Assembly: GCA_035290865.1 (NCBI GenBank)
Contig: DATDTM010000047.1
Location: 14,127-78,126 of the forward strand
DNA: 64,000 nt
DNA from: Candidatus Nanoarchaeia archaeon
Lineage (GTDB): Archaea > Nanobdellota > Nanobdellia > Woesearchaeales > GW2011-AR9
Direction: 5' to 3'
The position numbers and the translations under genes are program-made. Below, one piece after another: positions 1-64,000 of the stretch. The number at the start of each line of letters is the position of its first letter. Within the stretch, counting starts at the first letter, position 1. The notes below the pieces were generated by a model. The model did not search any database. It had not been told where the DNA came from and saw only the letters and a program-made list of their open reading frames with translations.

Positions 1-10
1 TGTACTAATC

Positions 11-430
11 ATGCGAGATTACGCCATCGCTCCGATTTCCCCAGGTAAACTGATTTATCATAGTGTGTCTTCAGTAGGAGTAAATTCTAGAACTCATAAT
101 CCCACCCATATTGTTTTACAGAATAATTCTAACAGTGTGTCTGTTACTCTTATTCCTACTTGGAAACCGATAGGAAATTATCATCTCATGAGCCCTCCTG
201 GAGGCAGTTCAACGATAGTTTACGATCCTACCAATATTACCCATAGAAAAAAAGCAGAAAACAAAGCTGACCAAGAAACTGATGCTAATGCTCATGATGA
301 AAAAGCTAGGGCTGCTGCCGTAAAAACTGCTTTTAACCGCTTTCAAAGTATCATTGATGAAGGTAAGTTCCAAATCCATGTTTTCGTTAGGGATTTAGAA
401 GATATGATCTTTTTTGAAGAAATAGGCTAA
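11..430 (+). CDS. hypothetical protein; the reading frame is open to the window edge, so this is probably the C-terminal part of a larger protein
   Basis: ORF in frame with position 2 and no upstream stop; S/T/N-rich then acidic/Lys-rich composition. Confidence 0.3.
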   Translation: MRDYAIAPISPGKLIYHSVSSVGVNSRTHNPTHIVLQNNSNSVSVTLIPTWKPIGNYHLMSPPGGSSTIVYDPTNITHRKKAENKADQETDANAHDEKARAAAVKTAFNRFQSIIDEGKFQIHVFVRDLEDMIFFEEIG

Positions 431-444
431 GGAAAATATTTTGG

Positions 445-1530
445 CTACATGCGAAGAATTGTTTTTTCCCGGCTCTTTATCCCCGTCATCGAAAAGTGCG
501 TTCTAACTCCCTTAAATCGCTTCAACGCCAATTCCATCTTGGGCGGATTTTTCTTCTGCATTCGGGCTATTTCATGCAAATCATAAAATCCAACTTGGTT
601 AACTTTAGCTTCGCCCAGCAATAATTCCAGAAACTTCTGCTCTTCTGGGAAAAGATTCTCATAAACCATCTTCTCCAACAGTTTTTCTTCAGCTAATTTC
701 CCCGTCCACAAAGGCCCGGTAAAAATAAGAATGTTTCCGCAGGAACATTTCTCTTTATTATGAACGGAACACTTGAAATTCAAGCACTTATGGCAGAATA
801 AAAAGTATCGATGCTGCTTAATCAGTTCATCACACTTTTCTTTTCCTTTCTCGTTACGGAAATAAACTCGGAAATAATGATCTTTGCTATACGACAGAAC
901 AGGAACTAAAGCTTTGTCAAACTGAATTCCCTGCAATTGTACTTTTCTGATCAGGATTCGCAATCCGATTTCATGCATCAAATAATTTCTTAATGGTTCC
1001 GCCCAATATTTACGCCGGGTAACTTTAGGATACGTTCCGGTTAAAGCCGCAGTATCCGTAGCTGTTACAGCGATAATCCCTCCGCGGGAGGTTCTCGCCA
1101 CTGCACTAGCTAAGAATGGATTTGGGCTACCAAAAGGATCCACTTCAATATAATCAAAACCTATTTGTTCCTGCATGAAGAGATTGGCGTCCTGGTTAAA
1201 AATTGAAACCTTCTTGAGTTTTAGTTTATTTAATTTTAATCCTGCACCAAAAACCTCTTTAAAATTATCTTTCATATCATTAACATACAAATGCTTAATT
1301 TTCCCTTTCTCCAACTCTTTAAGAAAGCGTAGACTACGAATGCCTGAACCAGCTAGGTGATCCGCAATATTCATCTGCTTATTTTCAACTGAATTAAGCA
1401 GCAAGATAGAAATATTTCTATTGGAAGCCATTATCGGATTATAGAACACTTCCATCCCTGCATGGACATCTCCGCGAGGAAGTTCTATTTTGATTTTATT
1501 GGAATGTTCTTGGATCAGGGACATACTCAA
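445..1530 (-). CDS. trm1: tRNA (guanine26-N2)-dimethyltransferase Trm1
   Basis: N-terminal VFYNPIMASNRNISILLLN matches the Trm1 family motif VFYNP.M..NRD; C-terminal Cys cluster CHKC...CSCGN is a zinc ribbon. Confidence 0.8.
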   Translation of the reverse strand: MSMSLIQEHSNKIKIELPRGDVHAGMEVFYNPIMASNRNISILLLNSVENKQMNIADHLAGSGIRSLRFLKELEKGKIKHLYVNDMKDNFKEVFGAGLKLNKLKLKKVSIFNQDANLFMQEQIGFDYIEVDPFGSPNPFLASAVARTSRGGIIAVTATDTAALTGTYPKVTRRKYWAEPLRNYLMHEIGLRILIRKVQLQGIQFDKALVPVLSYSKDHYFRVYFRNEKGKEKCDELIKQHRYFLFCHKCLNFKCSVHNKEKCSCGNILIFTGPLWTGKLAEEKLLEKMVYENLFPEEQKFLELLLGEAKVNQVGFYDLHEIARMQKKNPPKMELALKRFKGVRTHFSMTGIKSREKTILRM

Positions 1531-1545
1531 TAAAAAATAGAATAA

Positions 1546-1555
1546 CTTTAAAAAT
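1546..1555 (+). promoter_or_regulatory. candidate archaeal TATA box (ctttaaaaat) 23-32 nt upstream of the aIF5B start
   Basis: AT-rich TATA-like element at the spacing expected for a leaderless archaeal transcript. Confidence 0.3.
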
Positions 1556-1577
1556 TAATCTGATTCTTTCTACATCT

Positions 1578-3365
1578 ATGGCCACTCGCAGACCCATCAT
1601 CACTGTACTCGGACATGTCGATCACGGCAAGTCCAGCATCTTAGATAAGATTAGAGGTACGGCTGTAGTTGCTGGTGAAGCCGGCGGAATTACTCAAGCC
1701 ATCGGCTGCAGCTGTGTGCCCATCGCTACTATCGAAAAGATCTGCGGTCCCTTATTAAAAGCGATTAAATCTAAGATTACCCTTCCCGGCTTATTATTCA
1801 TTGACTCTCCCGGCCATGCTGCCTTTACTTCTTTAAGAAAACGAGGCGGATCTTTAGCCGATATTGCTATTTTGGTTATTGATATTAACGAAGGTCTAAA
1901 ACCTCAGACCATAGAATCTATTGAAATCTTAAAACACAATAAAGTTCCTTTTATCATCGCTGCCAATAAAATTGACTTAATTAACGGCTGGTCAGTAGAC
2001 CCCAAAAAATCTTTACTAGAAAATATTAACCTCTTAAACTTTCAGGTCCAGGGAGAGTTAGAGAAAAAAATGTATGAATTGGTAGGTAAAGTCTCAGAAT
2101 TAGGTTTCCCCTCAGAACGATTTGATCGTATTGATGATTATACTAAACAGATTGCCATTATTCCCCTCTCTGCTAAAAGTGGCCAGGGCCTTCCGGAATT
2201 ATTGATGGTCTTAACCGGCCTGGCCCAAAAATTCTTGGAAAAGAAATTGGAAATTGAAGAGAAAGGTCCCGCCAAAGGTAGTATTCTAGAAGTCAAAGAT
2301 GAAAAAGGTCTGGGTCGAACTTTAGACGCAATTATTTACAATGGTTCCCTCAAAGTTAATGATACTTTAATCATCGGAGGAATAGAAAAACCTTTAGTAG
2401 TCAAAGTCCGGGCTTTACTGGAACCAGCAGAATTAGCCGAGATGCGAGAAAAGAAAAGCAAGTTCAAGAACGTTAAAGAAGTTTTCGCTGCCACTGGAGT
2501 AAAAATCTCCGCTCCCGGCTTAGACGAAGCAATTTCCGGTATGCCTCTGCGCGGCTGTTCTGGAAATGAAAAAGAAATAGAAACGCTAAAAAAAGAAGTC
2601 CAGGAAGAGATCAAAGATATTGTCTTAGAATGCGATGATTGTGTTGGAGTAATTATCAAAGCAGACACTATCGGCGGATTAGAAGCTTTAAGAAACCTGC
2701 TTCAGGAAAAGAAAATCCCTTTAGCTTCTGCTTCCCTGGGTGATATTACTAAGAGAGACCTTTCTAAATTAGAATTTGTCAAAGAAAAAGATCCTTTCCA
2801 GGCGGTCATCTTAGGTTTTAATGTTAAAGTATCTGAAGACTTAACTGATTACATCAAAACTAAAGGCTTTAAAATAATTACTAATGAAGTAATTTACAAG
2901 ATCATTGAAGATTACACTGCTTATCAAAGTTCTCTTAAAAAAGAGCTTGAAATTAAAGAATTATCCGGATTGGTTCGCCCTTGTAAATTCTTTCTCTTGA
3001 AAGGCTATGTTTTCAGACAAAACAATCCGGCCATTATCGGAGCTGAAATAGAGATCGGCCAGCTTAAAAGTAGTGATCCCATCATGAACAAGGAAGGGAA
3101 AGCGCTTACTACCATTAAAGCCATGCAGGACGGGCAGGAGAACGTCAGTCTTGCCTTGCAGGGTAGACAACTGGCTCTTTCTATGGATGGAGTAACCCTA
3201 GGCAGACAGATCCATGAAGGAGACTATTTGTATACCGATATTCCTGAAAACGATTTCAAAAGATTAAAAGAGTTGACTAAGCATCTATCTAAGATGGAAA
3301 TTGAAGTTCTCAAAGAGATTGTGGAAATAAAAAGAAGAATCAACCCGGTTTGGGGTGTGGGATAA
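1578..3365 (+). CDS. infB: translation initiation factor aIF5B (IF-2)
   Basis: G1 motif PIITVLGHVDHGKSSILDKIRGT, DSPGH G3 motif, NKID G4 motif; 595 aa is typical for archaeal IF-2. Confidence 0.9.
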   Translation: MATRRPIITVLGHVDHGKSSILDKIRGTAVVAGEAGGITQAIGCSCVPIATIEKICGPLLKAIKSKITLPGLLFIDSPGHAAFTSLRKRGGSLADIAILVIDINEGLKPQTIESIEILKHNKVPFIIAANKIDLINGWSVDPKKSLLENINLLNFQVQGELEKKMYELVGKVSELGFPSERFDRIDDYTKQIAIIPLSAKSGQGLPELLMVLTGLAQKFLEKKLEIEEKGPAKGSILEVKDEKGLGRTLDAIIYNGSLKVNDTLIIGGIEKPLVVKVRALLEPAELAEMREKKSKFKNVKEVFAATGVKISAPGLDEAISGMPLRGCSGNEKEIETLKKEVQEEIKDIVLECDDCVGVIIKADTIGGLEALRNLLQEKKIPLASASLGDITKRDLSKLEFVKEKDPFQAVILGFNVKVSEDLTDYIKTKGFKIITNEVIYKIIEDYTAYQSSLKKELEIKELSGLVRPCKFFLLKGYVFRQNNPAIIGAEIEIGQLKSSDPIMNKEGKALTTIKAMQDGQENVSLALQGRQLALSMDGVTLGRQIHEGDYLYTDIPENDFKRLKELTKHLSKMEIEVLKEIVEIKRRINPVWGVG

Positions 3366-3432
3366 GAAATTAGTCCCTAAAACTCTAAAGATACCCAAAT
3401 CCTATCGAAACTAATAAATAGAAGTACTGCTT

Positions 3433-3933
3433 TTGTTACTATTCTGCGGGTATATGGAACATATAAAAGAAACTTTATTAGATGCTCGAGAAGAGCTGAA
3501 ACGTCTGGAACATATTATTTACGTAAGCTTAAAATACACCCGTACCGTAGACGTAATTCTTAACGCCTTAAAAATGCTAGTGAATGTTTATGATCTAATC
3601 ATCGAAGCTATGCTCGAGAAAGCCAAAAAAGAGGGCAAAACCGAAGTTCTGGCTAAAAGTCCAGCTTTAAGAGCAACTAAATTATCCGAAGTCTATGCGG
3701 ATGACCCTAAAATGCTCCAATTCTTATCTTTTTATTGGTTTTTGAAAAGTATTCTCAAGTTGCCCCAAGCTAAAATCTGCGAATACCGGCGTCACGTAGC
3801 TTTAATTGTGGATTTAAATAATACCACCGCAGAGATAAACATTGATAATTTAACCAACTGCGAACGATTCGCCCATAAATTCTTTAATTATTCCTGGATG
3901 TTAGTTAGCGGAAAGAAAGAAGAAGACGAATAA
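3433..3933 (+). CDS. hypothetical protein (likely true start at MEHIKE, 3454)
   Basis: ORF only; helical, no recognisable motif. Confidence 0.4.
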   Translation: MLLFCGYMEHIKETLLDAREELKRLEHIIYVSLKYTRTVDVILNALKMLVNVYDLIIEAMLEKAKKEGKTEVLAKSPALRATKLSEVYADDPKMLQFLSFYWFLKSILKLPQAKICEYRRHVALIVDLNNTTAEINIDNLTNCERFAHKFFNYSWMLVSGKKEEDE

Positions 3934-4039
3934 GTTTATTTTGTTTAGAAAACTTTGAAAAATAGTAATTTTTAGATGACCATTACGACTATTTCAAATT
4001 CTCTTAGAGGACTTTGGTATAAATTATTCAAAGTCATCT

Positions 4040-4651
4040 TTAACTAGCCTGATCCGAATTTAGTGCATAAGCTCTTCTGCGCAGACCATATTTTCTAGGG
4101 ATATGATACACTATCTTAAGACTGTCTTTACTGTTCTGTTTATCGGATAGGCGCACCTCAATTCCATCTCTAATCGGCTGTGATTCTTCTCCAGATATTA
4201 AGGTTAAATAATGAGAACCACTCTCGTCTATTACTTCCACTTTTCCTTCCCGATGAAAAACTGTTCCCTTGACTTCTCGTACTACCAGGTCTAAACTAGT
4301 TCCATCCCCCATAATTCTCGCTCCTGTGTTCAAAGGGAAATCTAAAACTAAATGAGCTAGGATTTGATCATAATAATCGTTTCTGTTTATACTATAGTTT
4401 GGATCAGCAAGATAGGCAATCTCAACCTTATTTCTTCCTAGGATTTGAATTAATTCAACCCCTAGGTCAGGAAAAAGTTTACATTCTGGCTGCCCTAAGT
4501 TAAGATGAACTTTTTGTATTCCGGGAACACCATTAATTTCCAGAACCGCTTTATGAGAATACAATTTTCTGACTATCACATCTATAATCTGGCCTTTACC
4601 CTCAATATGCGCTCCTTCATGACGGCGATGCCTTAAAAGTAATCTTGTCAT
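4040..4651 (-). CDS. hypothetical protein
   Basis: 203-aa ORF; weak, unconfirmed resemblance to archaeal CTP-dependent riboflavin kinase. Confidence 0.4.
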   Translation of the reverse strand: MTRLLLRHRRHEGAHIEGKGQIIDVIVRKLYSHKAVLEINGVPGIQKVHLNLGQPECKLFPDLGVELIQILGRNKVEIAYLADPNYSINRNDYYDQILAHLVLDFPLNTGARIMGDGTSLDLVVREVKGTVFHREGKVEVIDESGSHYLTLISGEESQPIRDGIEVRLSDKQNSKDSLKIVYHIPRKYGLRRRAYALNSDQAS

Positions 4652-4808
4652 TATCCAACTGAATCAGTTAAACCCTATAAATTCTTTATGCAAATCCAGG
4701 ATATAAATCTTTATTTTAAATTATTACTAATCTAATATATACTCTTACTGAGAGAAAATATTAAATACTCCCCGCCATTTATTCCCATTAAAAATAGGTG
4801 ATCTAGAA

Positions 4809-5525
4809 ATGACCCGTTTTATTGCCCTGGTCTCAGGGAAAGGAGGTGTAGGTAAAACTACCGCTACTTTAAACCTAGGCTATGCCCTAACCAAATTAGG
4901 CAAGAAGGTCCTGCTTCTGGATGCAAACTTAGTCACTCCTAATCTAGCTTTACAATTAGGCATCCTTAACCCCAGAAATACTCTTAACCAATTCTTACGC
5001 AAGGAAAAGACGTTATCTGAGATTACCTATCTGCATGAAAGCGGTATCTCAGTTATTCCTTCCTCTCCATCCTATGCAGAATACCAAAAAACTAATGTCC
5101 AGAATTTATCTGAAATCTTTGAACATCTGGATGAAGCCGCAGACTTTGTTTTGGTAGATTCACCCAGCGGATTAGGTTATGAAGTCAGCCAAGTTCTAAA
5201 AAATACTGATGAAGTTCTCATTGTGGTCAATCCTAACTTAAGCTCGGTCATGGACGCCCTCAAAACTGTTCAATTAGCTAAAGAGCATAACAATACTGTT
5301 GCCGGAATTATCTTAAACTTTGGTCATAATGGCAGGCACGAATTAAAATCCACAGAAGTTTCTAATCTGTTAGGCTACCCTTTGATTGCCGAGATCAAAC
5401 AAGACCGCAAATTTCGCAAAGCTTTGCATAAGCAGGCTCCTCTAAGCCATCTCTATCCTTTTTCCCGTTCTGCCCGCCAATTTAAGAGAGTAGCAGAATT
5501 TATCACCCTGAATCCGATAAAATAA
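4809..5525 (+). CDS. ParA/MinD-family P-loop ATPase
   Basis: Deviant Walker A SGKGGVGKTT at the N-terminus; VDSPSG Walker B-like segment. Confidence 0.8.
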   Translation: MTRFIALVSGKGGVGKTTATLNLGYALTKLGKKVLLLDANLVTPNLALQLGILNPRNTLNQFLRKEKTLSEITYLHESGISVIPSSPSYAEYQKTNVQNLSEIFEHLDEAADFVLVDSPSGLGYEVSQVLKNTDEVLIVVNPNLSSVMDALKTVQLAKEHNNTVAGIILNFGHNGRHELKSTEVSNLLGYPLIAEIKQDRKFRKALHKQAPLSHLYPFSRSARQFKRVAEFITLNPIK

Positions 5526-5545
5526 TTATAGGTTTATTTTCAAGC

Positions 5546-6052
5546 ATGAATAACCAAAAATACACTGAAAAACTAAAGCTTTCTGAGAAAGGCTGGAATG
5601 ATAAAGAATTAAGAAAAGCAGAAGAGATCCTGAATAAAGAGACTGAACGCGATCTACATTTCTCCACCATGGTCTTCTGGAGTGCTGTTTTGGTTATTAT
5701 TTTTGCTAACTTAATTGTTTCCCTGATTTTAATCCCTTTCCTCATTGTACTTAATTCCTGGGTGCTTTATCTGATTGTCATCTCATTAGGATTTACCATT
5801 GGATCTTTGTATGCTTTCCTAATCAATAGCTCTAGTTATTTCAAGACCAAACATCATCTTTTGGGCGGGGTCATCATTCCGATTATAGCCCTGGCTAATT
5901 TTATCGGCATGGTTTTAGTAGCCAACAAGTTTATTGCTGATGCTAAGATCAATAATTTACCCCATAATATTTGGGTTATTGCAATAATCTTTACTCTTGC
6001 CCTGATTCTGCCTTATTTGCTAGGAAAAGTGTGGGGTTTGATGAAGAGATAA
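5546..6052 (+). CDS. integral membrane protein, hypothetical
   Basis: Four to five hydrophobic helices after a charged N-terminal region. Confidence 0.5.
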   Translation: MNNQKYTEKLKLSEKGWNDKELRKAEEILNKETERDLHFSTMVFWSAVLVIIFANLIVSLILIPFLIVLNSWVLYLIVISLGFTIGSLYAFLINSSSYFKTKHHLLGGVIIPIIALANFIGMVLVANKFIADAKINNLPHNIWVIAIIFTLALILPYLLGKVWGLMKR

Positions 6053-6099
6053 ATCTGTTCTGCCAAAACTTGGGATAAGAAAGTCTAACAGAAGATAGC

Positions 6100-6492
6100 T
6101 TATCGTTTCCACTCTTTAATTTTCGGATGAAAATCAACCTGATATTCTGGAATACCTAATGAAATTCCATAATGTTTGGCTTCATCGTATTGCTCTTTAC
6201 TTCTTCTATCAATATAGAACACTTTGTTGCGAAAGATTATATAATGATAAAAATCATTTTTGAAATCAGCGTACCAATTGTGTTTAGAATCTAATGACTG
6301 ACTTAACTCTTCCGCAACTGCATCAGCTTGGCTACCAAAGATTTCAACGGTATGTAAAGTCCATTGTTTGATCCAAGGGGTTTTATGTTTTTCAATAACT
6401 TCCTCTATTTTTGTCTGGATAATTCTTACCTTTTTCAAAATACTTTTTTTCTCAAGACTCTCTTCAATGATTACCCCTTTGAAATTAGGCAT
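6100..6492 (-). CDS. hypothetical protein; the ORF-track N-terminus overlaps the upstream gene, so start moved to MPNFKG
   Basis: ORF 6100-6720 overlaps 6504-6845; an internal Met at 6492 gives a non-overlapping 131-aa product. Confidence 0.4.
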   Translation of the reverse strand: MPNFKGVIIEESLEKKSILKKVRIIQTKIEEVIEKHKTPWIKQWTLHTVEIFGSQADAVAEELSQSLDSKHNWYADFKNDFYHYIIFRNKVFYIDRRSKEQYDEAKHYGISLGIPEYQVDFHPKIKEWKR

Positions 6493-6503
6493 ACTTAACC
6501 TCA

Positions 6504-6845
6504 CTAACTCCCCACCCCAATCAAAACAATTCCCAGAATAATTCCCGCAAGAGAAAGATATTTCCAGCCGTTCATCTTCTCGTTTAAGTATTTCACTGAC
6601 AAAATAATCGTCCAGACATAAGTTAAAGAAACCAAAGGGTAAACTACGCTTAACTCTTCTCTGGATAAAGCCAGTAAATAACACAATACCGATAATCCGT
6701 ACAGAAACATTCCCAGCCATAATTTCGGAGAAAATAGTAATCTTCTAAATTCAGCCCCATCCACTGCTTTTTTAATTACCAGATTACCAGTAGCTCCAAT
6801 CAGCGAACCGAATCCGATCACCAATAGTACAAAAGAACTAATCAT
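6504..6845 (-). CDS. small 4-TM DMT/SMR-like (EamA-half) membrane protein
   Basis: 113 aa with four hydrophobic helices; adjacent to and overlapping a similar partner, in an ArnE/ArnF-like arrangement. Confidence 0.5.
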   Translation of the reverse strand: MISSFVLLVIGFGSLIGATGNLVIKKAVDGAEFRRLLFSPKLWLGMFLYGLSVLCYLLALSREELSVVYPLVSLTYVWTIILSVKYLNEKMNGWKYLSLAGIILGIVLIGVGS

Positions 6846-7248
6846 TTTTATCTCCCACCGCTTTCAAGCTGCTGGTTTCGTTAGTCTTTCTCGTGCTCAT
6901 CCCCAATAAACTAACCGAGATGATAATTAAAATTACTCCTGCCCATTTCCAAATATTCATCGCGTCTGTTGGAAAAAATATGGGTGAAAAGATACTGATC
7001 CAGATAAAACTGGTAGCGATGATGGGATAGAGAACGCTTAACTCACCTGATTTCAGAGCCAGCAGCATCAGGATAAAACCGAGACCATAAGAGATGAAAC
7101 CTAAAATTATAAACATATTCAAAAAGCTTAACCAATCATTAAAATTTAAACTTATTAATCCTTTCTTCCAGAGTAGCTGGCCCACCGAAGTAAAAAGAGT
7201 ACAGAGAATAATCAAAAAAATCGCTTTCAGAGAAGTTTTATTACCCAT
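6838..7248 (-). CDS. small 4-TM DMT/SMR-like membrane protein, partner of 6504-6845
   Basis: 136 aa with four hydrophobic helices; 8-nt overlap with the downstream paralog. Confidence 0.5.
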   Translation of the reverse strand: MGNKTSLKAIFLIILCTLFTSVGQLLWKKGLISLNFNDWLSFLNMFIILGFISYGLGFILMLLALKSGELSVLYPIIATSFIWISIFSPIFFPTDAMNIWKWAGVILIIISVSLLGMSTRKTNETSSLKAVGDKND

Positions 7249-7297
7249 CGGTCCTCTTCTTCAAAATCTGTTTCTTACAACATGATTTATTATACTT

Positions 7298-8896
7298 TCA
7301 GTTTTCATGATGTAAAAGCATCTCTACCACTACTGCATAAGCTGGCCGAGCAATTAATACTCCAAAGGAAACTCCGGCAATAGTAGTCAAGGCAAAACCT
7401 TTCAGTAATCCGGCACCTGCCCATAATAAGGGGGTCATGGAAGCAACCGCAGTAAAATAAGCCCCAAAGATAATAAACAAAGCATTTTTCAGCCGAACCT
7501 TCCAATCTGTAGCTGAAACCTCTCCTTTTACTGTTTCATCAGTAATCACCACCAGATGATCTACTGCCGTACCAATAACAATGATGATGGCCGCCATGGA
7601 AGCCAGATCCAAATTCCAGCCCACCAAAGCTGCAAAGCCCAAAACTAAAGTTATTTCAGAGATAATAGTCAAGATTAAAGGAATAATTACCTTCGGTCTA
7701 CGGTATCTAATCGTAACTACTGCGCTTACAGTTAAAATTGCTAATACCCCCACTAATAAAATATTATTCAAAAACTCTTTACCTAAAGTAGGTGAGATAG
7801 TATCCATCTTGACCACTTCTAATTTTACCGGTAAGCTTCCGGTAATGATGATCGTTTGCAATCGTTTCATGTTTTGGAGGGCATTATTCATGGCCTCCTC
7901 CTGATTGATTCCTGCGCCAGAACCCGAAATTTGAATATTAGTGGTTGCTCTTCCTTTTAATTCCGCCCCGATCTTTAACTTATCCACCTCTTTATCATCT
8001 AGGAAAAGAGTAATGTCTTCGCTCAGGTAATTGCTGCCCTGATCTGCCACTATAGATAACTTATTGGTAAGTTCTGCCTGTCTATTAGCTGCCTCTTCGC
8101 TGAGAGTAATTCCAAAGAAAAAAGCGCAGGCATAGCCATTCCCTGATTTAAAACAGCCTTTGCGTGGATCTATCCCAGAACAATCTGCACTTCTGCAGAC
8201 ATAAGTGATATCTTTTTTACCCCCAAAAAAGACGGTGGCATTTCCTATTTTAGCTTCGAACTTGCCCTGTTTAGCCAGAAGTTCTTTCACTTCCTCTTCA
8301 GTCACTCCGGCAATTTCTACTAAAATGAAATCATCTCCGGTTAAGTCTGATGCGGTTCTGACCGTAACATCGCTTAAGCCATAAACATTTAATCTTTGTT
8401 TAAGGGTCTCTACCGTAGTCTCTAAATCTTCCTGAGAAACTGCCTCTGCCGGTTTTAATAGTACTCTCGTACCCCCCTCTAGATCTAGGCCTTTCTTTAG
8501 GTTAGTAGTGGGCGCATCATAAACTTTGATCCCTAAATCTATCTGCCCTTTAGTATCGCCAGTAGTCAAAAAATAATCCCCTTTAGAAGTAATTATTTTT
8601 ACTGTGCTATTAGAAACTAACCCGCTTTCTAGAGCATAGAAATCCAAGGCGCTATTTACTGGTTCGCCATTAAAAGAAATAATTTTTTCTTTAGCCAAAG
8701 GGGTAGTCTTAGAGGTGGGGCTCTGCATTCCCGCAATGGAAGCAGAAGTATTTTGGTTAATGCTTCTTATTGCCGCCCCTTCATTACCTAGCCAAACTTC
8801 TGTGTTTAAAGAGAAAATGGAAACCAAAGCAAAAACTAAGAAAATCATCAATAACACAACTCTCCAATTGCTAAATATTTTTTTCCAGGGAATCAT
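7298..8896 (-). CDS. secD: protein-export membrane protein SecD
   Basis: N-terminal TM helix, large periplasmic-type domain, C-terminal 6-TM bundle with IGTAVDHLVVITDE (SecD/F motif); followed by secF. Confidence 0.7.
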   Translation of the reverse strand: MIPWKKIFSNWRVVLLMIFLVFALVSIFSLNTEVWLGNEGAAIRSINQNTSASIAGMQSPTSKTTPLAKEKIISFNGEPVNSALDFYALESGLVSNSTVKIITSKGDYFLTTGDTKGQIDLGIKVYDAPTTNLKKGLDLEGGTRVLLKPAEAVSQEDLETTVETLKQRLNVYGLSDVTVRTASDLTGDDFILVEIAGVTEEEVKELLAKQGKFEAKIGNATVFFGGKKDITYVCRSADCSGIDPRKGCFKSGNGYACAFFFGITLSEEAANRQAELTNKLSIVADQGSNYLSEDITLFLDDKEVDKLKIGAELKGRATTNIQISGSGAGINQEEAMNNALQNMKRLQTIIITGSLPVKLEVVKMDTISPTLGKEFLNNILLVGVLAILTVSAVVTIRYRRPKVIIPLILTIISEITLVLGFAALVGWNLDLASMAAIIIVIGTAVDHLVVITDETVKGEVSATDWKVRLKNALFIIFGAYFTAVASMTPLLWAGAGLLKGFALTTIAGVSFGVLIARPAYAVVVEMLLHHEN

Positions 8897-8901
8897 TTTT
8901 T

Positions 8902-9798
8902 TTACTTTAAATTGGGTTTTTTCTTTTCTAGATATAATCTTAGGAAAGCTACGTTCTGGATCCAGGTCATGATCATATCCACAAACATTCCGATTAAAAC
9001 TATCACTAAAATCTGGCGGATAGTCTCACTCTGAACAAAAATTAAAGCTACTAAAACTACACAGATAGTAGTTACGGTCATGGTCATTCCCGTACTGATA
9101 GAGCTATAAATTCTCTCCATTACTGTACCTTCATGCCTTTTTAAAACTCTGGTAGTAAGTAAAATATCTGTATCAATGGAATAGCCAATTAACATCAAAA
9201 ATCCAGCTACTCCTGCCGTGCTTAGTTTAATTCCGGTTAGATTAAAGATGGCCATAGTCACTACAATATCCGAGAAGGCACAGGCAATTACTGCCAAGCT
9301 GGGAATCCATAAACGAAAATAAAGCAAGACTACTAAAGCCATTAAGATAAAAGAGATGATTAAGGCAATTCCCGCCTGTTTGAAAAAGCTCGAGCCTAAA
9401 GCTGCTCCCATTACCTCTACACTTGGTTTCGCTCCTTTCAGGTCAACTTTTTTATTTAAAGCATTAAGGATCAGATTGATTTCCGCATTATCTTGGGCAT
9501 CAGAATCTACCGCTAAAGCCACCACTTTTCCTGCCGCATAGATTGTACGCACATTTATCTCCGCAGAGGGAAATTCTTGGTGTAAATATGATTGTAAATC
9601 TTCTGGATTCAACTCCGTATTTTCAAGAGTAATGGTCGAACCGCCTTTGAGAGTAATCCCCCGATGGACAAAATCTCCAGTTAAAGCTGTCTGCACTCCA
9701 ATCTGAACAAAAGCCAAGACTAATAATAATAATGAAAACATTAACAGAACTTTATATTTCTCTTCGTAAATACGTTTGATAGTTTGTTTCAGAGTCAT
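8902..9798 (-). CDS. secF: protein-export membrane protein SecF
   Basis: 298 aa; N-terminal TM helix then C-terminal 5-6 TM; GYSIDTDILLTTRVLK resembles the SecF conserved segment. Confidence 0.7.
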   Translation of the reverse strand: MTLKQTIKRIYEEKYKVLLMFSLLLLVLAFVQIGVQTALTGDFVHRGITLKGGSTITLENTELNPEDLQSYLHQEFPSAEINVRTIYAAGKVVALAVDSDAQDNAEINLILNALNKKVDLKGAKPSVEVMGAALGSSFFKQAGIALIISFILMALVVLLYFRLWIPSLAVIACAFSDIVVTMAIFNLTGIKLSTAGVAGFLMLIGYSIDTDILLTTRVLKRHEGTVMERIYSSISTGMTMTVTTICVVLVALIFVQSETIRQILVIVLIGMFVDMIMTWIQNVAFLRLYLEKKKPNLK

Positions 9799-9949
9799 TT
9801 TTTATGATCAACTTAATTTAACTTTAAGCTAAGAACAAATTTTCTGGTATATATATAAAGATTGTGATGATTCTAAGAATAAATTAATTAAAAAGATATT
9901 TAAACCTAAATCATTTAACTTCTTAAATCTATAAAAAAAGAGGTTAAAA

Positions 9950-10561
9950 ATGTCTTTTGCTTCCATCGCCTGGTCTGTATTAAGTTATATTTGGGATTTA
10001 ACCTATACCTGGCTCTATACTTTAGTCATCTCCTTTACCAGTTTAGAAACAGTCTGGATTATTGTTCCCATCTGGCTCAGCTGGTTCTTCGCTGAATTCT
10101 TTCAGGAAAAGCAGGGCACTTCTTTTGGTAACGCCATCAGTAATGGAGTAATCCCTTTCTGGGTAGGGATCGATTGGGTTCGACAAGTTACTGCCCAACT
10201 GATCAACGCCCAGATCAATCTAGGAGTTTTAACTATTGGAAAATATTTCTTATCTGCTCTAGTCATGGCCTATGGCCTAACCATAATTATTTTAGGGATC
10301 AAGAAAAAAGAAATCATCAAGTATCTGGGTCGGATCAGGGAAGTGACTTATGTTTTGGTGGTTTTCACTCCTTTTATTTACGGAGAGATCGAGCCTAGTT
10401 TTATTTATTTCCTCTCCGCACTTCTCTTCTTCCCTATCTTTTATGGAATTATCGAGATTATTGATAGACTAACTCCTGAACCAGTATCTCTAAAAGAAGA
10501 TGAAGAAGAAAGAAAATCTTCAGGTGGTTCAGATCAATTCTCTTTTGAGACCTTGAAGTAG
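9950..10561 (+). CDS. integral membrane protein, hypothetical
   Basis: Multiple hydrophobic helices; acidic C-terminal tail. Confidence 0.45.
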   Translation: MSFASIAWSVLSYIWDLTYTWLYTLVISFTSLETVWIIVPIWLSWFFAEFFQEKQGTSFGNAISNGVIPFWVGIDWVRQVTAQLINAQINLGVLTIGKYFLSALVMAYGLTIIILGIKKKEIIKYLGRIREVTYVLVVFTPFIYGEIEPSFIYFLSALLFFPIFYGIIEIIDRLTPEPVSLKEDEEERKSSGGSDQFSFETLK

Positions 10562-10668
10562 ATTTATGGAAGTAATTAATTGTTTAAATAGCACTTAATC
10601 ATCTAAACACTTTTTACCCCCATCCTTACCGCAACCTTAATATAAAACCTTTCATTTATCTTCTAATT

Positions 10669-10911
10669 ATGGCAAAAACTGAGATTAATAAAGAAACCAA
10701 TAAAGATGAGCAGGTTGGCTTTCATAAAGGTTCTTTAGCTACCTTAGCTAAAGAGAGGGAAGAATTATTGCGCATCATCCAGATTGTAGAGCAATTGATG
10801 CAGATGCACATTAAAGAGCTTAAAGGTTTAGGAGTAGATTTAGAGAAACAAGCTCAGGAAACTGCCAAGAAACTCAAGGGCAATAAGCCAATAGAAGATG
10901 TGCTGAAATAA
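10669..10911 (+). CDS. small coiled-coil protein, hypothetical
   Basis: 80-aa ORF with heptad-like charged pattern. Confidence 0.35.
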   Translation: MAKTEINKETNKDEQVGFHKGSLATLAKEREELLRIIQIVEQLMQMHIKELKGLGVDLEKQAQETAKKLKGNKPIEDVLK

Positions 10912-10984
10912 GTTTATTTTCTTTCTTCCGATAAAGAAATGACTGTTAGGAAAACTTATCCACGACTCTCAGAAGAATTAAATC

Positions 10985-11323
10985 TTATTTTCCCAATTCT
11001 TTTAATCTCGTATCAATGGTTTCCCTTTCTGCAGCGATTTGCGCTTCAGTTACAGTTATGACCTTACAAATTTCTGCGTTAGTTTTTCCCTGTTGGAATT
11101 CGAAATGTTCATCTAAGCTTTTATAAGTTCCATCTGGTTGTTGGAGGAAAGAATAAAGTTTATCGTTATTCTGTCTAACCACAATATCTAGTAAGTTATC
11201 CCCATTTAAATCTATATGATAAACAGTGTTCATAGTTGTATAATAATTAGTTAATCTTGCCCCACCATACATTCCAACAAGCGTTGCTCCGATAATTCCT
11301 AATATAATCTTAGATTTTGACAC
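10985..11323 (-). CDS. small membrane-anchored or secreted protein, hypothetical
   Basis: N-terminal hydrophobic helix ILGIIGATLVGMYGG. Confidence 0.4.
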   Translation of the reverse strand: MSKSKIILGIIGATLVGMYGGARLTNYYTTMNTVYHIDLNGDNLLDIVVRQNNDKLYSFLQQPDGTYKSLDEHFEFQQGKTNAEICKVITVTEAQIAAERETIDTRLKELGK

Positions 11324-11382
11324 TTTTCATTTTCCTCCCTAATCCTAATTTTAAATTTTAAAAAAAATAAAACTTTAAAAGC

Positions 11383-13071
11383 TTACCTAAACAGCACTGC
11401 CAACAGGAACAAGACTACTGCCAGCAAGACCACAATCCCTGCGATTAACAAAGCAGTATATCTCACCTGAGACCAGTTGATCTCTTTAACTGCTGGTTCA
11501 ACAGTAGCTGCGCCGGTAACTCCGGAAAGATCAGTATAAGTAGTAACTTCTACTGCATCCCCTTTAGGTTCAGCAGTAGTTGGAACTACATAATCTGCAG
11601 TTGAGCCTTCAGTCTCATCAGTTGTTCCGTTCAGAGCATCATTGATCTTCTCTTTCAGAGCAGTAATATCATCCTCTAACTCATCAAGATCATCAAGCAC
11701 GTTTTCGTTCTTGTCTTCATCATCTTCTAAGTCATCAGTAAGATCATTGACATCATCTTCTACATCGTCTAAGTTGTCGTCAAGTTCTTTCAATTTCTTT
11801 TCATACTTTTTGATATCGCTTTTATCTTCTTCTTTTACAGCTTTTTCGTATTTCTTATTGTAATATGAAAAGTCATCTTCATAGCCGTCGAACTTGTCTT
11901 TCAAAGCTTCATAATCAGTCTTGGCAGTATTAGTTGGAGTAGGGGGTGGAATGGTAGTTCCATTATCGCAAACATCTCCTAATTTATCTCCGTCAGTATC
12001 TTTCTGATCAACATTAGCATTATCTGGGCAGTTATCTAAACCATCAGCAATTCCATCTTTGTCTTTATCCGCAAGAGGCGGTTGGCTAGCAACAGCAGTT
12101 AAGGTAAAAGTAGCTGAATGTATTCCCCCAGCATAAGCTTGGTAAAGAATATCTTTAACTTTAATTTTAGCCTTAGCATCAGCGAAAGTTTCTTCAGCAT
12201 TAATCTTCAGTTTAGCAGTATCTGCACCATTAACTTTAAACTTAGCTTCATCTTCATCCACAAAGGTCAGTTGAATTTTATATTCAACACTGTTGAAAGC
12301 ATAACATTTCTCTTCTCCTTCTTGTAAGATTAAAGAATCTTTATCAGTTATACTCTCGCAAGTAGGCGGAACTGGAGGTGGTACATCTCCAGCAGCTACA
12401 ACCACAGTAAAGTATTCAGTAGCAGAACTTGCTCCTTGAGCATCAGTAGCTCTTAAGCCGAATTCATGACTGCCTTCTTGACCCACAACTGGAGTCCAAG
12501 AAAATTTATATTGATTATTAATTACTTTAGTGATAGCTACTCCTTCAGGCAATTTACCGGCATTAATCAAGGAAACGATTTGATCTCCTTCCGCATCTTT
12601 TACTGCAATAGTAAATTCTAAAGTTTCACCAACCTTTGCTTGTTTATCTGCAATTGGAGAGATTACTGGTGCCTGATTGACTGGAGGCGGTACATCCCCT
12701 GCAGCTACAGTTACAGTAAAGTATTCAGTAGCAGAGCTTGCTCCTTGAGCATCAGTGGCTCTTAAGCCGAATTCAGAACTACCTTCCTGACCTGCAACTG
12801 GAGTCCAAGAAAATTTATATTGATTGTTAGTTACTTTAGTGATAGCTACTCCTTGAGGCGATTTGCCTGCATTAACTAAAGAAACAATTTGATCTCCTTC
12901 TGGATCTTTAACCACGATAGTAAATTCTAAAGTTTCACCAACTTTAACTGCTTTATCGCTTACTGCTCCGATTATAGGAGCCAGATTAGCTGCACTTACT
13001 GCCGGCAGGATTAAGCCAACTAGCAAGAACCCTAATACAAATAGATTCAATACTTTATTTTTTAAACTCAT
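11383..13071 (-). CDS. cell-surface protein with two tandem Ig-like domains, thrombospondin type-3 Ca-binding repeats, acidic coiled-coil stalk and C-terminal TM anchor
   Basis: Signal peptide; duplicated ~103-aa module PIIGAVSDKAVKVGETLEFTI...FGLRATDAQGASSATEYFTVTVAAGDVPPP; DKDKDGIADGLDNCPDNANVDQKDTDGDKLGDVCD; D/E/K-rich coiled-coil region; C-terminal VRYTALLIAGIVVLLAVVLFLLAVLFR. Confidence 0.7.
   Translation of the reverse strand: MSLKNKVLNLFVLGFLLVGLILPAVSAANLAPIIGAVSDKAVKVGETLEFTIVVKDPEGDQIVSLVNAGKSPQGVAITKVTNNQYKFSWTPVAGQEGSSEFGLRATDAQGASSATEYFTVTVAAGDVPPPVNQAPVISPIADKQAKVGETLEFTIAVKDAEGDQIVSLINAGKLPEGVAITKVINNQYKFSWTPVVGQEGSHEFGLRATDAQGASSATEYFTVVVAAGDVPPPVPPTCESITDKDSLILQEGEEKCYAFNSVEYKIQLTFVDEDEAKFKVNGADTAKLKINAEETFADAKAKIKVKDILYQAYAGGIHSATFTLTAVASQPPLADKDKDGIADGLDNCPDNANVDQKDTDGDKLGDVCDNGTTIPPPTPTNTAKTDYEALKDKFDGYEDDFSYYNKKYEKAVKEEDKSDIKKYEKKLKELDDNLDDVEDDVNDLTDDLEDDEDKNENVLDDLDELEDDITALKEKINDALNGTTDETEGSTADYVVPTTAEPKGDAVEVTTYTDLSGVTGAATVEPAVKEINWSQVRYTALLIAGIVVLLAVVLFLLAVLFR
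12374..12992. repeat. tandem direct repeat of two 309-bp units (~90% identical) encoding the duplicated Ig-like domain
   Basis: ggagg[t/c]ggtacatc...gtaaagtattcagtagcaga at 12374 repeats at 12683; period 309 bp = 103 codons. Confidence 0.75.
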
Positions 13072-13182
13072 TTTTTATACCTCATATTTATTATGATATT
13101 ATTAGTTCTTTTTACTCTAGAATGACAACAGATTTATAAATCTTTTGGTTAATTTTTACTAATGGGTAGTGATTTAAACAGT

Positions 13183-13659
13183 TTAAACTATAACCTCTCC
13201 CCGATGGATCTTAGGCAAAAAGTTAAGAATCTTGCCCTCTTTATATCTGGCACAGCCCAAGATATCTTTCTTATAAGCTAACAGCACAAACCTATTCACC
13301 CCTCCCAGCTCTTTCTCTAGATCCTGGCCCAGGAAATAGTCTTTCACTTCTGTCTCAGATAATTCGACAATATTTTTAACCGGTAATTTCTTTTTCCGCG
13401 CCTCTAGAACTAGCCTTTGCGCTCCTTCTCGGCTTAATCTTAATACTCCCTCGTTCCTCTCCGCAACATAAAGCCCTAATTTATCTATCCGCAGCTTAGC
13501 TAGGTCTATCTTACCTAAATCCCGATTGATCATGAATAGCTTGTTCTTCTCATTCTGAAGAAAGGCATAATCTCCTTCAAAGAAAACCCCGAAATGTTCC
13601 AGAAGCTGCTCTTTAATCAACTTAATTTCTTTGGAATTAAGGATGGTTAATTTTTGCAT
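13183..13659 (-). CDS. hypothetical protein, possibly a Nip7/PUA-like RNA-binding protein
   Basis: 158-aa ORF; size and C-terminal segment weakly resemble a PUA domain; unverified. Confidence 0.35.
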   Translation of the reverse strand: MQKLTILNSKEIKLIKEQLLEHFGVFFEGDYAFLQNEKNKLFMINRDLGKIDLAKLRIDKLGLYVAERNEGVLRLSREGAQRLVLEARKKKLPVKNIVELSETEVKDYFLGQDLEKELGGVNRFVLLAYKKDILGCARYKEGKILNFLPKIHRGEVIV

Positions 13660-13673
13660 GGATTGGTCTAAAC

Positions 13674-13910
13674 TTATTTTATTTGCTCTAATTTGATGAT
13701 CTGTACCGGACAGGCTTCTGCAGCTTCTTGATTCCGGGAGCGGTCATCTTCGGTAAAGATAATTCTCTCCCAATGATCGCCGGTTTTCTGGCTTTCTTTC
13801 AGCTGGGCTAAGCCCTCTTCGTCCATCTCCCAGAATTCCGGGCAGATGGCTGCACAGGCTCCGCAGCTGATGCATTGCTCTTTTAAATGGATAATCTTGA
13901 ATTTTGGCAT
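13674..13910 (-). CDS. 4Fe-4S single-cluster ferredoxin
   Basis: CISCGACAAICP with a distal AEACP cysteine; 78 aa. Confidence 0.7.
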   Translation of the reverse strand: MPKFKIIHLKEQCISCGACAAICPEFWEMDEEGLAQLKESQKTGDHWERIIFTEDDRSRNQEAAEACPVQIIKLEQIK

Positions 13911-14055
13911 TTTCTATAATCCTCCGGAATTAAAATAACCTTTCAGAACCTCCAAAAATGGATGATTATTTATAATGGTTTTCTTTTGGTTTTGGGAATG
14001 ACCCCTCTAGCTAAGGTACGCAATAATTATAAGTTTCAATAGATTTAGTTGTATT

Positions 14056-14577
14056 ATGATTCAAGAATACACCCAATCTACTTTTGAAAGTTGTTTAGCA
14101 GTGGACTTATTAAATCTGACTGAAACAAAAATATCACCAAAGAAAGAGCGTAAAGTTCTCGATTATGCGCTGGATTATAGCAAATATCATTTTACACTGG
14201 GGCATTTAGATTTTGTAGCTACTGAATTTAAGGTTGGGTTGGATTATTATATAGATAATAAACTATTTTTCAATTTCACTAAACAATTCCGATTTTCAGG
14301 CAAAATCAATTTGTTCCAAGAAAAAATAGATTTGAGACTGATAGATAAACTGATCAAAACCTCGCCAGTAATAGTTTACCTGGATGCTTTCGTAATCTGG
14401 AAAATAACCCATGCCCCCCATTTTATCATTGTTATCGAAAATTCTAGAAAAGGTTATAAGATTTATGATCCCTGGGATGGAAAGATAAGACTGATCAATT
14501 CTACAGTTTTATCTAAAGCGATAATCAGTTTAAGAAATCTGCTTAAATATTGTCCCCAGCTTATTCAGAAAAAATAG
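14056..14577 (+). CDS. hypothetical protein
   Basis: ORF only. Confidence 0.4.
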   Translation: MIQEYTQSTFESCLAVDLLNLTETKISPKKERKVLDYALDYSKYHFTLGHLDFVATEFKVGLDYYIDNKLFFNFTKQFRFSGKINLFQEKIDLRLIDKLIKTSPVIVYLDAFVIWKITHAPHFIIVIENSRKGYKIYDPWDGKIRLINSTVLSKAIISLRNLLKYCPQLIQKK

Positions 14578-14634
14578 TTTAGCTCCGCCGTCCCACCAAA
14601 AAGCTTGTAATATTCCTAGTTTCTACTTATTAAC

Positions 14635-14874
14635 ATGACTACTACTACTATAAAAGTATCGGATGAAATTGCACCTAAAATTAGGCTGATAGTAAATGAA
14701 CTGGACTTCAAGAATCAAGAAGAGTTTTTTCAGGAAGCCATCCGAGATAAAGTTATTGAATTAAATAAAAAGATATTCTTTAGTGGCTCAGAAGTAATTG
14801 CCAACCGACCTCAGAAGAAGGGAATTAGTGCAAAAGACATACTTTCTGATTTTGGAGAAAAAAGACATAAATGA
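14635..14874 (+). CDS. putative antitoxin (VapB-like) partnered with the downstream PIN gene
   Basis: 79-aa ORF whose stop overlaps (ATGA) the start of a PIN-domain ORF; this is the typical VapBC arrangement. Confidence 0.4.
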   Translation: MTTTTIKVSDEIAPKIRLIVNELDFKNQEEFFQEAIRDKVIELNKKIFFSGSEVIANRPQKKGISAKDILSDFGEKRHK

Positions 14875-15260
14875 AGATATCGATTGTCGTTGATGCAAAT
14901 CCTATCATTTCCGCATTAATTAGTGGATTTGCACGGGAAGTCTTATTCGATCACAATTTTTAGTTTATAACTACTGAATTTACCCTAAAAGAAGTGGAAA
15001 AATATCTGCCCTACATTGCAGGAAAAGCCGAACTTCCAGTTAGCTACATTAAATCGCTGTTAGCGAAGATTCCTTTGACCATAGTTAACGAAAAGGTTTA
15101 TGAAGATGAGATTCCAAAAGCAAAATTGTTAATTAAAGATCGTTGTGATATAGATATTCTGGCGTTAGCGCTCTCTAAGAAGTGCCCTTTATGGAGTGAG
15201 GATAAGCATTTTAAGGGAATTACAGAAATTGTTCTAATGAAGACTAAAGATTTTGTTTAA
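14871..15260 (+). pseudogene. PIN-domain (VapC-like) toxin gene interrupted by an in-frame TAG at 14961-14963
   Basis: MKISIVVDANPIISALISGFAREVLFDHNF (30 codons) then TAG; the same frame continues FITTEFTLKEVEKYLPYIAG...DIDILALA to 15260. The N-terminal IVVDANP and later acidic residues are PIN hallmarks. Confidence 0.55.
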
Positions 15261-15351
15261 ACTTCTTTTACTAACGGGGGGGTGGGGTAACGCAAGTTTA
15301 AAAATAATTCTTACTTCTTTCAATTAAATATAAATTTAGAGGTGTTTAAAG

Positions 15352-15978
15352 ATGAAAAAACTAATAGTTTTGTTAAGTTTGCTGGTGATAGCTTTGTTTG
15401 TAGTAAGTTGTGCACCTAAAGAAGCAGGAGAAGAGAGTGCTGAAGAAGGGGCTTTGGCTGGTCAGGCAATAAAACTTACTCCGATTATCAAACCAAAATG
15501 TTCTGATTTAATTAGTCCTGCCGGTTCTTTTGTATTGAATTTAGAGTACGGAAAAGAACAAATGATGGGAAGTCCGCAGACAATATTAGATGAGTTAAAT
15601 GAAAATGCAGAATCATTTAATAATGCTTGTGGCGGGGCTTATTATTTGCGTTCTTGTTCAAGTTTAGAGAATTTAGCTGCAAAATACTTGAACGGAGAAG
15701 GGAAGAAAGGAATGCCAATAGTAGTGGTAAATATTATCCACTTAACCGAAAATGATAAAAGTGCAGTATCCAACTTGTTGGTAGAACTGGGTTATGAAAA
15801 ATGGGAATACTCTTTTTTTGAAGGATATGATAAAAATAAGCCAGTGTGGCGGTGGAATCAAGGTCTGAAGAATGCTTGGTTCAGCGGAGATATTTTCATA
15901 GACATTATTGGCCCTTTAGCTCTAGTAGATTATTCTTTAGTCAAATCTTACTACGACAAATATCCACCGACCGAGTAA
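15352..15978 (+). CDS. secreted protein with lipobox-like signal peptide (VVSC)
   Basis: MKKLIVLLSLLVIALFVVSCAP: signal peptide ending in [LVI][ASTVI][GAS]C. Confidence 0.5.
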   Translation: MKKLIVLLSLLVIALFVVSCAPKEAGEESAEEGALAGQAIKLTPIIKPKCSDLISPAGSFVLNLEYGKEQMMGSPQTILDELNENAESFNNACGGAYYLRSCSSLENLAAKYLNGEGKKGMPIVVVNIIHLTENDKSAVSNLLVELGYEKWEYSFFEGYDKNKPVWRWNQGLKNAWFSGDIFIDIIGPLALVDYSLVKSYYDKYPPTE

Positions 15979-16063
15979 AAGTAAAACTTTTCTTTTTTTC
16001 TTCTTTTCTTAGTTCAAACCCACCAAAAAGCTTATATAACTTAATTCTTTTGTTAAATAACCA

Positions 16064-17053
16064 ATGAAAAAGAGTGTGAATAACTTAAAAGAGAGTAAGT
16101 TCAACTCCAGATTAATAATTCTAACTTTAATCATTATCTCTCTTCTGCTCTTAACTTCTTGCGGCCAGAGAGTTCCCGGCGGAGAAGAACCTATTGATAC
16201 CGCTACTGCCCTAAAGATGGTCCAGACTGGAACTCAGGGGATAGAATTATATCTTCTCCCAAACCAACCTCCCGCCTACATCTATGATCAAAACGAATTA
16301 GTGGCTTTAGTCGAGGTAAGAAATCGAGGCAATTACGACCTAGACCCAGAATACTGTTTTGTCCAAGTTACCGGCTTTGATACTAATATCATTAAAGGAG
16401 GATTAGATATTCCTAAATCTTGTGCAGAAAATATTGGCACTTTACAGGGAAAGAATGTTTATAATGTAGAAGGAAGTACTAATCTATTGGAATTCCGTTC
16501 TCCCAGCGTTACCTTACCTTTAAACGTTTTCGATTATAATCCTACTTTAAATTTCGTGGCTTGTTATAATTATCATACTAAAGCTAATCCTCAGGTCTGT
16601 GTGGATCCTTTATTCTATCAAGTTACTGCTGAACAAAAAACTTGTATTCCCCAAAACGTGGGCATGGCCGGCGGCCAGGGCGCACCGGTAGGAGTAAGTT
16701 ATGTGGGAGTAGACATGATCGGAGATGCAGCTGTTTTTGAGATTAATGTGGTCAATTATGGTCAGGGCAGAGTGCTTAGTCCCTATTCCGATATCCAAAA
16801 CTGCGGAAAAGCCTCTTTAGAATATACTGATTTAGATAAGGTTGGATTTAATGTCCAATTATCCGGCGGAAACTTGATTGATTGCAAACCCATGGACAAA
16901 TTCGTGCGCTTGACTAATAATAATGGCAAGATCATCTGTAGGTTTAGCATCCCAGTAACCTCCGCTTTTGAAACTCCTTTGATGATAGATTTGGATTATA
17001 ATTATATAGAATCTACCCAGAAACAGATCCAAATAGTTAAGACTCCCCAGTAA
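16064..17053 (+). CDS. secreted lipoprotein-like protein, paralog family 1
   Basis: LLLLTSCGQ lipobox; after the signal peptide, similar to the 17961 and 45525 products (GIELYLLPNQPPAYIYDQNELVALVEVRNRGNYDL vs GLQLSFLENAPPEKMYPNSEFKLIVKLDNQAAYDL). Confidence 0.55.
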   Translation: MKKSVNNLKESKFNSRLIILTLIIISLLLLTSCGQRVPGGEEPIDTATALKMVQTGTQGIELYLLPNQPPAYIYDQNELVALVEVRNRGNYDLDPEYCFVQVTGFDTNIIKGGLDIPKSCAENIGTLQGKNVYNVEGSTNLLEFRSPSVTLPLNVFDYNPTLNFVACYNYHTKANPQVCVDPLFYQVTAEQKTCIPQNVGMAGGQGAPVGVSYVGVDMIGDAAVFEINVVNYGQGRVLSPYSDIQNCGKASLEYTDLDKVGFNVQLSGGNLIDCKPMDKFVRLTNNNGKIICRFSIPVTSAFETPLMIDLDYNYIESTQKQIQIVKTPQ

Positions 17054-17144
17054 AACTAAATTCGCCAGGCTGTAAATCTTTGCCCAAAAGTAATCACTAA
17101 AAAAGCGAAATTCTTATAACTAACTACTTAAAATTAGTTCCTAA

Positions 17145-17774
17145 ATGGTTCAGGCCTTAGAATGGAAAGTAGAATCTCCGCACGAGAGAGCTCAACACCA
17201 TCTTAGAAGAGGTATAGCCTGTCATCCTGCACTCCAAAAAAGATATTCCTGTGAATTAGGAGAAGGCAAGACAGTATTTTATGATCTTTGGGATAATGGA
17301 TTGGGAGATAGAATAACAGCCTATGCCCGCTCTATTCCAGATCAAGACCCATTACAATTAAAGACCAGAGACCAATCACAATTAATTACTTATATGGCTT
17401 ATGGCAGGCTTGCTCCGGGAATGATTCATGATAATCAGCCGCCTTTCTCGCATCGCCAGCCTCAAGAGAAAGATGATCGAGCCGAACTGCTTTCTTTTAT
17501 TGCAGAAGAGATGGAAGGACTACTTTCGGTTTATGAAAGCGCATCTGAAAGTCATAGCGTAGAACCAAAACCAGGAATTGCTGCTAAATTAAAAGTTTAT
17601 GCTTCCCTAGTAGATCCCAGAGAGATTGCTACTCTTAAAGAAATTGTCCGCAGAAGTGAACATTTCCACGCGGGTCGTTTCACTGATGAAGATCGCAGAC
17701 TATTTTGGGGCTATGATAATCGCTGGGAATGGAATCAGGTGCCTTTAACTTTTCCGGAAGTGAATCTTCGCTAA
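17145..17774 (+). CDS. hypothetical cytoplasmic protein of atypical composition
   Basis: His/Arg/Pro/Trp-rich ORF that looks GC-richer than its neighbours; sits between two lipoprotein paralogs. Confidence 0.4.
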   Translation: MVQALEWKVESPHERAQHHLRRGIACHPALQKRYSCELGEGKTVFYDLWDNGLGDRITAYARSIPDQDPLQLKTRDQSQLITYMAYGRLAPGMIHDNQPPFSHRQPQEKDDRAELLSFIAEEMEGLLSVYESASESHSVEPKPGIAAKLKVYASLVDPREIATLKEIVRRSEHFHAGRFTDEDRRLFWGYDNRWEWNQVPLTFPEVNLR

Positions 17775-17960
17775 GATTATCTTATCTATTTCCGTACCAG
17801 TAATTCCTCCCCTTTTTGAACTATACCCCAGTAAACTTTAAATATTCCTCTTCTTTCTCTAGATTAAGTTAAGTCTAAATAAAGAAATATTAATATACTC
17901 CTAATCTTTATTTACTTAAAATAATCGATTTAAACAATCTAAAAGAAGAGGTAGATAAAA

Positions 17961-18860
17961 ATGAAACAAATAATTTTTCTAGTAATATTACTTGCCGGTT
18001 TGCTCTTGCTTACTGCCTGTGAAGGACAGAAACAACCAACAGGCAAAGGTGCTTATATTGGCGGAACCCAGGGCGTGCTGGCTAATTTCGAACCTTTTGG
18101 AGTAGAAGAAGCCGGAGTGTATAGTTTATTTGATACCGAAACCTTCCCTTTAGAAGTGACTGTGACTAATAAAGGAGAATACGAATTAAAAGCTGGAGAT
18201 GTTACTGTAAAACTAATGGGCCCATCTAAAGAAGAGATGAGCGGAATCTCTTCTTGGGATTTAAAAAATACCGGATCCATCGAACCCATCTCAGACTTAT
18301 TAGTTAATGGTGGAGAAGAGACCATCTCTTTCGCCAGCGATGCTAAATATACTAAACCCGTAGAAGGCATCTTAACCAGAGAATGGTTTGCTAATGTCGA
18401 ATATAAATACCAAACTTACCTTATTATTCCTGAAGTTTGCTTGAAAGAAGACTTAAAAGATACCCGAGTCTGTACTGTTGAAGAATCTAAATCTTACTTT
18501 GTTTCCGGAGCTCCCCTTACTGTTACCAGTGTAGAAGAAAGTACTGCTGGTAAGGGCATCATGGCCTTAAAGATTAAAATCAAGAATGTTGCGGGAGGAA
18601 AAGCCACTAAGATCGGAGAAGAGTTTGGGATCCAGGAAAAATTAGCCTATACCATTGACGATGCTGCCTGGGAATGTAAACAAGGTGGTTCAATTAATGC
18701 CGCTAAACTGATTCTTGGAGAAGCAGAGATTGTCTGTAAATTAAAAGAAGCTCTGGCTGAAAAGACTTTGTCTACTAAGCAAGTAAAGTTAACCTTTGAT
18801 TATGCCTATAGAGATTTGATCCAAGAAAAGTTAAACATCAAAGAAAGCGCGAAAGATTAG
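17961..18860 (+). CDS. secreted lipoprotein-like protein, paralog family 1
   Basis: LLLTACEGQ lipobox; similar to the 16064 and 45525 products. Confidence 0.55.
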   Translation: MKQIIFLVILLAGLLLLTACEGQKQPTGKGAYIGGTQGVLANFEPFGVEEAGVYSLFDTETFPLEVTVTNKGEYELKAGDVTVKLMGPSKEEMSGISSWDLKNTGSIEPISDLLVNGGEETISFASDAKYTKPVEGILTREWFANVEYKYQTYLIIPEVCLKEDLKDTRVCTVEESKSYFVSGAPLTVTSVEESTAGKGIMALKIKIKNVAGGKATKIGEEFGIQEKLAYTIDDAAWECKQGGSINAAKLILGEAEIVCKLKEALAEKTLSTKQVKLTFDYAYRDLIQEKLNIKESAKD

Positions 18861-18862
18861 GG

Positions 18863-20386
18863 ATGAAAATTAAACCGCTTTTCTTTTTTTTTGTTTTTAT
18901 TCTTGTTTTTAGTTTATTAATTATTTCTACTGGTTGTAACGAAACCTCTACCGGCCAGGCTAGTTTTTCTTTTACTCCCGCTTGTTATGATACCGATGGG
19001 GGAATAAAGTTAGAAGAAAGGGGAGCAGTTAAATTAAGTGCTGAAAAAGATAATTATTATCAAGATACCTGTATTGATTCTTCTACTTTAGTAGAATATT
19101 ATTGTAATAAAGGGGACCTGAATGTTAGTTTTAAAAAATGTTCAGAAGGAACTGTTTGTAACCAGGACGCCTGTATCAATCCAAAAAACACTTTCATCTG
19201 CGGGGATGGAATCTGCCAAGGCCAGCGAGAAATTAATTCCGGCTGTGCTTATGACTGCGGCTGGCCCTGTGTTGGAAAGTATTGCAACCAAGAGATCAAT
19301 GTTTATTGCGCTTGTCAGGAATCTTCTTTTGCGCTACTTAAAGAGATAACCCCCTGTAAAGCTAAAGTGACTTGTAATAATTGCAGCCAGCAAGAGCCGC
19401 TTCTTGACGATTTTTATGATCTGCAGACCCAGATCTACGAATGCCTAGCAGATTATTTCCAATTTCAGCCTCTAAGAATTCCTTATTTGATTGTTTATAA
19501 TCCCGCAGAAGAAAAATGTACTGACCCTAGCGGATGTTCTGGCTATGCCACTGGACACTCAGATCCTATCGGGTTATCTTTTATACCTCTGCCCGGAAAT
19601 CGAAGTTATGACCAGAATCAACCAACTTTACCTAGCCAATTAGTCCCTGAAAAACACGAAACCACCCATTATTTTCTTAATCACATGCTCCATTCTGTCC
19701 CTGACTGGTTCAAAGAAGCCATCTCTATCCAAACCGAAGAAAGAATTAAATGTCATCCTCAGGAAAACCCGAAAGGAGACGCTTATCTTTTAGAGACAGA
19801 AGTGGACTTACTTCACCCAGAATTAGGGATAAACCTAGCGAATGGAATGACTCTTAATGAAGAATTCTACCAGAAATGGAAAAATGGCGGAGCTGATCTT
19901 CCTGAAACTGATAAAAATAATTATTACATCCAGGCTACACTTTGGTTGATCGGATTGAAATTAGATTATTCCTGCACCGAAGATTGCATCCAAAAAATAC
20001 TCCAGGAACTGCGCCAGCAGGTAGTTGAAGAATGCAAGATCTCCCAAGAAAAATGTGGTTTAGCCAGCTGGTTTGTTTTTGAGAATAAAGACAAATTCTG
20101 TTCATTAGATAATCCACCCAGAACCGGCCCCACCGGGGCCATAAATTTTGATCCTAATCCAAAAAGTTCTTCTTCCAGTTCTAAACAAACTATCGTTTCA
20201 AAATTAAATCTTAAAAATAATTTTAAGAAAAAGTCTGGTCAGGTTGTGGCTACCGAAGCACCAAAATATTGGACTTATTGGGCCAACGACCAAACCATCA
20301 TTGATAATTCCAAGATTAAATCCGCTACAGATAAAATAGTGGGTAAAGATACTCAAGAATTGTTCGATAAGGTGGGGTTAAAATAA
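18863..20386 (+). CDS. secreted Cys-rich protein with an HExxH zinc-metallopeptidase-like motif
   Basis: Signal peptide with STGC lipobox; cysteine-rich repeats of CxxDGxCxxxExxxxCxxDC type (CGDGICQGQREINSGCAYDC); HETTHYFLNHMLH (HExxH...H) near 19655-19690. Confidence 0.5.
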   Translation: MKIKPLFFFFVFILVFSLLIISTGCNETSTGQASFSFTPACYDTDGGIKLEERGAVKLSAEKDNYYQDTCIDSSTLVEYYCNKGDLNVSFKKCSEGTVCNQDACINPKNTFICGDGICQGQREINSGCAYDCGWPCVGKYCNQEINVYCACQESSFALLKEITPCKAKVTCNNCSQQEPLLDDFYDLQTQIYECLADYFQFQPLRIPYLIVYNPAEEKCTDPSGCSGYATGHSDPIGLSFIPLPGNRSYDQNQPTLPSQLVPEKHETTHYFLNHMLHSVPDWFKEAISIQTEERIKCHPQENPKGDAYLLETEVDLLHPELGINLANGMTLNEEFYQKWKNGGADLPETDKNNYYIQATLWLIGLKLDYSCTEDCIQKILQELRQQVVEECKISQEKCGLASWFVFENKDKFCSLDNPPRTGPTGAINFDPNPKSSSSSSKQTIVSKLNLKNNFKKKSGQVVATEAPKYWTYWANDQTIIDNSKIKSATDKIVGKDTQELFDKVGLK

Positions 20387-20398
20387 TTAATTTAGGGT

Positions 20399-23300
20399 TT
20401 ATCTCTTCCCCACCATCATCACAAAAGCCAGAAAACTTTCTAATTGTAAATACTCGTCCGAACCTTCTACCATTCGGAACTCCACCTCCCCGCATTTATC
20501 TACTAATTCTACTTTCTTCCGATCCTCTAATTCTAAATTCCAGATCTCTTTCTGGATCTGCTTGATGATATCTAATCCCGATAATCCATAATCTAACATC
20601 AGATCTAACAATTTCTTTCTAGAATCTAAGAAACTTCCTTTTACTGCTAAAGCCAGTACTTCTTTAACCTCTTTGGGCTTGGCTACCGAAGCCATGGAAT
20701 AGACCAGTTCGGGAGTGATCTCTTTCTGTAGGATTGCGCAGCTCTGCAGGATATTCTCTAATCTGCGGCAGTCCCCATCGCAGACTTCAAACAAAGCTTT
20801 CTGCGCTTCTGCCCCGATCTGCAGTTTCTCTTCATTGGCAATACCTTTGATCACTTTATAGATCTCTTCTTCTGCTAAGGGCTTGAACCTGAATACTGCA
20901 CATCTGCTTTGTATAGGATCGATAATTTTCGAAGAATAGTTGCAACTTAAAATAAATCTACAGGTCTTGGTATAATTCTCCATCGTTCTTCTCAAAGCCT
21001 GCTGCGCTTCTTTGGTTAACGCATCACTTTCATCCAGATAAATTAATTTAAATGGTGCATCCCCTAATGCTTTAGTTCTGGCAAAATCTTTTACCTTCAC
21101 TCTGACGATATCTATCCCCCTCTCATCCGAGGCATTTAACTCCAGAACATTCTGCCTCCAGTTTTCACCGAACAATTGTTTGGCGATGACTAAAGACAGG
21201 GTCGTATTGTGCAAAGTAAGACCCCCTCCATGTCCACCAATGAAATTATGGGTACCTACAACATTTAAATCATAAACATAATCTCCTTTAACATTTTCCA
21301 CTGATTTAATGGTATCCCAATAAATCTCAGCCTTGGCCAAATACTCGAGCAGCTCGAGACTACTCAACAGTTCCTGAGAAAATATTCGTTCCTCTAATAT
21401 TTGTTTAACAACAATAAAAACTGAATTTAACTTGCATACCGCCTGTAGAGAAAGCCCGTCATTATTGAAGTAATAGTTTATCGATGCTGCCGATTCATCC
21501 ATTCTCCTTCCGATTTCAGCGTAAGAGATAGAGAATAGCTGGATCGCCCTAACTATATTCTGGCGTGCAACTAGTTGTTCCCGAAGATGAGAACTAAGCT
21601 CACCAGCCCCGTGAACCTGCAAGTTTTTCATTACCTTTAATATTCTTATTAAGTTGGCAAGGGTAGGTTCTCGCTTTCCCTCGTAGTATTCTTTAAGTCT
21701 ATCGTAGCGTATTCCAGATAAGGCCCCTATATGTGTACGAGAAGACGGAGCGCAGAGTTGTGAGAAAACAGCTCCTACTTCATTTTCTACGGTGGGTGGA
21801 AAGCGTTCACAAAGCGTTATGGTTTCTAATCCCGTTTTAATTCTGCTTCGGGCCAGATCGCAGATTACCTGATATAACTTTTGAACTCTAATCCTGCTCC
21901 CTTTTTCCCGCTCAAAGATATGCTCAACAAAAACCGCTTCGTTTAATTCTTTCTGCTCGATGCCCAATAATTTTATGGTCTCTCCAAGATGCTCTTTACT
22001 AATCGTCATTACATCTACATTGGTGTTGCTTGCCCGCTGGCAAACAATGGTCTTAACTCTGGGATTTACTTTCTCTTGGAATCGTAGAATCTCAGCAATC
22101 GAATTTATCGTAAGGTAATATTGTCGTTTTCTATTTTTTATATGAGGATGAATTCCCCAGCGCAGTAATAGGTAGGGTAATCCTTCAATCATTGTTTTGC
22201 TGGTACTGGAAAGCTCAATTATATTTTTATAACAGGAACCATCACATTCGAAGTATCCTCGTATAAATGCGGCCACATACTCATCTGGGGCAGTAAATAA
22301 TTCTGAAGGTACAGTAATCATGTCTGCTTTAGGTTTGTGAAGAGGAATAGAGTAAAAATGTTCCAGTAAAGCTACTAATACCCTGCATTTCATAATTTCT
22401 ATATAGGGGACTCCTTTTCGTTCTTTTTCTTGGAAACGCAGCTCAGAGCCAAATAGTAGCTTGCTCAATTCCACGAATCGTGAGCGGAGAAAATTATTGC
22501 AGTTATAAAAACGAATTGACGAAGTACGAACATGCCCATCGCCAAAAACTAAACCCAGCCATTCATAAAAATCTGGCACAGGCGTTCTAAAATGAAATAT
22601 GGTAGTTGAAGGCGAATGGAATTTTCCTTTCCATAGCAACTTCTCTACTAAAGAAAAGTCAGTAACCAAAGCGTAGGGAATAATAGTAGAATCAACTTGT
22701 TTTTTAGTTAAAGAGTATTGTCGTGGCTTTTTCAAAGAGGAAGATAGTATCTTCTCTTTTATCAATGAAGCAATTGCCCAGTTAACTACTTTATGTTTTT
22801 CTCCAATCTTAACTGAAATTTCTGCAGCCGTGGCTCCCTCTACTGGCTGGAGATACTCCAACACTTTGGATTTAACTCTAACATATAGGGGGTGGGGTGG
22901 AAGAGAGACACTTTTTTTTAACACTGCCCAAAAACAGGGGTGCTTCTCCCAGCATAGTTCCCAACGGCTAAGATGAGGACGAATTACTAAAGGTGAAGCA
23001 ACCAGATTATTTGGACGAAGCTCTTCTGCTTTAACCCAAGTGGGTACGCCTTCTTTTAATACTAAAAATGGATGTTCTGGAGTTGTAGTAACCCGTTTTC
23101 CTGCAGAAGTGCGTACACATAATAACTTTCCAGCATATTCTCGGTGAAAGTAAGCTATAGATGCAGGGGAAATCTCACCCATAGCATTAAGTGTCATAAC
23201 TTTGGTTAACTTTTCATTAAAGCAATCTTTTATTGACTTTATAGCGCCAGTATCAGTTATGATGGGAGTATCTCCCGTAACGCACTTTCCCACTCCCGCC

Positions 23301-23437
23301 GGCCCGGAAAAAAGCAGGTGAGGCATGCTTTTGGTTTCCACAAAAGCCCTAATTTTCTGGACGATCTCTTTCTGGCCTTTAACCTCATCAAAAGTTTGGG
23401 GCCGATACTTTTCAGTCCAGATAGAAGATTCAGTCAT
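20399..23437 (-). CDS. rfcS: replication factor C small subunit with one large intein in the P-loop
   Basis: N-extein WTEKYRPQTFDEVKGQ...LLFSGPAGVGK, then intein starting CVTGDTPII and ending THNFIGGHGGGLTLHN, then extein TTLSLVIAKQ...LELNASDERGID...IYLDESD...SRC (Walker A GVGK|TT, SRC motif). Exteins total ~319 aa. Confidence 0.85.
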   Translation of the reverse strand: MTESSIWTEKYRPQTFDEVKGQKEIVQKIRAFVETKSMPHLLFSGPAGVGKCVTGDTPIITDTGAIKSIKDCFNEKLTKVMTLNAMGEISPASIAYFHREYAGKLLCVRTSAGKRVTTTPEHPFLVLKEGVPTWVKAEELRPNNLVASPLVIRPHLSRWELCWEKHPCFWAVLKKSVSLPPHPLYVRVKSKVLEYLQPVEGATAAEISVKIGEKHKVVNWAIASLIKEKILSSSLKKPRQYSLTKKQVDSTIIPYALVTDFSLVEKLLWKGKFHSPSTTIFHFRTPVPDFYEWLGLVFGDGHVRTSSIRFYNCNNFLRSRFVELSKLLFGSELRFQEKERKGVPYIEIMKCRVLVALLEHFYSIPLHKPKADMITVPSELFTAPDEYVAAFIRGYFECDGSCYKNIIELSSTSKTMIEGLPYLLLRWGIHPHIKNRKRQYYLTINSIAEILRFQEKVNPRVKTIVCQRASNTNVDVMTISKEHLGETIKLLGIEQKELNEAVFVEHIFEREKGSRIRVQKLYQVICDLARSRIKTGLETITLCERFPPTVENEVGAVFSQLCAPSSRTHIGALSGIRYDRLKEYYEGKREPTLANLIRILKVMKNLQVHGAGELSSHLREQLVARQNIVRAIQLFSISYAEIGRRMDESAASINYYFNNDGLSLQAVCKLNSVFIVVKQILEERIFSQELLSSLELLEYLAKAEIYWDTIKSVENVKGDYVYDLNVVGTHNFIGGHGGGLTLHNTTLSLVIAKQLFGENWRQNVLELNASDERGIDIVRVKVKDFARTKALGDAPFKLIYLDESDALTKEAQQALRRTMENYTKTCRFILSCNYSSKIIDPIQSRCAVFRFKPLAEEEIYKVIKGIANEEKLQIGAEAQKALFEVCDGDCRRLENILQSCAILQKEITPELVYSMASVAKPKEVKEVLALAVKGSFLDSRKKLLDLMLDYGLSGLDIIKQIQKEIWNLELEDRKKVELVDKCGEVEFRMVEGSDEYLQLESFLAFVMMVGKR
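21206..23284 (-). mobile_element. intein (~693 aa) with LAGLIDADG homing-endonuclease domain inserted in the RFC Walker A motif
   Basis: N-terminal Cys after GVGK, C-terminal His-Asn followed by Thr; LAGLIDADG-like blocks LGLVFGDGHV and FIRGYFECDGS; reverse complement of 21203-21220 reads LTLHNT. Confidence 0.75.
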
Positions 23438-23518
23438 AATTATCTTTCCTTTAAACTTCTTTATAAGTTTTATCTATTTAGAGAAGATATGATCTCAGAA
23501 AGAATATCTAATTAAAAA

Positions 23519-23758
23519 TCAGCTTAAAACAAACAATAATACTCTCTTCACCCAAATAATTAGTTCCTCTGAAGATAACCCGAAGATCATTACCAATATA
23601 AGAAGAATTAAAAGCAGATAAAATAACACTTTCAGCATTTCTGGTAGGAACTTCATAAAGATAACTATTACTAAAGCCAGGATCAATACTCCTAACACAG
23701 AAAAAAGTTCCATTTTACGTATTAAGAAGAAAAATAGTTTATATACATTTCGAAACAA
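23519..23758 (-). CDS. small hydrophobic protein, hypothetical
   Basis: 79-aa ORF with two predicted TM helices; may be spurious. Confidence 0.3.
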   Translation of the reverse strand: MFRNVYKLFFFLIRKMELFSVLGVLILALVIVIFMKFLPEMLKVLFYLLLILLILVMIFGLSSEELIIWVKRVLLFVLS

Positions 23759-23850
23759 TTAAGCGTATTCACCAGCAGGTCTTACCCAAAGAGAAAAATA
23801 TAAGATTAAAATTGTTTTGGTGATTTCTGGAGGATAATCAACTTCGTGAG

Positions 23851-24306
23851 TTATAATCCTTTCAGGCTAGATAAAAATTCTAAATAATTCTTATTTAAGT
23901 CTGGATCCATGACTGTAGCACTTTTAATCCTTTTTTGCCATGCCAAGATAAGGGTGCGGATAATTTTTCTTGCTTTTTCTTCTCCGATTGCGCCACAACC
24001 ATTATACAAACATTTGATACTGTGAATGGAGGCTAGAATATGATGCGGATCACTGCAGATTATTCTTGGAAACCATTTAAAGTATCCTGCAAGCATACCA
24101 ATAAGATAAGACCAATTTGATAAATCTAAATTATGCGGATAGGTTAATTTACTTGGAAATCCCATCACCTTACTCCCAGCGACTGCTCTCAATTCCGCAT
24201 AACCTCTTAAGAATTCTTTTTTGAAAAGCGCCATATTTTTGACTGTCAACATCGCTTCCGCTTCAGCTATCGCTTTTTTTATTTCTTCATCCCCAAAAAG
24301 TCCCAT
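23851..24306 (-). CDS. hypothetical protein
   Basis: 151-aa ORF. Confidence 0.4.
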   Translation of the reverse strand: MGLFGDEEIKKAIAEAEAMLTVKNMALFKKEFLRGYAELRAVAGSKVMGFPSKLTYPHNLDLSNWSYLIGMLAGYFKWFPRIICSDPHHILASIHSIKCLYNGCGAIGEEKARKIIRTLILAWQKRIKSATVMDPDLNKNYLEFLSSLKGL

Positions 24307-24433
24307 TTTTCATCCTCTTTTATTGAATATAATCAATTAAAAACCTATCCCGCAACATAAAACAGTTCCGTCTCTTCAATATCTCCAGCTACGAAATTAT
24401 AATTTCTTAGGTCTGAAAGATATTTATCTAGGC

Positions 24434-24721
24434 TCATGCGGATGGCTCTTCTCCTTCTGCATTTCCTGAAGGCACTGCATTCTTAGAGATGATTAAAACA
24501 TCGCCCATGGCCTTGACCAGCTGATGGGGAACGATAACTCCTTTGGCACTACCGATAACCCTGCTCAAGAAAGAATTCTTAGTAGCTTTAATCTTCCAAC
24601 CGGAAACTTTATTGCTTTGGATGATGCAATCCTCAATATCACCAAAATACTCCCCACTATCCGTAAATACCCTTAAATCATAAGCTTCCGACACTTTCCT
24701 CATTTTTAACATAATCATCAC
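24434..24721 (-). CDS. PRC-barrel domain protein
   Basis: ~95 aa; DLRVFTDSGEYFGDIEDCIIQSNKVSGWKI matches the archaeal PRC-barrel pattern. Confidence 0.5.
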   Translation of the reverse strand: MMIMLKMRKVSEAYDLRVFTDSGEYFGDIEDCIIQSNKVSGWKIKATKNSFLSRVIGSAKGVIVPHQLVKAMGDVLIISKNAVPSGNAEGEEPSA

Positions 24722-24788
24722 CTCATTAATTCAATTGCATTTTTAAAATAACTTAAGTTTAAATACTTTTCTGTGTTTTATAATAGGA

Positions 24789-25487
24789 ATGGTAGACAGT
24801 ATAGATCGAATCAAAATCATCGGCACTTCCCATATCGCTAAACAAAGCATAAATGAGATTAAAAAAGCGGTTGCTTCCTGGAAGCCGGATCTTATCGCTT
24901 TAGAGCTGGATTCTGCCCGCGCCCAGGCTATTCTGCAGGATGAACGTTCTAAAATCAGCTGGAAAACTCTTTTTCAGGTCGGGGTCAAAGGCTATCTTTT
25001 CGCTAAAATCGGCCAGTTTGTCCAACAAAAATTAGGCAAGATGGTGGGAGTAAGCCCAGGCTCAGAGATGAAAGCAGGATTAGAGATTGCCAGAGAAAAT
25101 AAGCTCCAGCTAGCTTTAATCGATCAGCCCATCCAGATTACCTTAAAACGCTTCTCCCAAGCTCTGACTTGGAAAGAAAAGTTCCGTTTCTGCTCAGATC
25201 TGCTTCAGGGATTGCTCTTTCCCAACCGTCAGATCAAAAAATTTGGTTTAGAGAATTTTGACCTGCGCAAAGTGCCTGAAAAAGCAGTCATCGAAAAAAT
25301 GATTTTACAATTAGAACAACGCTATCCTAACGTCTATAAAGTTTTGGTAGAGGAAAGAAATCGTTATATGCTAAAGAAAATAGTTGCCCTTCTGCGTAAT
25401 CACCCAGAGAAAAGAATAATGGTTATTGTTGGGGCAGGACACGAAAAAGGATTGCAGCAACTGTTATTGAAAGTGGATTTGGTTTAA
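24789..25487 (+). CDS. TraB/PrgY-family protein
   Basis: N-terminal IIGTSHIAKQS (GTxHVS motif of the TraB family); ~230 aa. Confidence 0.6.
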   Translation: MVDSIDRIKIIGTSHIAKQSINEIKKAVASWKPDLIALELDSARAQAILQDERSKISWKTLFQVGVKGYLFAKIGQFVQQKLGKMVGVSPGSEMKAGLEIARENKLQLALIDQPIQITLKRFSQALTWKEKFRFCSDLLQGLLFPNRQIKKFGLENFDLRKVPEKAVIEKMILQLEQRYPNVYKVLVEERNRYMLKKIVALLRNHPEKRIMVIVGAGHEKGLQQLLLKVDLV

Positions 25488-25582
25488 GAATAGGGCCTAG
25501 GGAAAGAAAAAGAATCGCTGTTATTAAAGAGTAATAAATATTATAGAAATCTTTATAAAATAACTTACTTTCTGGAATGATC

Positions 25583-25948
25583 GGTAGTAGTGGCAGTTAG
25601 CTGAGGGTATTTATTGCCCAGGAAAGTCCGCCCACCAAAAACAGGCCACTCCTAGGAAGGAGAGGGAGAAATTCCCTGGCTCTGGCTTCAGAAACGACAC
25701 GTCCTGCAGAATGGGATGATATGGCGAAGTTCCTTGCGAAAGGAATGAGTTAACCTATGGACGTCTCTGCAGGGAACGATGAAACGGCGAACCCCTTGTT
25801 GAGATGTAAATTTCAAAGGGCTCTTAGAGATAATAGCCCTGCCGGTGCAAGTGCAGTTCTGCACGCTCAGTCGAATGCTAACCTAAGCCATCGCAGTCAC
25901 AGGTTGACTGTTTGGGCTTAACCAAAGGCGGCTTATGTCACTCTACCC
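25583..25948 (+). ncRNA. rnpB: RNase P RNA, archaeal type (candidate)
   Basis: ORF-free 550-bp gap containing the universal P4 motif cAGGAAAGUCCGccc near the 5' end and acAGgttgactgtttGGGCUUAacc near the 3' end (compare E. coli ACAGAAcCCGGCUUA); ends ggtag(t)agtggca at 25583 and tgtcactctacc at 25936 can form P1; followed by a T8 run. Confidence 0.55.
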
Positions 25949-25949
25949 A

Positions 25950-25957
25950 TTTTTTTT
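25950..25957 (+). terminator. oligo-T tract (T8) directly after the RNase P RNA candidate
   Basis: Archaeal terminators are U-runs; located at the end of the proposed P1 helix. Confidence 0.35.
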
Positions 25958-26044
25958 AGAAAAAAATGGAGTAAAAATCCGTAAGGTAGGAAATAAAAAA
26001 AATAACTACGATTACTGGCGAAGATGTTTTAGGAGGAAGACAAA

Positions 26045-26455
26045 ATGGCTAAAATATTTTATGTTGAAAAAAACCCAATTCACAGAGAACTTACCGCTAA
26101 TCATCTCGAACGCAGAGCGCACGAGGTGGTTAAATTTATTCCTGAATACTATTTTCACGCCCGACCAGAAGGTGATGGAAGTGAATTTCTTAATAGCATA
26201 GATGATTTTGTTGCCAGGCTAAGAACAGATAATCCAGAGATATTAATATTAAATCCTGAATCTTTCCGGGAGATAAATTCCGCCAGAGATTATATCGTCG
26301 CAGTAATAGATTCTGGATACGCTGGAAGAATAGTTTTAACCTACACTGACACGAACGATTTGGTGAGAGAATTTGAAGAACATTCTCCAAAAGTACGACC
26401 CCTTATTAAACCATTTTTCCTATCTGAATTAGACCAAATCCTCGCTTCGGATTAA
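26045..26455 (+). CDS. degenerate receiver-like (pseudo-receiver) domain protein
   Basis: KIFYVEKNPIHRELTANHL parallels KILVVDDNPINRELL with DD replaced by EK; PEILILNPES parallels PDLILLDINMP with the phospho-acceptor Asp replaced by Asn; C-terminal IKPFFLSELDQIL is a KP-type ending. Confidence 0.45.
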   Translation: MAKIFYVEKNPIHRELTANHLERRAHEVVKFIPEYYFHARPEGDGSEFLNSIDDFVARLRTDNPEILILNPESFREINSARDYIVAVIDSGYAGRIVLTYTDTNDLVREFEEHSPKVRPLIKPFFLSELDQILASD

Positions 26456-26514
26456 ATTATTAAAAGTCAAAAATAACGCAAACCTTATAAAACCAAAATC
26501 ATTTTAAGATTAAA

Positions 26515-26688
26515 ATGAGCCAAGATAATAAAATCAGGATGCCTATGGGCCAGGGAGGATTAACCCGTTACTTTGACGAAGTCAAGTCTAAAATCGAATT
26601 CTCGCCGGCAGCAGTAGTTGTTTTAAGCATCGCCATTATGATCATCATCATTCTGTTGCACTACTTCGGAAAAAGCTGGTTAAGCTAA
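26515..26688 (+). CDS. secG: preprotein translocase Sec61-beta subunit; 57 aa, so absent from the 60-aa ORF track
   Basis: MSQDNKIRMPMGQGGLTRYFDEVKSKIEFSPAAVVVLSIAIMIIIILLHYFGKSWLS: GL(T/I)RYFDE motif plus a single C-terminal TM helix is the Sec61beta/Sbh1 architecture. Confidence 0.6.
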   Translation: MSQDNKIRMPMGQGGLTRYFDEVKSKIEFSPAAVVVLSIAIMIIIILLHYFGKSWLS

Positions 26689-26694
26689 ACAAAA

Positions 26695-27042
26695 ATGTTC
26701 CCCGGAATCAATCCCAGAAAAATGCAGCAGATGATGCGCCAGATGGGCATCCAGCAGCAGGAGATCAATGCTACTGAAGTCATCATTAAAACTGCGAATA
26801 AAGAATTAGTTATCACCCACCCTTCCGTTGCTAAAGTCAATATGATGGGCCAGGAAACTTTCCAGATTTCCGGGGAGATTACTGAACGGGAATTATCTAC
26901 CGTATCTTCAGCTCCAGACCTTTCTGAAGAAGATGTCAAAACTGTCATGGAACAGACCGGAGCAGACCAGAAATCCGCCAAAAAAGCTTTGCAAGAAGCT
27001 GACGGAGATCTAGCTCAAGCCATTCTTAACCTTAAAAAATAA
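26695..27042 (+). CDS. nac: nascent polypeptide-associated complex alpha subunit (NAC domain plus UBA domain)
   Basis: PRKMQQMMRQMG...EINATEVIIKT...NMMGQETFQISG (NAC domain); C-terminal EEDVKTVMEQTGADQKSAKKALQEADGDLAQAI (UBA). Confidence 0.8.
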   Translation: MFPGINPRKMQQMMRQMGIQQQEINATEVIIKTANKELVITHPSVAKVNMMGQETFQISGEITERELSTVSSAPDLSEEDVKTVMEQTGADQKSAKKALQEADGDLAQAILNLKK

Positions 27043-27057
27043 TTTCTTTTCTAAAAA

Positions 27058-27336
27058 ATGAAATATAAAACCATTCGTTCAGCTGGAGAAGATGAAAGTC
27101 CAGCTCGCATTTATCTAGCTCCTCGCCAGGATGGAACTATTTTTCCCGTAAAAGTCAGAGTTTTTGGACAACGTATAGAAGCTGCTCCGGCCTTAAATCA
27201 ACCTGTTTTTAGCTATCGCAAACCTTTTCGAGAATCTCCTCTTGATCCTCCTCCCCCGAATTTGGACGGATTAATGGAACAAACCGCCAGAGAATATATC
27301 CGCTTGCTGGATGAATTGAATGATCCCCTGCCCTAA
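27058..27336 (+). CDS. hypothetical protein
   Basis: ORF only; Pro-rich C-terminus. Confidence 0.35.
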   Translation: MKYKTIRSAGEDESPARIYLAPRQDGTIFPVKVRVFGQRIEAAPALNQPVFSYRKPFRESPLDPPPPNLDGLMEQTAREYIRLLDELNDPLP

Positions 27337-27384
27337 AATCTCTCTAGAATTAACCAAATATTTTTATATTCATTCTACTTCTTA

Positions 27385-27906
27385 TTGGTTATGGATCATC
27401 CTCAAGAATTTCTTAGAGCAAAAGAGAATGCTCTCCAGAAATACGAAGGAGCCAGACATCTTCTCAATGTTACCTACCGCACCGTCAATGATGCTAATCT
27501 CTTAATTGGAATTTTAAACAATATGGTCAGTTCCATGGAATCTTCTATTGAAGCCATACTCGCTTATGAAAGAGTTTTAAAATTAGTCCCCGCTTACGGA
27601 ACTAACGCCCTAAGTAGATTAAACACTTTTAGCCATCATTCTCTGCGCAGGAACAATATCCCTCCAGAATACGTTCGCATCTTGCAGGATATGAAAGAAG
27701 TTCTCGAACTGCATAAAAAAAGCCCCAGCACCTTCCAACGTGGGAATAAATTAGTCATCTGCGACCAGCGCTATGAATTAAAAGTACTTTCTATGCAGGA
27801 TTTTCAGGATTATTTAGGCAAAACTAAACAATTTTTAGAGCTGATGCAAAAAGCAGTCAGCCGTTACGGCCAGGATTTAGACCAGCATACCAATGAATCC
27901 ATCTGA
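27385..27906 (+). CDS. hypothetical protein
   Basis: ORF only. Confidence 0.4.
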   Translation: MVMDHPQEFLRAKENALQKYEGARHLLNVTYRTVNDANLLIGILNNMVSSMESSIEAILAYERVLKLVPAYGTNALSRLNTFSHHSLRRNNIPPEYVRILQDMKEVLELHKKSPSTFQRGNKLVICDQRYELKVLSMQDFQDYLGKTKQFLELMQKAVSRYGQDLDQHTNESI

Positions 27907-27954
27907 ACTGTCAACAAAAACATTTAAAACCTAATTAGATATTCTATATTATAG

Positions 27955-28326
27955 ATGAGCCTATTAGACAAATTAAAGTTTTGGAAAAAAGAGGATGAAT
28001 TCGATTTTGATTTCGATAAGAAAGTAGACCATGAAATGGGCAAGACTGGCACTCAGGATTTAGGGTTAGGCCATCCCGGAGAAAAATCTTTCTTTGATGA
28101 ACATACTGAAACCAAGCCTTTCGGCTCAGAAGAACCCTCTTCCGGACTTGCTGCCTTTCAGGCTGCCCGTACAGGTGCTTCCACCAGCAATGGAGGAAAC
28201 CGAGACTTAGAATTAATCAATAGTAAATTAGATACCATTAAAGCCATCTTAAATTCGCTGGATCAAAGAATGGCTAGCTTAGAACGTTCTTCTGCTGGCG
28301 GAAAGAAAGAAGAGAAATTATGGTAA
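27955..28326 (+). CDS. hypothetical protein with disordered acidic N-terminus and C-terminal coiled coil
   Basis: ORF only; low-complexity. Confidence 0.35.
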   Translation: MSLLDKLKFWKKEDEFDFDFDKKVDHEMGKTGTQDLGLGHPGEKSFFDEHTETKPFGSEEPSSGLAAFQAARTGASTSNGGNRDLELINSKLDTIKAILNSLDQRMASLERSSAGGKKEEKLW

Positions 28327-28784
28327 AAGCCGAATCTTTGCTGGAGAGATCGATGAAACTCAAAAAAGAATTGATTTTCTCTTTGATTGCTTTCTTAGTG
28401 GTTCTTTCCGACCAATTAACTAAATATTTTATTCTAAAAAACAATCCCCAGATAAACTTAAATGTCCTAGAGATAACCTTAATCAAAAATACCGGGGCCG
28501 GATTTGGTATCCTCCAAGATCAGACTTTTTTGCTGGGGATAGTTTCGCTAATTGTCGCTTTACTGATTATAATTTATTATCATAAAATTCCAAAAGATAG
28601 TTTTTCCCAGCTATTATTCGCTTTATTTCTGGGCGGAGTTATCGGCAATCTGATCGATCGGCTATTTCGGGGCTATGTCATCGATTTCATTAATTTCGGT
28701 TTCTGGCCGGCATTTAACCTTGCTGATGCAGTTTTGACGGTTTCGATAATTGGATTGATGGTCTATTATTGGAGGAAAGATTAA
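28320..28784 (+). CDS. lspA: lipoprotein signal peptidase (signal peptidase II) homolog
   Basis: Four TM helices; IKNTGAGFGIL (N-T-G-A-A-F box) and FNLADAVLTVS (the conserved N..D box) match SPase II family signatures. Confidence 0.7.
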   Translation: MVKAESLLERSMKLKKELIFSLIAFLVVLSDQLTKYFILKNNPQINLNVLEITLIKNTGAGFGILQDQTFLLGIVSLIVALLIIIYYHKIPKDSFSQLLFALFLGGVIGNLIDRLFRGYVIDFINFGFWPAFNLADAVLTVSIIGLMVYYWRKD

Positions 28785-29465
28785 TTGAAAAGAGGAAAAG
28801 CAAAAGTGAACCATAAATTATTACTCACTTCCGCAGGAATAGTTCCCGAAATAAGGGATAATTTCCTGGCGCTTCTAACCAAAAAACCAGCTGAAACTAA
28901 AGTTGCTTTTATCACCACTGCTGCTTATGGAGAATCAAGTAATCCTACTTGGATGGAAAAAGATCGAGAATTACTTCAAAACTGCGGAATAACAGAGATT
29001 GAAGATTTAGACTTAAAAGATAAAACACAAAAAGAGTTAAAAAATATTCTGGCAGATAAAGATATAATTTATGTCAACGGAGGCAATACTTTTTATCTGC
29101 TTTATTGGGTCAGGAAAAGTGATTTTGGCCCGGTACTCGCTGACTTTCTAGGAAAAAGCGGTCTTTATGTGGGTGTAAGCGCAGGCAGTTATATCGCCTG
29201 TCCTACTATTGAGCAAGCGACTTGGAAACATCAAGATCGCAATAGAATAAAAATTACTGATTTTACCGCTTTAAATCTGGTTCCGTTTTTAATCACTGCT
29301 CATTTCGAAGAGAAATACAGACCGATTGTCGATCAAGCAGCAAAAAGAACGCAATATCCTATTGTCGCTCTTACTAATACTCAGGCAATATTAGTAAAAA
29401 ATAAGAGTATAACCTTTACTGGCCCAGGCAAAAAAGAATGTTGGAATGGATTTAAAGAAAGGTAA
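28785..29465 (+). CDS. peptidase S51 (dipeptidase E)-like protein
   Basis: ~226 aa; GVSAGSYIA matches the Ser-nucleophile elbow of family S51 in a class-I glutamine-amidotransferase-like fold. Confidence 0.55.
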   Translation: MKRGKAKVNHKLLLTSAGIVPEIRDNFLALLTKKPAETKVAFITTAAYGESSNPTWMEKDRELLQNCGITEIEDLDLKDKTQKELKNILADKDIIYVNGGNTFYLLYWVRKSDFGPVLADFLGKSGLYVGVSAGSYIACPTIEQATWKHQDRNRIKITDFTALNLVPFLITAHFEEKYRPIVDQAAKRTQYPIVALTNTQAILVKNKSITFTGPGKKECWNGFKER

Positions 29466-29647
29466 GAAAAATATAAATTAAATCTTCAATATACTGTCAA
29501 AATGCTCGCGACCACCACCGGTCAGAGACCGGTGACATGCTCGCCCTTCGAGCTCGGGTCGCTCACATCATAAGAGCTGAGCATTTTGACTTAGGAATGT
29601 AACTGGTGTTTAAACCACTGGTGAAAACACCAGTGGAATGACTTTAT

Positions 29648-30310
29648 TTAATTCACGCACCCATGCTTCTTATAGCCTTTTTTCTGGGCTTCGTTTTTGT
29701 CCTTGAACCAGACTCTTCTATTGGCAGAAATCTTCTTGGCCCATTCACATCTGGGCTCATGATAGGTATTGCTCATATTGCTGGCCACGTATTTCCCAGG
29801 ATTGAATCTCGCACTTAATTTAGCGTTTTTCTTCACTGCCTCAAGTGGCTCTTCTTTATCCACTGCGAATTCCTCATCAGGAAGATCAAACACTTCGCTG
29901 TGCGGTTCGTCAATAATTGTGGCTGGTTTCGGTTTCAAAGGCAGCTTAATTTTGCTTTTTTTATTCTTTTTATCTTCACCTGAACCCGCTGATAATCCAG
30001 ATATCGTTAATACAAAACCAAGTAAGCCTAAAAACAAAGAGAAAAAGGACAGATTTCCATTAAATCTCCAGACTAACATTACATTGATTAGATACATAAT
30101 AAACACAAAAAACAAGACTCTCTCTCCCCAAGATTCTTTATAGCCGATAAAGCCGATTAAAGTTAGGATTAATAAGAATAAGAACCCTAATAATTCCAGC
30201 ATGAAAAATTTTCCTGAACCATCCACAAAAATCCTGATTAAGCTGAAAAAGACTAAAACCAATACGATTGCATATAATCCCAATTTGAACTTACTCTTTT
30301 CTTCTGCCAT
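29648..30310 (-). CDS. multi-TM membrane protein with C-terminal Ada-like zinc-ribbon
   Basis: Five to six TM helices, then YHEPRCEWAKKISANRRVWFKDKNEAQKKGYKKHGCVN resembling Ada_Zn_binding (C...R.V.F......A...G...C). Confidence 0.4.
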   Translation of the reverse strand: MAEEKSKFKLGLYAIVLVLVFFSLIRIFVDGSGKFFMLELLGFLFLLILTLIGFIGYKESWGERVLFFVFIMYLINVMLVWRFNGNLSFFSLFLGLLGFVLTISGLSAGSGEDKKNKKSKIKLPLKPKPATIIDEPHSEVFDLPDEEFAVDKEEPLEAVKKNAKLSARFNPGKYVASNMSNTYHEPRCEWAKKISANRRVWFKDKNEAQKKGYKKHGCVN

Positions 30311-30424
30311 GAAGGAGTCAAAGTAAAAAAAGAGTTATAAGCATTTCTGTGCTTGATTGGTTATGATTAGAAATAAACATTCAGAACAATAAAAGATTTA
30401 TTTAAAATTAAGTCCAGTTAACGA

Positions 30425-30742
30425 TTAAAACTCATCCTGGATATTCTGCAGATACCCCTTTTTCTTCAAGAATTCTACTTCAGTTTTGCTTCTGTACTTA
30501 TAGACTACATCTCCTTTCTCATCCCCGCCTAATTCCCAGGGTTCAACTAAAACTACGTCTCCATCCCGCACCCATAATTCTCTTCTTAACCTTCCTGGAA
30601 TGCGACAGATCCTCTCTTTCCCATCCAGACAGAGAACTCTCATCCTGCTTCCGCCCAGCCTTTGCTGTACCACCCCTAAAACCTCTTTTCCGATGGGCAA
30701 TCTAACTCTGATTAAAGGTTGTTCAGGTAAGGGTTGTGCCAT
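30425..30742 (-). CDS. eif1a: translation initiation factor aIF-1A
   Basis: IRVRLPIGKEVLGVVQQRLGGSRMRVLCLDGKERICRIPGRLRRELWVRDGDVVLVEPWE: S1/OB fold of eIF1A, near-identical to the family consensus. Confidence 0.85.
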   Translation of the reverse strand: MAQPLPEQPLIRVRLPIGKEVLGVVQQRLGGSRMRVLCLDGKERICRIPGRLRRELWVRDGDVVLVEPWELGGDEKGDVVYKYRSKTEVEFLKKKGYLQNIQDEF

Positions 30743-30801
30743 TATAATAATCTAATTTTAAAGGATATTTATAAACGTTTGTCCCCAATTGGTCTCAAAA
30801 G

Positions 30802-30810
30802 TTATTTAAA
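30802..30810 (+). promoter_or_regulatory. candidate TATA box (ttatttaaa) 26-34 nt upstream of the cbf5 start
   Basis: AT-rich TATA-like element at archaeal promoter spacing. Confidence 0.3.
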
Positions 30811-30835
30811 GTAAGCAAAGTAATTCCTCAGAATT

Positions 30836-33298
30836 ATGTCCACTACTCAAAAACAAATCTTCACTAAAAAAGAATCTCTAGGCATTTTTGGCAAGGACCC
30901 GCAGGAAAGAACCACCGAAGAATTAATCAATTATGGAATCGTTAATATTGATAAGCCTAAAGGCCCCACTTCCCACCAAGTAAGCGCTTATCTCCAGAAA
31001 ATTCTAGGGATAGAAAAAGCCGGCCATTCCGGAACTTTGGATCCCGGAGTTACCGGAGTCCAGCCTATTGCTCTAGGCAAAGCTACCAGAATTACCGAAT
31101 TTTTTCTTACTGCCCCTAAAGAATATATTGCTTTAATGCACCTGCACCGAGATTTCGAAGAGGAAAAAATAAAAGAAACTTTCCAAAAGCTTATCGGAAA
31201 AATATCCCAGCTTCCTCCGCTTAAATCCGCAGTAAAAAGGCAATTAAGGACCAGAGAGATTTACGAAACAGAAATTTTAGAGATTAAAGGTAGGGACATC
31301 TTATTCAGAATACGCTGCCAGGCAGGAACTTATATCAGAAAATTCTGTTTACATCCTCAAACAAATATTTTAACTAATAAAGGCTCTTTAAGTGCTTCGG
31401 ATTTTTTTTCTGATCATCCAAATGTATATTCATACCATTTAGGCAAGATGATTGAAAAAAAACCTTCCGCAACTCAAAAAATCTTTTCTCCTAAAAAACT
31501 AATTAAAATTACCCTCTCTTCCGGAATAAGCTTTATGGTTACTCCAGATCATGAAATGTTAACTTCACAAAAAGAAGGTTGTAAAATGATAGATGCGAAG
31601 ACACTTAGAAAAGGAGATTTTCTCGTTAAAAGCCTCTTTTTTCCTAGCATCTCAAAAGAGTATGTAATTGCAGACTTGTTGGACGATAATTATCTAATCC
31701 AACAAGAAGAGATTAAAGAACAGTGTAAACAAGCATTTATCTCCAAATATGGAAGTATTCGGGCAATGTATCGTAATCTAAAACTAGATAGAAAAGCATT
31801 CTTAGCCAAAGCAAGTTCTGCCATAACGATTCGGCACTTAAAACTAGCGGGAATATATGAAAAAGTTAAGAAGAATATTCACATTTTTAAAACGCACAAA
31901 GGTAACCTTATTGAGATGAAAGAATTTAAAGAAGACTTTTTCTATCTATTGGGTTTAATTGCTTCTGATGGAAACAACACCAAAGAGAAAAGAACAGATC
32001 GTTATACTAGAATAAAATTTCATAACAACGAGGAAAGATTGATTGATAATTTTTTAGGTGCATATCAAAAAATATTTCCTTCCATCCCTATATCTAAAAA
32101 AAAAGTAACAGATAAGCTGTGGCAGTTGGATTCATCAAATAGTTTCTTAGCCACCATAGCCGCTTCATTAGGTATTAAGAGTCCCCAGAAAGAATCCTCG
32201 TTGTCACCGATTATAAACTTAAAAGATAATTTTATCAAATCTTTTTTACGCGGGTATTTTGATGGAGACGGCTCAATATATCATAAAAAGACTACTACCA
32301 ATGATAAGAGCAAAATTTGTATCCATACCATCAACCATACTGATGCAACAAATCTACATAAAATGTTATTAAAGGTAGGAATTCAAAATAAAATATTTAA
32401 AAGAAAGCATCATTCTAATATCATTAAAAAAACAAGTACAATATACGATGTAACAATCGGGAATATTCCCGCAGAGAAAAAATTTATCATCGAAATTGGA
32501 ACAACCCATCCTAAAAAAGCTGAAAAATTTAAAGAGGTATTAAGCTTAAATTATCAAGCTGAACCCGAGGATTATCTTTATATTGGTTTTCATTACAAAG
32601 AAGAGATTAGAAAAAATAGATCAAAACTGCACCAAATGGGCGGAAACCTTTTTCGAGTTCTAAATACCAACACACCGATTACTCGAGCATTCTATAGAAA
32701 AGCTTCAAAGATAGTAAACTTGCCTCAGTTAGACGAATTTGTCATAGAAAAAATTAAATCTGTAGAAAAAGTATCCAAATGTGAATTTGTGTATGACCTT
32801 ACTGTTCCTGAAACCCACAATTTTCTTATCGAAACCGGTTTTGTCTCTTCTAACTGCCATGATTTCGGCTTGGCTTTAGATACTGGAGCGCATATGATAG
32901 AACTAAGAAGGATCATGGCTGGGCCCATGACTGAAAAAGATAATCTGGTTAGCTTAAACGATTTGAGTGATGCCTATCATTTCTATAAAGAAGAAAATAA
33001 TGATAAATTCTTGCGTTATTGCATCCAGCCGATAGAGGAAGCTCTGAAATTCATGCCTAAATGCTGGGTTTTAGATAATAGCATCCAAAGCTTGACTCAT
33101 GGAAGGGATTTAGCCATTCCCGGAATCAGTAAATTAGAGAACTTTCCTAAAGGCAGTTTAGTTGCTATTCTTACCCTAAAAGGAGAGTTAATCGCGGTAG
33201 GGGAAGCTTTGATGTCTGCAGTAGAGATTAATACCCAGCAGAACGGCCTGGCTCTGAAATTAAAAAAAGTGTTCATGGAAGCGATAGAATCAATATAG
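30836..33298 (+). CDS. cbf5: H/ACA RNP pseudouridine synthase Cbf5 (TruB family, PUA domain) interrupted by an intein
   Basis: N-extein ...GHSGTLDPGVTG...CQAGTYIRKF, then intein CLHPQT...GFVSSN, then extein CHDFGLALDTGAHMIELRRIMAGPM (Cbf5 consensus AGTYIRSLCHDIG...GAHM.ELRR); C-terminal PUA domain. Exteins total ~317 aa. Confidence 0.85.
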   Translation: MSTTQKQIFTKKESLGIFGKDPQERTTEELINYGIVNIDKPKGPTSHQVSAYLQKILGIEKAGHSGTLDPGVTGVQPIALGKATRITEFFLTAPKEYIALMHLHRDFEEEKIKETFQKLIGKISQLPPLKSAVKRQLRTREIYETEILEIKGRDILFRIRCQAGTYIRKFCLHPQTNILTNKGSLSASDFFSDHPNVYSYHLGKMIEKKPSATQKIFSPKKLIKITLSSGISFMVTPDHEMLTSQKEGCKMIDAKTLRKGDFLVKSLFFPSISKEYVIADLLDDNYLIQQEEIKEQCKQAFISKYGSIRAMYRNLKLDRKAFLAKASSAITIRHLKLAGIYEKVKKNIHIFKTHKGNLIEMKEFKEDFFYLLGLIASDGNNTKEKRTDRYTRIKFHNNEERLIDNFLGAYQKIFPSIPISKKKVTDKLWQLDSSNSFLATIAASLGIKSPQKESSLSPIINLKDNFIKSFLRGYFDGDGSIYHKKTTTNDKSKICIHTINHTDATNLHKMLLKVGIQNKIFKRKHHSNIIKKTSTIYDVTIGNIPAEKKFIIEIGTTHPKKAEKFKEVLSLNYQAEPEDYLYIGFHYKEEIRKNRSKLHQMGGNLFRVLNTNTPITRAFYRKASKIVNLPQLDEFVIEKIKSVEKVSKCEFVYDLTVPETHNFLIETGFVSSNCHDFGLALDTGAHMIELRRIMAGPMTEKDNLVSLNDLSDAYHFYKEENNDKFLRYCIQPIEEALKFMPKCWVLDNSIQSLTHGRDLAIPGISKLENFPKGSLVAILTLKGELIAVGEALMSAVEINTQQNGLALKLKKVFMEAIESI
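31346..32854 (+). mobile_element. intein (~503 aa) with LAGLIDADG homing endonuclease inside the Cbf5 catalytic region
   Basis: Begins with Cys (tgt at 31346), ends ...SSN (aac at 32852-32854) followed by Cys; blocks FYLLGLIASDGNN and FLRGYFDGDGSIY; ETHNFLIETGF terminal block. Confidence 0.75.
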
Positions 33299-33316
33299 GC
33301 CATTAAATGGAATAAA

Positions 33317-33628
33317 TTACTTTATTCTTTTCATCTCTGCTCTTAACTCACTGAACATAGTGCGTTTAAATCTTTTGAAATCTTTTTTTTCCATCTGGTC
33401 TATAATCTCTTTCTCTCTCATCATCCGGATTAAGTCTGGAGTTAATCTCTCTGCTTCTTCGAATTTTCCCTGATTAACTAGGACTTCAATCTTTCCCACT
33501 ACTGCTTCCAGTGGATCTATTCTTCTCTTCTCTCCAGCTAAGAATCTTCTCAGATGGTCTAAAGCCGCCAGCTCTTTCTTCTTCCTTCTCTCTGCTGACC
33601 AATTCTGGTACCAATCCATAAATCCCAT
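33317..33628 (-). CDS. small charged coiled-coil protein, hypothetical
   Basis: ORF only. Confidence 0.35.
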   Translation of the reverse strand: MGFMDWYQNWSAERRKKKELAALDHLRRFLAGEKRRIDPLEAVVGKIEVLVNQGKFEEAERLTPDLIRMMREKEIIDQMEKKDFKRFKRTMFSELRAEMKRIK

Positions 33629-33689
33629 TTTAAGTTAGGGAAATATGATTAAGATTTATAAGAATTTCTATCTTCACCTTAATATATCC

Positions 33690-34286
33690 TCAATTCAGCT
33701 CAATCACCATCCCTTCCCAGCCGGGATTGATCACCTTAGTTTCCCCAATATTGTCAACTATTCCTGCCGCCTCGTGAATATGCCCGCAGATGACTATTTT
33801 AGGTTTGATCCGCTCAATAAACCTTCGGATATCCATATTGCCCACTTGTTTCTTTTCCAGGAGATCTAATTTTGTGCCGAAGGGCGGACCGTGAGTGATT
33901 AAAATAGTTTTATTATCTTGATACGAGCCGTACCAATCGCGGGAAATTTTCCTGAACACCGGGTCCTCCAAAGTAAACCCGCTTGCACCGTATCCTAAGA
34001 AAATATAGTTCTGCTTCTTGAGCGATTTCCCGTTAAGATTAATGCAATTTGAATAATCTTTCAGTACTGCATTAAGCATCTCATCATTTTCATGATTTCC
34101 GGGAATAAAATAAAACCATTTCCCTAAATCATTAAACTTTTTCAAAAAATAACGCAAATTTCTGCCGAAAACGGTTAGGTCTCCGGCACAAACTATAAAA
34201 TCAATATCTGGCTGGGATGCACGCAGAACTAGCTGGTCCAGATATTTCAGATTTTCATGAAGGTCCACAAAAGCCAAAAACTTCAT
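33690..34286 (-). CDS. calcineurin-like metallophosphoesterase
   Basis: D-x-H ... GDLTVFG ... GNHEN ... H ... GHIHE motifs in canonical order. Confidence 0.7.
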   Translation of the reverse strand: MKFLAFVDLHENLKYLDQLVLRASQPDIDFIVCAGDLTVFGRNLRYFLKKFNDLGKWFYFIPGNHENDEMLNAVLKDYSNCINLNGKSLKKQNYIFLGYGASGFTLEDPVFRKISRDWYGSYQDNKTILITHGPPFGTKLDLLEKKQVGNMDIRRFIERIKPKIVICGHIHEAAGIVDNIGETKVINPGWEGMVIELN

Positions 34287-34298
34287 CTTAAAGAATAA

Positions 34299-35069
34299 TT
34301 ACTGAACTTCTTCTGCAACCGGTTCGGCAGGCTCTTCAGCAGCAGCTTTTTTTTTAGCTGCTTTAGGCTCTTCTTTTGGTTCTTCTTTTGCTTTTTCTTC
34401 AGAGACTGCTCCTTCGGCTTTCTTTGGCTCAGGAGCTGGGGTAATCGTCCTATCTTCTACGATTACTTCTTCTTTAGCCAAACCATTTTCCTGCACGATG
34501 ATAGCTTTTACCGCTACCTCTCTCAGAGGATAGATTTTCTTCAGCCTGCTTCTAGCTTCGTTCAATATTTTGCGATTAACTAAATTAGAGATAAAAGTGC
34601 CCAAATCTGTTTTCTTCAGCTCCGCATCTAAAAATTCTTTAAACTCTTTCTTTAATCTGGACTGAACTGAACGTTGAGCCTGATTAGAAACAATTAACAT
34701 GCTTTTAATGATAACGGTCTTATTTCCATGAGTCTTTCCAGTAAATACTTCTTCTAATCTGCTGGTTCCCGTTCGGACCATTCTTTTCTGGTAAGCTAAA
34801 GCTAAGGCATAATTAACAATAGTAGTTTTCAATAAATTTCCTTCCGAAGAGGTAATTTGTAGGCCAAGGTAAGCATTTTGATCTTTAACGTTTCCGGTAA
34901 GATCTTTCAGATTAACTTTTAATTTCCGGCCTATAGCGCTTTCCGCGTTGGTTAGGTAAGATTCGCCCACTTCTCTGTTACCGAATATTTTCGGAGAGAT
35001 GATTTTAAACCATAATTTCTTTTTAACTTTGATCCTGCTGACTTTTTTTACTTCTGTTTTTTCTGCCAT
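34299..35069 (-). CDS. rps3ae: 30S ribosomal protein S3Ae (eS1)
   Basis: VKKKLWFKIISPKIFGNREVGESY matches the S3Ae N-terminal signature (KKWY.I.APK.FG); Lys/Ala/Glu-rich C-terminal tail. Confidence 0.8.
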   Translation of the reverse strand: MAEKTEVKKVSRIKVKKKLWFKIISPKIFGNREVGESYLTNAESAIGRKLKVNLKDLTGNVKDQNAYLGLQITSSEGNLLKTTIVNYALALAYQKRMVRTGTSRLEEVFTGKTHGNKTVIIKSMLIVSNQAQRSVQSRLKKEFKEFLDAELKKTDLGTFISNLVNRKILNEARSRLKKIYPLREVAVKAIIVQENGLAKEEVIVEDRTITPAPEPKKAEGAVSEEKAKEEPKEEPKAAKKKAAAEEPAEPVAEEVQ

Positions 35070-35197
35070 TTGATTCTAACCTCAGATTTATATAGATACC
35101 CGAACTTGATTCTAAATCAGAAGGTTATTTAAAAAGGTTTGGGATAATTATTAGTATTAGCGAAAGAAAAATAAATTAGTGGGAATTTAAGCAAAAT

Positions 35198-36196
35198 ATG
35201 CCCCCCAAGCCATTATTAGGAATTAGTTATTATGGGTCTTATCATAAAGATAATATTATTCGAGACCTCCATGAAATTTCTGCTCTCGGTTTTAAAGTTT
35301 TAGTCTTAGCAGTCTCGGAAAATGATTGGAACAATTTTCGGGAAGTAGTTAAATTTACTGCTGCTTACGCTAAAAGCCTGGGATTAGAAGTAATTATTGA
35401 TCTCTGGGGCTTTGCCGGCTGTTTCGGAGGGGAGGCAGGTTCACTTTTTCTCACTAACTATCCTGAAATGCGGCAAACTTTGAATACCGGTGAAAAAGTT
35501 CCCCTGGCCTGCCTTAATCATCTTCGATTAAAAGAATTTTTAAAAACCATCCTCTTAGAAATGTCTACTCAATTAAATCCAGATGGTTTCTTTCTTGATG
35601 AACCGCATTTCTTTTATAACCCCCCACAGGATAAAAAAGCTTGTTTTTGTCAAACTTGCCTCGCCCTCGCTCAAAAAAACAAGTTAGATCTTTCCAACGA
35701 AGAGGATTTAGCTCAACATAAAAATCAAAGCTTAATCTCATTTTGTAAAGAACTATTAGAATGGATTAAAACTAATTCTCCGCAATTGAAGACTATTATT
35801 TGCATATTCCCTACCCAGAGAGATAAAGCCTACCAAAAAAAGGATTTAGTCCTCTTATCTTCATTGGACGTACTTGCAACCGATCCTTACTGGCAAGTGC
35901 CTTGCTGGAAAGACCTTTTTGAAGTAAAAGAAGATTTTGTCTCTAATACCACCAAAGAACTGATCCAATTAACTTCAGCAGAAAATAAGCAGTCAGAGGT
36001 CTGGATTCAGGCTTTTGCCATCAGAAGAGGAGAAGAAGAAAAAATAAATAAGTATTTTAGGGAAGTATATTCATTAAAGCCTGATCGGATCATGTTCTGG
36101 ACTTACCGCTGCGGCTGGGGAAGTATAGCCAGCTCTGAAGATGCAGAGGCCTGCTGGGAGATGATTAAGAAAGAGATGAAAGAATTAGCCAAATAA
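35198..36196 (+). CDS. hypothetical protein, possibly a TIM-barrel glycoside-hydrolase-like enzyme
   Basis: Alternating beta/alpha pattern with acidic residues at predicted strand ends; no firm family match. Confidence 0.35.
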   Translation: MPPKPLLGISYYGSYHKDNIIRDLHEISALGFKVLVLAVSENDWNNFREVVKFTAAYAKSLGLEVIIDLWGFAGCFGGEAGSLFLTNYPEMRQTLNTGEKVPLACLNHLRLKEFLKTILLEMSTQLNPDGFFLDEPHFFYNPPQDKKACFCQTCLALAQKNKLDLSNEEDLAQHKNQSLISFCKELLEWIKTNSPQLKTIICIFPTQRDKAYQKKDLVLLSSLDVLATDPYWQVPCWKDLFEVKEDFVSNTTKELIQLTSAENKQSEVWIQAFAIRRGEEEKINKYFREVYSLKPDRIMFWTYRCGWGSIASSEDAEACWEMIKKEMKELAK

Positions 36197-37618
36197 TCAG
36201 GCCTTAATTCTATGTGAAGGTAATCCTTTTCCAGCTTGTATATTCTTCACTGCTTCCAGACAGCGCGGCCAAAGCTTTTGTGATTCAGCAATATAGGTGA
36301 ATTCCTCTTGAATTACCTGCTGTGCTTTTTGATAGAATGCAGCTGCATCAAAATTCATGAATTCTGTACGGAGTTCTTGGGCAAAGCGGATTAATTGCCT
36401 GTATCTTCCTGAATGCTGGTCGCTATCTCTAATTCTTTCTTCAACATCTGCACAAACTTTTCTTCCCAGAGACAAGATTGGAACAGTTTCTTCATCTGTA
36501 ATCGTTCCATCATAATCAAAAGACATAGTAACTGGTCCGATTCCACTAAGCGACTGGCGTAATTTATCTTTGAGCAAATTTGCAAACTCCTCATTCACAA
36601 TTTCATTGGGAAGAGAAGCTCTTTCATGGGCATTACGATCATGGTGCTGGAAAGCTTTTATATGGGCAGAAGCGTAACCTTCTCTTTGAATCCAAAGCCG
36701 ATAAGCATAATTCTCAAAACGTAACTTTGTCGGAAAGAATGCTGGCAGGCCTTCGGTATTATCATATCCGGAAGCTCCACAGGCATTTTTCCAATTCTCT
36801 TTGGTTACAAAAGGATGGTAAACAGATACAATAAATACATGACCATCATCCTGCAAACTTTGGGCGGAAGGGTCATTAAGAAAGAAATAAGCGAAATCTA
36901 AAGAATCTAAATTATCTGTGCCGGTTAAACAAGTTTCTGCCATTTTTATTCTTGCTTCAGAAAATTCTCCTTTAGAAAGAACTAAATGAAAAACACTTTC
37001 TGAAGCAGCCAGGATCTGAGATTTATTTTTATAGAGATCGGCTTTAGGATCTTGAACATATTCTCCTCTAAGAAAACCGTTGACTACTCCCGCCGTCTGG
37101 CCTAAAACTTCCAAAAAAGCGCTGACTAAATCCTCTTCTATTTTACAGGGGCTTACCTTCTTTAAAGAGATTGGAGAACCTTTGATTACTAAGTTAGGAT
37201 CTTCTCTTCTCTTATTCAAGTCAAAAGTAACTAGCCCATATGGGCGAATATCATCATCTACTGCCATGAATTTTTGTCCTAAAGTATACAAAAGAATATG
37301 ATTACGATTACCTCCAAAACTAGGTCTTAACATTCTTTCTAGGATGATCCTATCTTGGCCAGAACAATTCACTTCTACAGCCAATTCCTCTAAAAAAGCT
37401 TGTTTCTCCTTTCTTCCCACCACTAAAACCGGCCGATGTAATTGAGGGAATATTCTAGAGAGATTAGCTGCTGCCAGATTATGGTCTGAATCATCAAAGA
37501 CATAAATCGGTATTTCATGACCAAATTTAGAAAAATGAGCATCGTAATCTAAAACGGTTTGGACCACTCTCTCTGGTCGATAAGTAGGAATAGTTAAACA
37601 AAAACGATCAAGACCCAT
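36197..37618 (-). CDS. hypothetical protein (473 aa)
   Basis: ORF only; N-terminal LTIPTYRPER faintly resembles a GT2-type motif; unverified. Confidence 0.4.
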   Translation of the reverse strand: MGLDRFCLTIPTYRPERVVQTVLDYDAHFSKFGHEIPIYVFDDSDHNLAAANLSRIFPQLHRPVLVVGRKEKQAFLEELAVEVNCSGQDRIILERMLRPSFGGNRNHILLYTLGQKFMAVDDDIRPYGLVTFDLNKRREDPNLVIKGSPISLKKVSPCKIEEDLVSAFLEVLGQTAGVVNGFLRGEYVQDPKADLYKNKSQILAASESVFHLVLSKGEFSEARIKMAETCLTGTDNLDSLDFAYFFLNDPSAQSLQDDGHVFIVSVYHPFVTKENWKNACGASGYDNTEGLPAFFPTKLRFENYAYRLWIQREGYASAHIKAFQHHDRNAHERASLPNEIVNEEFANLLKDKLRQSLSGIGPVTMSFDYDGTITDEETVPILSLGRKVCADVEERIRDSDQHSGRYRQLIRFAQELRTEFMNFDAAAFYQKAQQVIQEEFTYIAESQKLWPRCLEAVKNIQAGKGLPSHRIKA

Positions 37619-37831
37619 TTTCTGAAATAAATATCCCCCAAGACAAATTAAAGAAAGGAATTGTTAAAATCTATATAAATATTTCTAGTTTACAGGATAT
37701 TAATCTGCATTATTAGTTTTTTAGCGCAAAAGATACTCTAAAAAGCCAGTAGAACCGGTAGAACTGACTATTTTGAAGATAATTTCCAAAAGTAACAAAG
37801 TTTAAATACTGCTCAGTATTAAATAGTAAAG

Positions 37832-38440
37832 ATGCAACCCTACCTCCAAACCACCCCTTTTACCTGTGCCGCTTCTTCTTTACTAACTATATTGCATCAT
37901 TTCCAGCCTCAGATTGAATTAAGCCCAGAAAATGAGTTCCAGATCTGGCGGGAGACAGTCACTTTGCCCACCCGGGGCTCTTCTATTTTCGCCCTGGCCA
38001 ACTATGCTAAAAAGCAGGGCCTGAACCCAAGAATCGTAGTCGAATCCAAAAAGTATGGCTTTCCAGATTACCGCTTTTATCGCTACACTAAAGAAGATAT
38101 TGACCTGGCTGCTTTTTCCTCTTCCATGCATCTAAAAGAAGCAGAAAAGAACCAGATACCAATTGAAGAAAGAGAGATTGTCTTAGAGGAGATTAAAAAT
38201 GAGCTTAACCAGAAGAATATTCTGCTCTTAAGGATCAATGCTAAACCTTTACGCAACGAAAAGAGGAATACCTCTAATTATATTATTGTCTTGGGATTTA
38301 ATTCCGGCCATTATAATATCATTGATCCTAAGGTTGGAGCGATTTCCATTCCCGAAGAGACTTTTAAAGAAGCTTTTGATACTCTAGAGACCAAGAAATA
38401 TAGAGACCATCGCATGATGGTTTTCGAAGGGAAAGATTAG
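37832..38440 (+). CDS. papain-like cysteine peptidase (C39-like fold)
   Basis: N-terminal TPFTCAASSLLTIL (catalytic Cys environment of C39-like peptidases) and distal GHYNIIDP His. Confidence 0.45.
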   Translation: MQPYLQTTPFTCAASSLLTILHHFQPQIELSPENEFQIWRETVTLPTRGSSIFALANYAKKQGLNPRIVVESKKYGFPDYRFYRYTKEDIDLAAFSSSMHLKEAEKNQIPIEEREIVLEEIKNELNQKNILLLRINAKPLRNEKRNTSNYIIVLGFNSGHYNIIDPKVGAISIPEETFKEAFDTLETKKYRDHRMMVFEGKD

Positions 38441-38478
38441 AGAAACTATTTCTTAAAAAGATCTTCAGATAAACAGTA

Positions 38479-39483
38479 TTAATCCATTTTGGAAATCTTA
38501 CTTATCAAATCCAGCTCAAAACTACCCTCTTTGGTAATTAGCAAAGCTTCGTAATGTTTAACTACCTCAGGAAACTGGTCCTTTAGTTTTGTGAGCACAT
38601 CACATAAATTTCTAAAGGAATCAATCTCTACTTCTAATTCCAATTGCCAGGGTCCAACACAGAAGATTATTGCGGTAATATTCTGCTGCTCTCTACACCA
38701 ATGCACTACTGAAGGAATGATTCCCCCCCGCGGATTATGCAGGTATAAGAGAACTTTGTAATATTCATATCCAATTTTAGTCACATCTATTGACGACCTA
38801 AAAAAGACAATTATCCCTGATTTTTTTAATTCTTCTATTGTTTTTTTGATGGTTTTGACATTCTTTTTTGTCTTTTGCCCTAATTCCGCATAATTAATCC
38901 TGGAATTGATGGAAAGCAGGCGCAATATCTCTAAAGCATCTTTAGAAACAGCCTTCACCAATGGTTTCTGCTGAAAAGCGCTCTCTATCAGTCTGGAATG
39001 ATGATTAAGAAGAAAACCCCGGGTATGATACTCAAAACTGACATTGATCAATATGGAGGAATCAGTAACTACCTCTCCGTGTTTATTTTGGATCAGATTA
39101 AAGAAATCATTAAATTCATGCGGAGTTTTAGCCAGAACACAAATCACTGCATCATAAATCCCTGCACATTCAGCATACCACCATACTCTCGGATGTTTTT
39201 CGATTAGGTCAAAGAAATCTTTTCTTTCTTTTTGGGAAGTTGGCCTAAGTGAAACCCATAATTTCCAGACGGTTAAACCGAATTTAGAAGGATCAAGCAG
39301 GCAATAATATCCTCGAATAATTCCTTTTTTTTCTAATTGCCTTAAGCGATATTCAGCGATTGCTCTAGAAACCCGGGCTTCTTTTGCCAGAATTGTGATA
39401 GGAATTCGGGCATTTCTTTCCACTGCTGAGAGTATTTTCCGGTCAATTCGATCAATTTTGATTATTTTATTAATTTCATCCAT
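38479..39483 (-). CDS. tandem Lrp/AsnC-type transcriptional regulator (two HTH-AsnC modules)
   Basis: IDRKILSAVERNARIPITILAKEARVSRAIAEYRLRQLEKKGII (HTH_AsnC) followed by a second copy DALEILRLLSINSRINYAELGQKTKKNVKTIKKTIEELKKSGII. Confidence 0.55.
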   Translation of the reverse strand: MDEINKIIKIDRIDRKILSAVERNARIPITILAKEARVSRAIAEYRLRQLEKKGIIRGYYCLLDPSKFGLTVWKLWVSLRPTSQKERKDFFDLIEKHPRVWWYAECAGIYDAVICVLAKTPHEFNDFFNLIQNKHGEVVTDSSILINVSFEYHTRGFLLNHHSRLIESAFQQKPLVKAVSKDALEILRLLSINSRINYAELGQKTKKNVKTIKKTIEELKKSGIIVFFRSSIDVTKIGYEYYKVLLYLHNPRGGIIPSVVHWCREQQNITAIIFCVGPWQLELEVEIDSFRNLCDVLTKLKDQFPEVVKHYEALLITKEGSFELDLISKISKMD

Positions 39484-39835
39484 TTTTTAATAGTTCAGTT
39501 ACCAATTATTATTAAGTCTTAATCAATTCTTATTTATATAACTTTCTCTTCCATCTTTTCGGAAATTAAATGTGTAAAGCATTGGAGGAAAAGAAAATGG
39601 TAAAGAGCGAGACTGAAGAAATACGTAATGGAGAGACTTTGTTGTGGGAAGCACTATTTGGGGAGCCTGCAGCACCAACCTATCGAACAACTATTACTGA
39701 TGATAGCGTTAATCCGTATAACCCCACCAGATATGTTGGAGGAGGATCAACCTCTGAGGAATCCCAAGAAATGGCGAGTGAAAGATATCAGAGAAGAAAT
39801 CAATATTGATATATTGAACATCCCGTCCAGAGAAA

Positions 39836-40606
39836 ATGCCCCCTACCGGACAAGCACAGAGATATGCACAAGTTTGGGAAATTGGCCTTTACGAAGGGTT
39901 CAGTGAAAATACCTCCGCGAGAGATTCAACCCCCTTACTAGAAGAATTAATTGCTAATCTCCAAAAGCAAAGGAATATACAACTGGGCGAAAGAGGCGAA
40001 AAAGGAATCCCGATACGAGTCATAGAAGCCGGAGCCGGTTTGGGAAGCCATGCCCTTCGCCTAGTTCAGGAAGGATTCTCAGTGATAGCTAATGAATATT
40101 CTGAACTTGCGACAAGAGAGATAGAGCATAAAAGAGGCCTATTAACTCTTCCCGCTCAGGCCAGACTTCAGATAGCCCAAGGAGATATCTTAGATTGCTT
40201 GAGAACTTTGGCAGAAGAGTCTATTGCCGGATTTTACGCTCATTCTCTGTTGCATACTTTTTCAGATGATGAAAGAAAAAGATTATATGCTGAGATTAAA
40301 AGAGTACAACCGCGGGGGGGAATAATTGCTGTTTCATTTAAAGCTCATGGGGATTATGTCCAAAACGAAAATGGGAATAGTATTAAACAAACCGAAGCAG
40401 GGCCAGTGATTACTGATCATGCTGGAAGAATCAGCCGGCTTTTTGTAACCAATACCTCTCCATTAGTGAGAGAACTAGAAGATGCTGACTATCAAGTCTT
40501 CGATACTTATTGGTGGGATGTGCCCAAGAATAACCCTGAAAATAAAATTGAATATAGAAAATTTGTTGGCTTGATCGCCCAAAAAACAAATGGAGAAAGA
40601 AGATGA
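39836..40606 (+). CDS. class I SAM-dependent methyltransferase
   Basis: Motif I VIEAGAGLGSHALRL and motif IV-like GGIIAV; stop overlaps the metE start (ATGA). Confidence 0.55.
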   Translation: MPPTGQAQRYAQVWEIGLYEGFSENTSARDSTPLLEELIANLQKQRNIQLGERGEKGIPIRVIEAGAGLGSHALRLVQEGFSVIANEYSELATREIEHKRGLLTLPAQARLQIAQGDILDCLRTLAEESIAGFYAHSLLHTFSDDERKRLYAEIKRVQPRGGIIAVSFKAHGDYVQNENGNSIKQTEAGPVITDHAGRISRLFVTNTSPLVRELEDADYQVFDTYWWDVPKNNPENKIEYRKFVGLIAQKTNGERR

Positions 40607-41664
40607 TTCAGACTACGGTGATAGGAAGTTATCCTAAATATCCCCCGCTAATCGGAAAAGATTTTGATACTAAATGGTTGGTCGTTCCAGAAAATAATCT
40701 AGATTCCGGCTGGAAAGATAAAGATAACCTAGAATCTCTCCAGAAAGAGGCAATCCGCTGGGCAGTGCGAGAACAAGAAGAAGCCGGCCTTGATGTAGTA
40801 ACTGATGGCGAACAGAAAAGGGGAAATTACGTTCTTTACCATTGCCAACACCTAGATGGTTTTGATTTCGTAAACAAAGAGGAAAAAATATTTCGAGACG
40901 GATATGTCCGGGGACTAGTTCCGGTAGTGCGCGGGCAGATTAAAGCTAAAGAGCATTTTTTGGTAAACGACTTTAAGTTTCTTAAATCTTTAACTGATAG
41001 GCAGATTAAAGTAACTATTCCCGGACCGGTAACTATTATTGACTCGGTAAAAGATACATTTTATTTTGACGAAAGAACATTAGCTTTAGATCTAGCGAAA
41101 GCGATTAGAGCCGAAGTATTGGCTTTAGCTGAAGCAGGATGCACACTGGTCCAATTTGATGAGCCGGTATTTATCCGAGATCCGCAGAAATTTTTTTCTT
41201 ACGGTCTGGAAGCTCTCCAAGCTTGTTTTGAAGGAATAAATAATATCACTAAACAAGTTCACATCTGCCGCGGATATCCCAAAGAAGATGTGCCTAAAAC
41301 AGACGCTGCTAGGTATGCCCGGATTATCGAAGCTTTATCCACCATAGATATAGATGCCATAGCTGTAGAAGATGCTCAGGAACATTTAGATCTAGATATT
41401 TTTAAAAAATTTGGTTCTAAGAAAATTATTCTTGGGGTGGTAGATATAGGAAATCCACGGATAGAAACTGTGGTAGAAATTGAAGACAGAATTAACGAAG
41501 TCCTGAAAGTAGTTCCGCCGGAAAGACTTTTAATTGCTCCTGATTGCGGTCTTCTGCTCTTAAAGCCAGAGGTAGCCAAAGCAAAGTTAAGTAATATGGT
41601 TCTGGCAGCAAAAAAAGTAAACTACCAATTACAACAACTGGGTCATAACTTCAACTCACTTTAA
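40603..41664 (+). CDS. metE: cobalamin-independent methionine synthase, archaeal short MetE-type
   Basis: N-terminal TTVIGSYPKYP; zinc-ligand region HICRGY...LIAPDCGLLLL (H, C, then the PDCGL motif of the MetE C-terminal barrel). Confidence 0.75.
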   Translation: MIQTTVIGSYPKYPPLIGKDFDTKWLVVPENNLDSGWKDKDNLESLQKEAIRWAVREQEEAGLDVVTDGEQKRGNYVLYHCQHLDGFDFVNKEEKIFRDGYVRGLVPVVRGQIKAKEHFLVNDFKFLKSLTDRQIKVTIPGPVTIIDSVKDTFYFDERTLALDLAKAIRAEVLALAEAGCTLVQFDEPVFIRDPQKFFSYGLEALQACFEGINNITKQVHICRGYPKEDVPKTDAARYARIIEALSTIDIDAIAVEDAQEHLDLDIFKKFGSKKIILGVVDIGNPRIETVVEIEDRINEVLKVVPPERLLIAPDCGLLLLKPEVAKAKLSNMVLAAKKVNYQLQQLGHNFNSL

Positions 41665-42793
41665 ACCCTTTCATCTCCAGAATCTTCTTTACTGAAGCAT
41701 CAATTTGTTCTTCCGGAATCTCTCCTCTTTCCACTGCTGCTTTTACTACCTGGATCATCCCATAGATCTCGTTAGGATCCTCATTGAAATTAATCACTAA
41801 ATCATTTCCAGCTTTAAACACAGCTAGATATAATTCATCAGCTGAAGCAAAGAAATTTTTCAATCCCCACATCATTGTATCATCAGTAATGATGAGTCCA
41901 GTATAATTGCCTTTCAGACTAGCCACCGCCACTTCAGAAACATCAGCAGGCAATCCCCCCGAATCTAACTCTCCGCTGGCAATGATATGGCTGATCATGA
42001 TCGCTTTAATCTTATCTTTCTGGATAAATTGATTATAAGGATAAAGATCTTCTATCCCAATTTTCGCTGCCACTAAACCTTTATGCGGGTCAGAAACTAC
42101 TAAAGTTTTACCGGGATAATGTTTAGCCGTAGCTATAATTCCCTGATTTTGTAATCCTAAGAAATAAGCTTCGGCTAGTTCCGTTACTTGTTTCTCATCT
42201 CCCAGAAAACTGCGGCATTTCCAGATTTCATCTTTAAGATCTACCACCGGAGCAAAATTTAAATTGAACCCTAACTTTTTCAAGAACTTACCCTCTTCCG
42301 TACCTTTCTCAAAAGCTGCTCCTACGGTCTTGATCTCGCTAGTAGGAGTAAACTGCTGAAAATAAGAAAAAGGGCTCCAACATCCCTCTAAATCTGCACT
42401 GACAAAGAAAGGAATCTGCATTCCCGATTGAAATTTATTGATCGTTTTTATAAACGCATCCTCATCTTGCATGGCAAAAAGATGTATTCCACCTAACTGC
42501 ATATTCTTCCAAGCTTCTAAGTTCCAGACTCCGCCCGAGACAATAATCATCTGAGCGATCTTCTGCTCTAAAGTTAGGGAATCCAAACTAATGGTCTTAT
42601 CCACTATTTTCAAGGCCGGCTGTTCCGGGATGAGCCAACCTTTAGCCTTAGCCACATTTAGAGAAGCAAGGACTAAGACTAAAATAAGTAAGACTAAAAA
42701 AATCTTCTCATTAAGATTCCATCTTCCTCTTTTCAGTGGGATTATTTTTTGTTTTTTCTTGGCTTTCTTTTTCACCATCAGCACATCACTCAA
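41651..42793 (-). CDS. membrane-anchored glycoside hydrolase family 3, NagZ-like beta-N-acetylhexosaminidase
   Basis: N-terminal TM anchor; KHYPGKTLVVSDPH parallels the NagZ signature KHFPGHG....DSH; GH3 N-terminal domain length. Confidence 0.6.
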   Translation of the reverse strand: MSDVLMVKKKAKKKQKIIPLKRGRWNLNEKIFLVLLILVLVLASLNVAKAKGWLIPEQPALKIVDKTISLDSLTLEQKIAQMIIVSGGVWNLEAWKNMQLGGIHLFAMQDEDAFIKTINKFQSGMQIPFFVSADLEGCWSPFSYFQQFTPTSEIKTVGAAFEKGTEEGKFLKKLGFNLNFAPVVDLKDEIWKCRSFLGDEKQVTELAEAYFLGLQNQGIIATAKHYPGKTLVVSDPHKGLVAAKIGIEDLYPYNQFIQKDKIKAIMISHIIASGELDSGGLPADVSEVAVASLKGNYTGLIITDDTMMWGLKNFFASADELYLAVFKAGNDLVINFNEDPNEIYGMIQVVKAAVERGEIPEEQIDASVKKILEMKGFKVS

Positions 42794-42801
42794 TCTTTTT
42801 T

Positions 42802-43146
42802 TTATTCAGTTAACCGTTTACAATACTTATACCCTGCTTGATTAAAATAATATTCGATCTTGTTTCCGGTAAAACATTTCCATTGCAGAGTTTTATCCAT
42901 ATAATATAACTGCTCGGATTTACATCCCACTACCACTCTTTTTATTTCAAGACAGCAATCCTTAACCTCTCTTTCTACAAACTTGCTTTCCCAGTTTCTC
43001 ATCACGCAGAAAGAATCTGTTTCAAGCTGCTCAGCTGCTGCTTTTCCAGTACTGGGAAAATCTACTCCCCACAGGTTTAAAGCTAAAACCAAAGCAACTA
43101 GAAATAAGGAAAAGTTCAGGATGGTCCAGGCTTTTCTGCTAATCAT
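42802..43146 (-). CDS. small secreted Cys-containing protein, hypothetical
   Basis: Signal peptide, 114 aa. Confidence 0.35.
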   Translation of the reverse strand: MISRKAWTILNFSLFLVALVLALNLWGVDFPSTGKAAAEQLETDSFCVMRNWESKFVEREVKDCCLEIKRVVVGCKSEQLYYMDKTLQWKCFTGNKIEYYFNQAGYKYCKRLTE

Positions 43147-43201
43147 ATCCGAAATAAAGAGAAAAGTATATATAAAAGTATCCTAATTAAAGATTATATC
43201 A

Positions 43202-43468
43202 ATGGAGGGTACAAAGAGCATGGAAATCAAAGTTTATTCCACACCTAATTGTCCTTGGTGCAAGAAATTAAAAGATTGGTTAAAATCAAAGAAACTTGCC
43301 TTTCAAGATATTGACGTTACTGAAAGCGATACTGCCCGTGATGAGATGATTGAAAAATCCGGTCAGATGGGCGTACCTGTAATCCTCATTAAAAATACTG
43401 ATAAAGAAGAAGTGGTGGTTGGTTTTACTGAAGCTAAATTAGATGCAGCAATCAAGAAGATTAGTTAG
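43202..43468 (+). CDS. glutaredoxin-like protein
   Basis: CPWC active site at the start of a ~85-aa thioredoxin-fold ORF. Confidence 0.65.
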   Translation: MEGTKSMEIKVYSTPNCPWCKKLKDWLKSKKLAFQDIDVTESDTARDEMIEKSGQMGVPVILIKNTDKEEVVVGFTEAKLDAAIKKIS

Positions 43469-43482
43469 ACTATTTTTTTTCT

Positions 43483-44439
43483 TTAAACCTCTTTCAACAC
43501 TTCCCTTGCCTCTTTTCCCTCAAACAAAATCTCATAGAGACCATTAATCAAAGGCAATTTTAAATTAAACTTTTCTTGGAGATGAATCGCCTCTTTCAGG
43601 TTAGTCACTCCCTCTGCCACCATTTTCATCTCTGCCAAAACATCAGACAATTTCCTGCCCTTGCCTACTTCTTCTCCTACATGCCTGTTTCTAGAATGTT
43701 TACTGGTACAAGTTACAATCAGATCTCCCAATCCGGCTAAGCCATAAAAAGTTTCTTTTTTAGCTCCCCAGGCTAAACCTACCTCTTTAATCTCTTCCAG
43801 CCCTTTAGTCATGATATAGGCCTTGGCATTATCTCCCTGATTTAATCCCTCTAGAAGACCAATAAATACCGCAAAGACATTCTTTAAAGCCGCAGCTACC
43901 TGCATTCCTACTATATCTTTACTTAATTCTACTTTAAAATTCTCGCTTTCCAGAACTTTTTTAATTTTCTGTTTTCCTTTTCCTCCAGCTAGAACAATCC
44001 CGGTTAATTTTCCTTTTCCAACCTCTTCAGCATGGGTTGGTCCGTATAAACAATAGACTTTCTCTTTCATTTCAGGCTTAACTTTTTCTTGCACTACTTC
44101 GCTCAATAGCCTAGAATTAGAGGCAAAACCTTTCGAACAGATTATTAGTGATTGGCTTTCCAGGAACTTAACTGCTTGACTAATGGTGACTTCCACCTTA
44201 TCTGAAGGCACCACTATGAAAACTAATTTAGAATCAGGAAGAACTTCTTCCATTTTCGAGGAAACAAAAATATTGTCTGACAATCTAACTTCAGGCAATA
44301 AAGGGCAGACTCTTTCATGCTTCATCTTTCGGGCCTGCTCTTCAAAGAATTCCCAGATTTTGACCTGATGCTTATTCTTGGCTAATTGTGCCGCTAGAGC
44401 CGTGCCCCAGCTTCCTCCGCCCAGGATGGATATTTTCAT
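43483..44439 (-). CDS. gpsA: NAD(P)H-dependent glycerol-3-phosphate dehydrogenase
   Basis: MKISILGGGSWGTALAAQL Rossmann motif, ~318 aa; conserved LAGLGDLIVTC-type segment (GpsA consensus G.GDL..TC). Confidence 0.75.
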   Translation of the reverse strand: MKISILGGGSWGTALAAQLAKNKHQVKIWEFFEEQARKMKHERVCPLLPEVRLSDNIFVSSKMEEVLPDSKLVFIVVPSDKVEVTISQAVKFLESQSLIICSKGFASNSRLLSEVVQEKVKPEMKEKVYCLYGPTHAEEVGKGKLTGIVLAGGKGKQKIKKVLESENFKVELSKDIVGMQVAAALKNVFAVFIGLLEGLNQGDNAKAYIMTKGLEEIKEVGLAWGAKKETFYGLAGLGDLIVTCTSKHSRNRHVGEEVGKGRKLSDVLAEMKMVAEGVTNLKEAIHLQEKFNLKLPLINGLYEILFEGKEAREVLKEV

Positions 44440-44795
44440 TTGGCCTCTTTAGAGAAAACCTCTTCTATTTGTTTTTGTAAGATTATTAATTTATGCTCTA
44501 AAATATCCCATAATATCTCTAGGTCTAACTGATGATACTTATGAATAACCACGTTTCTAAAATCTTTAATTTCCTGCCAAGGGATGTTCTTATACTTATT
44601 CTTCATCTCTAGAGGTAATTGAGCAATTGCTTCCCCAATTATCTCTAAGTTACGGACGGTTGCATCAATAGTGATTCTGCTCTGTTTAAAATCTTCAAAA
44701 TCCATCTCTTGGATATATTCCTGTATCACTTCAATACTATCCAAGATGTCCTTAAGAAAAAAACTAGATTTGCGCGGCAATTTGTTTTCCCTCAA
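44436..44795 (-). CDS. HepT/HEPN (DUF86) toxin of a HepT-MNT toxin-antitoxin pair
   Basis: RNVVIHKYHQLD carries the Rx4HxY HEPN motif; 4-nt overlap with gpsA and 32-nt overlap with the upstream MNT gene. Confidence 0.7.
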   Translation of the reverse strand: MRENKLPRKSSFFLKDILDSIEVIQEYIQEMDFEDFKQSRITIDATVRNLEIIGEAIAQLPLEMKNKYKNIPWQEIKDFRNVVIHKYHQLDLEILWDILEHKLIILQKQIEEVFSKEAK

Positions 44796-45066
44796 GAATT
44801 TCTGATTTTAATTCTTCCCGAATTAGATTCGGTTTAATTAGGTCTATCTCTTTCTTAAAAATATTCTTCAAGAACAATTTTAAATGGACATAATCATCAT
44901 ACAGCCCCCGGCCAGGCATAAATTCTACTAAAAAGTCTAAATCGCTTTCTTTTTTAGCTCTATCTTGGGCATAAGAGCCAAAAAGAATGATCTTTTTAAC
45001 TCCATAGGACTTAATCTCCCTCTTATGTGCTTCCAATAGGGATATAATTTTTTCTTTGGTTAGCAT
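44764..45066 (-). CDS. MNT-type minimal nucleotidyltransferase antitoxin
   Basis: ILFGSYAQDRAKKESDLDFLVEF matches the GS....(x)n...DhD nucleotidyltransferase motif. Confidence 0.75.
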   Translation of the reverse strand: MLTKEKIISLLEAHKREIKSYGVKKIILFGSYAQDRAKKESDLDFLVEFMPGRGLYDDYVHLKLFLKNIFKKEIDLIKPNLIREELKSEILEGKQIAAQI

Positions 45067-45204
45067 TATTTTGACTTTATCGCTTAAAATATTTAAATCT
45101 TCTTACTAAAAAATGTAAAGAGAAACTTAATAAAAAAACCAATCAGTTCAATGCCAAAAATATCCCCCAAAATTATTTAAAGAACATTACTCTAGTAAGA
45201 TAAA

Positions 45205-45504
45205 ATGTCAACCCCTATTTCAAAACTGTTAAAATTAAGCCAAGGAAATAAGATTTTAATTAACGATATTCAATACACCATCACCAAAAAGTCTAAGTAT
45301 AAGACCGTAGAAGAATATGATGACCCTAAAGATTATGGTAGCGGAATAAAATGGGAACTGGGAAAAGAATACTACTTAACTTCTGAACGAAGAAATAAGA
45401 GATTGAATTTTCTCAAAATAACCAAAAAGAAAGGACTTATTTTCTTTACTGAAACACATCTTCCAATTTCAATAAAAGAAATAAGAATATTGAATAAAAG
45501 CTAA
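45205..45504 (+). CDS. hypothetical protein
   Basis: ORF only. Confidence 0.3.
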   Translation: MSTPISKLLKLSQGNKILINDIQYTITKKSKYKTVEEYDDPKDYGSGIKWELGKEYYLTSERRNKRLNFLKITKKKGLIFFTETHLPISIKEIRILNKS

Positions 45505-45524
45505 AATTAAGATTCATTCTCTCG

Positions 45525-46433
45525 TCAATAAATCTTCTTGATCCAAGTACCTAAAACTAATTGGTACTGTAAACTTTGTTCATATTCATAACTTAAATCC
45601 AAAGTTAAGGTAGTCATATAAGAATCCTGCCCTTTCAGGTAAGTCTCGCAGATCAAAAGCGCTTCCTGTTTTTGGTCAGTAAAGACGAATTTGGTTTCCT
45701 CATTGACAAAATTCTGAAAAGCACATTTCAGAAAATCTTCTCCCCCCAGCTGGGCTTGATTTAATTTCAGATAGCCGATTTTACTATTACTTCCGCTCCA
45801 ACTGCCTCCCCCGTTATTTCGCAGATAGAACCTAAATTCCGCTTTAGTTCCTCCAGCTAAGGGCATCACAATCTCTTCCATCTCTGAGACTGCTACTGGC
45901 GCGCCTTGGCCGGAATAAGATTTCTCCTCCTCCACTTTACAGCCGGAATCATAAACTTCATAAAGATTAGGGTTCAGACAGACTGAATCTGCAAATTCTA
46001 AAGTAGATTCATAGCTAGCTTTAACAAAAAAAGTATTGGAGTATTTTTCTGCATTTCCATATAAAGATCCGGCCAGACCATTAAACTCTAAAAAAGCTTT
46101 ATCCCCGGAAGGATTAATCAGACTTCTCCCCCCTAACTGATTGAAGGGCTGCTCAGTTGGATTAATCTGAAAATAACGATCATCTAAACCCACAATGCGC
46201 ACTTTTCCGTTGATTAAGTCATAAGCTGCTTGATTATCTAATTTAACTATCAGCTTGAATTCTGAATTAGGATACATTTTTTCCGGAGGAGCATTTTCCA
46301 GAAAGCTTAATTGTAATCCTCCATAACCTTGCTTGAAGTTATAAGTAGTTTGTTTTTCTCCGGGAGAGTCGCAGCTGAGGAGAAGGAAAGAAAAAACAAG
46401 TAAAGTAAAGTAAATCATTAGTTTAATTTTCAT
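45525..46433 (-). CDS. secreted lipoprotein-like protein, paralog family 1
   Basis: LLLSCDSP lipobox; clear similarity to the 16064 and 17961 products. Confidence 0.5.
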   Translation of the reverse strand: MKIKLMIYFTLLVFSFLLLSCDSPGEKQTTYNFKQGYGGLQLSFLENAPPEKMYPNSEFKLIVKLDNQAAYDLINGKVRIVGLDDRYFQINPTEQPFNQLGGRSLINPSGDKAFLEFNGLAGSLYGNAEKYSNTFFVKASYESTLEFADSVCLNPNLYEVYDSGCKVEEEKSYSGQGAPVAVSEMEEIVMPLAGGTKAEFRFYLRNNGGGSWSGSNSKIGYLKLNQAQLGGEDFLKCAFQNFVNEETKFVFTDQKQEALLICETYLKGQDSYMTTLTLDLSYEYEQSLQYQLVLGTWIKKIY

Positions 46434-48349
46434 TCTATATTCCCCACAATTTGTTCCAAATCTGAATCTGTTCCTGTTGTTCCATTAGCCATTACTGTTT
46501 TCTGACCTGAAGAAGAGTAAGTATGTTCAACAAATATAAATATGTTTTCATTTAAAGTTAAATTAGTTGGTAAAGTACTTTGAACAACATTTTCACTGGT
46601 ATCGAAAAACCAGTTAAAAGTATTGGGGTAAATAGCCACATTTCTCATAAAGAAACGGAAAGCTGAATAATGAGATTGGTTAGTAAAGAGTAAAGAGGTA
46701 TTGTAAATATCTACTTCCAAAAGCCCATCTACTGCAAAACTGCTGAAAGAAGTAGTATTAAACAATAATACGCCATTAGTATAACTAAATAAAGCACAAG
46801 AAGTACCTAAACAATTAGCCCCATTATTAACTATTTCCAAGCTATCTGTATTATAACCCCCCTGTCTCTTAATTTGGTCTACAAATCCAAAGTTTAAATT
46901 CTTTAAAGTGAAATTTGCGCTAGAGTTTATCTTAGAGTTACTGCCAAAAGCAGAGGTATTCAAAGCAATAGTATTATTCCCGATAAAGAGATTATATCCT
47001 AAACCAATTTCTCCGTCCAGATCCATATCTTTCAAAAGACCATTATCACTAGTATTAATCCATCTAATTTCCCCATAAGAATTATTGTAGACTAAATAGT
47101 TAATATAACCGCTTCCAGTAAGGTCATAAATCTCTGGGGTATTAATATAATTAGCAGAGAGATGGTTATTTAAAAGAAGATTATCTCCTGAATTCATTCT
47201 TAAATAAATTCCGTAACCGCCGTTTCCGGTAGTAATGATGGTATTATTGTTTAAAATATTAAAATTAGAAGCAGTTCTTAATTCAATCCCTGGTGCGCCG
47301 ACAGCACCGGTAGTAACAACATTGTTGGATAAACTGCTAGAGGAAGAATTCATCAATCTGATACCATTAGCAGTGCTGCCGCTAGTAGTAACATTGTTCC
47401 CAAAGATATTTGTAAAATCAGATTGATTGTTTAAAAACATACCATTACTTAAAGCACTAATTATAGTAATAGTATTATTCAGAATTGTTCCGTTCGCAGC
47501 ATGATTAAAATAAACTCCGTGCTTATAAGAAGTAGAAATATTGCCCTCCTGGATGTTACAATTCTTAATCGTAACATTATCAAAACCGATATTTCCCACC
47601 CCATAACCTAAAGTTCCGCCAATAGAATAATTAATTAAATAACCCTTACAATCTAAAACAATGTTATTAACGCCAATAGTAAAACAAGTTCCACTGGAAT
47701 TAATCTTCTGGGTTAAAGTATAAATTGCCCCCGTTGTATCTAAAGTTCCGCATGCAGACTGGTCTGGATCAATATATGCTTGAAAGTTCTGTCCGGAGAG
47801 GGAAAAAGTAAATTGATTATCGCTATATTTAGGAGCCTCGTAAGATATTTTTATTGCAAAAGGTTTGCTGGTATCTATTTGTGCAGGAGTTTTAGTGAAA
47901 CCATAAAACTTTTTCTTAGTAAAAGTATGAATTTGTTCAACTGCTTCTAATTTTCCATCCATACCTTCTTGGACAATTATATCTGTGTAAGTTTCAGGGA
48001 CAAGATTAAATTGATTTGAGTACATTACAGTTTTGTTTTTGATCACTTCTTTTTCAAAACTAAATTGAATTGCCGGGTTGTTCAGAATTGGCTTAATTGC
48101 ATTCTGATTTTCAATTTCAAAAATGGCTTCGCAACTCTTCCAGCCATCATCTACTGCATCAGGTTTCCAGATGCAGGAGATATACGGTTTAGTAGAAGTA
48201 ATTATATTAGAATAATTAGAATGTTTATAACCAAGATTAAATACTTCCTGTCCTTCAAGAATTACTGCAGGCAGAAAATCTTCTGCTAAAACAAACATGC
48301 TCATCAAAAAAAGAGCAAATACTATTCCAAGATATATTTTCTTTACCAT
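46430..48349 (-). CDS. secreted right-handed parallel beta-helix repeat protein
   Basis: Signal peptide; repeated N/G/T-rich ~22-aa units (GNNVTTSGSTANGIRLMNSS..SNNVVTTGAVGAPGIELR..NNNTIITTGNGGYGIYLR) typical of PbH1 beta-helix repeats. Confidence 0.55.
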   Translation of the reverse strand: MVKKIYLGIVFALFLMSMFVLAEDFLPAVILEGQEVFNLGYKHSNYSNIITSTKPYISCIWKPDAVDDGWKSCEAIFEIENQNAIKPILNNPAIQFSFEKEVIKNKTVMYSNQFNLVPETYTDIIVQEGMDGKLEAVEQIHTFTKKKFYGFTKTPAQIDTSKPFAIKISYEAPKYSDNQFTFSLSGQNFQAYIDPDQSACGTLDTTGAIYTLTQKINSSGTCFTIGVNNIVLDCKGYLINYSIGGTLGYGVGNIGFDNVTIKNCNIQEGNISTSYKHGVYFNHAANGTILNNTITIISALSNGMFLNNQSDFTNIFGNNVTTSGSTANGIRLMNSSSSSLSNNVVTTGAVGAPGIELRTASNFNILNNNTIITTGNGGYGIYLRMNSGDNLLLNNHLSANYINTPEIYDLTGSGYINYLVYNNSYGEIRWINTSDNGLLKDMDLDGEIGLGYNLFIGNNTIALNTSAFGSNSKINSSANFTLKNLNFGFVDQIKRQGGYNTDSLEIVNNGANCLGTSCALFSYTNGVLLFNTTSFSSFAVDGLLEVDIYNTSLLFTNQSHYSAFRFFMRNVAIYPNTFNWFFDTSENVVQSTLPTNLTLNENIFIFVEHTYSSSGQKTVMANGTTGTDSDLEQIVGNIE

Positions 48350-51300
48350 TTTGTCTGGTTGATTAAAGTTTCGACTTGTTTACTTATTTCATCTGGAGTT
48401 AAAGTCTGATTTTCCCAGATTACTAAAACATTATTATGTAATCCGACGATATTTGTATAAGCATCGCTTCCGGTGAGGAAATTAAAAACCCAGGTTTGGT
48501 TTCCGGAAATGATTACTTTATCGAATCTTCCGCTTTTCTGGGTATTGTTAAGGTAGCGGACATAGAGCTGTTGGCTAGTATAAGTTTGGTAAGCAATTAA
48601 TATAGAATCAGCAGCACCTTGTTCAATAGCGGTTCTGGCTTCTGATTCATTAGCAGAGATTTTGAAAGTCCAGTTGTAAATTATAAAATTACTTTCTTTA
48701 GCTAAGTCTTTTATCTGGATAGAAAGATCATGTTCTCCCCCAGTCAAAGGAATAGCTGGAGTATAAGTAGTGGTGGTAGTATTGATAAAAGGTGCCACTA
48801 CATCTCCATCAAGTTGTAATATTACTGAAGAAGTATTTACGCCGGAATATGAATCATAATAATTTATTACAATAGTGGGTGTATTATTTCCAACTATAGT
48901 ATTATTAGCTGGAGTAATATTAACTATCTCTGGAGCAAGAGTATCTATCTTAAATACAAAATGAGTTGTATTTCCTAGGTTCCCCACTTTATCTTTAGCT
49001 AGGGAATGAAGATACCAAAATCCATCAGTTAACCCAATAGCATTTTGAGACTGGTTATTTTGGGAAACAGTTCCTCCAATACCAGTGATATTAATTAAAG
49101 AATCCATTGTCCATAAATTCATGATATCTGGGGTGGTTGATTCGTTGTTATTAACTACATAATAATATCCGTAAATGCTTGAATGAATATCTGTTGCTGA
49201 AAAGTTAAAGATAGGAACACTAAGATTATACCAATCATTGTTATTAGGATGCGTGGGCGAAGTTATAGTTATCATACTGGGAGCATCAGAATCTATATAA
49301 ATGTTAACTGGGTTAGACCAAGTGCTATTATGCTGTAAAGCATCCTGAGCATAAATTCGGAATGTATGGCTACCAGAAGTAACATTTACATGATAAGACT
49401 GACTATTTCCTAAACTAAACAAATTCCCATCAAGTTCTCCAACATAACTTACCACTCCGCTGCCTATATCCCCAGGATTAGTCCAAGTATAATAAGGACT
49501 ATTATGTTGGGTCCAATTATCTCCAGAATGCAATTCTTTTATTATAGGCGTACCTGGATTAGAGGTATCAATATATAAACTTACATTTCCGGAATGACCT
49601 AAATTACCGGGATTATCCACTGCCCGAACATAAATAGTATGAACCCCTTCTGTTTGTGGTAGAGTAATAAAAGAAGTATTTAGTCCTATATTGTTCCAAC
49701 TTCCAGCGTCAATCCGGTACTCGTAATGGTTAATTCCATTAGTGTCCTCCACTGGATTCCATGAGATTGTATGGATATTTTGAGTACTCCAATTATTTGG
49801 AGAGGAACTTAAAACTGGTGCTAACGGAGGGATTACATCTCCCACAAAGATACTTTTAGTATAAATGTTATTAGACTCATTTGACTCAATAATAATATTA
49901 TAATAATCCGCATTAATTGTAATGGTGTGATTACTATAAGTAGAATTCCAGCTAAAATAGGTAGAGTTAGTAGAAGATTTGGTTACAGATAAGTTCTGTT
50001 CTTGAACATTACTATTTACTGTAAATCTTACCACAAAATTATTGGCATCTGTACCTCCTTCGTTACGGATAATTATATTTACTCCTAAAACCTCTGGTTC
50101 AGCTGGATTTAGCGGGGTTTGAATAATATCACTTGCATCTAAAGTTAAGTCTGCTTCTGCAGGATTAATCGTTATCGGTTGCTGTCTATTGTCTTTTAAA
50201 TCGGAAACATCTGTTGCTGTAACATTAATCTGATAAAACCCTGGTGCTGCAGGAGCAGTAGTAAACCCCTCATATAAATCAGAAGAAGAATTGTAAGTTA
50301 ATAAAATAAGAACATTATTAACCGTTGCATTCACTGTACTAACATTAAGATTATCAGTTACGTTCACTTTTAAAGACAAGTTAGCATTAACATAACTAGT
50401 ATCAACAATGATAATCTCGTTAATCTGGGAAGTTGTTTTATCCTTCACAAGAACAGATAAGTTTAATTCATTGTTATTTTCGTCTGATTCAGTGATATTA
50501 CCTAATGGGTCTACTCTAAGGGTTAAAAGATGTTGGCCGTAATATGCAGGCCATAAGAAATAAGCGGTATTACTTGCATCTGAAAGAATATTTAAGCTTT
50601 TGTTTTGATATAATATGCTGTCAACAAACAATTCCAAAGTGAAATTATTTACTCCAGTCCCACCATCGTTATGAACAATCACGGAAAGATTGGTTAATGT
50701 TCCGTCAGTAAGAGGAAGCGGAAAGAGATGAATATCATTGCTAAATAAAGTTAAATCCGGGATTGTTGAGTAAATTTCAAGCGATATTTTTTTCGTTGTC
50801 GCTAGGCCGTTAATATCTTTAGCCGTGATAATTAACTCGTAAATTCCTGCATTAGGTGCAGTAAAAGTATTTTCGTATAAAGCGGAGGTAGAGTTATAAT
50901 CTAATACTAAAGTAGTATTACTAATTGTAGCTGTTACTACGCTAATATTAACATTATCAGCTATATTTACTTTAATTGTGGATGGAGTTCCTTCTACGGA
51001 ACCATGCAGAATTTCGCCTATAATGGGGGGAGTAACATCAAGAATAGAAATATTAATACTTGCTTCATTATTTAACTCGTTTGCTTCAGAAATTATATTA
51101 GAGGCATCAGTCTTAATCGTAATGCTATGATTCCCATAAGTTGTTGTCCAGTTAAATTGCGTAGAACTATTTGATTGGTTCGCTATCGATAAAGTTTTAC
51201 TCTGATCAGAGATGTCATCAATTAATAGTTCAACAATAAAATTATTTGCTGGTTGATCACCTTTATTGTAAACTGTTGCATTGAAAATTAACAACTGATT

Positions 51301-54300
51301 TTCATACAACACTTTTTGATCGTAATGGATATCGCTAGAAGTCAAAGTCAAATCCGGGTCCTCACTATGAATTGAAAGACCACCAGTAGATTCTGTAGCC
51401 CCCGACGTAGAATTAGTGGCGGTTAAATTAACCCAATCACTAGCCATCACGTAAAGAGTATATTCTCCAGGACTACTTGGAGCAATTAGAACTCCTTCGT
51501 ACCATCCGGAAATCTGATTATAAGTTAGAGTTATTGATTGAGTTGAGAAAGTAGCATTAACTTTAGTTAAATTAATATTATCAGTGGCATTAACTTTAAC
51601 AGTAAGATTACTGCTTACATTAGCGGGGTTAGGAATAATGATAAGGTTGTGAATCTTCGGAGAGATATTATCTGAAACGGAAAAATCGACAATGATATCT
51701 GAAAGATGGATAATGCCCTTACTAGACGTAGTGAAATTCAAAGGGACAAGACAATTATTGTTCTGGTCCGGGGTACAAATAGCTAGGTAATCATTAATCG
51801 CAGTAATGTTCAGATCAACTTCTTGCGGTGAATTTGATTCATCCAAAGTTCCAGCGTATTGATAATCAATAGTTCCATCATTTCCTGTATCTTCATCTAT
51901 GCTGGTTGGATATCCAAAAGTAATGAAGAAATTATCATAATCGACGTAACTGATATTATCATTTTGATAAGCAGGACAATAAGTAAAGTTCAGATTTGTG
52001 TCTAAAGTGGTATCGTTTCCTATTGTAATCTCCGAAGCACTACAGAATACATAAACTTTATCTTCAATATCAGAATTGTTAAATATTCCTAATCTATTTT
52101 CATTACCAGTTAAAGCAAATTTATGAAAGTTATATGCTGGAGAAAGCCCGCTGTATAACACATCATCAAAAGAGATACTATTTGAAACATTCCAAAGATG
52201 TTCACTGATTGAAGCTGAACCTTCATTACCACCTCCCAAACAAGACCCACCACAGGAGTTACAGCCACCACTGCTACCTCCATTACCTTTATCTCCATTA
52301 AAAGTAGTGATGTTTTTTGTTTTGACTTCTGTTGCAGTAAATATAGAATGCGATTTTTCAGCGTTAACTCCATTACCACCTTGACAATTCCAACCAGCAT
52401 CATTACTATCAGAAGCCCCTCCATTGCCCCCATTACCACCATAATAATTTAAACTGGTTGAATTAATGATGATAATAGATGATGATTTATTTCCATAGAG
52501 ATAAATAGTGCCACGACCCCCAATGCCTCCATTTCCTCCAATAACCGTTCCAGTATTAACACAAGAACCTCCGGTTTGATAAGCATGTCCCCCATTCCCT
52601 CCTTTTCCCCCGTAAGAATTAAGAACTGAATTATCAATTTTTAAGTTATTTTTGATGTAAAGTTCTATTTTCCCCTCATATCCATTCCCTCCGTTATCCC
52701 CATAATGAGTTCCATCAGAAGGGCAAGTTTCCTCAAAATCAGAACCTTGAGAACCTTGGTTACCATACCCATTAAGTGTTGCATTTGTAATATTGATCCA
52801 TCCGTAGGTGGTATTTAACCGGATTAAACCGGGTGACCCTTGGCCATTAATTATTGTATCATGCACCCAAATAGAAGCATTATTTGTGTCGATGTAATTA
52901 CCGGAAAGAGTGCCATTACAATTAATAATATTTCCTTCAACCTCAACGCAGCCAGAGATTGCCGTGGGATCTAAGACAAAAGTATATCCTAACAGATTAA
53001 GAGTAACATTAAACTTAAATTCTTCTGCACCAATGGGAATATCTTCCAGACTATAATCTAATAACTCGCTTTTATTGACGGTTAAGTCTAAAGTATCTTT
53101 GATATTTCTCTCTTTAAAACTATATCTTTTAGAATTATCTAAACTGATATTAAAGTCTGTCTCACCAAGATTAAATAAAGTATTAGTAATATTTATTCGG
53201 ATTATACAGTTCTGTAAACAATGATAATATTCCTGGTCTGTTTCTATCTTTAGATACTGGCTGAGATCAGCAGAATTTCTATAGATTATCTCTTTACCAC
53301 TCAGCTGGACTGCATTAAAATTTAAGTGAGCAAAGCTAATGTTCTTTTGTTTATTTCCCTCAGCAAAACCGGGGTCTTCTTTAGTTAAGACAAACGAATA
53401 TTCTTCACCTATAGTTAAATTCATTAATTCCTGCCATGTTCCTAAACATTGGCTATTAGAGAAATCCCATTCTTTGCATTTGTAAAGAGTTTCCCCTTCT
53501 GCGATGGAAGTAATCCTCACAGAATCAAATTCCAAATTTTCAGGGTTAACGGCATAAACGTCTTTAAATTCTAAGTCTTCAAAAGAATCTATTTTTGGAT
53601 AGCTTAAACCCAATTCTTCATTCTCATTAAGTCTTATATTTTTAAATTCAATCTTAATCTCTGGGTTATCTTCTGGAATAATAGTTAAGTTATAAACCAC
53701 ATTTTCAGGTTCATCTTCTAGCTCATCTTTAGAATATAGACTAAAACCAATTAATTCTCCATTCTCATCTTTAACTTTAAATTTATATTTTAGAGGAGTT
53801 TTATCTATTGGTTTTTGATTAATTTTAATTTCTAAATTAACTGAATTTGGAGAGATTACTTCATCTCCGGAATAATTTGCAATAATAGTATAAAATCCTG
53901 GAATTCTACTAAATGTATCCCAGTTTATTTCTGCTTTCCCTCCAATATCAGTAATATCTGAACCCAAATACTCATCTGCATAAAAGTCTATTTTTTGGTC
54001 TGGAATCGGGGTTTGATTATTATCCTTCAGGAAAGCTTGGATATTAATTATCTCCCCAACAATAGCAGTTAGTTTATCTATTATTAAAGTTAACGCAGTG
54101 GAGATACTAGTGGATTCATATATTGGTTCAGCCTCATTAATGGGCAACCCCAGGGGTAGATTAATAATTGCTCCTGTTGGAGTCTGAATAGAACCATTTA
54201 CTGATTGAGTAACATTTTCCTCTAACTGATTCTCAATAGGAGTTAGATTTGTTGATAGTTCTTCACTTTCTACCGGAATTCCAAGAGTATTATTTACTGT

Positions 54301-54384
54301 TTGAGAATCATTTTCCAAAGCAAGGACTAAAGTTAAAAATAGTAAAAACGATCCAAAAATAATAATTCTTTTTTTCTCTATCAA
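48343..54384 (-). CDS. giant (2013 aa) cell-surface protein with Gly-rich, Ig-like, CARDB and FN3-like modules
   Basis: Signal peptide; GGNGGNG/GGKGGNGG glycine-rich block; three CARDB-like repeats (LTLTSSDIHYDQ...PANNFIVELLID, LTLFSNDIHLFP...GVNNFTLELFVD, LTLDASDIIQTP...DANNFVVRFTV); FN3-like PPLAPVLSSSPNNW...HYEYRIDAGSW. Confidence 0.7.
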   Translation of the reverse strand: MIEKKRIIIFGSFLLFLTLVLALENDSQTVNNTLGIPVESEELSTNLTPIENQLEENVTQSVNGSIQTPTGAIINLPLGLPINEAEPIYESTSISTALTLIIDKLTAIVGEIINIQAFLKDNNQTPIPDQKIDFYADEYLGSDITDIGGKAEINWDTFSRIPGFYTIIANYSGDEVISPNSVNLEIKINQKPIDKTPLKYKFKVKDENGELIGFSLYSKDELEDEPENVVYNLTIIPEDNPEIKIEFKNIRLNENEELGLSYPKIDSFEDLEFKDVYAVNPENLEFDSVRITSIAEGETLYKCKEWDFSNSQCLGTWQELMNLTIGEEYSFVLTKEDPGFAEGNKQKNISFAHLNFNAVQLSGKEIIYRNSADLSQYLKIETDQEYYHCLQNCIIRINITNTLFNLGETDFNISLDNSKRYSFKERNIKDTLDLTVNKSELLDYSLEDIPIGAEEFKFNVTLNLLGYTFVLDPTAISGCVEVEGNIINCNGTLSGNYIDTNNASIWVHDTIINGQGSPGLIRLNTTYGWINITNATLNGYGNQGSQGSDFEETCPSDGTHYGDNGGNGYEGKIELYIKNNLKIDNSVLNSYGGKGGNGGHAYQTGGSCVNTGTVIGGNGGIGGRGTIYLYGNKSSSIIIINSTSLNYYGGNGGNGGASDSNDAGWNCQGGNGVNAEKSHSIFTATEVKTKNITTFNGDKGNGGSSGGCNSCGGSCLGGGNEGSASISEHLWNVSNSISFDDVLYSGLSPAYNFHKFALTGNENRLGIFNNSDIEDKVYVFCSASEITIGNDTTLDTNLNFTYCPAYQNDNISYVDYDNFFITFGYPTSIDEDTGNDGTIDYQYAGTLDESNSPQEVDLNITAINDYLAICTPDQNNNCLVPLNFTTSSKGIIHLSDIIVDFSVSDNISPKIHNLIIIPNPANVSSNLTVKVNATDNINLTKVNATFSTQSITLTYNQISGWYEGVLIAPSSPGEYTLYVMASDWVNLTATNSTSGATESTGGLSIHSEDPDLTLTSSDIHYDQKVLYENQLLIFNATVYNKGDQPANNFIVELLIDDISDQSKTLSIANQSNSSTQFNWTTTYGNHSITIKTDASNIISEANELNNEASINISILDVTPPIIGEILHGSVEGTPSTIKVNIADNVNISVVTATISNTTLVLDYNSTSALYENTFTAPNAGIYELIITAKDINGLATTKKISLEIYSTIPDLTLFSNDIHLFPLPLTDGTLTNLSVIVHNDGGTGVNNFTLELFVDSILYQNKSLNILSDASNTAYFLWPAYYGQHLLTLRVDPLGNITESDENNNELNLSVLVKDKTTSQINEIIIVDTSYVNANLSLKVNVTDNLNVSTVNATVNNVLILLTYNSSSDLYEGFTTAPAAPGFYQINVTATDVSDLKDNRQQPITINPAEADLTLDASDIIQTPLNPAEPEVLGVNIIIRNEGGTDANNFVVRFTVNSNVQEQNLSVTKSSTNSTYFSWNSTYSNHTITINADYYNIIIESNESNNIYTKSIFVGDVIPPLAPVLSSSPNNWSTQNIHTISWNPVEDTNGINHYEYRIDAGSWNNIGLNTSFITLPQTEGVHTIYVRAVDNPGNLGHSGNVSLYIDTSNPGTPIIKELHSGDNWTQHNSPYYTWTNPGDIGSGVVSYVGELDGNLFSLGNSQSYHVNVTSGSHTFRIYAQDALQHNSTWSNPVNIYIDSDAPSMITITSPTHPNNNDWYNLSVPIFNFSATDIHSSIYGYYYVVNNNESTTPDIMNLWTMDSLINITGIGGTVSQNNQSQNAIGLTDGFWYLHSLAKDKVGNLGNTTHFVFKIDTLAPEIVNITPANNTIVGNNTPTIVINYYDSYSGVNTSSVILQLDGDVVAPFINTTTTTYTPAIPLTGGEHDLSIQIKDLAKESNFIIYNWTFKISANESEARTAIEQGAADSILIAYQTYTSQQLYVRYLNNTQKSGRFDKVIISGNQTWVFNFLTGSDAYTNIVGLHNNVLVIWENQTLTPDEISKQVETLINQTKW

Positions 54385-57300
54385 TTTTGAACTCCGTATC
54401 CTGAAATATTCAATTTAGCATTAGTAACATTAGCTGTTTTCGGTAATTTAATATAGACCACTTGGCTGCCTGCACCGGCATAAGTAAGATTTTTAATGTA
54501 TGAACCATCTGAAAGCGTAGTAAAGGTTAAACTTCCTGGACCGACAACCGGTATAATTACATTAGCGGTAGAACTTACATTATGGCTATCTGTAGCCTTT
54601 AAAGTAATTTTGTGAAAACCAGAAGAAAGATTGTTTAAAGTAAAAGCGTTCCCGGTCCCGATTACCCCATCACGGTCAGAAATCCAGACTAAAGAATTTC
54701 CGGAAAGATTACCATCTTCATAATCTTGAGCAGTGCCTTCAAAAGTAATGTTCCAGCCTAAAGAATAGACTGAGCCAGGAACTGGAGAAACGATGGTAAC
54801 ATTCGGCGGAGCAGAGATTACAGTTACATTTACAGAGACATTAGCACTTTGGTTATCATTATCTACTGCTGCTAAAATAATTTGATAAGATCCAACTGTA
54901 AAATTAGACCGATTAAATTCTGTCCCCGAACCTAAATTACCATTTAAAGAAGATTTCCAGGACAGAGAATTTCCGACTAAAGAACCGGTTTCAGGATCAG
55001 TTGCTATGCCCTTAAAAGTGAAGAGAACTCCATTAATTATCTGTTGATTATTTGTAGGAGAGATTATCGATACTATCGGTGGTTGAGGCTCTAAAACCAC
55101 AAATTGAGTCTGGTCGAGCCCAGTAAGGCCATAACTATCCATTACTGAAGCAGTAATCAAGTGTGCACCCTGAGATAAGGCTTTAATAAAAGATAAGCCA
55201 GTTCCAAGATACCCATCAAGACTGGAAGTCCAGTTTAATTTTGAAGATAAATCTCCATCATGCGGGTCGGTGGCAGTTCCATTAAAAGTGATGCTGTTTT
55301 CGGTATAATAAAAGGTGGCATTATTTTCTGGTAAAGTAATATTAATTATAGGAGTAGATTCTTCAATAATAATGCTTAGAACACTAACTGCACTTACCTG
55401 GCTAAAGTCGGTGGCATTTAAAGTGAGGTTATGTACCCCAACACTTAAAGAGTTAGTAAAAATGGTTCCGCCGCTACCTAAATAACCGTCGATACTTGAA
55501 GTCCAAATAAGAGCGTTACCCATTATGTTCCCATCTTCAGGGTCTAAAGCTTTACCATCCAAATAAACTGTTGCTCCTTCCGGGAAAGCCTGGCTGTTAG
55601 AGGGAGAATTTATGGTTATTACTGGTGGTTGTGAAGCCAGAACCAAAATAATTACCTGATCAACGTCTTTATTTCCATCAGAATCTTCCACAGTTAAATA
55701 AATAACCTGATCTCCCAAACTAAGGTTAGCATAGATTAAAGAGCCGCTACCAAGATAACCATCTTTACTGGAAGTCCATTCATACAAAGATTCATTTAAA
55801 GATTCATCTTTATAATCCGTGCCATACCCTGTAAGAATAGTTGGCAGATTGACATAAGCTGGTGCCCCGTTAGGTGGAGCGACAATCGAAGTAGTAGGCT
55901 TAGGATTAACCACATTTACTAACTCGTTGATTTGGTTGTTAAGTTCGTTTAGTTCACTGGTAACATCAGTGTAATCAACCTCAACACTAATATTACGTAT
56001 CCCAATAACGGAAAAGTTAGTTAAGATGCTGATTAAAGCAGTTTCGTTGCTGGCAAGATTAGTTATTTCCTTTTCCCCGATCAAATACTGGGCAGTATAA
56101 TCATTGGGAGAAGTATAACTCTCCATATATTTTAATTTAAAATTACTGGCATTAGCCGGCCCCTCATTTCTAACTGCAACTGTAATATTTAGAATTTCAT
56201 TAGCATCCGGGGTTAGGGAAGAAAAGCCTAAGGCAAGAGGAACTAAATCCGGTTTATTGGGGTTTTTTAAAGTGGCAAAGTAAACTGAATTATTTTCTGC
56301 GGCATAAGAATAAAGAGTGGCATTTTCTATCAATTCTGCAGTATGATTGCCTAATTCTCCTTCCACTTCCGGGTTAACCTTAGTTAATTCCACACCGCCA
56401 TAAACTGTATAATCCCACCAATTCCAGCCATTATTATAATACTGGAAAGAGTACAAATATTGCCAGGCTTTGGTTTCATAATAGCTTTGATCAAAGTTTT
56501 TGTAAAGGCCGGAGAGATTGTTAGAATCAATTAGCTTATTGTAAATTATATTTTCTCCCGGCTGCTTTTTATACCATTGAGCTAGGGCAATAGAAGCGTG
56601 GGCTCTTCGCAAGGCTTCATATTTTGGGTCAACATTAACTTTTATTTCAGCTTCAGCCGCAATCTCAGCTAAGCCCGCTTCAAGGTCAGCTTTGAATTGC
56701 GCTAATTCAGCCTGGTAGCCGCCGCCATTTACCCAGACTGCGTCCACTACAGAATTAACTTTTAGGGTGGAATTAGTGATAAATATTTTGCACCCGGTTC
56801 CATTTGCAGTTACGGAATCTGAACTGATCCAGACCCGGGCATAGAAACCAGGCCATTTGCTGGGATCGCCAACAACATTCTCTTCCCAGTTGTTAACCAA
56901 ACTTTCAACTAAATTCTGGCTTTGGCCAAAATGATCCATTTTGAGTTGGACGTCGGCATCAAACATAATCTGGCCTAATTCCGTGTGGGATAAGTTACCA
57001 TCAACTTTAGAAACATCACCCACTTTTCCTGCGAAACCCGGGCCAGGCTTAGTATCCATGGTCACCCACATTTTGTGATTAGGGACAATTAAGCTGGTTA
57101 AGAAAGCGTTAGTAGCTTGGACGGTAGCGTTAGTGATATTGATCAGAACATCAGTTGTGTTAGCTTCTTTTCCTTTCATCACGGCGACAAAACCTTCTTG
57201 AGGATCGCAGGTAGAGATATAGTTGAGATTAGCGGAAGTGAAGTTGATGCCGCCGGTTTTTTCTGCAACGTCTTCAGGGGAAGTGTCTATAAAATTTGTA

Positions 57301-58334
57301 GTAAGATCAAAACCACCATACTTTCCAGAGACTGAACTGGCATAAACTTCTAGAGTCCAATTACCTGCTTGCATTTGTGGTTTATTTATCGTCAAACTTT
57401 TAGTGTAGGAAGTGCTCAAATCAGAAGCAACAACAGTACCGCTGGGGTTGAGCACTCTTAATTGTAAGTAAGATAATGAAAAGAAAGGGTCAACCTTGAA
57501 TCCTTCTTCTTGCCCGTTAAGTGTAAGGTAGAATTTCCAGGTCTGACCGTTAGCAATTCGGGCGGAAAGAGATTCTCCTATTTGAATACTCTGGGCAAGG
57601 AAAATGTTGTCGTAGTAATAATCGAACATCCACTCCCAGACTTTCCCTGTTAGCGCCCAGTATTGGGTGCCCCATTGAGTCATATAAGTTCCATCACCTT
57701 TTGATTTATTTGCTACCTGACCAGCTATATATGCAGCATTGAGAATATTTTCAGTTCCTGTCCCGTTGTAAACTGCATAGTAATCCCAAGTATAGTCTAC
57801 TGCTTGATTTCCGTCGTTGGTGTTAGAATTATTTTTATACATTTGGTCGCAGGTGAAGTCAACGACATGGGCGCCGGTTTCTTTCCACTTTTTTGTATTT
57901 TCAGTTTCATATATTTTAATAGTATACCACGGAGCTAATTTTGTTGCCATTGCACCTGCTCTAAGACTTTCTGTTGGCCATAAGATAGAAATCGCTGGTG
58001 CCCATTCATTTGGAAGAACATCTTTAACATAAGTTTTGAAGTTCAGTGTTTGTTTTGAAAAACCAGGTGTTCCATCAATAATTCTATTTTTAATGTAAAT
58101 ATCCAAACCTAATTGAGAACCATTACCATAATTGTTAACTAAACTAGGGCAATCTGCTTTTTCTGCATTAGTAAAACCGGTAATTGCTACAGTTATGTTT
58201 ATGGGGAATTGTTCGATATTAGCATGAGCAAATTTAATCATGAGAGATAGAACTACAACAAAAAAAATTGTTCTAAACCAACGTCTCTTCAAATAGATCA
58301 TATATTTCCTCTTTTTAGGGGAGCCTTGTACCAA
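54381..58334 (-). CDS. large (1317 aa) surface protein: N-terminal SpoIID/LytB-like domain, CARDB domain, five ~90-aa Ig-like repeats
   Basis: [32 protein letters not shown] parallels the SpoIID/LytB consensus [34 protein letters not shown] parallels TTHCQVY; repeats PPVITINSP...DPEDGN...[12 protein letters not shown] five times; [14 protein letters not shown] (CARDB). Confidence 0.65.
   Translation of the reverse strand: [1317 protein letters not shown]
57059..57270. repeat. ~210-bp near-identical dispersed direct repeat, copy 1 (inside the 1317-aa gene)
   Basis: gtcacccacattttgtgattaggga[c/t]aattaagctggttaagaaagcgttagt...gaagtgaagttgatgccgccgg occurs at both loci. Confidence 0.8.
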
Positions 58335-59028
58335 TCCTTATAATATATCTCTTATTCACAATTTTTTTTAAGCCATTTTTTGTGATAAATCCAGTTATCC
58401 CCATTTTTCCACTTGCTTCAACTTTAATATCATTTGCTAGTTCTAATTGTACTTCTTTTGTATTCTTTTCAAAATTCTCCCATTCTTCAATTCTAAAATG
58501 AATAAACACCGGGACAAATTCCTCTTTCTCTACCCTTTCCCATAATTGATCTTCAATCAGAGGACCGACAAGTATTCCCATTTTTTCTCTTTTCTCATCT
58601 AAAACAATTTGGTCTTCTATCATAAAACCCAACTCTTGTTGACTCTGTTGAAAATCTGGTGCTTGTGCAATAACTATCTCTTTCAGAACTTCCATCTTAT
58701 ACTCTTTCTCCGAAACCCCTTCATTCACTTCTCCCGGTAAGTCCTTCGCTTTACTCTTATTAATCATTCCAAAGATTACATTTCCATAAGTTTTACTTTG
58801 CTCGGTATCGTTAATTACTAGACCTTTCGCTTTCAATTTCTCCAGAGTTTCATTAGTAATAGAATCTACTTTAACCGCAACCGAGATGATTTCACCGGTT
58901 TTAATTTCCTGCGGAATTTCTTTCACTGCACAGCCGGCGAGAAATAATATGCTAAGCAATAGAACAAATATAATACACCTTGCTTTTTTCATCTGTTCAC
59001 TCATTTTATTTTTGAATACTTCTGACAT
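58315..59028 (-). CDS. lipoprotein-like protein B1 (classic LAGC lipobox), partner of the SpoIID-like cassette
   Basis: ILFLAGCAV; paralogous to the 59765-60472 product (KGLVINDTEQSK / KGLIVSYETSEN, ...PVFIHFRIEEWENF / PAYIKFRMEYWGDN). Confidence 0.5.
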   Translation of the reverse strand: MSEVFKNKMSEQMKKARCIIFVLLLSILFLAGCAVKEIPQEIKTGEIISVAVKVDSITNETLEKLKAKGLVINDTEQSKTYGNVIFGMINKSKAKDLPGEVNEGVSEKEYKMEVLKEIVIAQAPDFQQSQQELGFMIEDQIVLDEKREKMGILVGPLIEDQLWERVEKEEFVPVFIHFRIEEWENFEKNTKEVQLELANDIKVEASGKMGITGFITKNGLKKIVNKRYIIRIGTRLP

Positions 59029-59796
59029 TTATAAAACCTCTTTTCTATCAATAACATAGAACTTCCATGTTTGCCCTTTGGCAATCTTAGCAGAGACGGC
59101 ATCACCAATCACCATATTCTTCGCAAGAAAAGAATTGTTATAGTAATAGTTGAGGATATATTCCCAAGGCTTGCCGGATTGAACGAGATATTGAGAGCCC
59201 CATTGGCTCATTTGCAGCCCAGGATATTCTACGATTTCTTTTTTCCAGATACCGTCTGTGCCTTGGTAATGTAAGGCTTCGAGGACTTTTTCTGTTCCGC
59301 TGTAATTCTTTTCAGCGTAGTAAGACCAAGTGTCATCGACAGATTGGTTCGTTTTTAGTTGAGTGGTTTCGTCGTACATTTGGTCGCAGGTGAAGTCTAC
59401 TACATCGGCACCGATTAATGACCACTTTTGTGGTTCATCTACTCTATACCAACCATATAATTTAACTGCCATCGCACCTGAACGAAGGCTTTCTTGATTC
59501 CAAGTAGTATTCCATTCGTTATCCAATACCCTTTGAGTATATAATTTCAAAGGAACAGTATCGACAGTAACAGTATGATTTTTGATATATTGTTCCAAAC
59601 CATCTCCGTGAGTAGCTTCAAGTTTGGGACAATCTGTCTTTTCATCCCAAGAAAGATTTGTGATAGCTACTTTTATACTGTCTGGAAAAGTTAACAAATT
59701 TGCAGAAACATCTATGGATAAAAATAACACAATTCCTACCACTAGTACAGCTATAGCTCCTTGCTTAATTATTACAAGTTTTGGTTCCATTTTCAA
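59029..59796 (-). CDS. stand-alone secreted SpoIID/LytB-like domain protein (paralog of the N-terminus of the 1317-aa protein)
   Basis: [44 protein letters not shown] and YYYNNSFLA are all shared with the 54381-58334 product; nucleotide similarity to 57560-57900. Confidence 0.55.
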   Translation of the reverse strand: [255 protein letters not shown]

Positions 59797-60472
59797 ATAC
59801 AGTGCAATGAGGTATACTCAAGTCTCTCCAGCCAATATCTAATATACATTCAACATTTCTTAGTTTATTAACTCCTTCTTGAGTTATCTCTCCTTTAAGA
59901 GCCCCTCTCTCATCCTCTTCTAATTTAAAATCTGCTTTACTTAACCGTGAATTTATTTCATCAAGACAGATTTTACTATTATCACCCCAGTACTCCATTC
60001 TAAATTTTATATACGCTGGAGCGTACTCTTTATCTTTTAATTCTTCTAACAATTTTTTTCTTATATAAGGTCCAACAGTAATATTCTCTTTAGCTCTAGC
60101 CTCATCAATAATATTCTGCATATCTTTGTCCGTTAACTGCTGGCTTTCTTTCTTCTTCACCACTTTAATCTGAGAATTATTTTGTAATTTACCAAACTCC
60201 GTTTTATTAATCTCGCCGGTCAAAACTAAGTTTTCACTTGTTTCGTAAGAAACTATCAATCCTTTCTGTTTCAAATCTTCAATAACGCTGGCAGAAACAT
60301 TCTTATCAACAATAACATTAACTTTTATCTTATCTGGACTTACGGATGGTTCTACCGGAACTTCTTCTTTAGCACATCCAATAATAATTAGAATCAATAG
60401 TACTAATAATATCCCAATAAACAAACTTTTTTTTCTCATCCTACACCCCCCTTCTTTCACTTTAGTAAACAT
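59765..60472 (-). CDS. lipoprotein-like protein B2 (IIGC lipobox), paralog of B1
   Basis: See B1; follows the stand-alone SpoIID-like gene in the same order as in the first module. Confidence 0.5.
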   Translation of the reverse strand: MFTKVKEGGCRMRKKSLFIGILLVLLILIIIGCAKEEVPVEPSVSPDKIKVNVIVDKNVSASVIEDLKQKGLIVSYETSENLVLTGEINKTEFGKLQNNSQIKVVKKKESQQLTDKDMQNIIDEARAKENITVGPYIRKKLLEELKDKEYAPAYIKFRMEYWGDNSKICLDEINSRLSKADFKLEEDERGALKGEITQEGVNKLRNVECILDIGWRDLSIPHCTVFENGTKTCNN

Positions 60473-60479
60473 TCAATCT

Positions 60480-60704
60480 TTATAAAGCCTCTTTACCACT
60501 TAAAGATATGCTTTTGATAATTGGATTCTCTCGCACAAAAGTAATCAACAAAACATCTCCGCACGGCGATTCAAAAACCATGGTCACCCACATTTTGTGA
60601 TTAGGGATAATTAAGCTGGTTAAGAAAGCGTTAGTGGCTTGGACGGTAGCGTTAGTGATATTGATCAGAACATCAGTTGTGTTAGCTTCTTTTCCTTTCA
60701 TCAC
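60480..60704 (-). pseudogene. truncated duplicate of an internal segment of the 1317-aa surface protein gene
   Basis: [30 protein letters not shown](I/V)PNHKMWVTM is identical in both; the DNA at 60580-60790 matches 57059-57270 with about 3 mismatches. Confidence 0.5.
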
Positions 60705-60790
60705 GGCGACAAAACCTTCTTGAGGGTCGCAGGTAGAGATATAGTTGAGATTAGCGGAAGTGAAGTTGATGCCGCCGGGAGCGGCTGCTG
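60580..60790. repeat. ~210-bp near-identical dispersed direct repeat, copy 2 (gene fragment)
   Basis: As copy 1; divergence begins exactly at the repeat borders. Confidence 0.8.
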
Positions 60791-60879
60791 GGTTACTAGC
60801 ATCTGATGCTTTCGGAGTTATTCCCAGCTTGAAATCAGCGAAATCTTTTTCAATTTTCTTTCCGGTGACATTAATCTTT

Positions 60880-62664
60880 CTAGCTCACTACCTCATTAAA
60901 ATTTATCTCCACGCTCTTACTGATCAGATAATCATAATCTAAACTGGCCAGGAAAGTTTTCGGCACCCAATCTTTAGTATTTTTCAATTCCACAGGATAA
61001 TCTTTCACCTGACATTGGGGCCTGGAAATTATTTTCTTATACCCGGAAGCATCGATATTGGTCTCGTAGAGACATTGAGAATTATCTACTACAAAACCAG
61101 GCAGCTCAATCTGAAATCGTTTTACTAATAAAATCTTTCCCATCCCCACATTTTCAATATTGGAGATTAAACTTAAAGTTTTAAAGGGCTTGTTTTCGAT
61201 TATGGAATCTTTCTGTACATGCCCTAGATCAAAATTGATCTTAGCAAATTCTTTGGGCGCTCTGGATTCTTTGATCGTAACGATCTTATTTATTTCCGGC
61301 ATTAAAGCTTTTTTCTCTTCAGGAGTTTTATCTCCGATAAACGCTCTCTGTAACAAAGACTGGGTATTCAAATCTAATAATTTTGCAGAAAATTCTAGAT
61401 TATAACTAGCATTAAGCACTTTTCCTTCCGGAGGATAGCATAAGAAAGTATTGCCTAATTCTTCTTCTTTAAATTCAATTGCTGGAGAGGTGCTTGGCTC
61501 AATCCTGCCTAAGAAACTCTCTTTAGAAATCTTATCCGTAAAATTACAATACATCTCCGCTTTAATCACTAATTTTCTAGGATTCTTTATTTTCAGCTCT
61601 ACCGGAAAGGGCAGATTCGCAGCATAAAATTGGGGGAAATAATCTTTGTTTATGACTAATTCTGCGCTGGTAGGAATTTTGATAGTAGGATCAATCACTC
61701 CTCCCACCATTAAAGAAACTTCTTCTTTCTCTTTTTTCTTTTCAGCAATGCATGTTTCAAATTCCGGTGTACCCTCTTTCTTTTTCTCCATTTCAGTACA
61801 GCTATAACTCAATTCAGAATATGCTTGTTTCTCTTCTACACAGCCCTCAATATTAGTATATTCTCCTTCTATTAAACATTTTAAGTTCGACCAGGCAGGA
61901 TTTTCTTTTTGGGGCAATTGTTCTCTTAATCTCGCCTGAGCTTCCTCAAATTCTGTTGCGCTGGGCAATAAAGATTGGTCATAGCCTAGATTAGGAATGC
62001 TCGGAGCTACGAAAACAAAGATCAAGTACATTATTCCCACTATTCGAGTTAAATTTATAGCCACATTAGCGAACTTGCTCTCGCTGGCCTCTGCAGGTAA
62101 AGTTAATAAGCCAAAGAAAGCCCACCAGGGCATGAATAGGACTAAACTTTCCATCAGCGGAGTAATAGGCAGGCTTAAATTTTCCGCTAAGAAAGCAATT
62201 AACCCAATATCTAAAAAAAAGAAAATTACTGGAATAAAACCTAACAATTCTGGTTTAAGGCTCTGTCCTTTGGAAAAGACTCCAAAAATAAGTGAAATAA
62301 TTAATATTCCAGCTCCGAAATAAAGCAGGAATTCTGGGTCATAATTTCCTCCAAATAAAAAGTACCAGATTACGAATATTAACATCGGAATTAATATTGC
62401 GCTACGATTCTTTTCAGTTTTCTGGGCTAGAGCATATCCCGCTAAGATAAACAAAGTCAAAGAGAAAACAAAAGTGATTGCCGATGCTCCTCCCGTAGTC
62501 AAACGCAAAATAAAATGGATTACTCCTAGAACCACCATCATCCAACTCAAGTTTTTGGCTGCTCCGCTCACTGCTCCTGCCGCTTCGCTGGCGCCAGCAG
62601 ACTTTGCTGCTGCTCCTACCTCTCCAGAAGCTGCAACTTTCGCTGCCTCACCAAAAAGTGTCAT
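60880..62664 (-). CDS. polytopic membrane protein (~8 TM) with large C-terminal extracellular domain, hypothetical
   Basis: Ala/Gly-rich N-terminus, 7-8 hydrophobic helices, then ~330-aa Cys-containing soluble domain. Confidence 0.5.
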   Translation of the reverse strand: MTLFGEAAKVAASGEVGAAAKSAGASEAAGAVSGAAKNLSWMMVVLGVIHFILRLTTGGASAITFVFSLTLFILAGYALAQKTEKNRSAILIPMLIFVIWYFLFGGNYDPEFLLYFGAGILIISLIFGVFSKGQSLKPELLGFIPVIFFFLDIGLIAFLAENLSLPITPLMESLVLFMPWWAFFGLLTLPAEASESKFANVAINLTRIVGIMYLIFVFVAPSIPNLGYDQSLLPSATEFEEAQARLREQLPQKENPAWSNLKCLIEGEYTNIEGCVEEKQAYSELSYSCTEMEKKKEGTPEFETCIAEKKKEKEEVSLMVGGVIDPTIKIPTSAELVINKDYFPQFYAANLPFPVELKIKNPRKLVIKAEMYCNFTDKISKESFLGRIEPSTSPAIEFKEEELGNTFLCYPPEGKVLNASYNLEFSAKLLDLNTQSLLQRAFIGDKTPEEKKALMPEINKIVTIKESRAPKEFAKINFDLGHVQKDSIIENKPFKTLSLISNIENVGMGKILLVKRFQIELPGFVVDNSQCLYETNIDASGYKKIISRPQCQVKDYPVELKNTKDWVPKTFLASLDYDYLISKSVEINFNEVVS

Positions 62665-62749
62665 CCCATCTTCCTCTTTTTTTATATGTTAAACCTATTT
62701 TAAAAATAAAAACTAAAAAAGTAATCTAATCGGCCCCTAAATACCATAA

Positions 62750-63946
62750 CTACTTCACTAAATCCACCCGAAGTTCCTGTACTTCAATGGTTTTATCCGG
62801 CTTGACTTTCAGGGCATTATTACCCTGGACAATATCATCACTCAAGTCTAAGATGTAAGTTACCTCTTTGGTATCAAAATTCTTGGCATGGCCGTTAAAG
62901 ATTAATTCTCCATATTTGCTGCTGACTACGTCCACAAAATTTAAGGTAGCCCGTAATCTTAACTTTTCATCCACCACGTCCTGATACTGTTCGTAAGATA
63001 CCTCAAAATAATAAGTGGGATATTCAACCTCTTTTAATTCTGATTCGATTTTGATATTAGAGATAACATAAGTTCCTTTACTGGTCAGGAAAACAATCTC
63101 ATTCTCTCCAGAATAAACCAGGCTGGGAGAAAATTCTAAGGGCACCATGGACAACTCACAGTCAGGAATGGCAGAATAAATTTCGTTGCCGTTAATTAAC
63201 ACTTCCAGCTTCCCCGCTTTATTTGTATCACAGTCTGGCTTGAATTTTAATCTTATTTTTTCCAAGTTTTTCTTCTCTGTTTCCGAAACTAAGAAAAGAT
63301 TCTTGGAAGCTTGAGATTCCAGATTAGTCACATCAGAAACTACTTTCAGTTTTTCTACCTGGATCGAATTAGTTTTCCAGAAAGCTGCTCCCACTCCCGA
63401 AGTGCTGAACAACAATTCATTATTTTCTTGGATGGAATTTTTAGGAAGATTGACTACTAACGATTCTCCTGCGGTGACCTCTGAACTGAAAATTTCATCT
63501 CCATTTAAACTAACCAATAAATCTCCTTGGGCAGATTTTACGGTAAAGCTTAACAAGAAATCCTCGGACTGGTCTAAACTGGGCACCGTAAACTTAAAAT
63601 TGCTTTGTTCTTCAGAGAAAGCGCCTTTTTTCATGCTGGCTACATTCTTTTCCGCTAGAATCTTACTTTCAGTTTTAGTAAAGATAGTAGTTACCGGAAG
63701 CGGGTGTTCAATCTCTTTTTGATTCAAAAAATCAATCTTTCCCGGAGAAACTTTCAATAGATTAATCTTGACTTTGGCCTCATCGATCACTTTAGGGGCG
63801 GTGCTGGTAGAAGTAGAACTTTCTCCTAATAGTTCCGCTCTTTCCTGAGGCGGGATTAAAACAATAAATCCCACTAATAAAGCGGCAATGATTACCAATA
63901 AGATGGCTGCTCCCGCAGCTGCCTGACCTCTTTTACTTTGGTTCAT
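62750..63946 (-). CDS. type IV pilin-like (class III signal peptide) surface protein
   Basis: MNQSKRGQAAAGAAILLVIIAALLVGFIVLIPP fits the archaeal prepilin signal: basic residues, KRG cleavage-site-like motif, hydrophobic helix; ~360-aa beta-rich C-terminal domain. Confidence 0.5.
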   Translation of the reverse strand: MNQSKRGQAAAGAAILLVIIAALLVGFIVLIPPQERAELLGESSTSTSTAPKVIDEAKVKINLLKVSPGKIDFLNQKEIEHPLPVTTIFTKTESKILAEKNVASMKKGAFSEEQSNFKFTVPSLDQSEDFLLSFTVKSAQGDLLVSLNGDEIFSSEVTAGESLVVNLPKNSIQENNELLFSTSGVGAAFWKTNSIQVEKLKVVSDVTNLESQASKNLFLVSETEKKNLEKIRLKFKPDCDTNKAGKLEVLINGNEIYSAIPDCELSMVPLEFSPSLVYSGENEIVFLTSKGTYVISNIKIESELKEVEYPTYYFEVSYEQYQDVVDEKLRLRATLNFVDVVSSKYGELIFNGHAKNFDTKEVTYILDLSDDIVQGNNALKVKPDKTIEVQELRVDLVK

Positions 63947-64000
63947 AATTAAAAGTAAGAAAATCTTTTAATATATAAAGTATTCTGTTTTTGTAAATAC

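What the first reader, a model, noticed from the sequence alone, without database searches (positions are those of the whole stretch)
15352..28784. Bacterial-type lipoprotein system in an archaeon: an lspA homolog plus at least seven lipobox-bearing secreted proteins
Seen in sequence: 28320-28784 encodes a 4-TM protein with the SPase II boxes IKNTGAGFGIL and FNLADAVLTV. At least seven secreted proteins have canonical lipobox endings in their signal peptides: VVSC (15352), LTSC (16064), LTAC (17961), STGC (18863), LLSC (45525), LAGC (58315) and IIGC (59765). Three of them (16064, 17961, 45525) are clear paralogs. Established knowledge: Lgt/Lsp/Lnt homologs are generally reported absent from archaea, and how archaeal lipobox proteins are processed is unresolved. 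Inference: this lineage may have acquired a bacterial-like lipoprotein maturation step, perhaps by horizontal transfer. No lgt is visible in this window.
Basis: partly seen in the sequence, partly recalled or inferred. Interest (0 to 1): 0.65.

Follow-up and report, generated by a model that had tools for sequence, protein, structure and literature searches.

The report
Bacterial-type lipoprotein machinery in Woesearchaeota
This archaeal (Woesearchaeota) genome piece carries an intact lipoprotein signal peptidase of the bacterial type and at least seven secreted proteins with the matching cleavage and lipid-attachment motif. Relatives of this organism also carry the partner enzyme Lgt, although specialist papers still say archaea have no homologs of either enzyme.

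Summary
Window 28320-28784(+) encodes a true LspA (signal peptidase II). It scores above the curated Pfam and TIGRFAM cut-offs and keeps all 14 columns that are invariant across archaeal and bacterial LspAs, including the Asp-Asp catalytic pair. Its AlphaFold model superposes on solved bacterial LspA structures. The gene lies between NAC and aIF1A on a plainly archaeal contig. In 14 of 17 archaeal loci from other genomes it sits next to aIF1A, so it is a resident, vertically inherited gene and not contamination. Seven Sec-type signal peptides in the window end in a canonical lipobox cysteine. For one of these protein families, 132 of 138 distant homologs keep that cysteine. The window has no lgt, but the lineage does: I recovered archaeal contigs with Lgt, one of them with Lgt, LspA and aIF1A together. 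Every named close homolog of that Lgt comes from Woesearchaeota or Nanoarchaeota. The most likely reading is a complete Lgt-LspA pathway of bacterial origin that is a core feature of Woesearchaeota. Sequence databases already annotate these genes automatically, but papers from 2010, 2025 and 2026 state that no archaeal homologs exist. The lipid that gets attached is not known. Bacterial-type GpsA (in the window) and a PlsY-like gene (beside lgt in a relative) point to glycerol-3-phosphate-based lipids.

The parts
28320..28784 (+). lspA: lipoprotein signal peptidase (SPase II, peptidase family A8). 154 aa, or 143 aa from the alternative start at 28353. The catalytic Asp pair is D122/D136 in the 154-aa numbering and D111/D125 in the 143-aa numbering.
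   Evidence: PF01252 at 114 bits and TIGR00077 at 104 bits against a cut-off of 74. phmmer hits to PDB 6RYO, 9EMZ and 5DIR at E about 2e-15. 14 invariant columns, including the VIDF and FNLAD aspartates. AF2 pLDDT 90.6 and Foldseek TM 0.78-0.84 to 6RYP/5DIR/6RYO.
27955..28326 (+). Conserved 123-aa ORF of unknown function just upstream of lspA. Its stop overlaps the lspA ATG (ATGGTAA), so the two are probably co-transcribed.
   Evidence: Sequence junction read. Homologs lie upstream of lspA in 10 of 17 archaeal loci. No Pfam or NCBIfam match.
15352..15978 (+). Predicted lipoprotein, 208 aa, signal peptide ending VVS|C (Cys20).
16064..17053 (+). Predicted lipoprotein, 329 aa, LTS|C (Cys33). Paralog of 45525.
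17961..18860 (+). Predicted lipoprotein, 299 aa, LTA|C (Cys20). Distant paralog of 45525.
18863..20386 (+). Predicted lipoprotein, 507 aa, Cys-rich, STG|C (Cys25).
45525..46433 (-). Predicted lipoprotein, 302 aa, LLS|C (Cys21). It belongs to a large family in which the lipobox Cys is almost universally kept. It is the last gene of a cell-surface cluster (45525-60472) that also encodes CARDB, NosD and SpoIID-domain proteins.
   Evidence: 1426 cluster representatives. 132 of 138 with a lipobox Cys. The two named members looked up (of 10) are Woesearchaeota.
58315..59028 (-). Predicted lipoprotein, 237 aa, LAG|C (Cys33). Paralog of 59765.
59765..60472 (-). Predicted lipoprotein, 235 aa, IIG|C (Cys33). 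Paralog of 58315.
43483..44439 (-). gpsA: bacterial-type NAD(P)H-dependent sn-glycerol-3-phosphate dehydrogenase. This is context, not part of the pathway. It would supply the bacterial-type glycerol backbone and may bear on which lipid is attached.
   Evidence: PF07479 6e-50, PF01210 7e-37, PF20618 6e-20. NF000942 at 310 bits against a cut-off of 257.
7298..9798 (-). secD (7298-8896) and secF (8902-9798): Sec translocon accessory proteins. This is context: the export route that the seven Sec-type lipobox precursors would take.
   Evidence: PF02355 hits

Best explanation
The window comes from a Woesearchaeota (DPANN; GTDB Nanoarchaeota) archaeon. It encodes a functional type II (lipoprotein) signal peptidase of bacterial ancestry that is now a resident, vertically inherited gene of the lineage.

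Proposed mechanism:
1. Precursors with Lys-rich Sec-type signal peptides ending in [LVI][ASTVI][GAS]-Cys are exported through Sec. SecD/SecF are in the window.
2. An Lgt encoded elsewhere in the genome attaches a glyceryl-lipid to the lipobox cysteine by a thioether bond.
3. LspA, an aspartyl protease with the dyad D122/D136, cuts just before the modified cysteine. The mature protein is left anchored to the outer face of the membrane by its N-terminal lipid.

At least seven surface proteins in the window, about half of its secreted proteins, are substrates.

Shown here: the identity, intact active site and fold of LspA; the archaeal, syntenic context; conservation of the lipobox; and the presence of a catalytically intact Lgt in Woesearchaeota genomes, once on the same contig as LspA.

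Inferred: that this particular genome has lgt; the order of the steps; the enzyme activities; and the nature of the lipid.
For: **LspA identity.** (curated cut-offs passed; PDB LspA hits; 14 invariant residues including both catalytic Asp; model pLDDT 90.6; TM 0.78-0.84 to 6RYP/5DIR/6RYO, probability 1.0).

**Archaeal host and vertical inheritance.**
- Searches show archaeal informational genes on both sides of lspA.
- One search shows even GC content.
- One search gave 1273 homologs. The 120 listed are 55-100% identical, and every named one is Woesearchaeota or Nanoarchaeota.
- One search gave 17 archaeal loci.
- One search shows aIF1A beside lspA in 14 of 17 loci and broad gene-order conservation with L001, L002 and L005.

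**Substrates.**
- seven lipobox precursors.
- the lipobox Cys is kept in 132 of 138 homologs that are at most about 50% identical to each other, and 105 match the strict bacterial consensus.
- the two members that carry a name (of 10 looked up) are Woesearchaeota.

**Lgt in the lineage.**
- contig L068 carries Lgt (TIGR00544 at 203 bits against 118.9), LspA and aIF1A.
- the 120 listed homologs are 55-100% identical, and all named ones are Woesearchaeota or Nanoarchaeota.
- Lgt sits beside S10, aEF-1alpha, RpoK and exosome genes on a 272-kb contig.
- Lgt and LspA lie 4.3 kb apart on a 97-kb contig.
- Y26, H103, R143, N146, E151, G154, Y235, R239 and E243 of E. coli Lgt are conserved in 59-60 of 60 archaeal Lgts.
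- Huang et al. 2021 (PMC8421398), supplementary table, list an lgt orthogroup OG0000180 among 47 Woesearchaeota and 5 Pacearchaeota MAGs. It is numbered between secY (OG0000150) and rpl15 (OG0000190). OrthoFinder numbers families by size, so this implies near-universal presence.
Against: - lgt is not in this 64-kb window, and it is not within 10 kb of lspA in the 17 archaeal loci from the genome scan. Its presence in this genome is inferred from relatives.
- There is no experimental evidence of lipidation or cleavage in any DPANN archaeon.
- Huang et al. report that Woesearchaeota lack GGGP and DGGGP synthases and may not make their own membrane lipids. The lipid donor for Lgt is therefore unknown.
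- An AliA/AliB-type archaeal lipidation enzyme could not be searched for, because I had no sequence or model for it. A hybrid pathway is not excluded.
- The LspA tree is unresolved.
Confidence: 0.8

Rival explanations
1. Hybrid pathway. In this organism LspA cuts precursors that were lipidated by an archaeal-type enzyme (AliA/AliB, arCOG02177/02178) with an archaeol-based lipid, rather than by a bacterial-type Lgt.
For: No lgt lies in the window or next to lspA in most archaeal loci. PMC12462473 reports arCOG02177 in DPANN 'with some gaps' and notes many predicted lipoproteins in DPANN.
Against: Catalytically intact Lgt is widespread in Woesearchaeota and sits on the same contig as LspA in at least one genome. 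An lgt orthogroup of near-universal size appears in 52 Woesearchaeota and Pacearchaeota MAGs. No AliA candidate turned up among the window's membrane proteins with Pfam or NCBIfam, although no AliA model was available to me.
Confidence: 0.1
2. LspA works alone, as a lipobox-specific signal peptidase on non-lipidated precursors, or it has been put to some use other than lipoprotein maturation.
For: From my own knowledge, not tested here: some Gram-positive bacteria are reported to process prolipoproteins by Lsp without prior Lgt action. No lgt is in the window.
Against: All 14 LspA signature residues are kept. The lipobox Cys is under strong constraint in the substrate family, which is hard to explain without lipidation. 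Lgt with an intact active site co-occurs in the lineage.
Confidence: 0.06
3. Artefact: the lspA segment is bacterial contamination or a chimeric assembly, or the whole contig is bacterial.
For: The family is overwhelmingly bacterial, and its nearest non-archaeal relatives are Dehalococcoidia, Chloroflexota, Syntrophomonadaceae and Omnitrophota at 46% identity or less.
Against: lspA lies between NAC and aIF1A with no break in GC content. Its start codon overlaps the stop of a conserved upstream ORF of unknown function. The lspA-aIF1A arrangement recurs in 14 of 17 independent archaeal assemblies and in several metagenome contigs. The closest homologs are 55-100% identical and all named ones are archaeal.
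Confidence: 0.02

Closest known systems
Bacterial lipoprotein signal peptidase LspA (SPase II, MEROPS A8; structures 5DIR from P. aeruginosa and 6RYO/6RYP from S. aureus)
   Same: It hits the same Pfam and TIGRFAM family above the curated cut-offs. It has the same 14 conserved residues, including the Asp dyad. It has the same four-helix membrane fold with a small beta-sheet element (TM 0.78-0.84). The same lipobox motif is present in the putative substrates.
   Different: The host is an archaeon (Woesearchaeota). The protein is short, at 143-154 aa. Identity to solved bacterial enzymes is only 32-34%, and 46% or less to any bacterial homolog found. The gene sits among archaeal translation genes (NAC, aIF1A), whereas lgt lies next to lspA in the nearest bacterial loci. 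The lipid on the substrate is unknown.
Bacterial Lgt-LspA(-Lnt) lipoprotein maturation pathway
   Same: Both of the first two enzymes are present in the lineage, with intact catalytic residues, together with many lipobox proteins.
   Different: I did not look for and did not find an Lnt, Lit or LnsAB homolog. There is no outer membrane or Lol system to sort to. The membrane lipid context may be archaeal, bacterial-like or scavenged. In two Woesearchaeota genomes lgt is preceded by a conserved 256/257-aa multi-TM ORF of unknown function.
Archaeal AliA/AliB lipoprotein lipidation system of Haloferax volcanii (PMC12462473, PMC13631571)
   Same: It serves the same purpose: anchoring lipobox proteins through a thioether-linked lipid on the conserved Cys. 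Those authors predict abundant lipoproteins in DPANN.
   Different: AliA/AliB show only marginal resemblance to Lgt, and the archaeal signal peptidase of that system is still unidentified. Here the enzymes are true members of the bacterial Lgt and LspA families. Those papers state that no archaeal Lgt/Lsp homologs are known.

Membership tests
LspA / signal peptidase II (Pfam PF01252, TIGR00077, MEROPS A8) | Whole-protein profile score above the curated family cut-off | tested here: met
   PF01252 at 114.4 bits against 25. TIGR00077 equivalog at 104 bits against 73.95.
LspA / signal peptidase II (Pfam PF01252, TIGR00077, MEROPS A8) | Catalytic aspartate dyad and the set of strictly conserved residues (D, K, N, G, G, N, R, V, D, F, F, N, A, D) | tested here: met
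   Invariant columns D20 K24 N46 G48 G95 N99 R103 V109 D111 F112 F121 N122 A124 D125 in a 52-sequence archaeal and bacterial alignment. The same motifs align to 6RYO and 9EMZ.
LspA / signal peptidase II (Pfam PF01252, TIGR00077, MEROPS A8) | Four-transmembrane-helix fold with an extracytoplasmic beta element, as in solved LspA structures | tested here: met
   AF2 model with pLDDT 90.6 and pTM 0.84, with helices at 5-30, 58-74, 83-106 and 123-142 and strands at 39-46 and 109-115. Foldseek PDB top five hits are 6RYP, 5DIR and 6RYO, TM 0.78-0.84, probability 1.0. The next hit has E above 3.
LspA / signal peptidase II (Pfam PF01252, TIGR00077, MEROPS A8) | Lipobox-bearing precursors in the same genome | tested here: met
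   Seven in the window. The lipobox Cys is conserved in 132 of 138 distant homologs of one of them.
LspA / signal peptidase II (Pfam PF01252, TIGR00077, MEROPS A8) | Globomycin-sensitive cleavage of lipid-modified prolipoprotein directly before the Cys | not testable with these tools
   This needs biochemistry or genetics.
Complete bacterial-type Lgt-LspA pathway | An Lgt (PF01790/TIGR00544) encoded in the same genome | tested here: inconclusive
   Absent from the 64-kb window, and the rest of the genome is not available. Present in the lineage: L068 and L146 carry Lgt and LspA on one archaeal contig. Named homologs are all Woesearchaeota or Nanoarchaeota. An lgt orthogroup is listed in PMC8421398 supplementary data.
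Complete bacterial-type Lgt-LspA pathway | Lgt catalytic and essential residues (E. coli Y26, H103, R143, N146, E151, G154, Y235, R239, E243) in the lineage's Lgt | tested here: met
   Conserved in 59-60 of 60 archaeal Lgts. It hit Lgt genes in the bacterial loci, and the expected residue appeared at all eleven positions checked, so the register is right.
Complete bacterial-type Lgt-LspA pathway | Diacylglyceryl (ester-lipid) modification derived from phosphatidylglycerol | not testable with these tools
   There are only indirect hints: bacterial-type GpsA in the window and a PlsY-like G3P acyltransferase beside lgt in L144.
Archaeal AliA/AliB (arCOG02177/arCOG02178) lipidation system | A homolog of AliA/AliB in the genome | not testable with these tools
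   No sequence or profile of arCOG02177 was available. The paper's supplements are not held. The window's unannotated membrane proteins match nothing in Pfam or NCBIfam.

The most novel reading that the evidence does not exclude
Woesearchaeota, a whole order-level archaeal lineage, run a complete bacterial Lgt-LspA pathway as a core function. They do so on membranes that are at least partly bacterial-type, built on sn-glycerol-3-phosphate and acyl chains made or remodelled through GpsA and PlsY-like enzymes, or scavenged from bacterial partners. If the membranes are instead archaeal, then bacterial Lgt and LspA have adapted to use archaetidylglycerol/archaeol. In both cases the lineage is a natural crossing of the 'lipid divide' at the level of protein lipidation. 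It would also supply the missing archaeal lipoprotein signal peptidase for at least one archaeal clade. The secreted SpoIID and GH3 peptidoglycan-acting enzymes in the same window hint at a lifestyle directed at bacteria.
Probability: 0.35. Interest if true: 0.8.

Novelty: new member of a known kind. Interest (0 to 1): 0.6.

Why it matters
[quoted passage not shown] The signal peptidase that matures archaeal lipoproteins is still unidentified. This window, and the related loci I collected, show that one large archaeal lineage has true, catalytically intact LspA and Lgt in stable archaeal genomic contexts, together with many conserved lipobox substrates.

This makes several questions directly testable:
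- Can bacterial-type Lgt and LspA work on archaeal lipids?
- Do Woesearchaeota carry ester or G3P lipids?
- Are DPANN lipoproteins globomycin-sensitive?

It also calls for a correction to phyletic analyses that treat all archaeal lipoproteins as AliA-dependent.

The limits are real. The genes are already auto-annotated in public databases, DPANN are known to hold many genes of bacterial origin, and none of this has been tested experimentally.

Tried and rejected
1. **lgt in or near the locus.** tblastn with E. coli Lgt, an HMM built from 16 Lgts, and hhalign of every multi-TM window ORF against an Lgt alignment found nothing in the window or in the 17 archaeal loci from the genome scan.
2. **Omnitrophota-type Lgt as a database query** (from L016, where lgt lies next to lspA). 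The listed hits were all bacterial, so this said nothing about archaea.
3. **Viral contig scan with an Lgt alignment.** No hits.
4. **LspA phylogeny.** NJ with 500 bootstraps on 61 sequences and 153 columns gave 64% support for the core Woesearchaeota clade, 3% for a clade of 16 of the 17 archaeal sequences, and 0% for all 17. The donor and the number of transfers stay unresolved. An earlier Biopython bootstrap run timed out.
5. **AliA/AliB.** I could not obtain a sequence or model. The Nat Commun 2025 supplements are not held.
6. **Literature searches** linking LspA/Lgt with DPANN or Woesearchaeota found no paper that discusses them. Supplements of two other DPANN papers held nothing relevant.
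7. **Contamination or chimera** was rejected on synteny and composition.
8. **The S51 (PepE-like) peptidase** directly downstream of lspA (28785-29465) is not conserved next to lspA in other genomes, so I did not treat it as part of the system.

Full report
**What is in the sequence.**
The ORF at 28320-28784(+) encodes a 154-aa membrane protein containing LIKNTGAGFGIL and PAFNLADAVLTV. It matches Pfam Peptidase_A8 (PF01252) over its whole length at 114 bits against a gathering score of 25. It matches the NCBIfam/TIGRFAM equivalog model for lspA (TIGR00077) at 104 bits against a cut-off of 73.95. By sequence alone it finds the three solved LspA proteins in the PDB (6RYO, 9EMZ, 5DIR; E about 2e-15).

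In a 52-sequence alignment of archaeal and bacterial homologs, exactly 14 columns are invariant: D20, K24, N46, G48, G95, N99, R103, V109, D111, F112, F121, N122, A124 and D125 in 143-aa numbering. From my knowledge of the LspA structure papers, this is the LspA signature set. It includes the two catalytic aspartates, the D of V-I-D-F and the D of F-N-L-A-D.

An AlphaFold2 model built on 50 homologs is confident (pLDDT 90.6, pTM 0.84) and has four long helices and a small sheet. Foldseek against the PDB returns only LspA structures as significant hits, with TM 0.78-0.84 and probability 1.0.

The likely start is either 28320 or M12 at 28353. Many homologs begin MV[KN], like the long form, while gene callers chose the 143-aa form for the identical protein P0001. 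With the long form, the ATG overlaps the stop of the upstream ORF (ATGGTAA). A TTG-initiated S51 peptidase gene starts directly after the lspA stop.

**The substrates.**
All seven lipobox ORFs are present as described. Each has a short Lys-rich n-region, a hydrophobic core, a lipobox and then Cys:
- VVSC (15352)
- LTSC (16064)
- LTAC (17961)
- STGC (18863)
- LLSC (45525)
- LAGC (58315)
- IIGC (59765)

Each Cys is followed by a Gly/Ser/Glu/Pro-rich stretch typical of lipoprotein tethers. None has a twin-arginine motif, so they look Sec-dependent, and SecD/SecF are encoded at 7298-9798.

About 16 window proteins have a single N-terminal signal-type segment, so roughly half of the exported proteins are lipobox proteins. 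The rest have SPase I-like ends or, for 62750(-), what looks like a pilin-type end. Cysteine makes up 1.2% of residues, so this is far beyond chance.

Paralogy is real but remote: 16064 with 45525 at E 1e-16, 17961 with 45525 at E 1e-6, and 58315 with 59765 at E 1e-20.

The strongest evidence that the motif matters comes from an exhaustive HMMER search with the 45525 product. It found 1426 cluster representatives. Of the best 150, 138 have an N-terminal hydrophobic segment, and 132 of those carry a lipobox-like motif ending in Cys. 105 match the strict bacterial consensus [LVI][ASTVI][GAS]C. Most of the exceptions are truncated gene calls that still show ...GC or ...AC near their first residues. 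These proteins are at most about 50% identical to one another, and the rest of the signal peptide varies freely. I looked up 10 members by name. Two carried a name, and both are from Candidatus Woesearchaeota.

**Whose genome this is.**
The contig carries these archaeal genes:
- Trm1
- aIF5B
- SecDF
- RFC small subunit with an intein
- NAC
- aIF1A
- Cbf5 with an intein
- ribosomal protein S3Ae

GC content is even. lspA lies between NAC (26695-27042) and aIF1A (30425-30742).

The database search with LspA returned 1273 homologs. The 120 listed are 55-100% identical, and every one that carries a name is 'signal peptidase II [Candidatus Woesearchaeota archaeon]' or '[Nanoarchaeota archaeon]'.

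A scan of one genome per GTDB species gave 63 loci. Seventeen are archaeal and the remainder are bacterial at 46% identity or less. Several of the archaeal MAGs carry the title 'uncultured Methanosarcinales'. Their housekeeping genes are 55-70% identical to the window's and share its gene order, so I treat them as Woesearchaeota-like with a wrong label.

In 14 of the 17 archaeal loci aIF1A lies beside lspA. In 10, the 123-aa upstream ORF is conserved. In 8, a membrane protein with a C-terminal sunset-like motif lies between lspA and aIF1A. L001, L002 and L005 share the window's gene order over many kilobases. This rules out contamination and shows long vertical inheritance within the lineage.

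A distance tree could not resolve more than that. Bootstrap support was 64% for the core clade, 3% for a clade of 16 of the 17 archaeal LspAs, and 0% for all 17.

**The missing partner, Lgt.**
The window has no Lgt, and neither do the 17 archaeal loci within 10 kb of lspA. In contrast, the nearest bacterial loci (Syntrophomonadaceae, Omnitrophota, Ratteibacteria) have lgt immediately downstream of lspA. A first database query with an Omnitrophota Lgt returned only bacterial proteins.

Two lines of evidence then showed that the lineage has Lgt.

The first is from the literature. The supplementary tables of Huang et al. 2021 (PMC8421398) list an OrthoFinder family OG0000180 from 47 Woesearchaeota and 5 Pacearchaeota MAGs, annotated lgt by eggNOG, Pfam PF01790, TIGR00544 and K13292. 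Its number falls between secY (OG0000150) and rpl15 (OG0000190). OrthoFinder numbers families by decreasing size (my knowledge of the program), so the family is about as universal as those genes. The main text never mentions it.

The second is from my own searches. A metagenome scan with the archaeal LspA alignment gave contig L068, which carries:
- Lgt at 158-928 (TIGR00544 at 203 bits against a cut-off of 118.9)
- LspA at 5181-5660 (TIGR00077 at 127 bits)
- the same sunset-type membrane protein
- aIF1A

These are shown. With that Lgt as query, the 120 listed hits were 55-100% identical, and every named hit is Woesearchaeota or Nanoarchaeota.

On a 272-kb NCBI Woesearchaeota contig, Lgt sits beside ribosomal protein S10, aEF-1alpha, RpoK and the exosome genes. 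On a 97-kb contig, Lgt and LspA are 4.3 kb apart, with aIF1A and an A-type ATPase subunit nearby.

The E. coli Lgt residues reported as essential or important (Y26, H103, R143, N146, E151, G154, Y235, R239, E243; my knowledge of the Lgt literature) are conserved in 59-60 of 60 archaeal Lgts.

**How it most likely works.**
Taken together, the best explanation is a complete Lgt-LspA lipoprotein maturation route of bacterial origin, fixed in Woesearchaeota. The steps are Sec export, thioether lipidation of the lipobox Cys by Lgt, cleavage by LspA directly before the modified Cys, and a mature surface protein held on the membrane by its N-terminal lipid. The window supplies the LspA half and at least seven substrates. 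Several of these lie in a large surface-protein cluster (45525-60472) with CARDB, NosD and SpoIID-domain proteins.

The nature of the lipid is open. Huang et al. report that Woesearchaeota lack GGGP and DGGGP synthases and may not make their own membrane lipids. Castelle et al. 2021 note bacterial G3P dehydrogenase and fatty-acid genes in some Woesearchaeota. The window itself encodes a bacterial-type GpsA, and a PlsY-like G3P acyltransferase lies next to lgt in L144. These are hints, not proof, that the donor could be a G3P-based lipid.

**Comparison with what is known, and novelty.**
The protein is a member of the LspA family on every feature I could test. What is unusual is the host domain.

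[quoted passage not shown] This appears in Storf et al. 2010 (PMC2945643), in the AliA/AliB paper of 2025 (PMC12462473), and in its 2026 follow-up (PMC13631571). I found no paper in the library that links LspA or Lgt with DPANN.

On the other hand, NCBI and JGI pipelines already name these proteins correctly, one supplementary table lists the lgt family, and DPANN are well known for holding genes of bacterial origin. So this is a new, or rather unrecognised, member of a known kind, not a new kind of system.

Its value is that it corrects a standing statement, offers a candidate for the unidentified archaeal lipoprotein signal peptidase in one clade, and gives a natural test of whether bacterial lipoprotein enzymes can work across the lipid divide.

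**Verdict.**
- Confidence in a functional Lgt-LspA pathway is 0.8.
- The main residual doubts are whether this particular genome has lgt, and which lipid is attached.
- Interest is 0.6.

Noticed in passing
window 43483-44439 (-): Bacterial-type NAD(P)H-dependent sn-glycerol-3-phosphate dehydrogenase (GpsA), in an archaeon. It scores above the NCBIfam subfamily cut-off and includes the 'bacterial GPD C-terminal' domain. A glutaredoxin gene lies next to it at 43202-43468.
   Followed up: partly
L144 6774-7232 (-) and 7416-8186 (+); L146 9226-9999 (+): In Woesearchaeota MAGs, lgt is directly preceded by a conserved 256/257-aa multi-TM ORF with no Pfam match. The two copies are 34% identical between genomes (E 1e-37). 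In one genome a PlsY-like G3P acyltransferase (PF02660, 97 bits) lies just upstream. These may be further parts of the lipid or lipoprotein system.
   Followed up: partly
window 27955-28326 (+): 123-aa ORF with an acidic N-terminal half and what looks by eye like a coiled-coil C-terminal region (not computed). It has no family match. Its stop overlaps the lspA start, and it is conserved upstream of lspA in 10 of 17 archaeal loci.
   Followed up: partly
window 29648-30310 (-): 220-aa protein with four predicted TM segments and a C-terminal Cys/His motif that weakly matches the 'sunset' domain (NF051437, E 0.002). It is conserved between lspA and aIF1A in 8 of 17 archaeal loci from the genome scan, and also in L068 and L146.
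   Followed up: partly
window 41651-42793 (-), 54381-58334 (-), 59029-59796 (-): Secreted proteins with peptidoglycan-related domains in an archaeon: a GH3 (NagZ-like) hydrolase and two SpoIID-domain proteins. This suggests interaction with, or feeding on, bacterial cell walls.
   Followed up: no
window 45525-60472 (-): Long same-strand cluster of surface proteins. It comprises three lipoproteins, a NosD-like beta-helix protein (639 aa), and two giant CARDB/Big_7 proteins of 2013 and 1317 aa. GC content is slightly lower, at 0.33-0.34, over 46-54 kb.
   Followed up: no
window 20399-23437 (-) and 30836-33298 (+): Two intein-containing genes, each with a LAGLIDADG homing endonuclease domain: RFC small subunit (1012 aa) and Cbf5/TruB pseudouridine synthase (820 aa).
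   Followed up: no
window 62750-63946 (-): 398-aa protein whose N-terminus (MNQSKRGQAAAGAAILLVIIAALLVGF...) looks like an archaeal class III (type IV pilin-like) signal peptide. The neighbouring 594-aa multi-TM protein at 60880-62664 has no family match.
   Followed up: no
L001, L004-L007, L009, L017, L018 (genome contigs titles): Several third-party MAGs titled 'uncultured Methanosarcinales archaeon' share gene order with this Woesearchaeota window, and their housekeeping proteins are 55-70% identical to the window's. Their taxonomic label is probably wrong.
   Followed up: partly
window 28785-29465 (+): An S51-family (PepE-like) peptidase gene starts with TTG immediately after the lspA stop codon, with a GGAGG motif upstream. 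It is not conserved next to lspA in other archaeal loci.
   Followed up: partly
L016, L019-L021, L024, L025, L027-L030, L032, L034, L038, L039, L044, L048 and L077, L101, L129: In the bacterial lineages whose LspA is closest to the archaeal one (Syntrophomonadaceae, Omnitrophota, Ratteibacteria and unclassified bacteria), lgt lies immediately downstream of lspA. The Woesearchaeota genes are not adjacent.
   Followed up: yes

Follow-up and report, generated by a model that had tools for sequence, protein, structure and literature searches.

The central question raised by the window, the 64,000-nucleotide stretch of DNA analysed here, is what separates the two parts of a Cbf5 protein encoded in a single 820-codon reading frame of a Candidatus Nanoarchaeia archaeon, and whether a complete enzyme could be obtained from such a gene. 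The insert is almost certainly a class-1 intein, within which a LAGLIDADG homing endonuclease is nested, and which has invaded cbf5 in this DPANN lineage. The features on which this identification is based are listed in Table 1, together with those of a second intein-bearing gene in the window.

Table 1. Predicted features of the interrupted cbf5 gene and of the RFC small-subunit gene (positions in the window).
Feature	Position	Strand	Description and basis
Cbf5 precursor ORF	30836..33298	+	820 aa and stop; N-extein, intein, C-extein; ORF list, Pfam, NCBIfam
N-extein, aa 1-170	30836..31345	+	DKCLD and TruB_N catalytic domain; ends in ...AGTYIRKF; Pfam, Pfu Cbf5 alignment
Cbf5 catalytic Asp69 codon (GTLDP)	31040..31042	+	Sequence; aligned to Pfu Cbf5 GTLDP; equals TruB D48
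GTYIR active-site motif, aa 164-168	31325..31339	+	Tyr and Arg equal E. coli TruB Y179 and R181; numbering check
Intein, 503 aa (aa 171-673)	31346..32854	+	HINT split by LAGLIDADG endonuclease and helical accessory modules; Pfam, NCBIfam, AF2/Foldseek
Intein Cys1 (Cys171), block A nucleophile	31346..31348	+	Invariant, 97/97
Block B TPDH, intein Thr66...His69 (T236, H239)	31541..31552	+	T and H invariant, 97/97; aligns to Pho RadA block B
LAGLIDADG motif 1 FYLLGLIASDGNN, aa 369-381	31940..31978	+	Catalytic Asp is intein D208; Asp in 94/97
LAGLIDADG motif 2 FLRGYFDGDGSIY, aa 470-482	32243..32281	+	Catalytic Asp is intein D308; Asp in 93/97; LAGLIDADG_3
Blocks F and G VYDLTVPETHNFLIETGFVSSN	32789..32854	+	D484, H491, penultimate Ser502, terminal Asn503; TIGR01443
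Cys+1 (Cys674), first C-extein residue	32855..32857	+	Invariant, 97/97
C-extein, aa 674-820, and stop	32855..33298	+	CHDFG...GAHMIELRR, TruB_C_2, PUA; Pfam
RFC small subunit with 693-aa intein in P-loop	20399..23437	-	Second intein-bearing informational gene in window
RFC small-subunit intein	21206..23284	-	HINT and LAGLIDADG_3

The identity of the host protein can be established from the regions flanking the insert. Within the 820-residue frame, Pfam recognizes DKCLD (residues 18-49), TruB_N (55-167, 2e-25), TruB_C_2 (674-737, 8e-20), and PUA (742-812, 6e-14), while of the NCBIfam equivalog models for Cbf5, NF003280 reaches 376.9 bits (cut-off 242) and TIGR00425 reaches 366.4 bits (cut-off 238), the match to either model being divided in two by the intein. 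The active-site residues Asp69, Tyr166, and Arg168 are present, and the Gly, Tyr, and Arg of the GTYIR motif are invariant in all 97 full-length homologues; the equivalent arginine of TruB, R181, is a conserved active-site residue (PMC3973310). Removal of the insert in silico yields a Cbf5 of 317 residues that aligns without gaps across the junction with Pyrococcus furiosus Cbf5 (E 1e-103). Judged by sequence, the interrupted protein is Cbf5 and would be complete after splicing. The 820-residue precursor is identical to GenBank entry HLD73160.1, which is named only "PUA domain-containing protein" and carries no intein annotation. Two antisense frames inside cbf5 (32725..32928 and 33097..33303, minus strand) were rejected as spurious because they overlap the conserved coding frame. 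Additionally, Rfam and tRNA scans of the window for RNA genes turned up RNase P RNA alone, without any H/ACA guide RNA.

The insert itself displays the anatomy of an endonuclease-bearing intein, and the domain matches to the frame as a whole are far stronger than chance could produce. Its junctions read ...AGTYIRKF·CLHPQT... and ...FVSSN·CHDFGLALDTGAHMIELRR (the raised dot marks the junction), and it is matched by Pfam Intein_splicing (residues 186-671, 2e-19) and LAGLIDADG_3 (466-527, 7e-13), as well as by the curated terminal models TIGR01445 (intein_Nterm, 171-243, 35.8 bits against a cut-off of 24.5) and TIGR01443 (intein_Cterm, 651-674, 28.1 bits against 15.6). Each of the residues expected to take part in splicing, namely Cys1, T66, H69, D484, H491, N503, and Cys+1, is invariant across the 97 full-length homologues, and the two LAGLIDADG motifs, which read GLIASD208G and GYFDGD308G, both keep their catalytic aspartate. 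The insertion point lies two residues past the active-site arginine of GTYIR, and the +1 cysteine is a native Cbf5 residue, which 101 of the 118 nearest relatives without an intein also have. A preliminary description of this DNA had already proposed a Cbf5 split by a 503-residue intein, placed next to the catalytic region and immediately before a conserved cysteine, with two LAGLIDADG blocks; the reading frame, Pfam, and NCBIfam agree with it in every detail, the junctions it quoted are exact, and the alignment of the exteins to Pyrococcus Cbf5 that it had suggested gave the gapless match described above.

The penultimate histidine of block G is absent from this intein; the position is occupied by Ser502, and serine is found there in 96 of the 97 homologues. 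The preliminary description makes no mention of this replacement. A penultimate histidine usually aids the cyclization of the terminal asparagine and is common in block G, although not universal. Some characterized inteins splice without it, and it is a typical rather than a defining feature. The serine is a variation and does not disqualify the element as an intein.

From these motifs, we infer that the Cbf5 intein is capable of protein splicing and of DNA cleavage. In the proposed pathway, the 820-residue precursor would be translated as a single chain, from which the HINT domain would excise itself, beginning with an N-S acyl shift at Cys171 aided by Thr236 and His239 of block B and continuing with transfer of the thioester to Cys674 at the +1 position. 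Because the penultimate residue is serine rather than histidine, the cyclization of Asn673 would presumably proceed with the help of the aspartate and histidine of block F, and an S-N shift would finish the peptide bond. The products would be a 317-residue Cbf5 whose active-site strand, ...GTYIRKF-CHDFG..., is intact and for which the expected ligated junction peptide is ...TYIRKFCHDFGLALDTGAHMIELR, and a free 503-residue endonuclease. With the insertion only two residues past the active-site arginine, the precursor should have no catalytic activity before splicing, which would make splicing obligatory for H/ACA pseudouridylation. The freed endonuclease, in turn, would cut intein-free cbf5 at the reconstituted site, approximately ...ATCAGAAAATTC^TGYCATGATTTCGG..., and repair of the break by recombination would transfer a copy of the intein to that allele, a cycle that would explain the patchy, cross-phylum distribution of the element.

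This distribution is extensive. More than 100 protein clusters carry an intein at the same Cbf5 site, and their hosts include Nanoarchaeota/Woesearchaeota, Heimdall-, Hermod-, and Promethearchaeota, Bathyarchaeia, and Thermoproteota. The closest extein relatives, P0121 (95% extein identity to the protein studied here) and P0122 (87%), lack the intein; P0121 is encoded on contig L080, which is syntenic, and its empty site, centred on approximately ATCAGAAAATTC·TGTCATGATTTCGG, is exactly colinear with the spliced exteins. In a variant on L081 the site reads RKY·ISDFG and would be likely to resist the endonuclease. One intein-bearing variant (P0009) has an identical N-extein and an intein that is 86% identical. 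As signals of horizontal transfer, the inteins are more alike than the exteins for 51 of 96 homologues (in one example, 61% against 37%), and GC3 amounts to 26.6% in the intein against 38.8% in the exteins. The dN/dS ratios, approximately 0.04 for the exteins and 0.08 for the intein, the latter being approximate since intein dS is near saturation, show purifying selection on both parts. From the empty site, the decoupled intein and extein identities, the GC3 contrast, the nesting of one intein-free allele within an intein-bearing group, and the occupation of one site across these lineages, the Cbf5 intein looks mobile.

The next-closest inteins reside in the A/V-ATPase B subunit, in HdrA-like proteins, and in other hosts, at 21-30% identity over at most 503 residues. 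These sister inteins, exemplified by those of ATPase B and HdrA-like proteins, share with the Cbf5 intein Cys1 and a (V/I)(V/I/S)SN·C junction, including the penultimate serine, whereas their insertion motifs differ, being LTDMTNY·C...·CEALRE in ATPase B and TLDCS(I/A)·C in HdrA-like proteins. Some of the sister inteins are bacterial (Acetothermia, Armatimonadetes, Rubrobacteraceae, and Anaerolineae). No Cbf5-type intein in bacterial TruB was found among 6 of the 12 bacterial genome-scan matches, the hosts being ATPase-B, HdrA-like, or unidentified proteins.

Several other explanations of the insert have to be weighed against a mobile, self-splicing intein. The source is a metagenome-assembled genome, which could raise the suspicion that a chimeric assembly or faulty sequencing produced the insertion, but this is refuted by independent recovery: the identical 820-residue protein is known from several independent sources and is encoded on 8 contigs, the longest reaching 165 kb, and a separate copy of the precursor differing by one residue is present on ENA contig L083. 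With more than 100 homologous clusters showing the same architecture, an artefact is as good as inconceivable. It is also highly improbable that the insert is a lineage-specific domain that does not splice, or that it marks a disrupted cbf5 pseudogene. The missing penultimate histidine could be taken in this sense, but all other splicing residues are invariant, the models for both intein termini exceed their curated cut-offs, and structure prediction gives a HINT and LAGLIDADG fold at high confidence; moreover, the frame is intact through all 820 codons, the extein dN/dS is 0.04, and an unremoved insert two residues from the active-site arginine would inactivate the enzyme. A different possibility is that splicing has been kept while the endonuclease is inactive, so that the element would no longer move and would pass down the host lineage as a passenger, with occasional losses. 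In the closest clade, which is small, identities of 89% for the intein and 94% for the exteins are equally in keeping with vertical inheritance and a single precise loss. Identity to the intein-free L080 allele does not drop near the junction, and there is thus no co-conversion tract of the kind that recent homing might leave. Additionally, LAGLIDADG motifs are degenerate in some distant homologues, such as P0120, in which motif 1 carries an Asp-to-Asn change and motif 2 is broken. Against these observations stand the intact catalytic aspartates here, kept in 93-94 of the 97 homologues, and purifying selection (dN/dS approximately 0.08) on the entire 503-residue intein, which is more than splicing by itself would demand of the endonuclease domain. 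Intein identities above extein identities across distant hosts and a GC3 unlike that of the host gene point in the same direction, and an inactive endonuclease is considered unlikely.

Two further proposals concern the regulation of splicing. The intein might have been co-opted as a conditional switch that senses, for instance, redox state (via Cys1 and Cys+1), temperature, or a substrate and gates the formation of active Cbf5, a role that would be compatible with mobility. The site adjoins the active site, so that splicing would control activity, and both junctions carry a cysteine nucleophile; conditional splicing has also been documented for archaeal inteins such as RadA (PMC5238726, PMC5790916, and PMC11409957). 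However, very close relatives lack the intein, which makes it dispensable, and target choice by the endonuclease alone predicts a site in a conserved active-site motif, so that such a switch appears improbable. A bolder version, which we regard as distinctly improbable, holds that the Cbf5, ATPase-B, and HdrA-like inteins form a distinct clade, characterized by a fixed penultimate serine and cysteines at both junctions, by a non-canonical C-terminal cleavage chemistry that is not assisted by histidine, and by conditional splicing, for example through a Cys1-Cys+1 disulfide or Cbf5 RNP partners. If it were true, H/ACA pseudouridylation would be post-translationally switchable in DPANN and Asgard archaea.

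A self-splicing intein with a homing endonuclease being the favoured reading, its place in the literature can be considered. No paper describing an intein in Cbf5 or TruB was found in a full-text literature search that included pseudouridine synthase, DPANN, and Asgard. Neither protein is named in the table text on frequent archaeal and bacterial intein hosts by Novikova et al. 2016 (PMC4760082). Cbf5 and dyskerin are not mentioned in PMC10710043, and the single match to "intein" in each of PMC3608112 and PMC5871332 is irrelevant. Within the scope of that table text and of the search, the statement in the preliminary description that Cbf5 and TruB are not classic intein hosts is borne out. In sequence databases, however, the element is not rare, as more than 100 clusters share the site and the protein is already in GenBank. 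It is well supported that the element is of an ordinary kind, residing in a host protein for which no published intein description was found.

The identification bears on annotation, since widespread archaeal proteins of approximately 820 residues, at present named in GenBank "PUA domain-containing protein", "LAGLIDADG family homing endonuclease", or plain "Cbf5", would be corrected to Cbf5 precursors. It also adds a new class of intein host, since Cbf5 modifies RNA and belongs neither to the ATPases nor to the replisome, and thereby bears on the debate over whether inteins are placed according to function or merely where endonuclease targets are conserved. A single site occupied across DPANN, Asgard, Bathyarchaeia, and Thermoproteota, by inteins that are often closer to one another than their hosts are, provides a clean marker of gene flow among these uncultured lineages, and a natural intein clade with a penultimate serine in place of histidine might supply splicing domains that make other demands on their junctions.

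Comparison with known systems can begin within the same genome. The intein of the RFC small subunit is a classic archaeal intein allele. RFC-S ranks among the commonest archaeal intein hosts, with 36 instances in PMC4760082. The preliminary description had pointed to two intein-containing informational genes within 10 kb, and this gene, with its 693-residue intein, is the second. It is an element of the same kind as the Cbf5 intein and likewise interrupts an informational protein at a conserved catalytic motif; unlike the Cbf5 intein, it ends in HN·T, with the canonical penultimate histidine and a threonine at +1, and lies in an ATPase P-loop.

At the structural level, the AF2 model of the Cbf5 intein (pLDDT 91.9, pTM 0.91) finds its best PDB match by Foldseek in TliVMA (7qss, E 1e-22). 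In the endonuclease region, model residues of approximately 196-383 show the repeated helix-strand pattern of an alpha-beta-beta-alpha-beta-beta-alpha pseudo-dimer, as in monomeric, two-motif LAGLIDADG endonucleases, and match I-DmoI and I-Tsp061I with target-normalised TM values of 0.7-0.76 (E 1e-7 to 4e-9). The solved endonuclease-bearing inteins TliVMA and PhoVMA (7qss, 7qst), PI-TkoII (2cw7), PI-PfuI (1dq3), and PI-SceI (1vde) have the architecture predicted for the Cbf5 intein, in which HINT is split by a two-motif LAGLIDADG endonuclease and accessory DNA-binding modules, with Foldseek E-values of 1e-22 to 1e-12, a probability of 1.0, and target-normalised TM of at most 0.70; Cys1 and the terminal asparagine are likewise common to all. 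In contrast, sequence identity is merely 12-17%, their hosts are V-ATPase A, DNA polymerase, and RNR rather than Cbf5, their penultimate residue is histidine rather than serine, and their splicing or cleavage has been demonstrated, whereas the activity of the Cbf5 intein is predicted.

At the sequence level, the top match among solved structures is the mini-intein of Pyrococcus horikoshii RadA (2lqm, 4e2t; E 2e-8), covering block B (VTPxH) and blocks F/G (VYDLxxPETHNF). This mini-intein lacks an endonuclease, occupies a recombinase P-loop site, and has 174 residues, against 503 in the Cbf5 intein. The intein-free archaeal Cbf5 proteins of P. furiosus (2hvy, 3hjw) and Methanocaldococcus jannaschii (2apo), finally, share the DKCLD, TruB catalytic, and PUA domains with the predicted spliced product, which is likewise full-length and colinear with them, whereas the gene described here would require protein splicing to give the enzyme.

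Both NCBIfam equivalog models of Cbf5 match the precursor with scores (376.9 and 366.4 bits) far in excess of the curated cut-offs (242 and 238, respectively), in agreement with the host identity given in the preliminary description, and each match is divided by the insert into two stretches. The flanks of the insert carry the Pfam domains DKCLD, TruB_N, TruB_C_2 and PUA; Intein_splicing covers residues 186-671, with LAGLIDADG_3 in mid-insert, and the NCBIfam models of the splicing regions at the two ends of the intein (N-terminal, 171-243; C-terminal, 651-674) also score above cut-off. The quoted upstream (...RCQAGTYIRKF-CLHPQTNILT...) and downstream (...HNFLIETGFVSSN-CHDFGLALDTGAHMIELRR) junctions are both reproduced exactly and together set the insert at aa 171-673, the 503 residues originally reported, and the two LAGLIDADG blocks are located at aa 369-381 and 470-482. 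Removal of aa 171-673 in silico yields a 317-residue protein that, in the proposed alignment to Pyrococcus, matches P. furiosus Cbf5 (E about 1e-103) without a gap at the junction, as it does M. jannaschii Cbf5 and eukaryotic Cbf5/dyskerin. The observation of an intein in Cbf5 is real, and the extein dN/dS of ~0.04, relative to the closest intein-free allele, indicates that the cbf5 host gene is functional.

When 97 full-length homologues found in the protein database are aligned, the class-1 splicing residues are invariant, namely Cys1, Thr66 and His69 of block B (TPDH), Asp484 and His491 of block F (VYDxT...THNF), the terminal Asn503 (intein numbering) and the +1 Cys that opens the C-extein. 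A lineage-specific domain of non-intein nature, the rival reading considered at the outset, would have no such splicing blocks. The penultimate residue is Ser, without the canonical His, in 96 of the 97 homologues; this trait is fixed in the family and is no defect of the window copy; a penultimate His is common among class-1 inteins and is no defining feature. Both LAGLIDADG catalytic Asp residues are present in the window intein, the first being kept in 94/97 and the second in 93/97 homologues. The whole intein is constrained by purifying selection, with a dN/dS of ~0.08 relative to the three closest inteins, an approximate value with dS near saturation. Every class-1 intein and LAGLIDADG homing endonuclease feature tested for was found, except the penultimate His.

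The intein is inserted directly after GTYIRKF, two residues past the catalytic Arg. A residue count along E. coli TruB reproduces the published H43, D48, Y76, D90 and R181 and puts Y179 and R181 in GTYIR; the intein therefore lies between the positions that correspond to residues 183 and 184 of TruB. The Arg of this motif, R181 of the E. coli enzyme, is the active-site arginine conserved throughout the TruB/Cbf5 family, P. furiosus Cbf5 included (PMC3973310). The +1 Cys, before which the intein had been placed as a conserved host residue, is indeed native to Cbf5: the 118 closest scorable intein-free relatives have Cys (101), Val (12), Ile (4) or Thr (1) there. Before splicing, the active-site strand would be split by a domain of 503 residues, and the precursor would be inactive.

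A search with the spliced exteins returned intein-free proteins throughout its best 120 matches, the closest of which are P0121 (95 % identical) and P0122 (87 %). P0121 is encoded on a 21.7-kb contig, L080, that shares with the window the order of intein-bearing RFC, signal peptidase II, peptidase S51, divergently transcribed eIF-1A, cbf5, metallophosphoesterase and ribosomal protein S3Ae genes. Between the two cbf5 genes, DNA identity is 87 %, and the empty site, ATCAGAAAATTC-TGTCATGATTTCGG, is exactly colinear with the occupied one, ATCAGAAAATTC-(1509 bp)-TGCCATGATTTCGG. Because the exteins of P0242, a second intein-bearing variant, are closest to those of P0121 (96.5 %), with the window exteins more distant (94.0-94.6 % identical to both), the empty allele is nested among occupied ones, which implies either precise loss or replacement of the intein, or two gains. 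No co-conversion tract is visible between the window and L080, identity showing no dip near the junction, and this flat profile weighs against a very recent invasion.

Another locus, L081 (7325..8269), like L082, carries an intein-free cbf5 with exteins 87 % identical and Ile at +1 (RKY-ISDFG); its DNA is 72-77 % identical around the target site versus about 88 % elsewhere, and the allele may be homing-resistant and unable to support splicing. Also gained in the L081 neighbourhood are an upstream reverse-transcriptase gene (RVT_1) and, adjoining eIF-1A, a HepT/MNT toxin-antitoxin pair. Separately, the partial protein P0009 (SRR3989344), compared over window positions 30836..32770, has an N-extein identical to that of the window at 170/170 residues and an intein 86 % identical (474 aa), and the same sequencing run contains P0244, which is nearly identical to the window protein. 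P0009 could come from a chimeric contig, or from one population in which intein variants co-exist or one intein has replaced another.

The full-length search gave 233 protein clusters at E <= 1e-5; among the best 120 of these, both junction motifs are readable in about two-thirds, and every readable case follows GTY(I/V)R..-C ... SN-C.D.G. Across a species-representative genome collection, the site is occupied in Nanoarchaeota and Woesearchaeota MAGs, Ca. Heimdallarchaeum endolithica (complete genome CP084167.1), Promethearchaeota, Ca. Hermodarchaeum, Bathyarchaeia and Thermoproteota, the copies of the last three, about 530-545 aa long and 30-37 % identical, forming a more distant subfamily at the same site. 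The next intein relatives (21-30 % identity), most of those checked ending in xSN-C, sit in other hosts: A/V-ATPase B subunits of archaea and several bacterial phyla (Acetothermia, Armatimonadetes, Rubrobacteraceae; ...LTDMTNY-C...SN-CEALRE..., loci L025-L028, L034, L040, L041, L045, L047), HdrA-like proteins (...TLDCS(I/A)-C..., L030, L031, L038) and a protein with the motif ...RICGI-C... (L036). The shared ending suggests that penultimate-Ser xSN-C inteins are a distinct clade, with several hosts in two domains of life. No TruB intein was found among the 6 checked of 12 bacterial matches.

At this larger scale, the histories of intein and host are decoupled. The intein is more similar to that of the window than the exteins are in 51 of 96 comparisons, including homologue P0075 (61 % vs 37 % identity), a group of divergent DPANN Cbf5s (about 52-54 % vs 38-42 %) and a Hodarchaeota protein (59 % vs 49 %). 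GC content is 31.5 % in the intein and 39.9 % in the exteins, and GC at third codon positions is 26.6 % and 38.8 %, respectively; the RFC intein of the window is likewise AT-rich (33.0 % vs 46.7 % at third positions). A putative target consensus, GC.GG.AC.TA.AT.AGAAA..T.-TG.CA.GA..T.GG., built from reconstituted sites of 21 occupied and 2 empty loci, varies chiefly at wobble positions, as expected of a LAGLIDADG target within a conserved motif.

The intact precursor ORF, the class-1 catalytic set without a penultimate His, the HINT and LAGLIDADG fold of the model, the purifying selection on exteins and intein, the empty site in a close relative and the signals of horizontal transfer are all shown; the mechanism that follows is a proposal. 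Splicing would start with an N-S acyl shift at Cys171, followed by trans-thioesterification to Cys674, cyclisation of Asn673, probably helped by the block F Asp and His in place of the penultimate His, and an S-N shift. The products would be the 317-residue Cbf5 and a free endonuclease, which would cut cbf5 alleles without the intein at the reconstituted site; the intein would be copied in during repair.

The 820-residue protein is identical to GenBank HLD73160.1. An assembly artefact is ruled out by its occurrence on 8 contigs, the longest being 165 kb, and by a one-residue variant on an independent ENA contig. The sequence is thus already public, but its record is without intein annotation. 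Full-text literature searches turned up no report of an intein in Cbf5 or TruB, an earlier listing in InBase or survey supplements being possible. The view that these proteins are not classic intein hosts agrees with the portion consulted of the frequent-host table of Novikova et al. (PMC4760082), which names RFC-S, aIF2, RtcB, the V-ATPase A subunit and others and neither Cbf5 nor TruB; the paper also describes few inteins in the core translation and transcription machinery. The element has the tested class-1 intein and LAGLIDADG features other than the penultimate His, and its novelty lies in the host and insertion site rather than in its kind, which is unsurprising; as an annotation it is sound and useful, and specialists in inteins and archaeal genomics should find it moderately interesting.

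Elsewhere in the window, the second intein-bearing informational gene announced in the preliminary description is present, encoding the RFC small subunit, whose intein has the canonical penultimate His and a +1 Thr. Contig L080, which lacks the Cbf5 intein, still has an intein-bearing RFC (955 aa). RNase P RNA is the only Rfam family at gathering threshold in the window, and ARAGORN scanned all 64 kb without detecting a tRNA gene. The giant ORFs are probably large surface proteins, which are common in DPANN genomes. The three ORFs with no Pfam match span 473-594 aa, and the 473-residue one keeps its position in the syntenic L080 and L081.

Features of the window and their coordinates
Feature	Position	Strand	Details
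ORF	18863..20386	+	no Pfam match at E <= 1e-5
RFC small subunit gene	20399..23437	-	1012 aa
RFC intein	21206..23284	-	693 aa with LAGLIDADG endonuclease; in P-loop, ...GPAGVGK-CVTGDT...GGLTLHN-TTLSL...
Archaeal RNase P RNA	25583..25947	+	RF00373, 123 bits, full-length
Cbf5 precursor ORF	30836..33298	+	one ORF, ATG start, 820 codons
Cbf5 exteins	30836..31345 and 32855..33295	+
Cbf5 intein	31346..32854	+
ORF	36197..37618	-	no Pfam match at E <= 1e-5
NosD-like beta-helix protein	46430..48349		beside giant ORFs
Giant ORF	48343..54384	-	2013 aa; CARDB and Ig-like domains in giant pair
Giant ORF	54381..58334	-	1317 aa; adjoins 2013-aa ORF; CARDB and Ig-like domains in giant pair
ORF	60880..62664	-	no Pfam match at E <= 1e-5

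The AlphaFold2 model of the intein, predicted from a 13-sequence intein alignment, has a mean pLDDT of 91.9, a pTM of 0.91 and no disordered segment. Its best PDB matches in Foldseek are endonuclease-bearing inteins, including TliVMA (7qss; E 1e-22, TM normalised to target 0.70), PI-TkoII (2cw7), PI-PfuI (1dq3), PhoVMA (7qst) and PI-SceI, and the free-standing LAGLIDADG enzymes I-DmoI and I-Tsp061I rank after them. By analogy with PI-PfuI and PI-SceI, the helical segments outside the modelled HINT and endonuclease cores, at intein residues about 108-177 and 389-454, may serve as accessory modules for DNA binding. By sequence, the closest relative of known structure is the RadA mini-intein of P. 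horikoshii (E 2e-8), with which blocks B and F/G match.

Follow-up and report, generated by a model that had tools for sequence, protein, structure and literature searches.

A probable lineage-specific insertion with SpoIID/LytB-type genes in a conserved envelope cassette of a Woesearchaeota-type archaeon

Nine consecutive genes for putative surface proteins, previously read as a single operon, are best explained as a composite of a conserved three-gene envelope cassette and an inserted block that would encode a peptidoglycan-directed surface toolkit; we hold this explanation with moderate confidence. All positions are coordinates of the window, i.e., the whole 64-kb stretch of DNA analyzed, and genes are named by the length of their products in amino acids (e.g., g398 encodes 398 aa). 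An open reading frame check of positions 45525–63946 (18.4 kb) found nine frames, all on the minus strand, with lengths in ascending coordinate order of 302, 639, 2013, 1317, 237, 255, 235, 594, and 398 aa; this matches exactly the coordinates and lengths (up to 2013 aa) given in an earlier note on this DNA. The nine genes are not pseudogenes, being uninterrupted and 100% identical in at least six independent assemblies from the Rifle aquifer. Archaeal markers within the window (RNase P RNA, aIF5B, and intein-bearing RFC and Cbf5) and NCBI protein names ('Candidatus Nanoarchaeia archaeon' for the window, 'Candidatus Woesearchaeota' for its relatives) support a small-genome (DPANN) groundwater archaeon of the Woesearchaeota type as the source, in agreement with the earlier note. 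All nine proteins have a hydrophobic N-terminal segment, as judged by Kyte-Doolittle analysis only, in line with the secreted or membrane nature proposed for them. Because such signal or anchor segments occur throughout and the giant proteins g1317 and g2013, and only these, show an excess of N-X-S/T glycosylation sequons over shuffled sequences, the products are plausibly cell-surface proteins, as had been suggested.

The outer genes g398, g594, and g302 make up a conserved cassette, predicted to encode three envelope proteins, in Woesearchaeota-type DPANN archaea. They are contiguous in all eight relatives (g594 identity 37–91%), and in each of these the g302 orthologue directly follows that of g594. 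The gene order Pelota, ~400 aa, ~600 aa, ~290–311 aa, GpsA is kept in L013–L017, L019, and L020, where the ~600-aa and ~300-aa genes, orthologous by BLASTP, are adjacent or overlapping; a divergent Pelota gene adjoins every g398 orthologue. The g398 protein (62750..63946) carries the only class III (type IV pilin-like) signal-peptide motif among the reading frames of the window (aa 1–32; 63851–63946). This motif had been recognized earlier, and its sequence, NK[RK][GA]Q-AAGAAVLLxIIAGLL...PPxERAELLGE, is near-invariant in eight orthologues. Beyond it lies a beta-rich domain of ~350 aa, and the protein has no match in Pfam or the PDB; orthologues are 53–65% identical in L013–L016, L019, and L020 and 94% identical in L017.

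The second cassette protein, g594 (60880..62664), is predicted to be polytopic, as previously described, with about six transmembrane segments in Kyte-Doolittle plots (aa ~39–222; 61999–62550), a Cys-rich helical linker, and two Ig-like beta-sandwich ectodomains (aa ~320–590; 60895–61707). Eight of its cysteines are invariant. Its 45 homologues, all unannotated Woesearchaeota/Nanoarchaeota proteins, are 26–91% identical, with nearly all non-identical full-length ones at 32–51%. An AF2 model reached a pLDDT of 77 (88–95 for the C-terminal domains) and returned only generic tandem-Ig matches (TM ~0.1) in a Foldseek search of the PDB. The third protein, g302 (45525..46433), is a putative lipoprotein, beta-rich and with a lipobox (LLLS|C), whose orthologues in L013–L016 are 43–50% identical by BLASTP. 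Its C-terminal domain has weak profile similarity to the last domain of g594 (E = 1.2e-3, probability 19%).

The six middle genes appear to be a recent, lineage-specific insertion into this conserved operon. Comparison by blastn showed that contigs L017 and L018 are collinear with window positions 62682–60889 and resume at 46378; the block between (46379..60888; 14,510 bp), which comprises a spacer, six genes, and a new g302 signal peptide, is replaced by 90 bp in the closest relative and is missing from all eight related Woesearchaeota. The flanks are closely similar, with L017/L018 g594 at 91% amino acid and 86% DNA identity. The L017 orthologue of g302 is 89% identical overall and ~94% identical in the mature part (from Cys21); the signal peptides are unrelated, and the first 18 codons of g302 (46380–46433) are inserted DNA. 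A splice between g594 and g302 in the Rifle-aquifer lineage thus seems to have replaced 90 bp that included the g302 signal peptide. The block also differs in composition: GC3 is 0.24–0.32 (0.34 in g255) vs. 0.31–0.40 outside, and tetranucleotide correlation is 0.85–0.92 vs. at least 0.955. On grounds of parsimony and composition, we favor insertion here over repeated deletion elsewhere. The single operon suggested in the earlier note is therefore not supported: g398, g594, and g302 keep their order in the relatives, and the six inner genes are confined to this lineage.

Nor is gene packing equally tight throughout. A spacer of 407 bp (60473..60879, minus strand) separates g594 from g235, and repeat searches, blastn, and translation identified within it a 201-nt gene-fragment scar (60578–60778). 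The scar duplicates g1317 codons 362–428 (57056–57256) with 98.5% identity, and is likewise present in independent assemblies (L001–L003 and L007–L012); some gene callers annotate its region as a 73-aa ORF. The giant genes overlap their neighbors by 4–7 nt at either end, and the stop of g639 shares 4 nt with the start of g302. Two of the reported overlaps (48343/48349 and 54381/54384) were reproduced, but the third (58315/58334) exists only if g1317 begins at a TTG codon, and is lost with the ATG start chosen by some gene callers (1306 aa). Several independent assemblies cross both block junctions at 100% identity. Two others end at 60923, near a junction, and in contig L021, which has low coverage, parts of g255, g1317, and the spacer are joined as a mosaic. 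Located 3 kb away is a gene for a NagZ-like GH3 hexosaminidase with a signal anchor; it is kept in all relatives with or without the insert.

Two of the block's proteins contain SpoIID/LytB-type domains. g255 (59029..59796, minus strand), a predicted secreted stand-alone protein, matches Pfam SpoIID (PF08486; 28.4 bits, cutoff 23.0) and TIGR02870 (E = 2e-11) through a domain at aa ~37–248 (59053–59688); its PDB matches are SpoIID (4RWR) and a cortex-lytic enzyme (9H68). Over 248 aa, the N-terminus of g1317 (domain at aa 27–270; 57525–58256) shares 44% identity with g255 (E = 3e-56), and it scores 21.8 bits against Pfam SpoIID, slightly below the cutoff. The domain is compact, at about 145–210 aa, and its TIGR02870 score of 43.6 bits lies far under the sporulation SpoIID equivalog cutoff of 234.75. 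The candidate catalytic residue of g255, E94 (codon 59515–59517), aligns with E101 of Clostridioides difficile SpoIID (5TXU), which is experimentally essential (PMC6221140); its counterpart in g1317 is Glu110 (58005–58007). In both paralogues and all 43 relatives, this glutamate and the MSQWG motif (aa 196 of g255) are invariant. Such strict conservation suggests retained catalysis. The family has 1,734 representatives, and all five neighboring clusters with a non-archaeal organism name belong to Chloroflexota, annotated as SpoIID/LytB, amidase-enhancer domain, or hypothetical proteins. The Woesearchaeal copies form a single clade that contains a g255-type and a g1317-type sub-lineage. Given that the closest named relatives are Chloroflexota, the domain most likely entered Woesearchaeota once from bacteria and was then duplicated. 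Enzymes of this type are almost unknown in archaea. No archaeal homologue of SpoIID turned up in a 2015 survey (PMC5898192), and the indexed literature contains no link between SpoIID and DPANN.

Each SpoIID-type gene is preceded by a gene for a lipobox protein, namely g235 (59765..60472; IIIG|C) in the first module copy and g237 (58315..59028; FLAG|C) in the second, both on the minus strand. The two are 32% identical (E = 1e-21), and both are predicted to consist of two subtilase-propeptide (I9)-like domains, which in g237 have an alpha/beta fold with long helices between them. Their family comprises 18 clusters, restricted to Woesearchaeota/Nanoarchaeia. In L022, L023, L026, and L029, a SpoIID-like gene has a g237-like gene immediately upstream, and the loci in L022, L023, and L029 are unrelated to the window site. 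Sequence comparisons thus show a conserved two-gene module whose two copies in the block appear to be anciently diverged. The SpoIID gene seems dispensable in L026 and L029, since it is truncated or degenerate there. Neither the SpoIID-like domains nor the duplicated module nor the composite nature of the region had been recognized in the earlier note.

The remaining block proteins are rich in repeats. In g1317 (54381..58334, minus strand), a putative fusion protein, the signal peptide and SpoIID-like domain are followed by a beta domain, an unassigned stretch at aa ~360–690, a CARDB domain (55929–56255; Pfam E = 1e-8) not listed previously, and five Big_7 Ig-like repeats of ~90 aa (aa ~808–1290; 54465–55913; Pfam E = 6e-8, also seen as self-repeats), which correspond to the five Ig-like repeats noted earlier. 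Profile searches found no family match for aa 265–700, and ~40% of the protein lacks an assignment. The adhesin-like g2013 (48343..54384, minus strand), predicted to be secreted, has a Gly-rich region with GGNGG/GGKGG motifs and ~50-aa periodicity (aa ~520–760; 52105–52827), three ~200-aa Ig+CARDB units (aa ~903–1521; 49822–51678; Pfam CARDB x3, E = 5.7e-34), and three Big_13 Ig-like modules (48685–49842; 38.7 bits, cutoff 27). Its first ~900 aa lack an assignment, and its PDB matches are of the CARDB type (2L0D, 2KL6, and 3IDU). Sequons number 43 in g1317 vs. 19.5 ± 4.1 in shuffles, and 85 in g2013 vs. 41 ± 5.8. The putatively secreted g639 (46430..48349, minus strand) contains a right-handed parallel beta-helix (NosD/PbH1; 47075–47602; 34.4 bits, cutoff 23.6), flanked by regions without family matches in profile searches; no viral relatives of it were found in IMG/VR or PHROG. 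Domain prediction therefore bore out the CARDB repeats, glycine-rich region, and PbH1-type beta-helix described earlier, but not the FN3-like regions: Pfam fn3 was not matched, and the modules at the C-terminus of g2013 belong to Big_13.

Taken together, the block is probably a strain-variable surface toolkit, glycosylated and directed at bacterial peptidoglycan, which it would bind or cut. The SpoIID-like domains would bind murein glycan strands and cut them as lytic transglycosylases, the second copy being carried on the CARDB and Ig-repeat stalk of g1317. The Ig/CARDB arrays would serve as glycosylated spacers and adhesins, the I9-like lipoproteins may tether or regulate the partner SpoIID-type enzyme at the membrane, and the g639 beta-helix protein could bind or depolymerize a polysaccharide layer. 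Conceivably, the cells use it to attach to bacteria, to feed on them, or to consume the debris of their walls. The SpoIID/LytB-type domain is the only enzymatic clue to the host interaction proposed earlier; its intact catalytic glutamate points to the bacterial cell wall, rather than an archaeal host, as the target and so suggests interaction with bacteria.

That the module acts in this way is the part of our reading with the most serious competitor. The SpoIID-like domains could instead be glycan-binding or LytB-like 'amidase-enhancer' modules, or act on another GlcNAc-containing polymer, which may be free peptidoglycan debris, chitin-like material, an archaeal host wall, or the cell's own glycans; the block would then serve for adhesion and the scavenging of necromass in general, without any particular bacterium as partner. 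We regard this as possible but clearly less likely. SpoIID/LytB domains can be amidase enhancers without catalysis, and the nearest bacterial homologues are uncharacterized, known only by annotations of this kind. The SpoIID gene has decayed in L026 and L029, and the nearby NagZ-like hexosaminidase, present in all relatives, fits amino-sugar scavenging. Canonical SpoIID, moreover, cleaves only peptide-free ('denuded') glycan and requires the amidase SpoIIP (PMC6221140), and profile searches found no amidase, SpoIIP, or SpoIIM homologue among the nine proteins, which weighs against peptidoglycan cutting, as do the compactness of the domain and its score far below the equivalog cutoff. Against this alternative stand the conserved glutamate and MSQWG motif and the fact that archaea of the Woesearchaeota group have, to our knowledge, no murein of their own.

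Other origins for the block itself are much harder to sustain. An ancestral nine-gene operon that lost its middle genes elsewhere would account for the co-oriented, tightly packed genes, their short overlaps, and the lack of mobility genes and target-site repeats, but is improbable: absence from all eight relatives would demand many independent precise deletions, and the deviant GC3 and tetranucleotide composition, the exchanged g302 signal peptide, the scar at the upstream junction, and the occurrence of the module at unrelated loci all speak for insertion. It is more improbable still that the block is a provirus or some other mobile element, or that it arose by chimeric assembly. Beta-helix and Ig-repeat proteins do resemble phage tail fibers or depolymerases, the composition is unlike that of the flanks, and the L021 mosaic and the assembly breaks at 60923 might hint at misassembly. 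However, none of the six proteins matched PHROGs, searches of IMG/VR with g639 and the SpoIID profile returned no relatives, no integrase, capsid, terminase, transposase, or flanking repeats were found in the block, the junctions are crossed intact in independent assemblies, and the excess of sequons indicates that the proteins are adapted to glycosylation in archaea.

Among known systems, the toolkit that we favor most resembles the large extracellular murein-lytic proteins of small-genome Woese- and Pacearchaeota, which have been read as bacterial-wall binders or degraders (PMC8204110; PMC9723730); Vigneron et al. (2022) assign their proteins to GH23 (PMC9723730), whereas Castelle et al. [quoted passage not shown] Both are very large, secreted, multidomain DPANN proteins with a bacterial-type glycan-strand-cleaving domain. 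As large GH23-type proteins are already known in DPANN, what is new here is the SpoIID/LytB-type (PF08486) catalytic domain, no SLT/GH23 domain being detected in the nine proteins, together with its pairing with an I9-like lipoprotein, its two copies, and its strain-specific insertion. SpoIID of Bacillus and Clostridioides (4RWR, 5I1T, and 5TXU), a part of the SpoIID-SpoIIM-SpoIIP engulfment machinery, shares the domain family, the E101-equivalent glutamate, the C-terminal G-x-G-x-M-S-Q-W-G motif, and an extracytoplasmic, membrane-proximal position. The archaeal domain is nevertheless a compact core and not an orthologue, only one Cys aligns at the four-ligand Zn site of the C. difficile enzyme, and SpoIIP and SpoIIM are absent in an organism without murein or sporulation.

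The closest non-archaeal relatives, Chloroflexota SpoIID/LytB proteins (E = 1e-39 to 1e-30 in profile searches) such as Thermobaculum terrenum Tter_0441 (814 aa), are similarly secreted multidomain proteins and combine the core with beta-sandwich modules (e.g., CarboxypepD_reg and fn3), although they are bacterial and carry a different set of accessory domains. When the Woesearchaeal domain profile was used as query, its positions 81–220, the whole core, aligned to residues 240–377 of the pre-pro-form of a clostridial spore cortex-lytic enzyme (9H68, presumably SleC; E = 3.8e-5) with the glutamate kept; this similarity is distant, and the germination-specific enzyme has its own pre-pro architecture and no common context. 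The SPEARE proteins of Nanohaloarchaeota, whose expression was shown by proteomics and for which a host-contact role was proposed, are also giant, mostly extracytoplasmic, adhesion-domain-rich DPANN proteins, but act on an archaeal host and have serine protease, laminin-G, and intracellular restriction-endonuclease domains that the nine proteins lack (PMC6642349). At the related locus in L023, a giant subtilase is, however, encoded downstream of the SpoIID module.

Nine open reading frames lie on the minus strand between positions 45525 and 63946 of the window, at exactly the coordinates given in an earlier note that had proposed an 18-kb island of surface proteins. We refer to them by the length of their products in residues, i.e., g398, g594, and g302, with g235, g255, g237, g1317, g2013, and g639 between the latter two. 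Reading frames of 1,317 and 2,013 codons in DNA of 35% GC are not a chance product, and the whole stretch is 100% identical across several independent Rifle-aquifer assemblies (JGI, ENA, and Logan), which argues that the genes are real, free of frameshifts, and not pseudogenes. For g255, the gene caller takes an ATG two codons 3' of the TTG start. A scan for sigma-70 promoters and terminators was set aside as not meaningful for an archaeon. In agreement with the secreted or membrane location proposed for them, all nine products contain an N-terminal hydrophobic segment and g594 has approximately six transmembrane segments.

The attribution to a small-genome archaeon also holds. The window encodes aIF5B, SecDF, an archaeal RNase P RNA (25583-25947; the sole Rfam match in the window), and intein-bearing versions of the RFC small subunit (20399-23437, minus strand) and the Cbf5/TruB pseudouridine synthase (30836-33298, plus strand), both inteins containing a LAGLIDADG homing-endonuclease domain. 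NCBI protein labels agree, with identical proteins assigned to 'Candidatus Nanoarchaeia archaeon' and relatives to 'Candidatus Woesearchaeota archaeon'. Cbf5 is intein-free (~310-315 aa) on three related contigs (L015, L016, and L019), and ARAGORN detected no tRNA genes in the 64-kb window.

Profile searches recovered the beta-helix described for g639 (PF05048 NosD/PbH1; 34.4 bits versus a cutoff of 23.6; residues 250-425) and the three CARDB domains described for g2013 (PF07705; 116.8 bits over three stretches; cutoff 22.7), the latter sitting in three Ig+CARDB units of ~200 residues. The glycine-rich zone of g2013 is likewise present, with GGNGG motifs at a periodicity of ~50 residues. The five Ig-like repeats of ~90 residues in g1317 are of the Big_7 type, and this protein also contains one CARDB domain (PF07705; 35.8 bits versus 22.7); CARDB-type matches in the PDB were 2L0D, 2KL6, and 3IDU. 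In contrast, the FN3 regions claimed for g2013 could not be upheld: PF00041 gave no match at E ≤ 5, including with the isolated C-terminal segment, and the C-terminal modules are Big_13 Ig-like domains (38.7 bits versus a cutoff of 27). Pfam searches with other isolated segments (g1317 residues 265-700, g2013 residues 500-900, the flanks of g639, g302, and g398) returned nothing usable. N-X-S/T sequons are roughly twice as frequent in the giant proteins as their composition would predict (85 versus 41 ± 6 in g2013; 43 versus 19.5 ± 4 in g1317), an enrichment that was not seen in the three outer genes.

Comparison with related contigs shows that the region is composite, contrary to the reading of it as one island and a single operon: an outer conserved cassette, g398-g594-g302, encloses an inner insertion of six genes. 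The g594 family is conserved and unannotated, with 45 members. We compared the context of seven of these (contigs L013-L017, L019, and L020) and of an independent contig, L018. The shared order is a divergent Pelota gene, then g398-like, g594-like, and g302-like genes, and further along GpsA, glutaredoxin, and GH3 genes (GpsA and GH3 in most loci). The g594-like and g302-like genes adjoin or overlap by 1-4 nt in those loci, and orthology across the cassette is backed by BLASTP. We conclude from these alignments and gene orders that g398, g594, and g302 form a conserved, predicted envelope cassette, which would represent a widely conserved and wholly uncharacterised envelope operon of Woesearchaeota.

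The N-terminus of g398 (...SKRG/QAAAGAAILLVIIAALLVGFIVL) fits the class III signal pattern, i.e., N-terminal basic residues, G or A at position -1, and a hydrophobic stretch of ~20 residues (FlaFind-type). This sequence is near-invariant across eight orthologues, in line with the class III pilin-like signal reported for this protein, and g398 is the only ORF of the window with such a signal. A search of the scanned window ORFs and of seven relatives, in the latter up to 10 kb from the cassette, revealed neither a prepilin peptidase nor PilB/PilC-type genes. The polytopic g594 protein contains a Cys-rich linker and two beta-sandwich ectodomains; a fold search with its model retrieved generic tandem-Ig matches only (TM ~0.1) and no specific known fold. 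The g302 protein is a lipoprotein. Profile-profile comparison of the three cassette families gave a weak similarity (probability 19%) between the C-terminal domain of g302 and the final domain of g594, and no match for g398.

Two features of the cassette's surroundings were also observed. GpsA (43483-44439, minus strand) is a bacterial-type NAD-dependent glycerol-3-phosphate dehydrogenase in an archaeon; its gene adjoins the cassette in most relatives examined and was not seen at the L016 locus. MntA/HepT (MNT-HEPN) toxin-antitoxin pairs flank the locus on both sides, at 44436-45066 (minus strand) of the window and at 80-897 of contig L001, upstream of Pelota; L017 has only a MntA-like gene at the downstream position.

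The closest relative, contig L017 (GCA_053531555.1), defines the insertion. Its g594 orthologue shows 91% identity at the protein level and 86% at the DNA level, and the contig is collinear with positions 62682-60889 of the window before jumping to 46378. The window therefore contains 14,510 bp (46379-60888) where L017 contains 90 bp. The downstream junction falls within the signal peptide of g302; from the lipobox Cys on, g302 is ~94% identical to its L017 counterpart, and the signal peptides of the two proteins are unrelated. Beyond the upstream junction lies a 407-bp spacer, in which positions 60578-60778 form a 201-nt direct repeat, 98.5% identical to an internal segment of g1317 (57056-57256, codons 362-428). 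This g1317 fragment is a recombination scar. It lies upstream of g235, and is called as a 73-aa ORF by some gene callers. The repeat also interrupts contigs, e.g., L009, which starts at 57144. GC3 is 0.24-0.32 in the insert (0.34 in g255) versus 0.31-0.40 otherwise, and tetranucleotide usage of the insert is deviant. The block thus resembles a genomic island, being of distinct composition and occupying a conserved site that lacks it in close relatives. No integrase or transposase was found in the insert and no direct repeats or att-like sites were found flanking its junctions; a viral origin was rejected, as PHROG searches with the six proteins and IMG/VR scans with g639 and the SpoIID profile were negative. 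The same distribution would follow if the relatives had each lost the block by precise deletion, an explanation that is much less parsimonious since the deletion would have to be repeated. We conclude that the six inner genes are, as judged from these comparisons, probably a recent lineage-specific acquisition by recombination.

Two of the inserted genes encode SpoIID-type domains. The g255 protein matches PF08486 SpoIID (28.4 bits; cutoff 23.0), as do two relatives (protein P0048 and the copy on contig L022), and g1317 scores just under the cutoff (21.8 bits). The first 270 residues of g1317 are paralogous to g255 (44% identity over 248 residues), and both match the SpoIID/LytB family in Pfam and TIGRFAM. 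A profile built from the two copies matches SpoIID proteins of known structure as well as a clostridial cortex-lytic enzyme. Residue E94 of g255, equivalent to E110 of g1317, aligns with E101 of Clostridioides difficile SpoIID (5TXU), the mutation of which abolishes activity (PMC6221140); this column contains Glu in 43 of 43 homologues. The second SpoIID motif, defined as G-x-G-x-x-M-S-Q-W/Y-G near the C-terminus, appears as GLQMSQWGS in g255 (residue 196) and GTYMTQWGT in g1317 (residue 218), aligned to GHGVGMSQ[YW]GA of 4RWR and 5TXU. The score against the sporulation equivalog TIGR02870 (43.6 bits) is far below its cutoff of 234.75, and no SpoIIP, amidase, or SpoIIM families were detected in any of the nine proteins, their segments without assignment included.

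A word-based homologue search with g255 retrieved only itself and a mosaic protein, P0002, and an exhaustive HMMER profile search yielded 1,734 cluster representatives of the SpoIID-like family. Setting aside a few Woesearchaeal sequences, five neighbouring clusters have an organism name, and every one of them consists of multidomain proteins from Chloroflexota. The copies from Woesearchaeota group in a single clade with branches of the g255 type and the g1317 type; together with the Chloroflexota neighbours, this suggests that the domain passed once from bacteria to archaea and that an old duplication followed.

Each SpoIID gene of the insert is preceded by a gene for a lipobox protein, i.e., g235 before g255 and g237 before g1317. 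These partners are 32% identical and belong to a family limited to Woesearchaeota and Nanoarchaeia. The g237 fold, beta-alpha-beta-beta-alpha-beta, corresponds to the I9 fold of solved subtilase propeptides; Pfam Inhibitor_I9 matched neither g235 nor g237, and no subtilase was found in the window block. Four other contigs (L022, L023, L026, and L029) carry the gene pair at unrelated loci, which argues that it is a conserved two-gene module. On L022, the pair contains a stand-alone SpoIID-like gene and lies beside housekeeping genes. On L023, from another Rifle Woesearchaeote (JGI 3300025308), a remnant of another g1317-like gene is followed by the pair and then by a giant protein of >1,034 aa (1925-5026) that combines an I9 propeptide with a subtilisin D/H/S catalytic domain, indicating that the module travels with different giant secreted proteins. 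On L026 and L029, the SpoIID gene is truncated. The module has been duplicated, fused, recombined, and sometimes decayed.

The genomic case for bacterial partners of DPANN archaea rests mainly on giant murein-lytic proteins of the GH23 type, to which this locus adds SpoIID/LytB as an independent second domain family directed at peptidoglycan. To our knowledge, cultivated DPANN have archaeal hosts in all cases. Giant adhesin-like proteins are a further DPANN hallmark. SPEARE proteins are one example (PMC6642349). Large extracellular murein-lytic proteins are known in Woese- and Pacearchaeota, where they have been read as directed at the walls of bacteria (PMC8204110; PMC9723730) and described as GH23 (Vigneron et al., 2022; PMC9723730). 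Compared with the published descriptions of these proteins, g1317 is similar in being a very large secreted multidomain protein of a small-genome archaeon (1,317 aa; signal peptide, SpoIID-like domain, CARDB, and five Ig repeats) with a putative murein-glycan-cleaving domain. However, none of the nine proteins gave an SLT or GH23-type Pfam match at E ≤ 0.1, unlike what is published for the large murein-like lytic transglycosylase proteins of DPANN (fam00969/GH23). What is new here is the SpoIID/LytB domain family, its fixed lipoprotein partner, and its site on a strain-specific insertion. We found no indexed paper linking DPANN with SpoIID, and a 2015 survey reported no SpoIID homologue in archaea (PMC5898192). 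The locus also shows that toolkits of this kind can be strain-specific insertions, which bears on host predictions based on MAGs.

Beyond the established architecture, SpoIID family membership, catalytic-residue conservation, module linkage, and insertion, a function can be proposed. The module would bind murein glycan strands and probably cut them, with the I9-like lipoprotein tethering or regulating the enzyme; the Ig/CARDB arrays may act as glycosylated spacers and adhesins, and the beta-helix protein may bind or depolymerise polysaccharide. In its fullest form, this amounts to a dedicated and hitherto undescribed two-component wall-breaching module, in which the I9-like lipoprotein, tethered to the membrane, would hold or activate a lytic transglycosylase of the SpoIID type on giant glycosylated stalks to open bacterial peptidoglycan, the toolkit being exchanged between strains as a cassette within a conserved envelope operon. 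We consider this full version rather unlikely; if true, it would be direct genomic evidence of an archaeon living or preying on bacteria. The chief weak point of the proposed function is that canonical SpoIID requires glycan already denuded by an amidase (PMC6221140), and searches of the block yielded no amidase. Domains of the SpoIID/LytB family may also be non-catalytic, so that a role in scavenging or adhesion, without a specific bacterial partner, is a serious rival. A signal-anchored NagZ-like GH3 protein, encoded 3 kb away and kept in most relatives, would be in keeping with salvage of amino sugars. As regards the proposed wall-breaching module, g255 (255 aa) and the 235- and 237-aa lipoprotein partners are small, clonable test objects.

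The GH3 gene itself (41651-42793, minus strand) encodes an N-terminal transmembrane or signal segment, and its best NCBIfam match is a NagZ-type beta-N-acetylhexosaminidase (79.9 bits, below cutoff). The gene keeps its syntenic position in most of the relatives examined, with or without the insert, and is absent at the L015 and L020 loci. The enzyme could process products of the GlcNAc-anhydroMurNAc type outside the cell.

Several observations concern recombination around the insert. Two contigs from independent assemblies, L004 and L006, both end at position 60923, 35 nt before insert-free collinearity stops, which could reflect coexisting alleles with and without the insert. A 58-nt repeat (83% identical; 59375-59432 and 57838-57895) lies in the DFTCDQMY-coding region of the two SpoIID copies, and its exact 23-nt core could be a recombination point between these paralogues. 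Both this and the 201-nt repeat are crossed by the mosaic contig L021 (ENA ERZ5996431 NODE_101278; 1,546 bp), the source of P0002, which joins the 5' part of g255 (100% identity) to g1317 positions 57895-57056 and then to the spacer and start of g235 (60778-60440). This contig could be a true recombinant or else a chimera; as support for a live recombinant it was set aside as weak, given its 1.5x coverage and the 273 unrelated nucleotides at its start.

Other surface proteins are encoded elsewhere in the window. A secreted 562-aa protein (11383-13071, minus strand) contains He_PIG, Big_9, and Big_7 Ig-like domains and a thrombospondin type 3 repeat. At 15352-20386 on the plus strand, five co-oriented genes for proteins of 208, 329, 209, 299, and 507 aa match no Pfam family; four of them have a lipobox-like start (VVS/C, LTS/C, LTA/C, and STG/C), and this may be a second surface-lipoprotein cluster.
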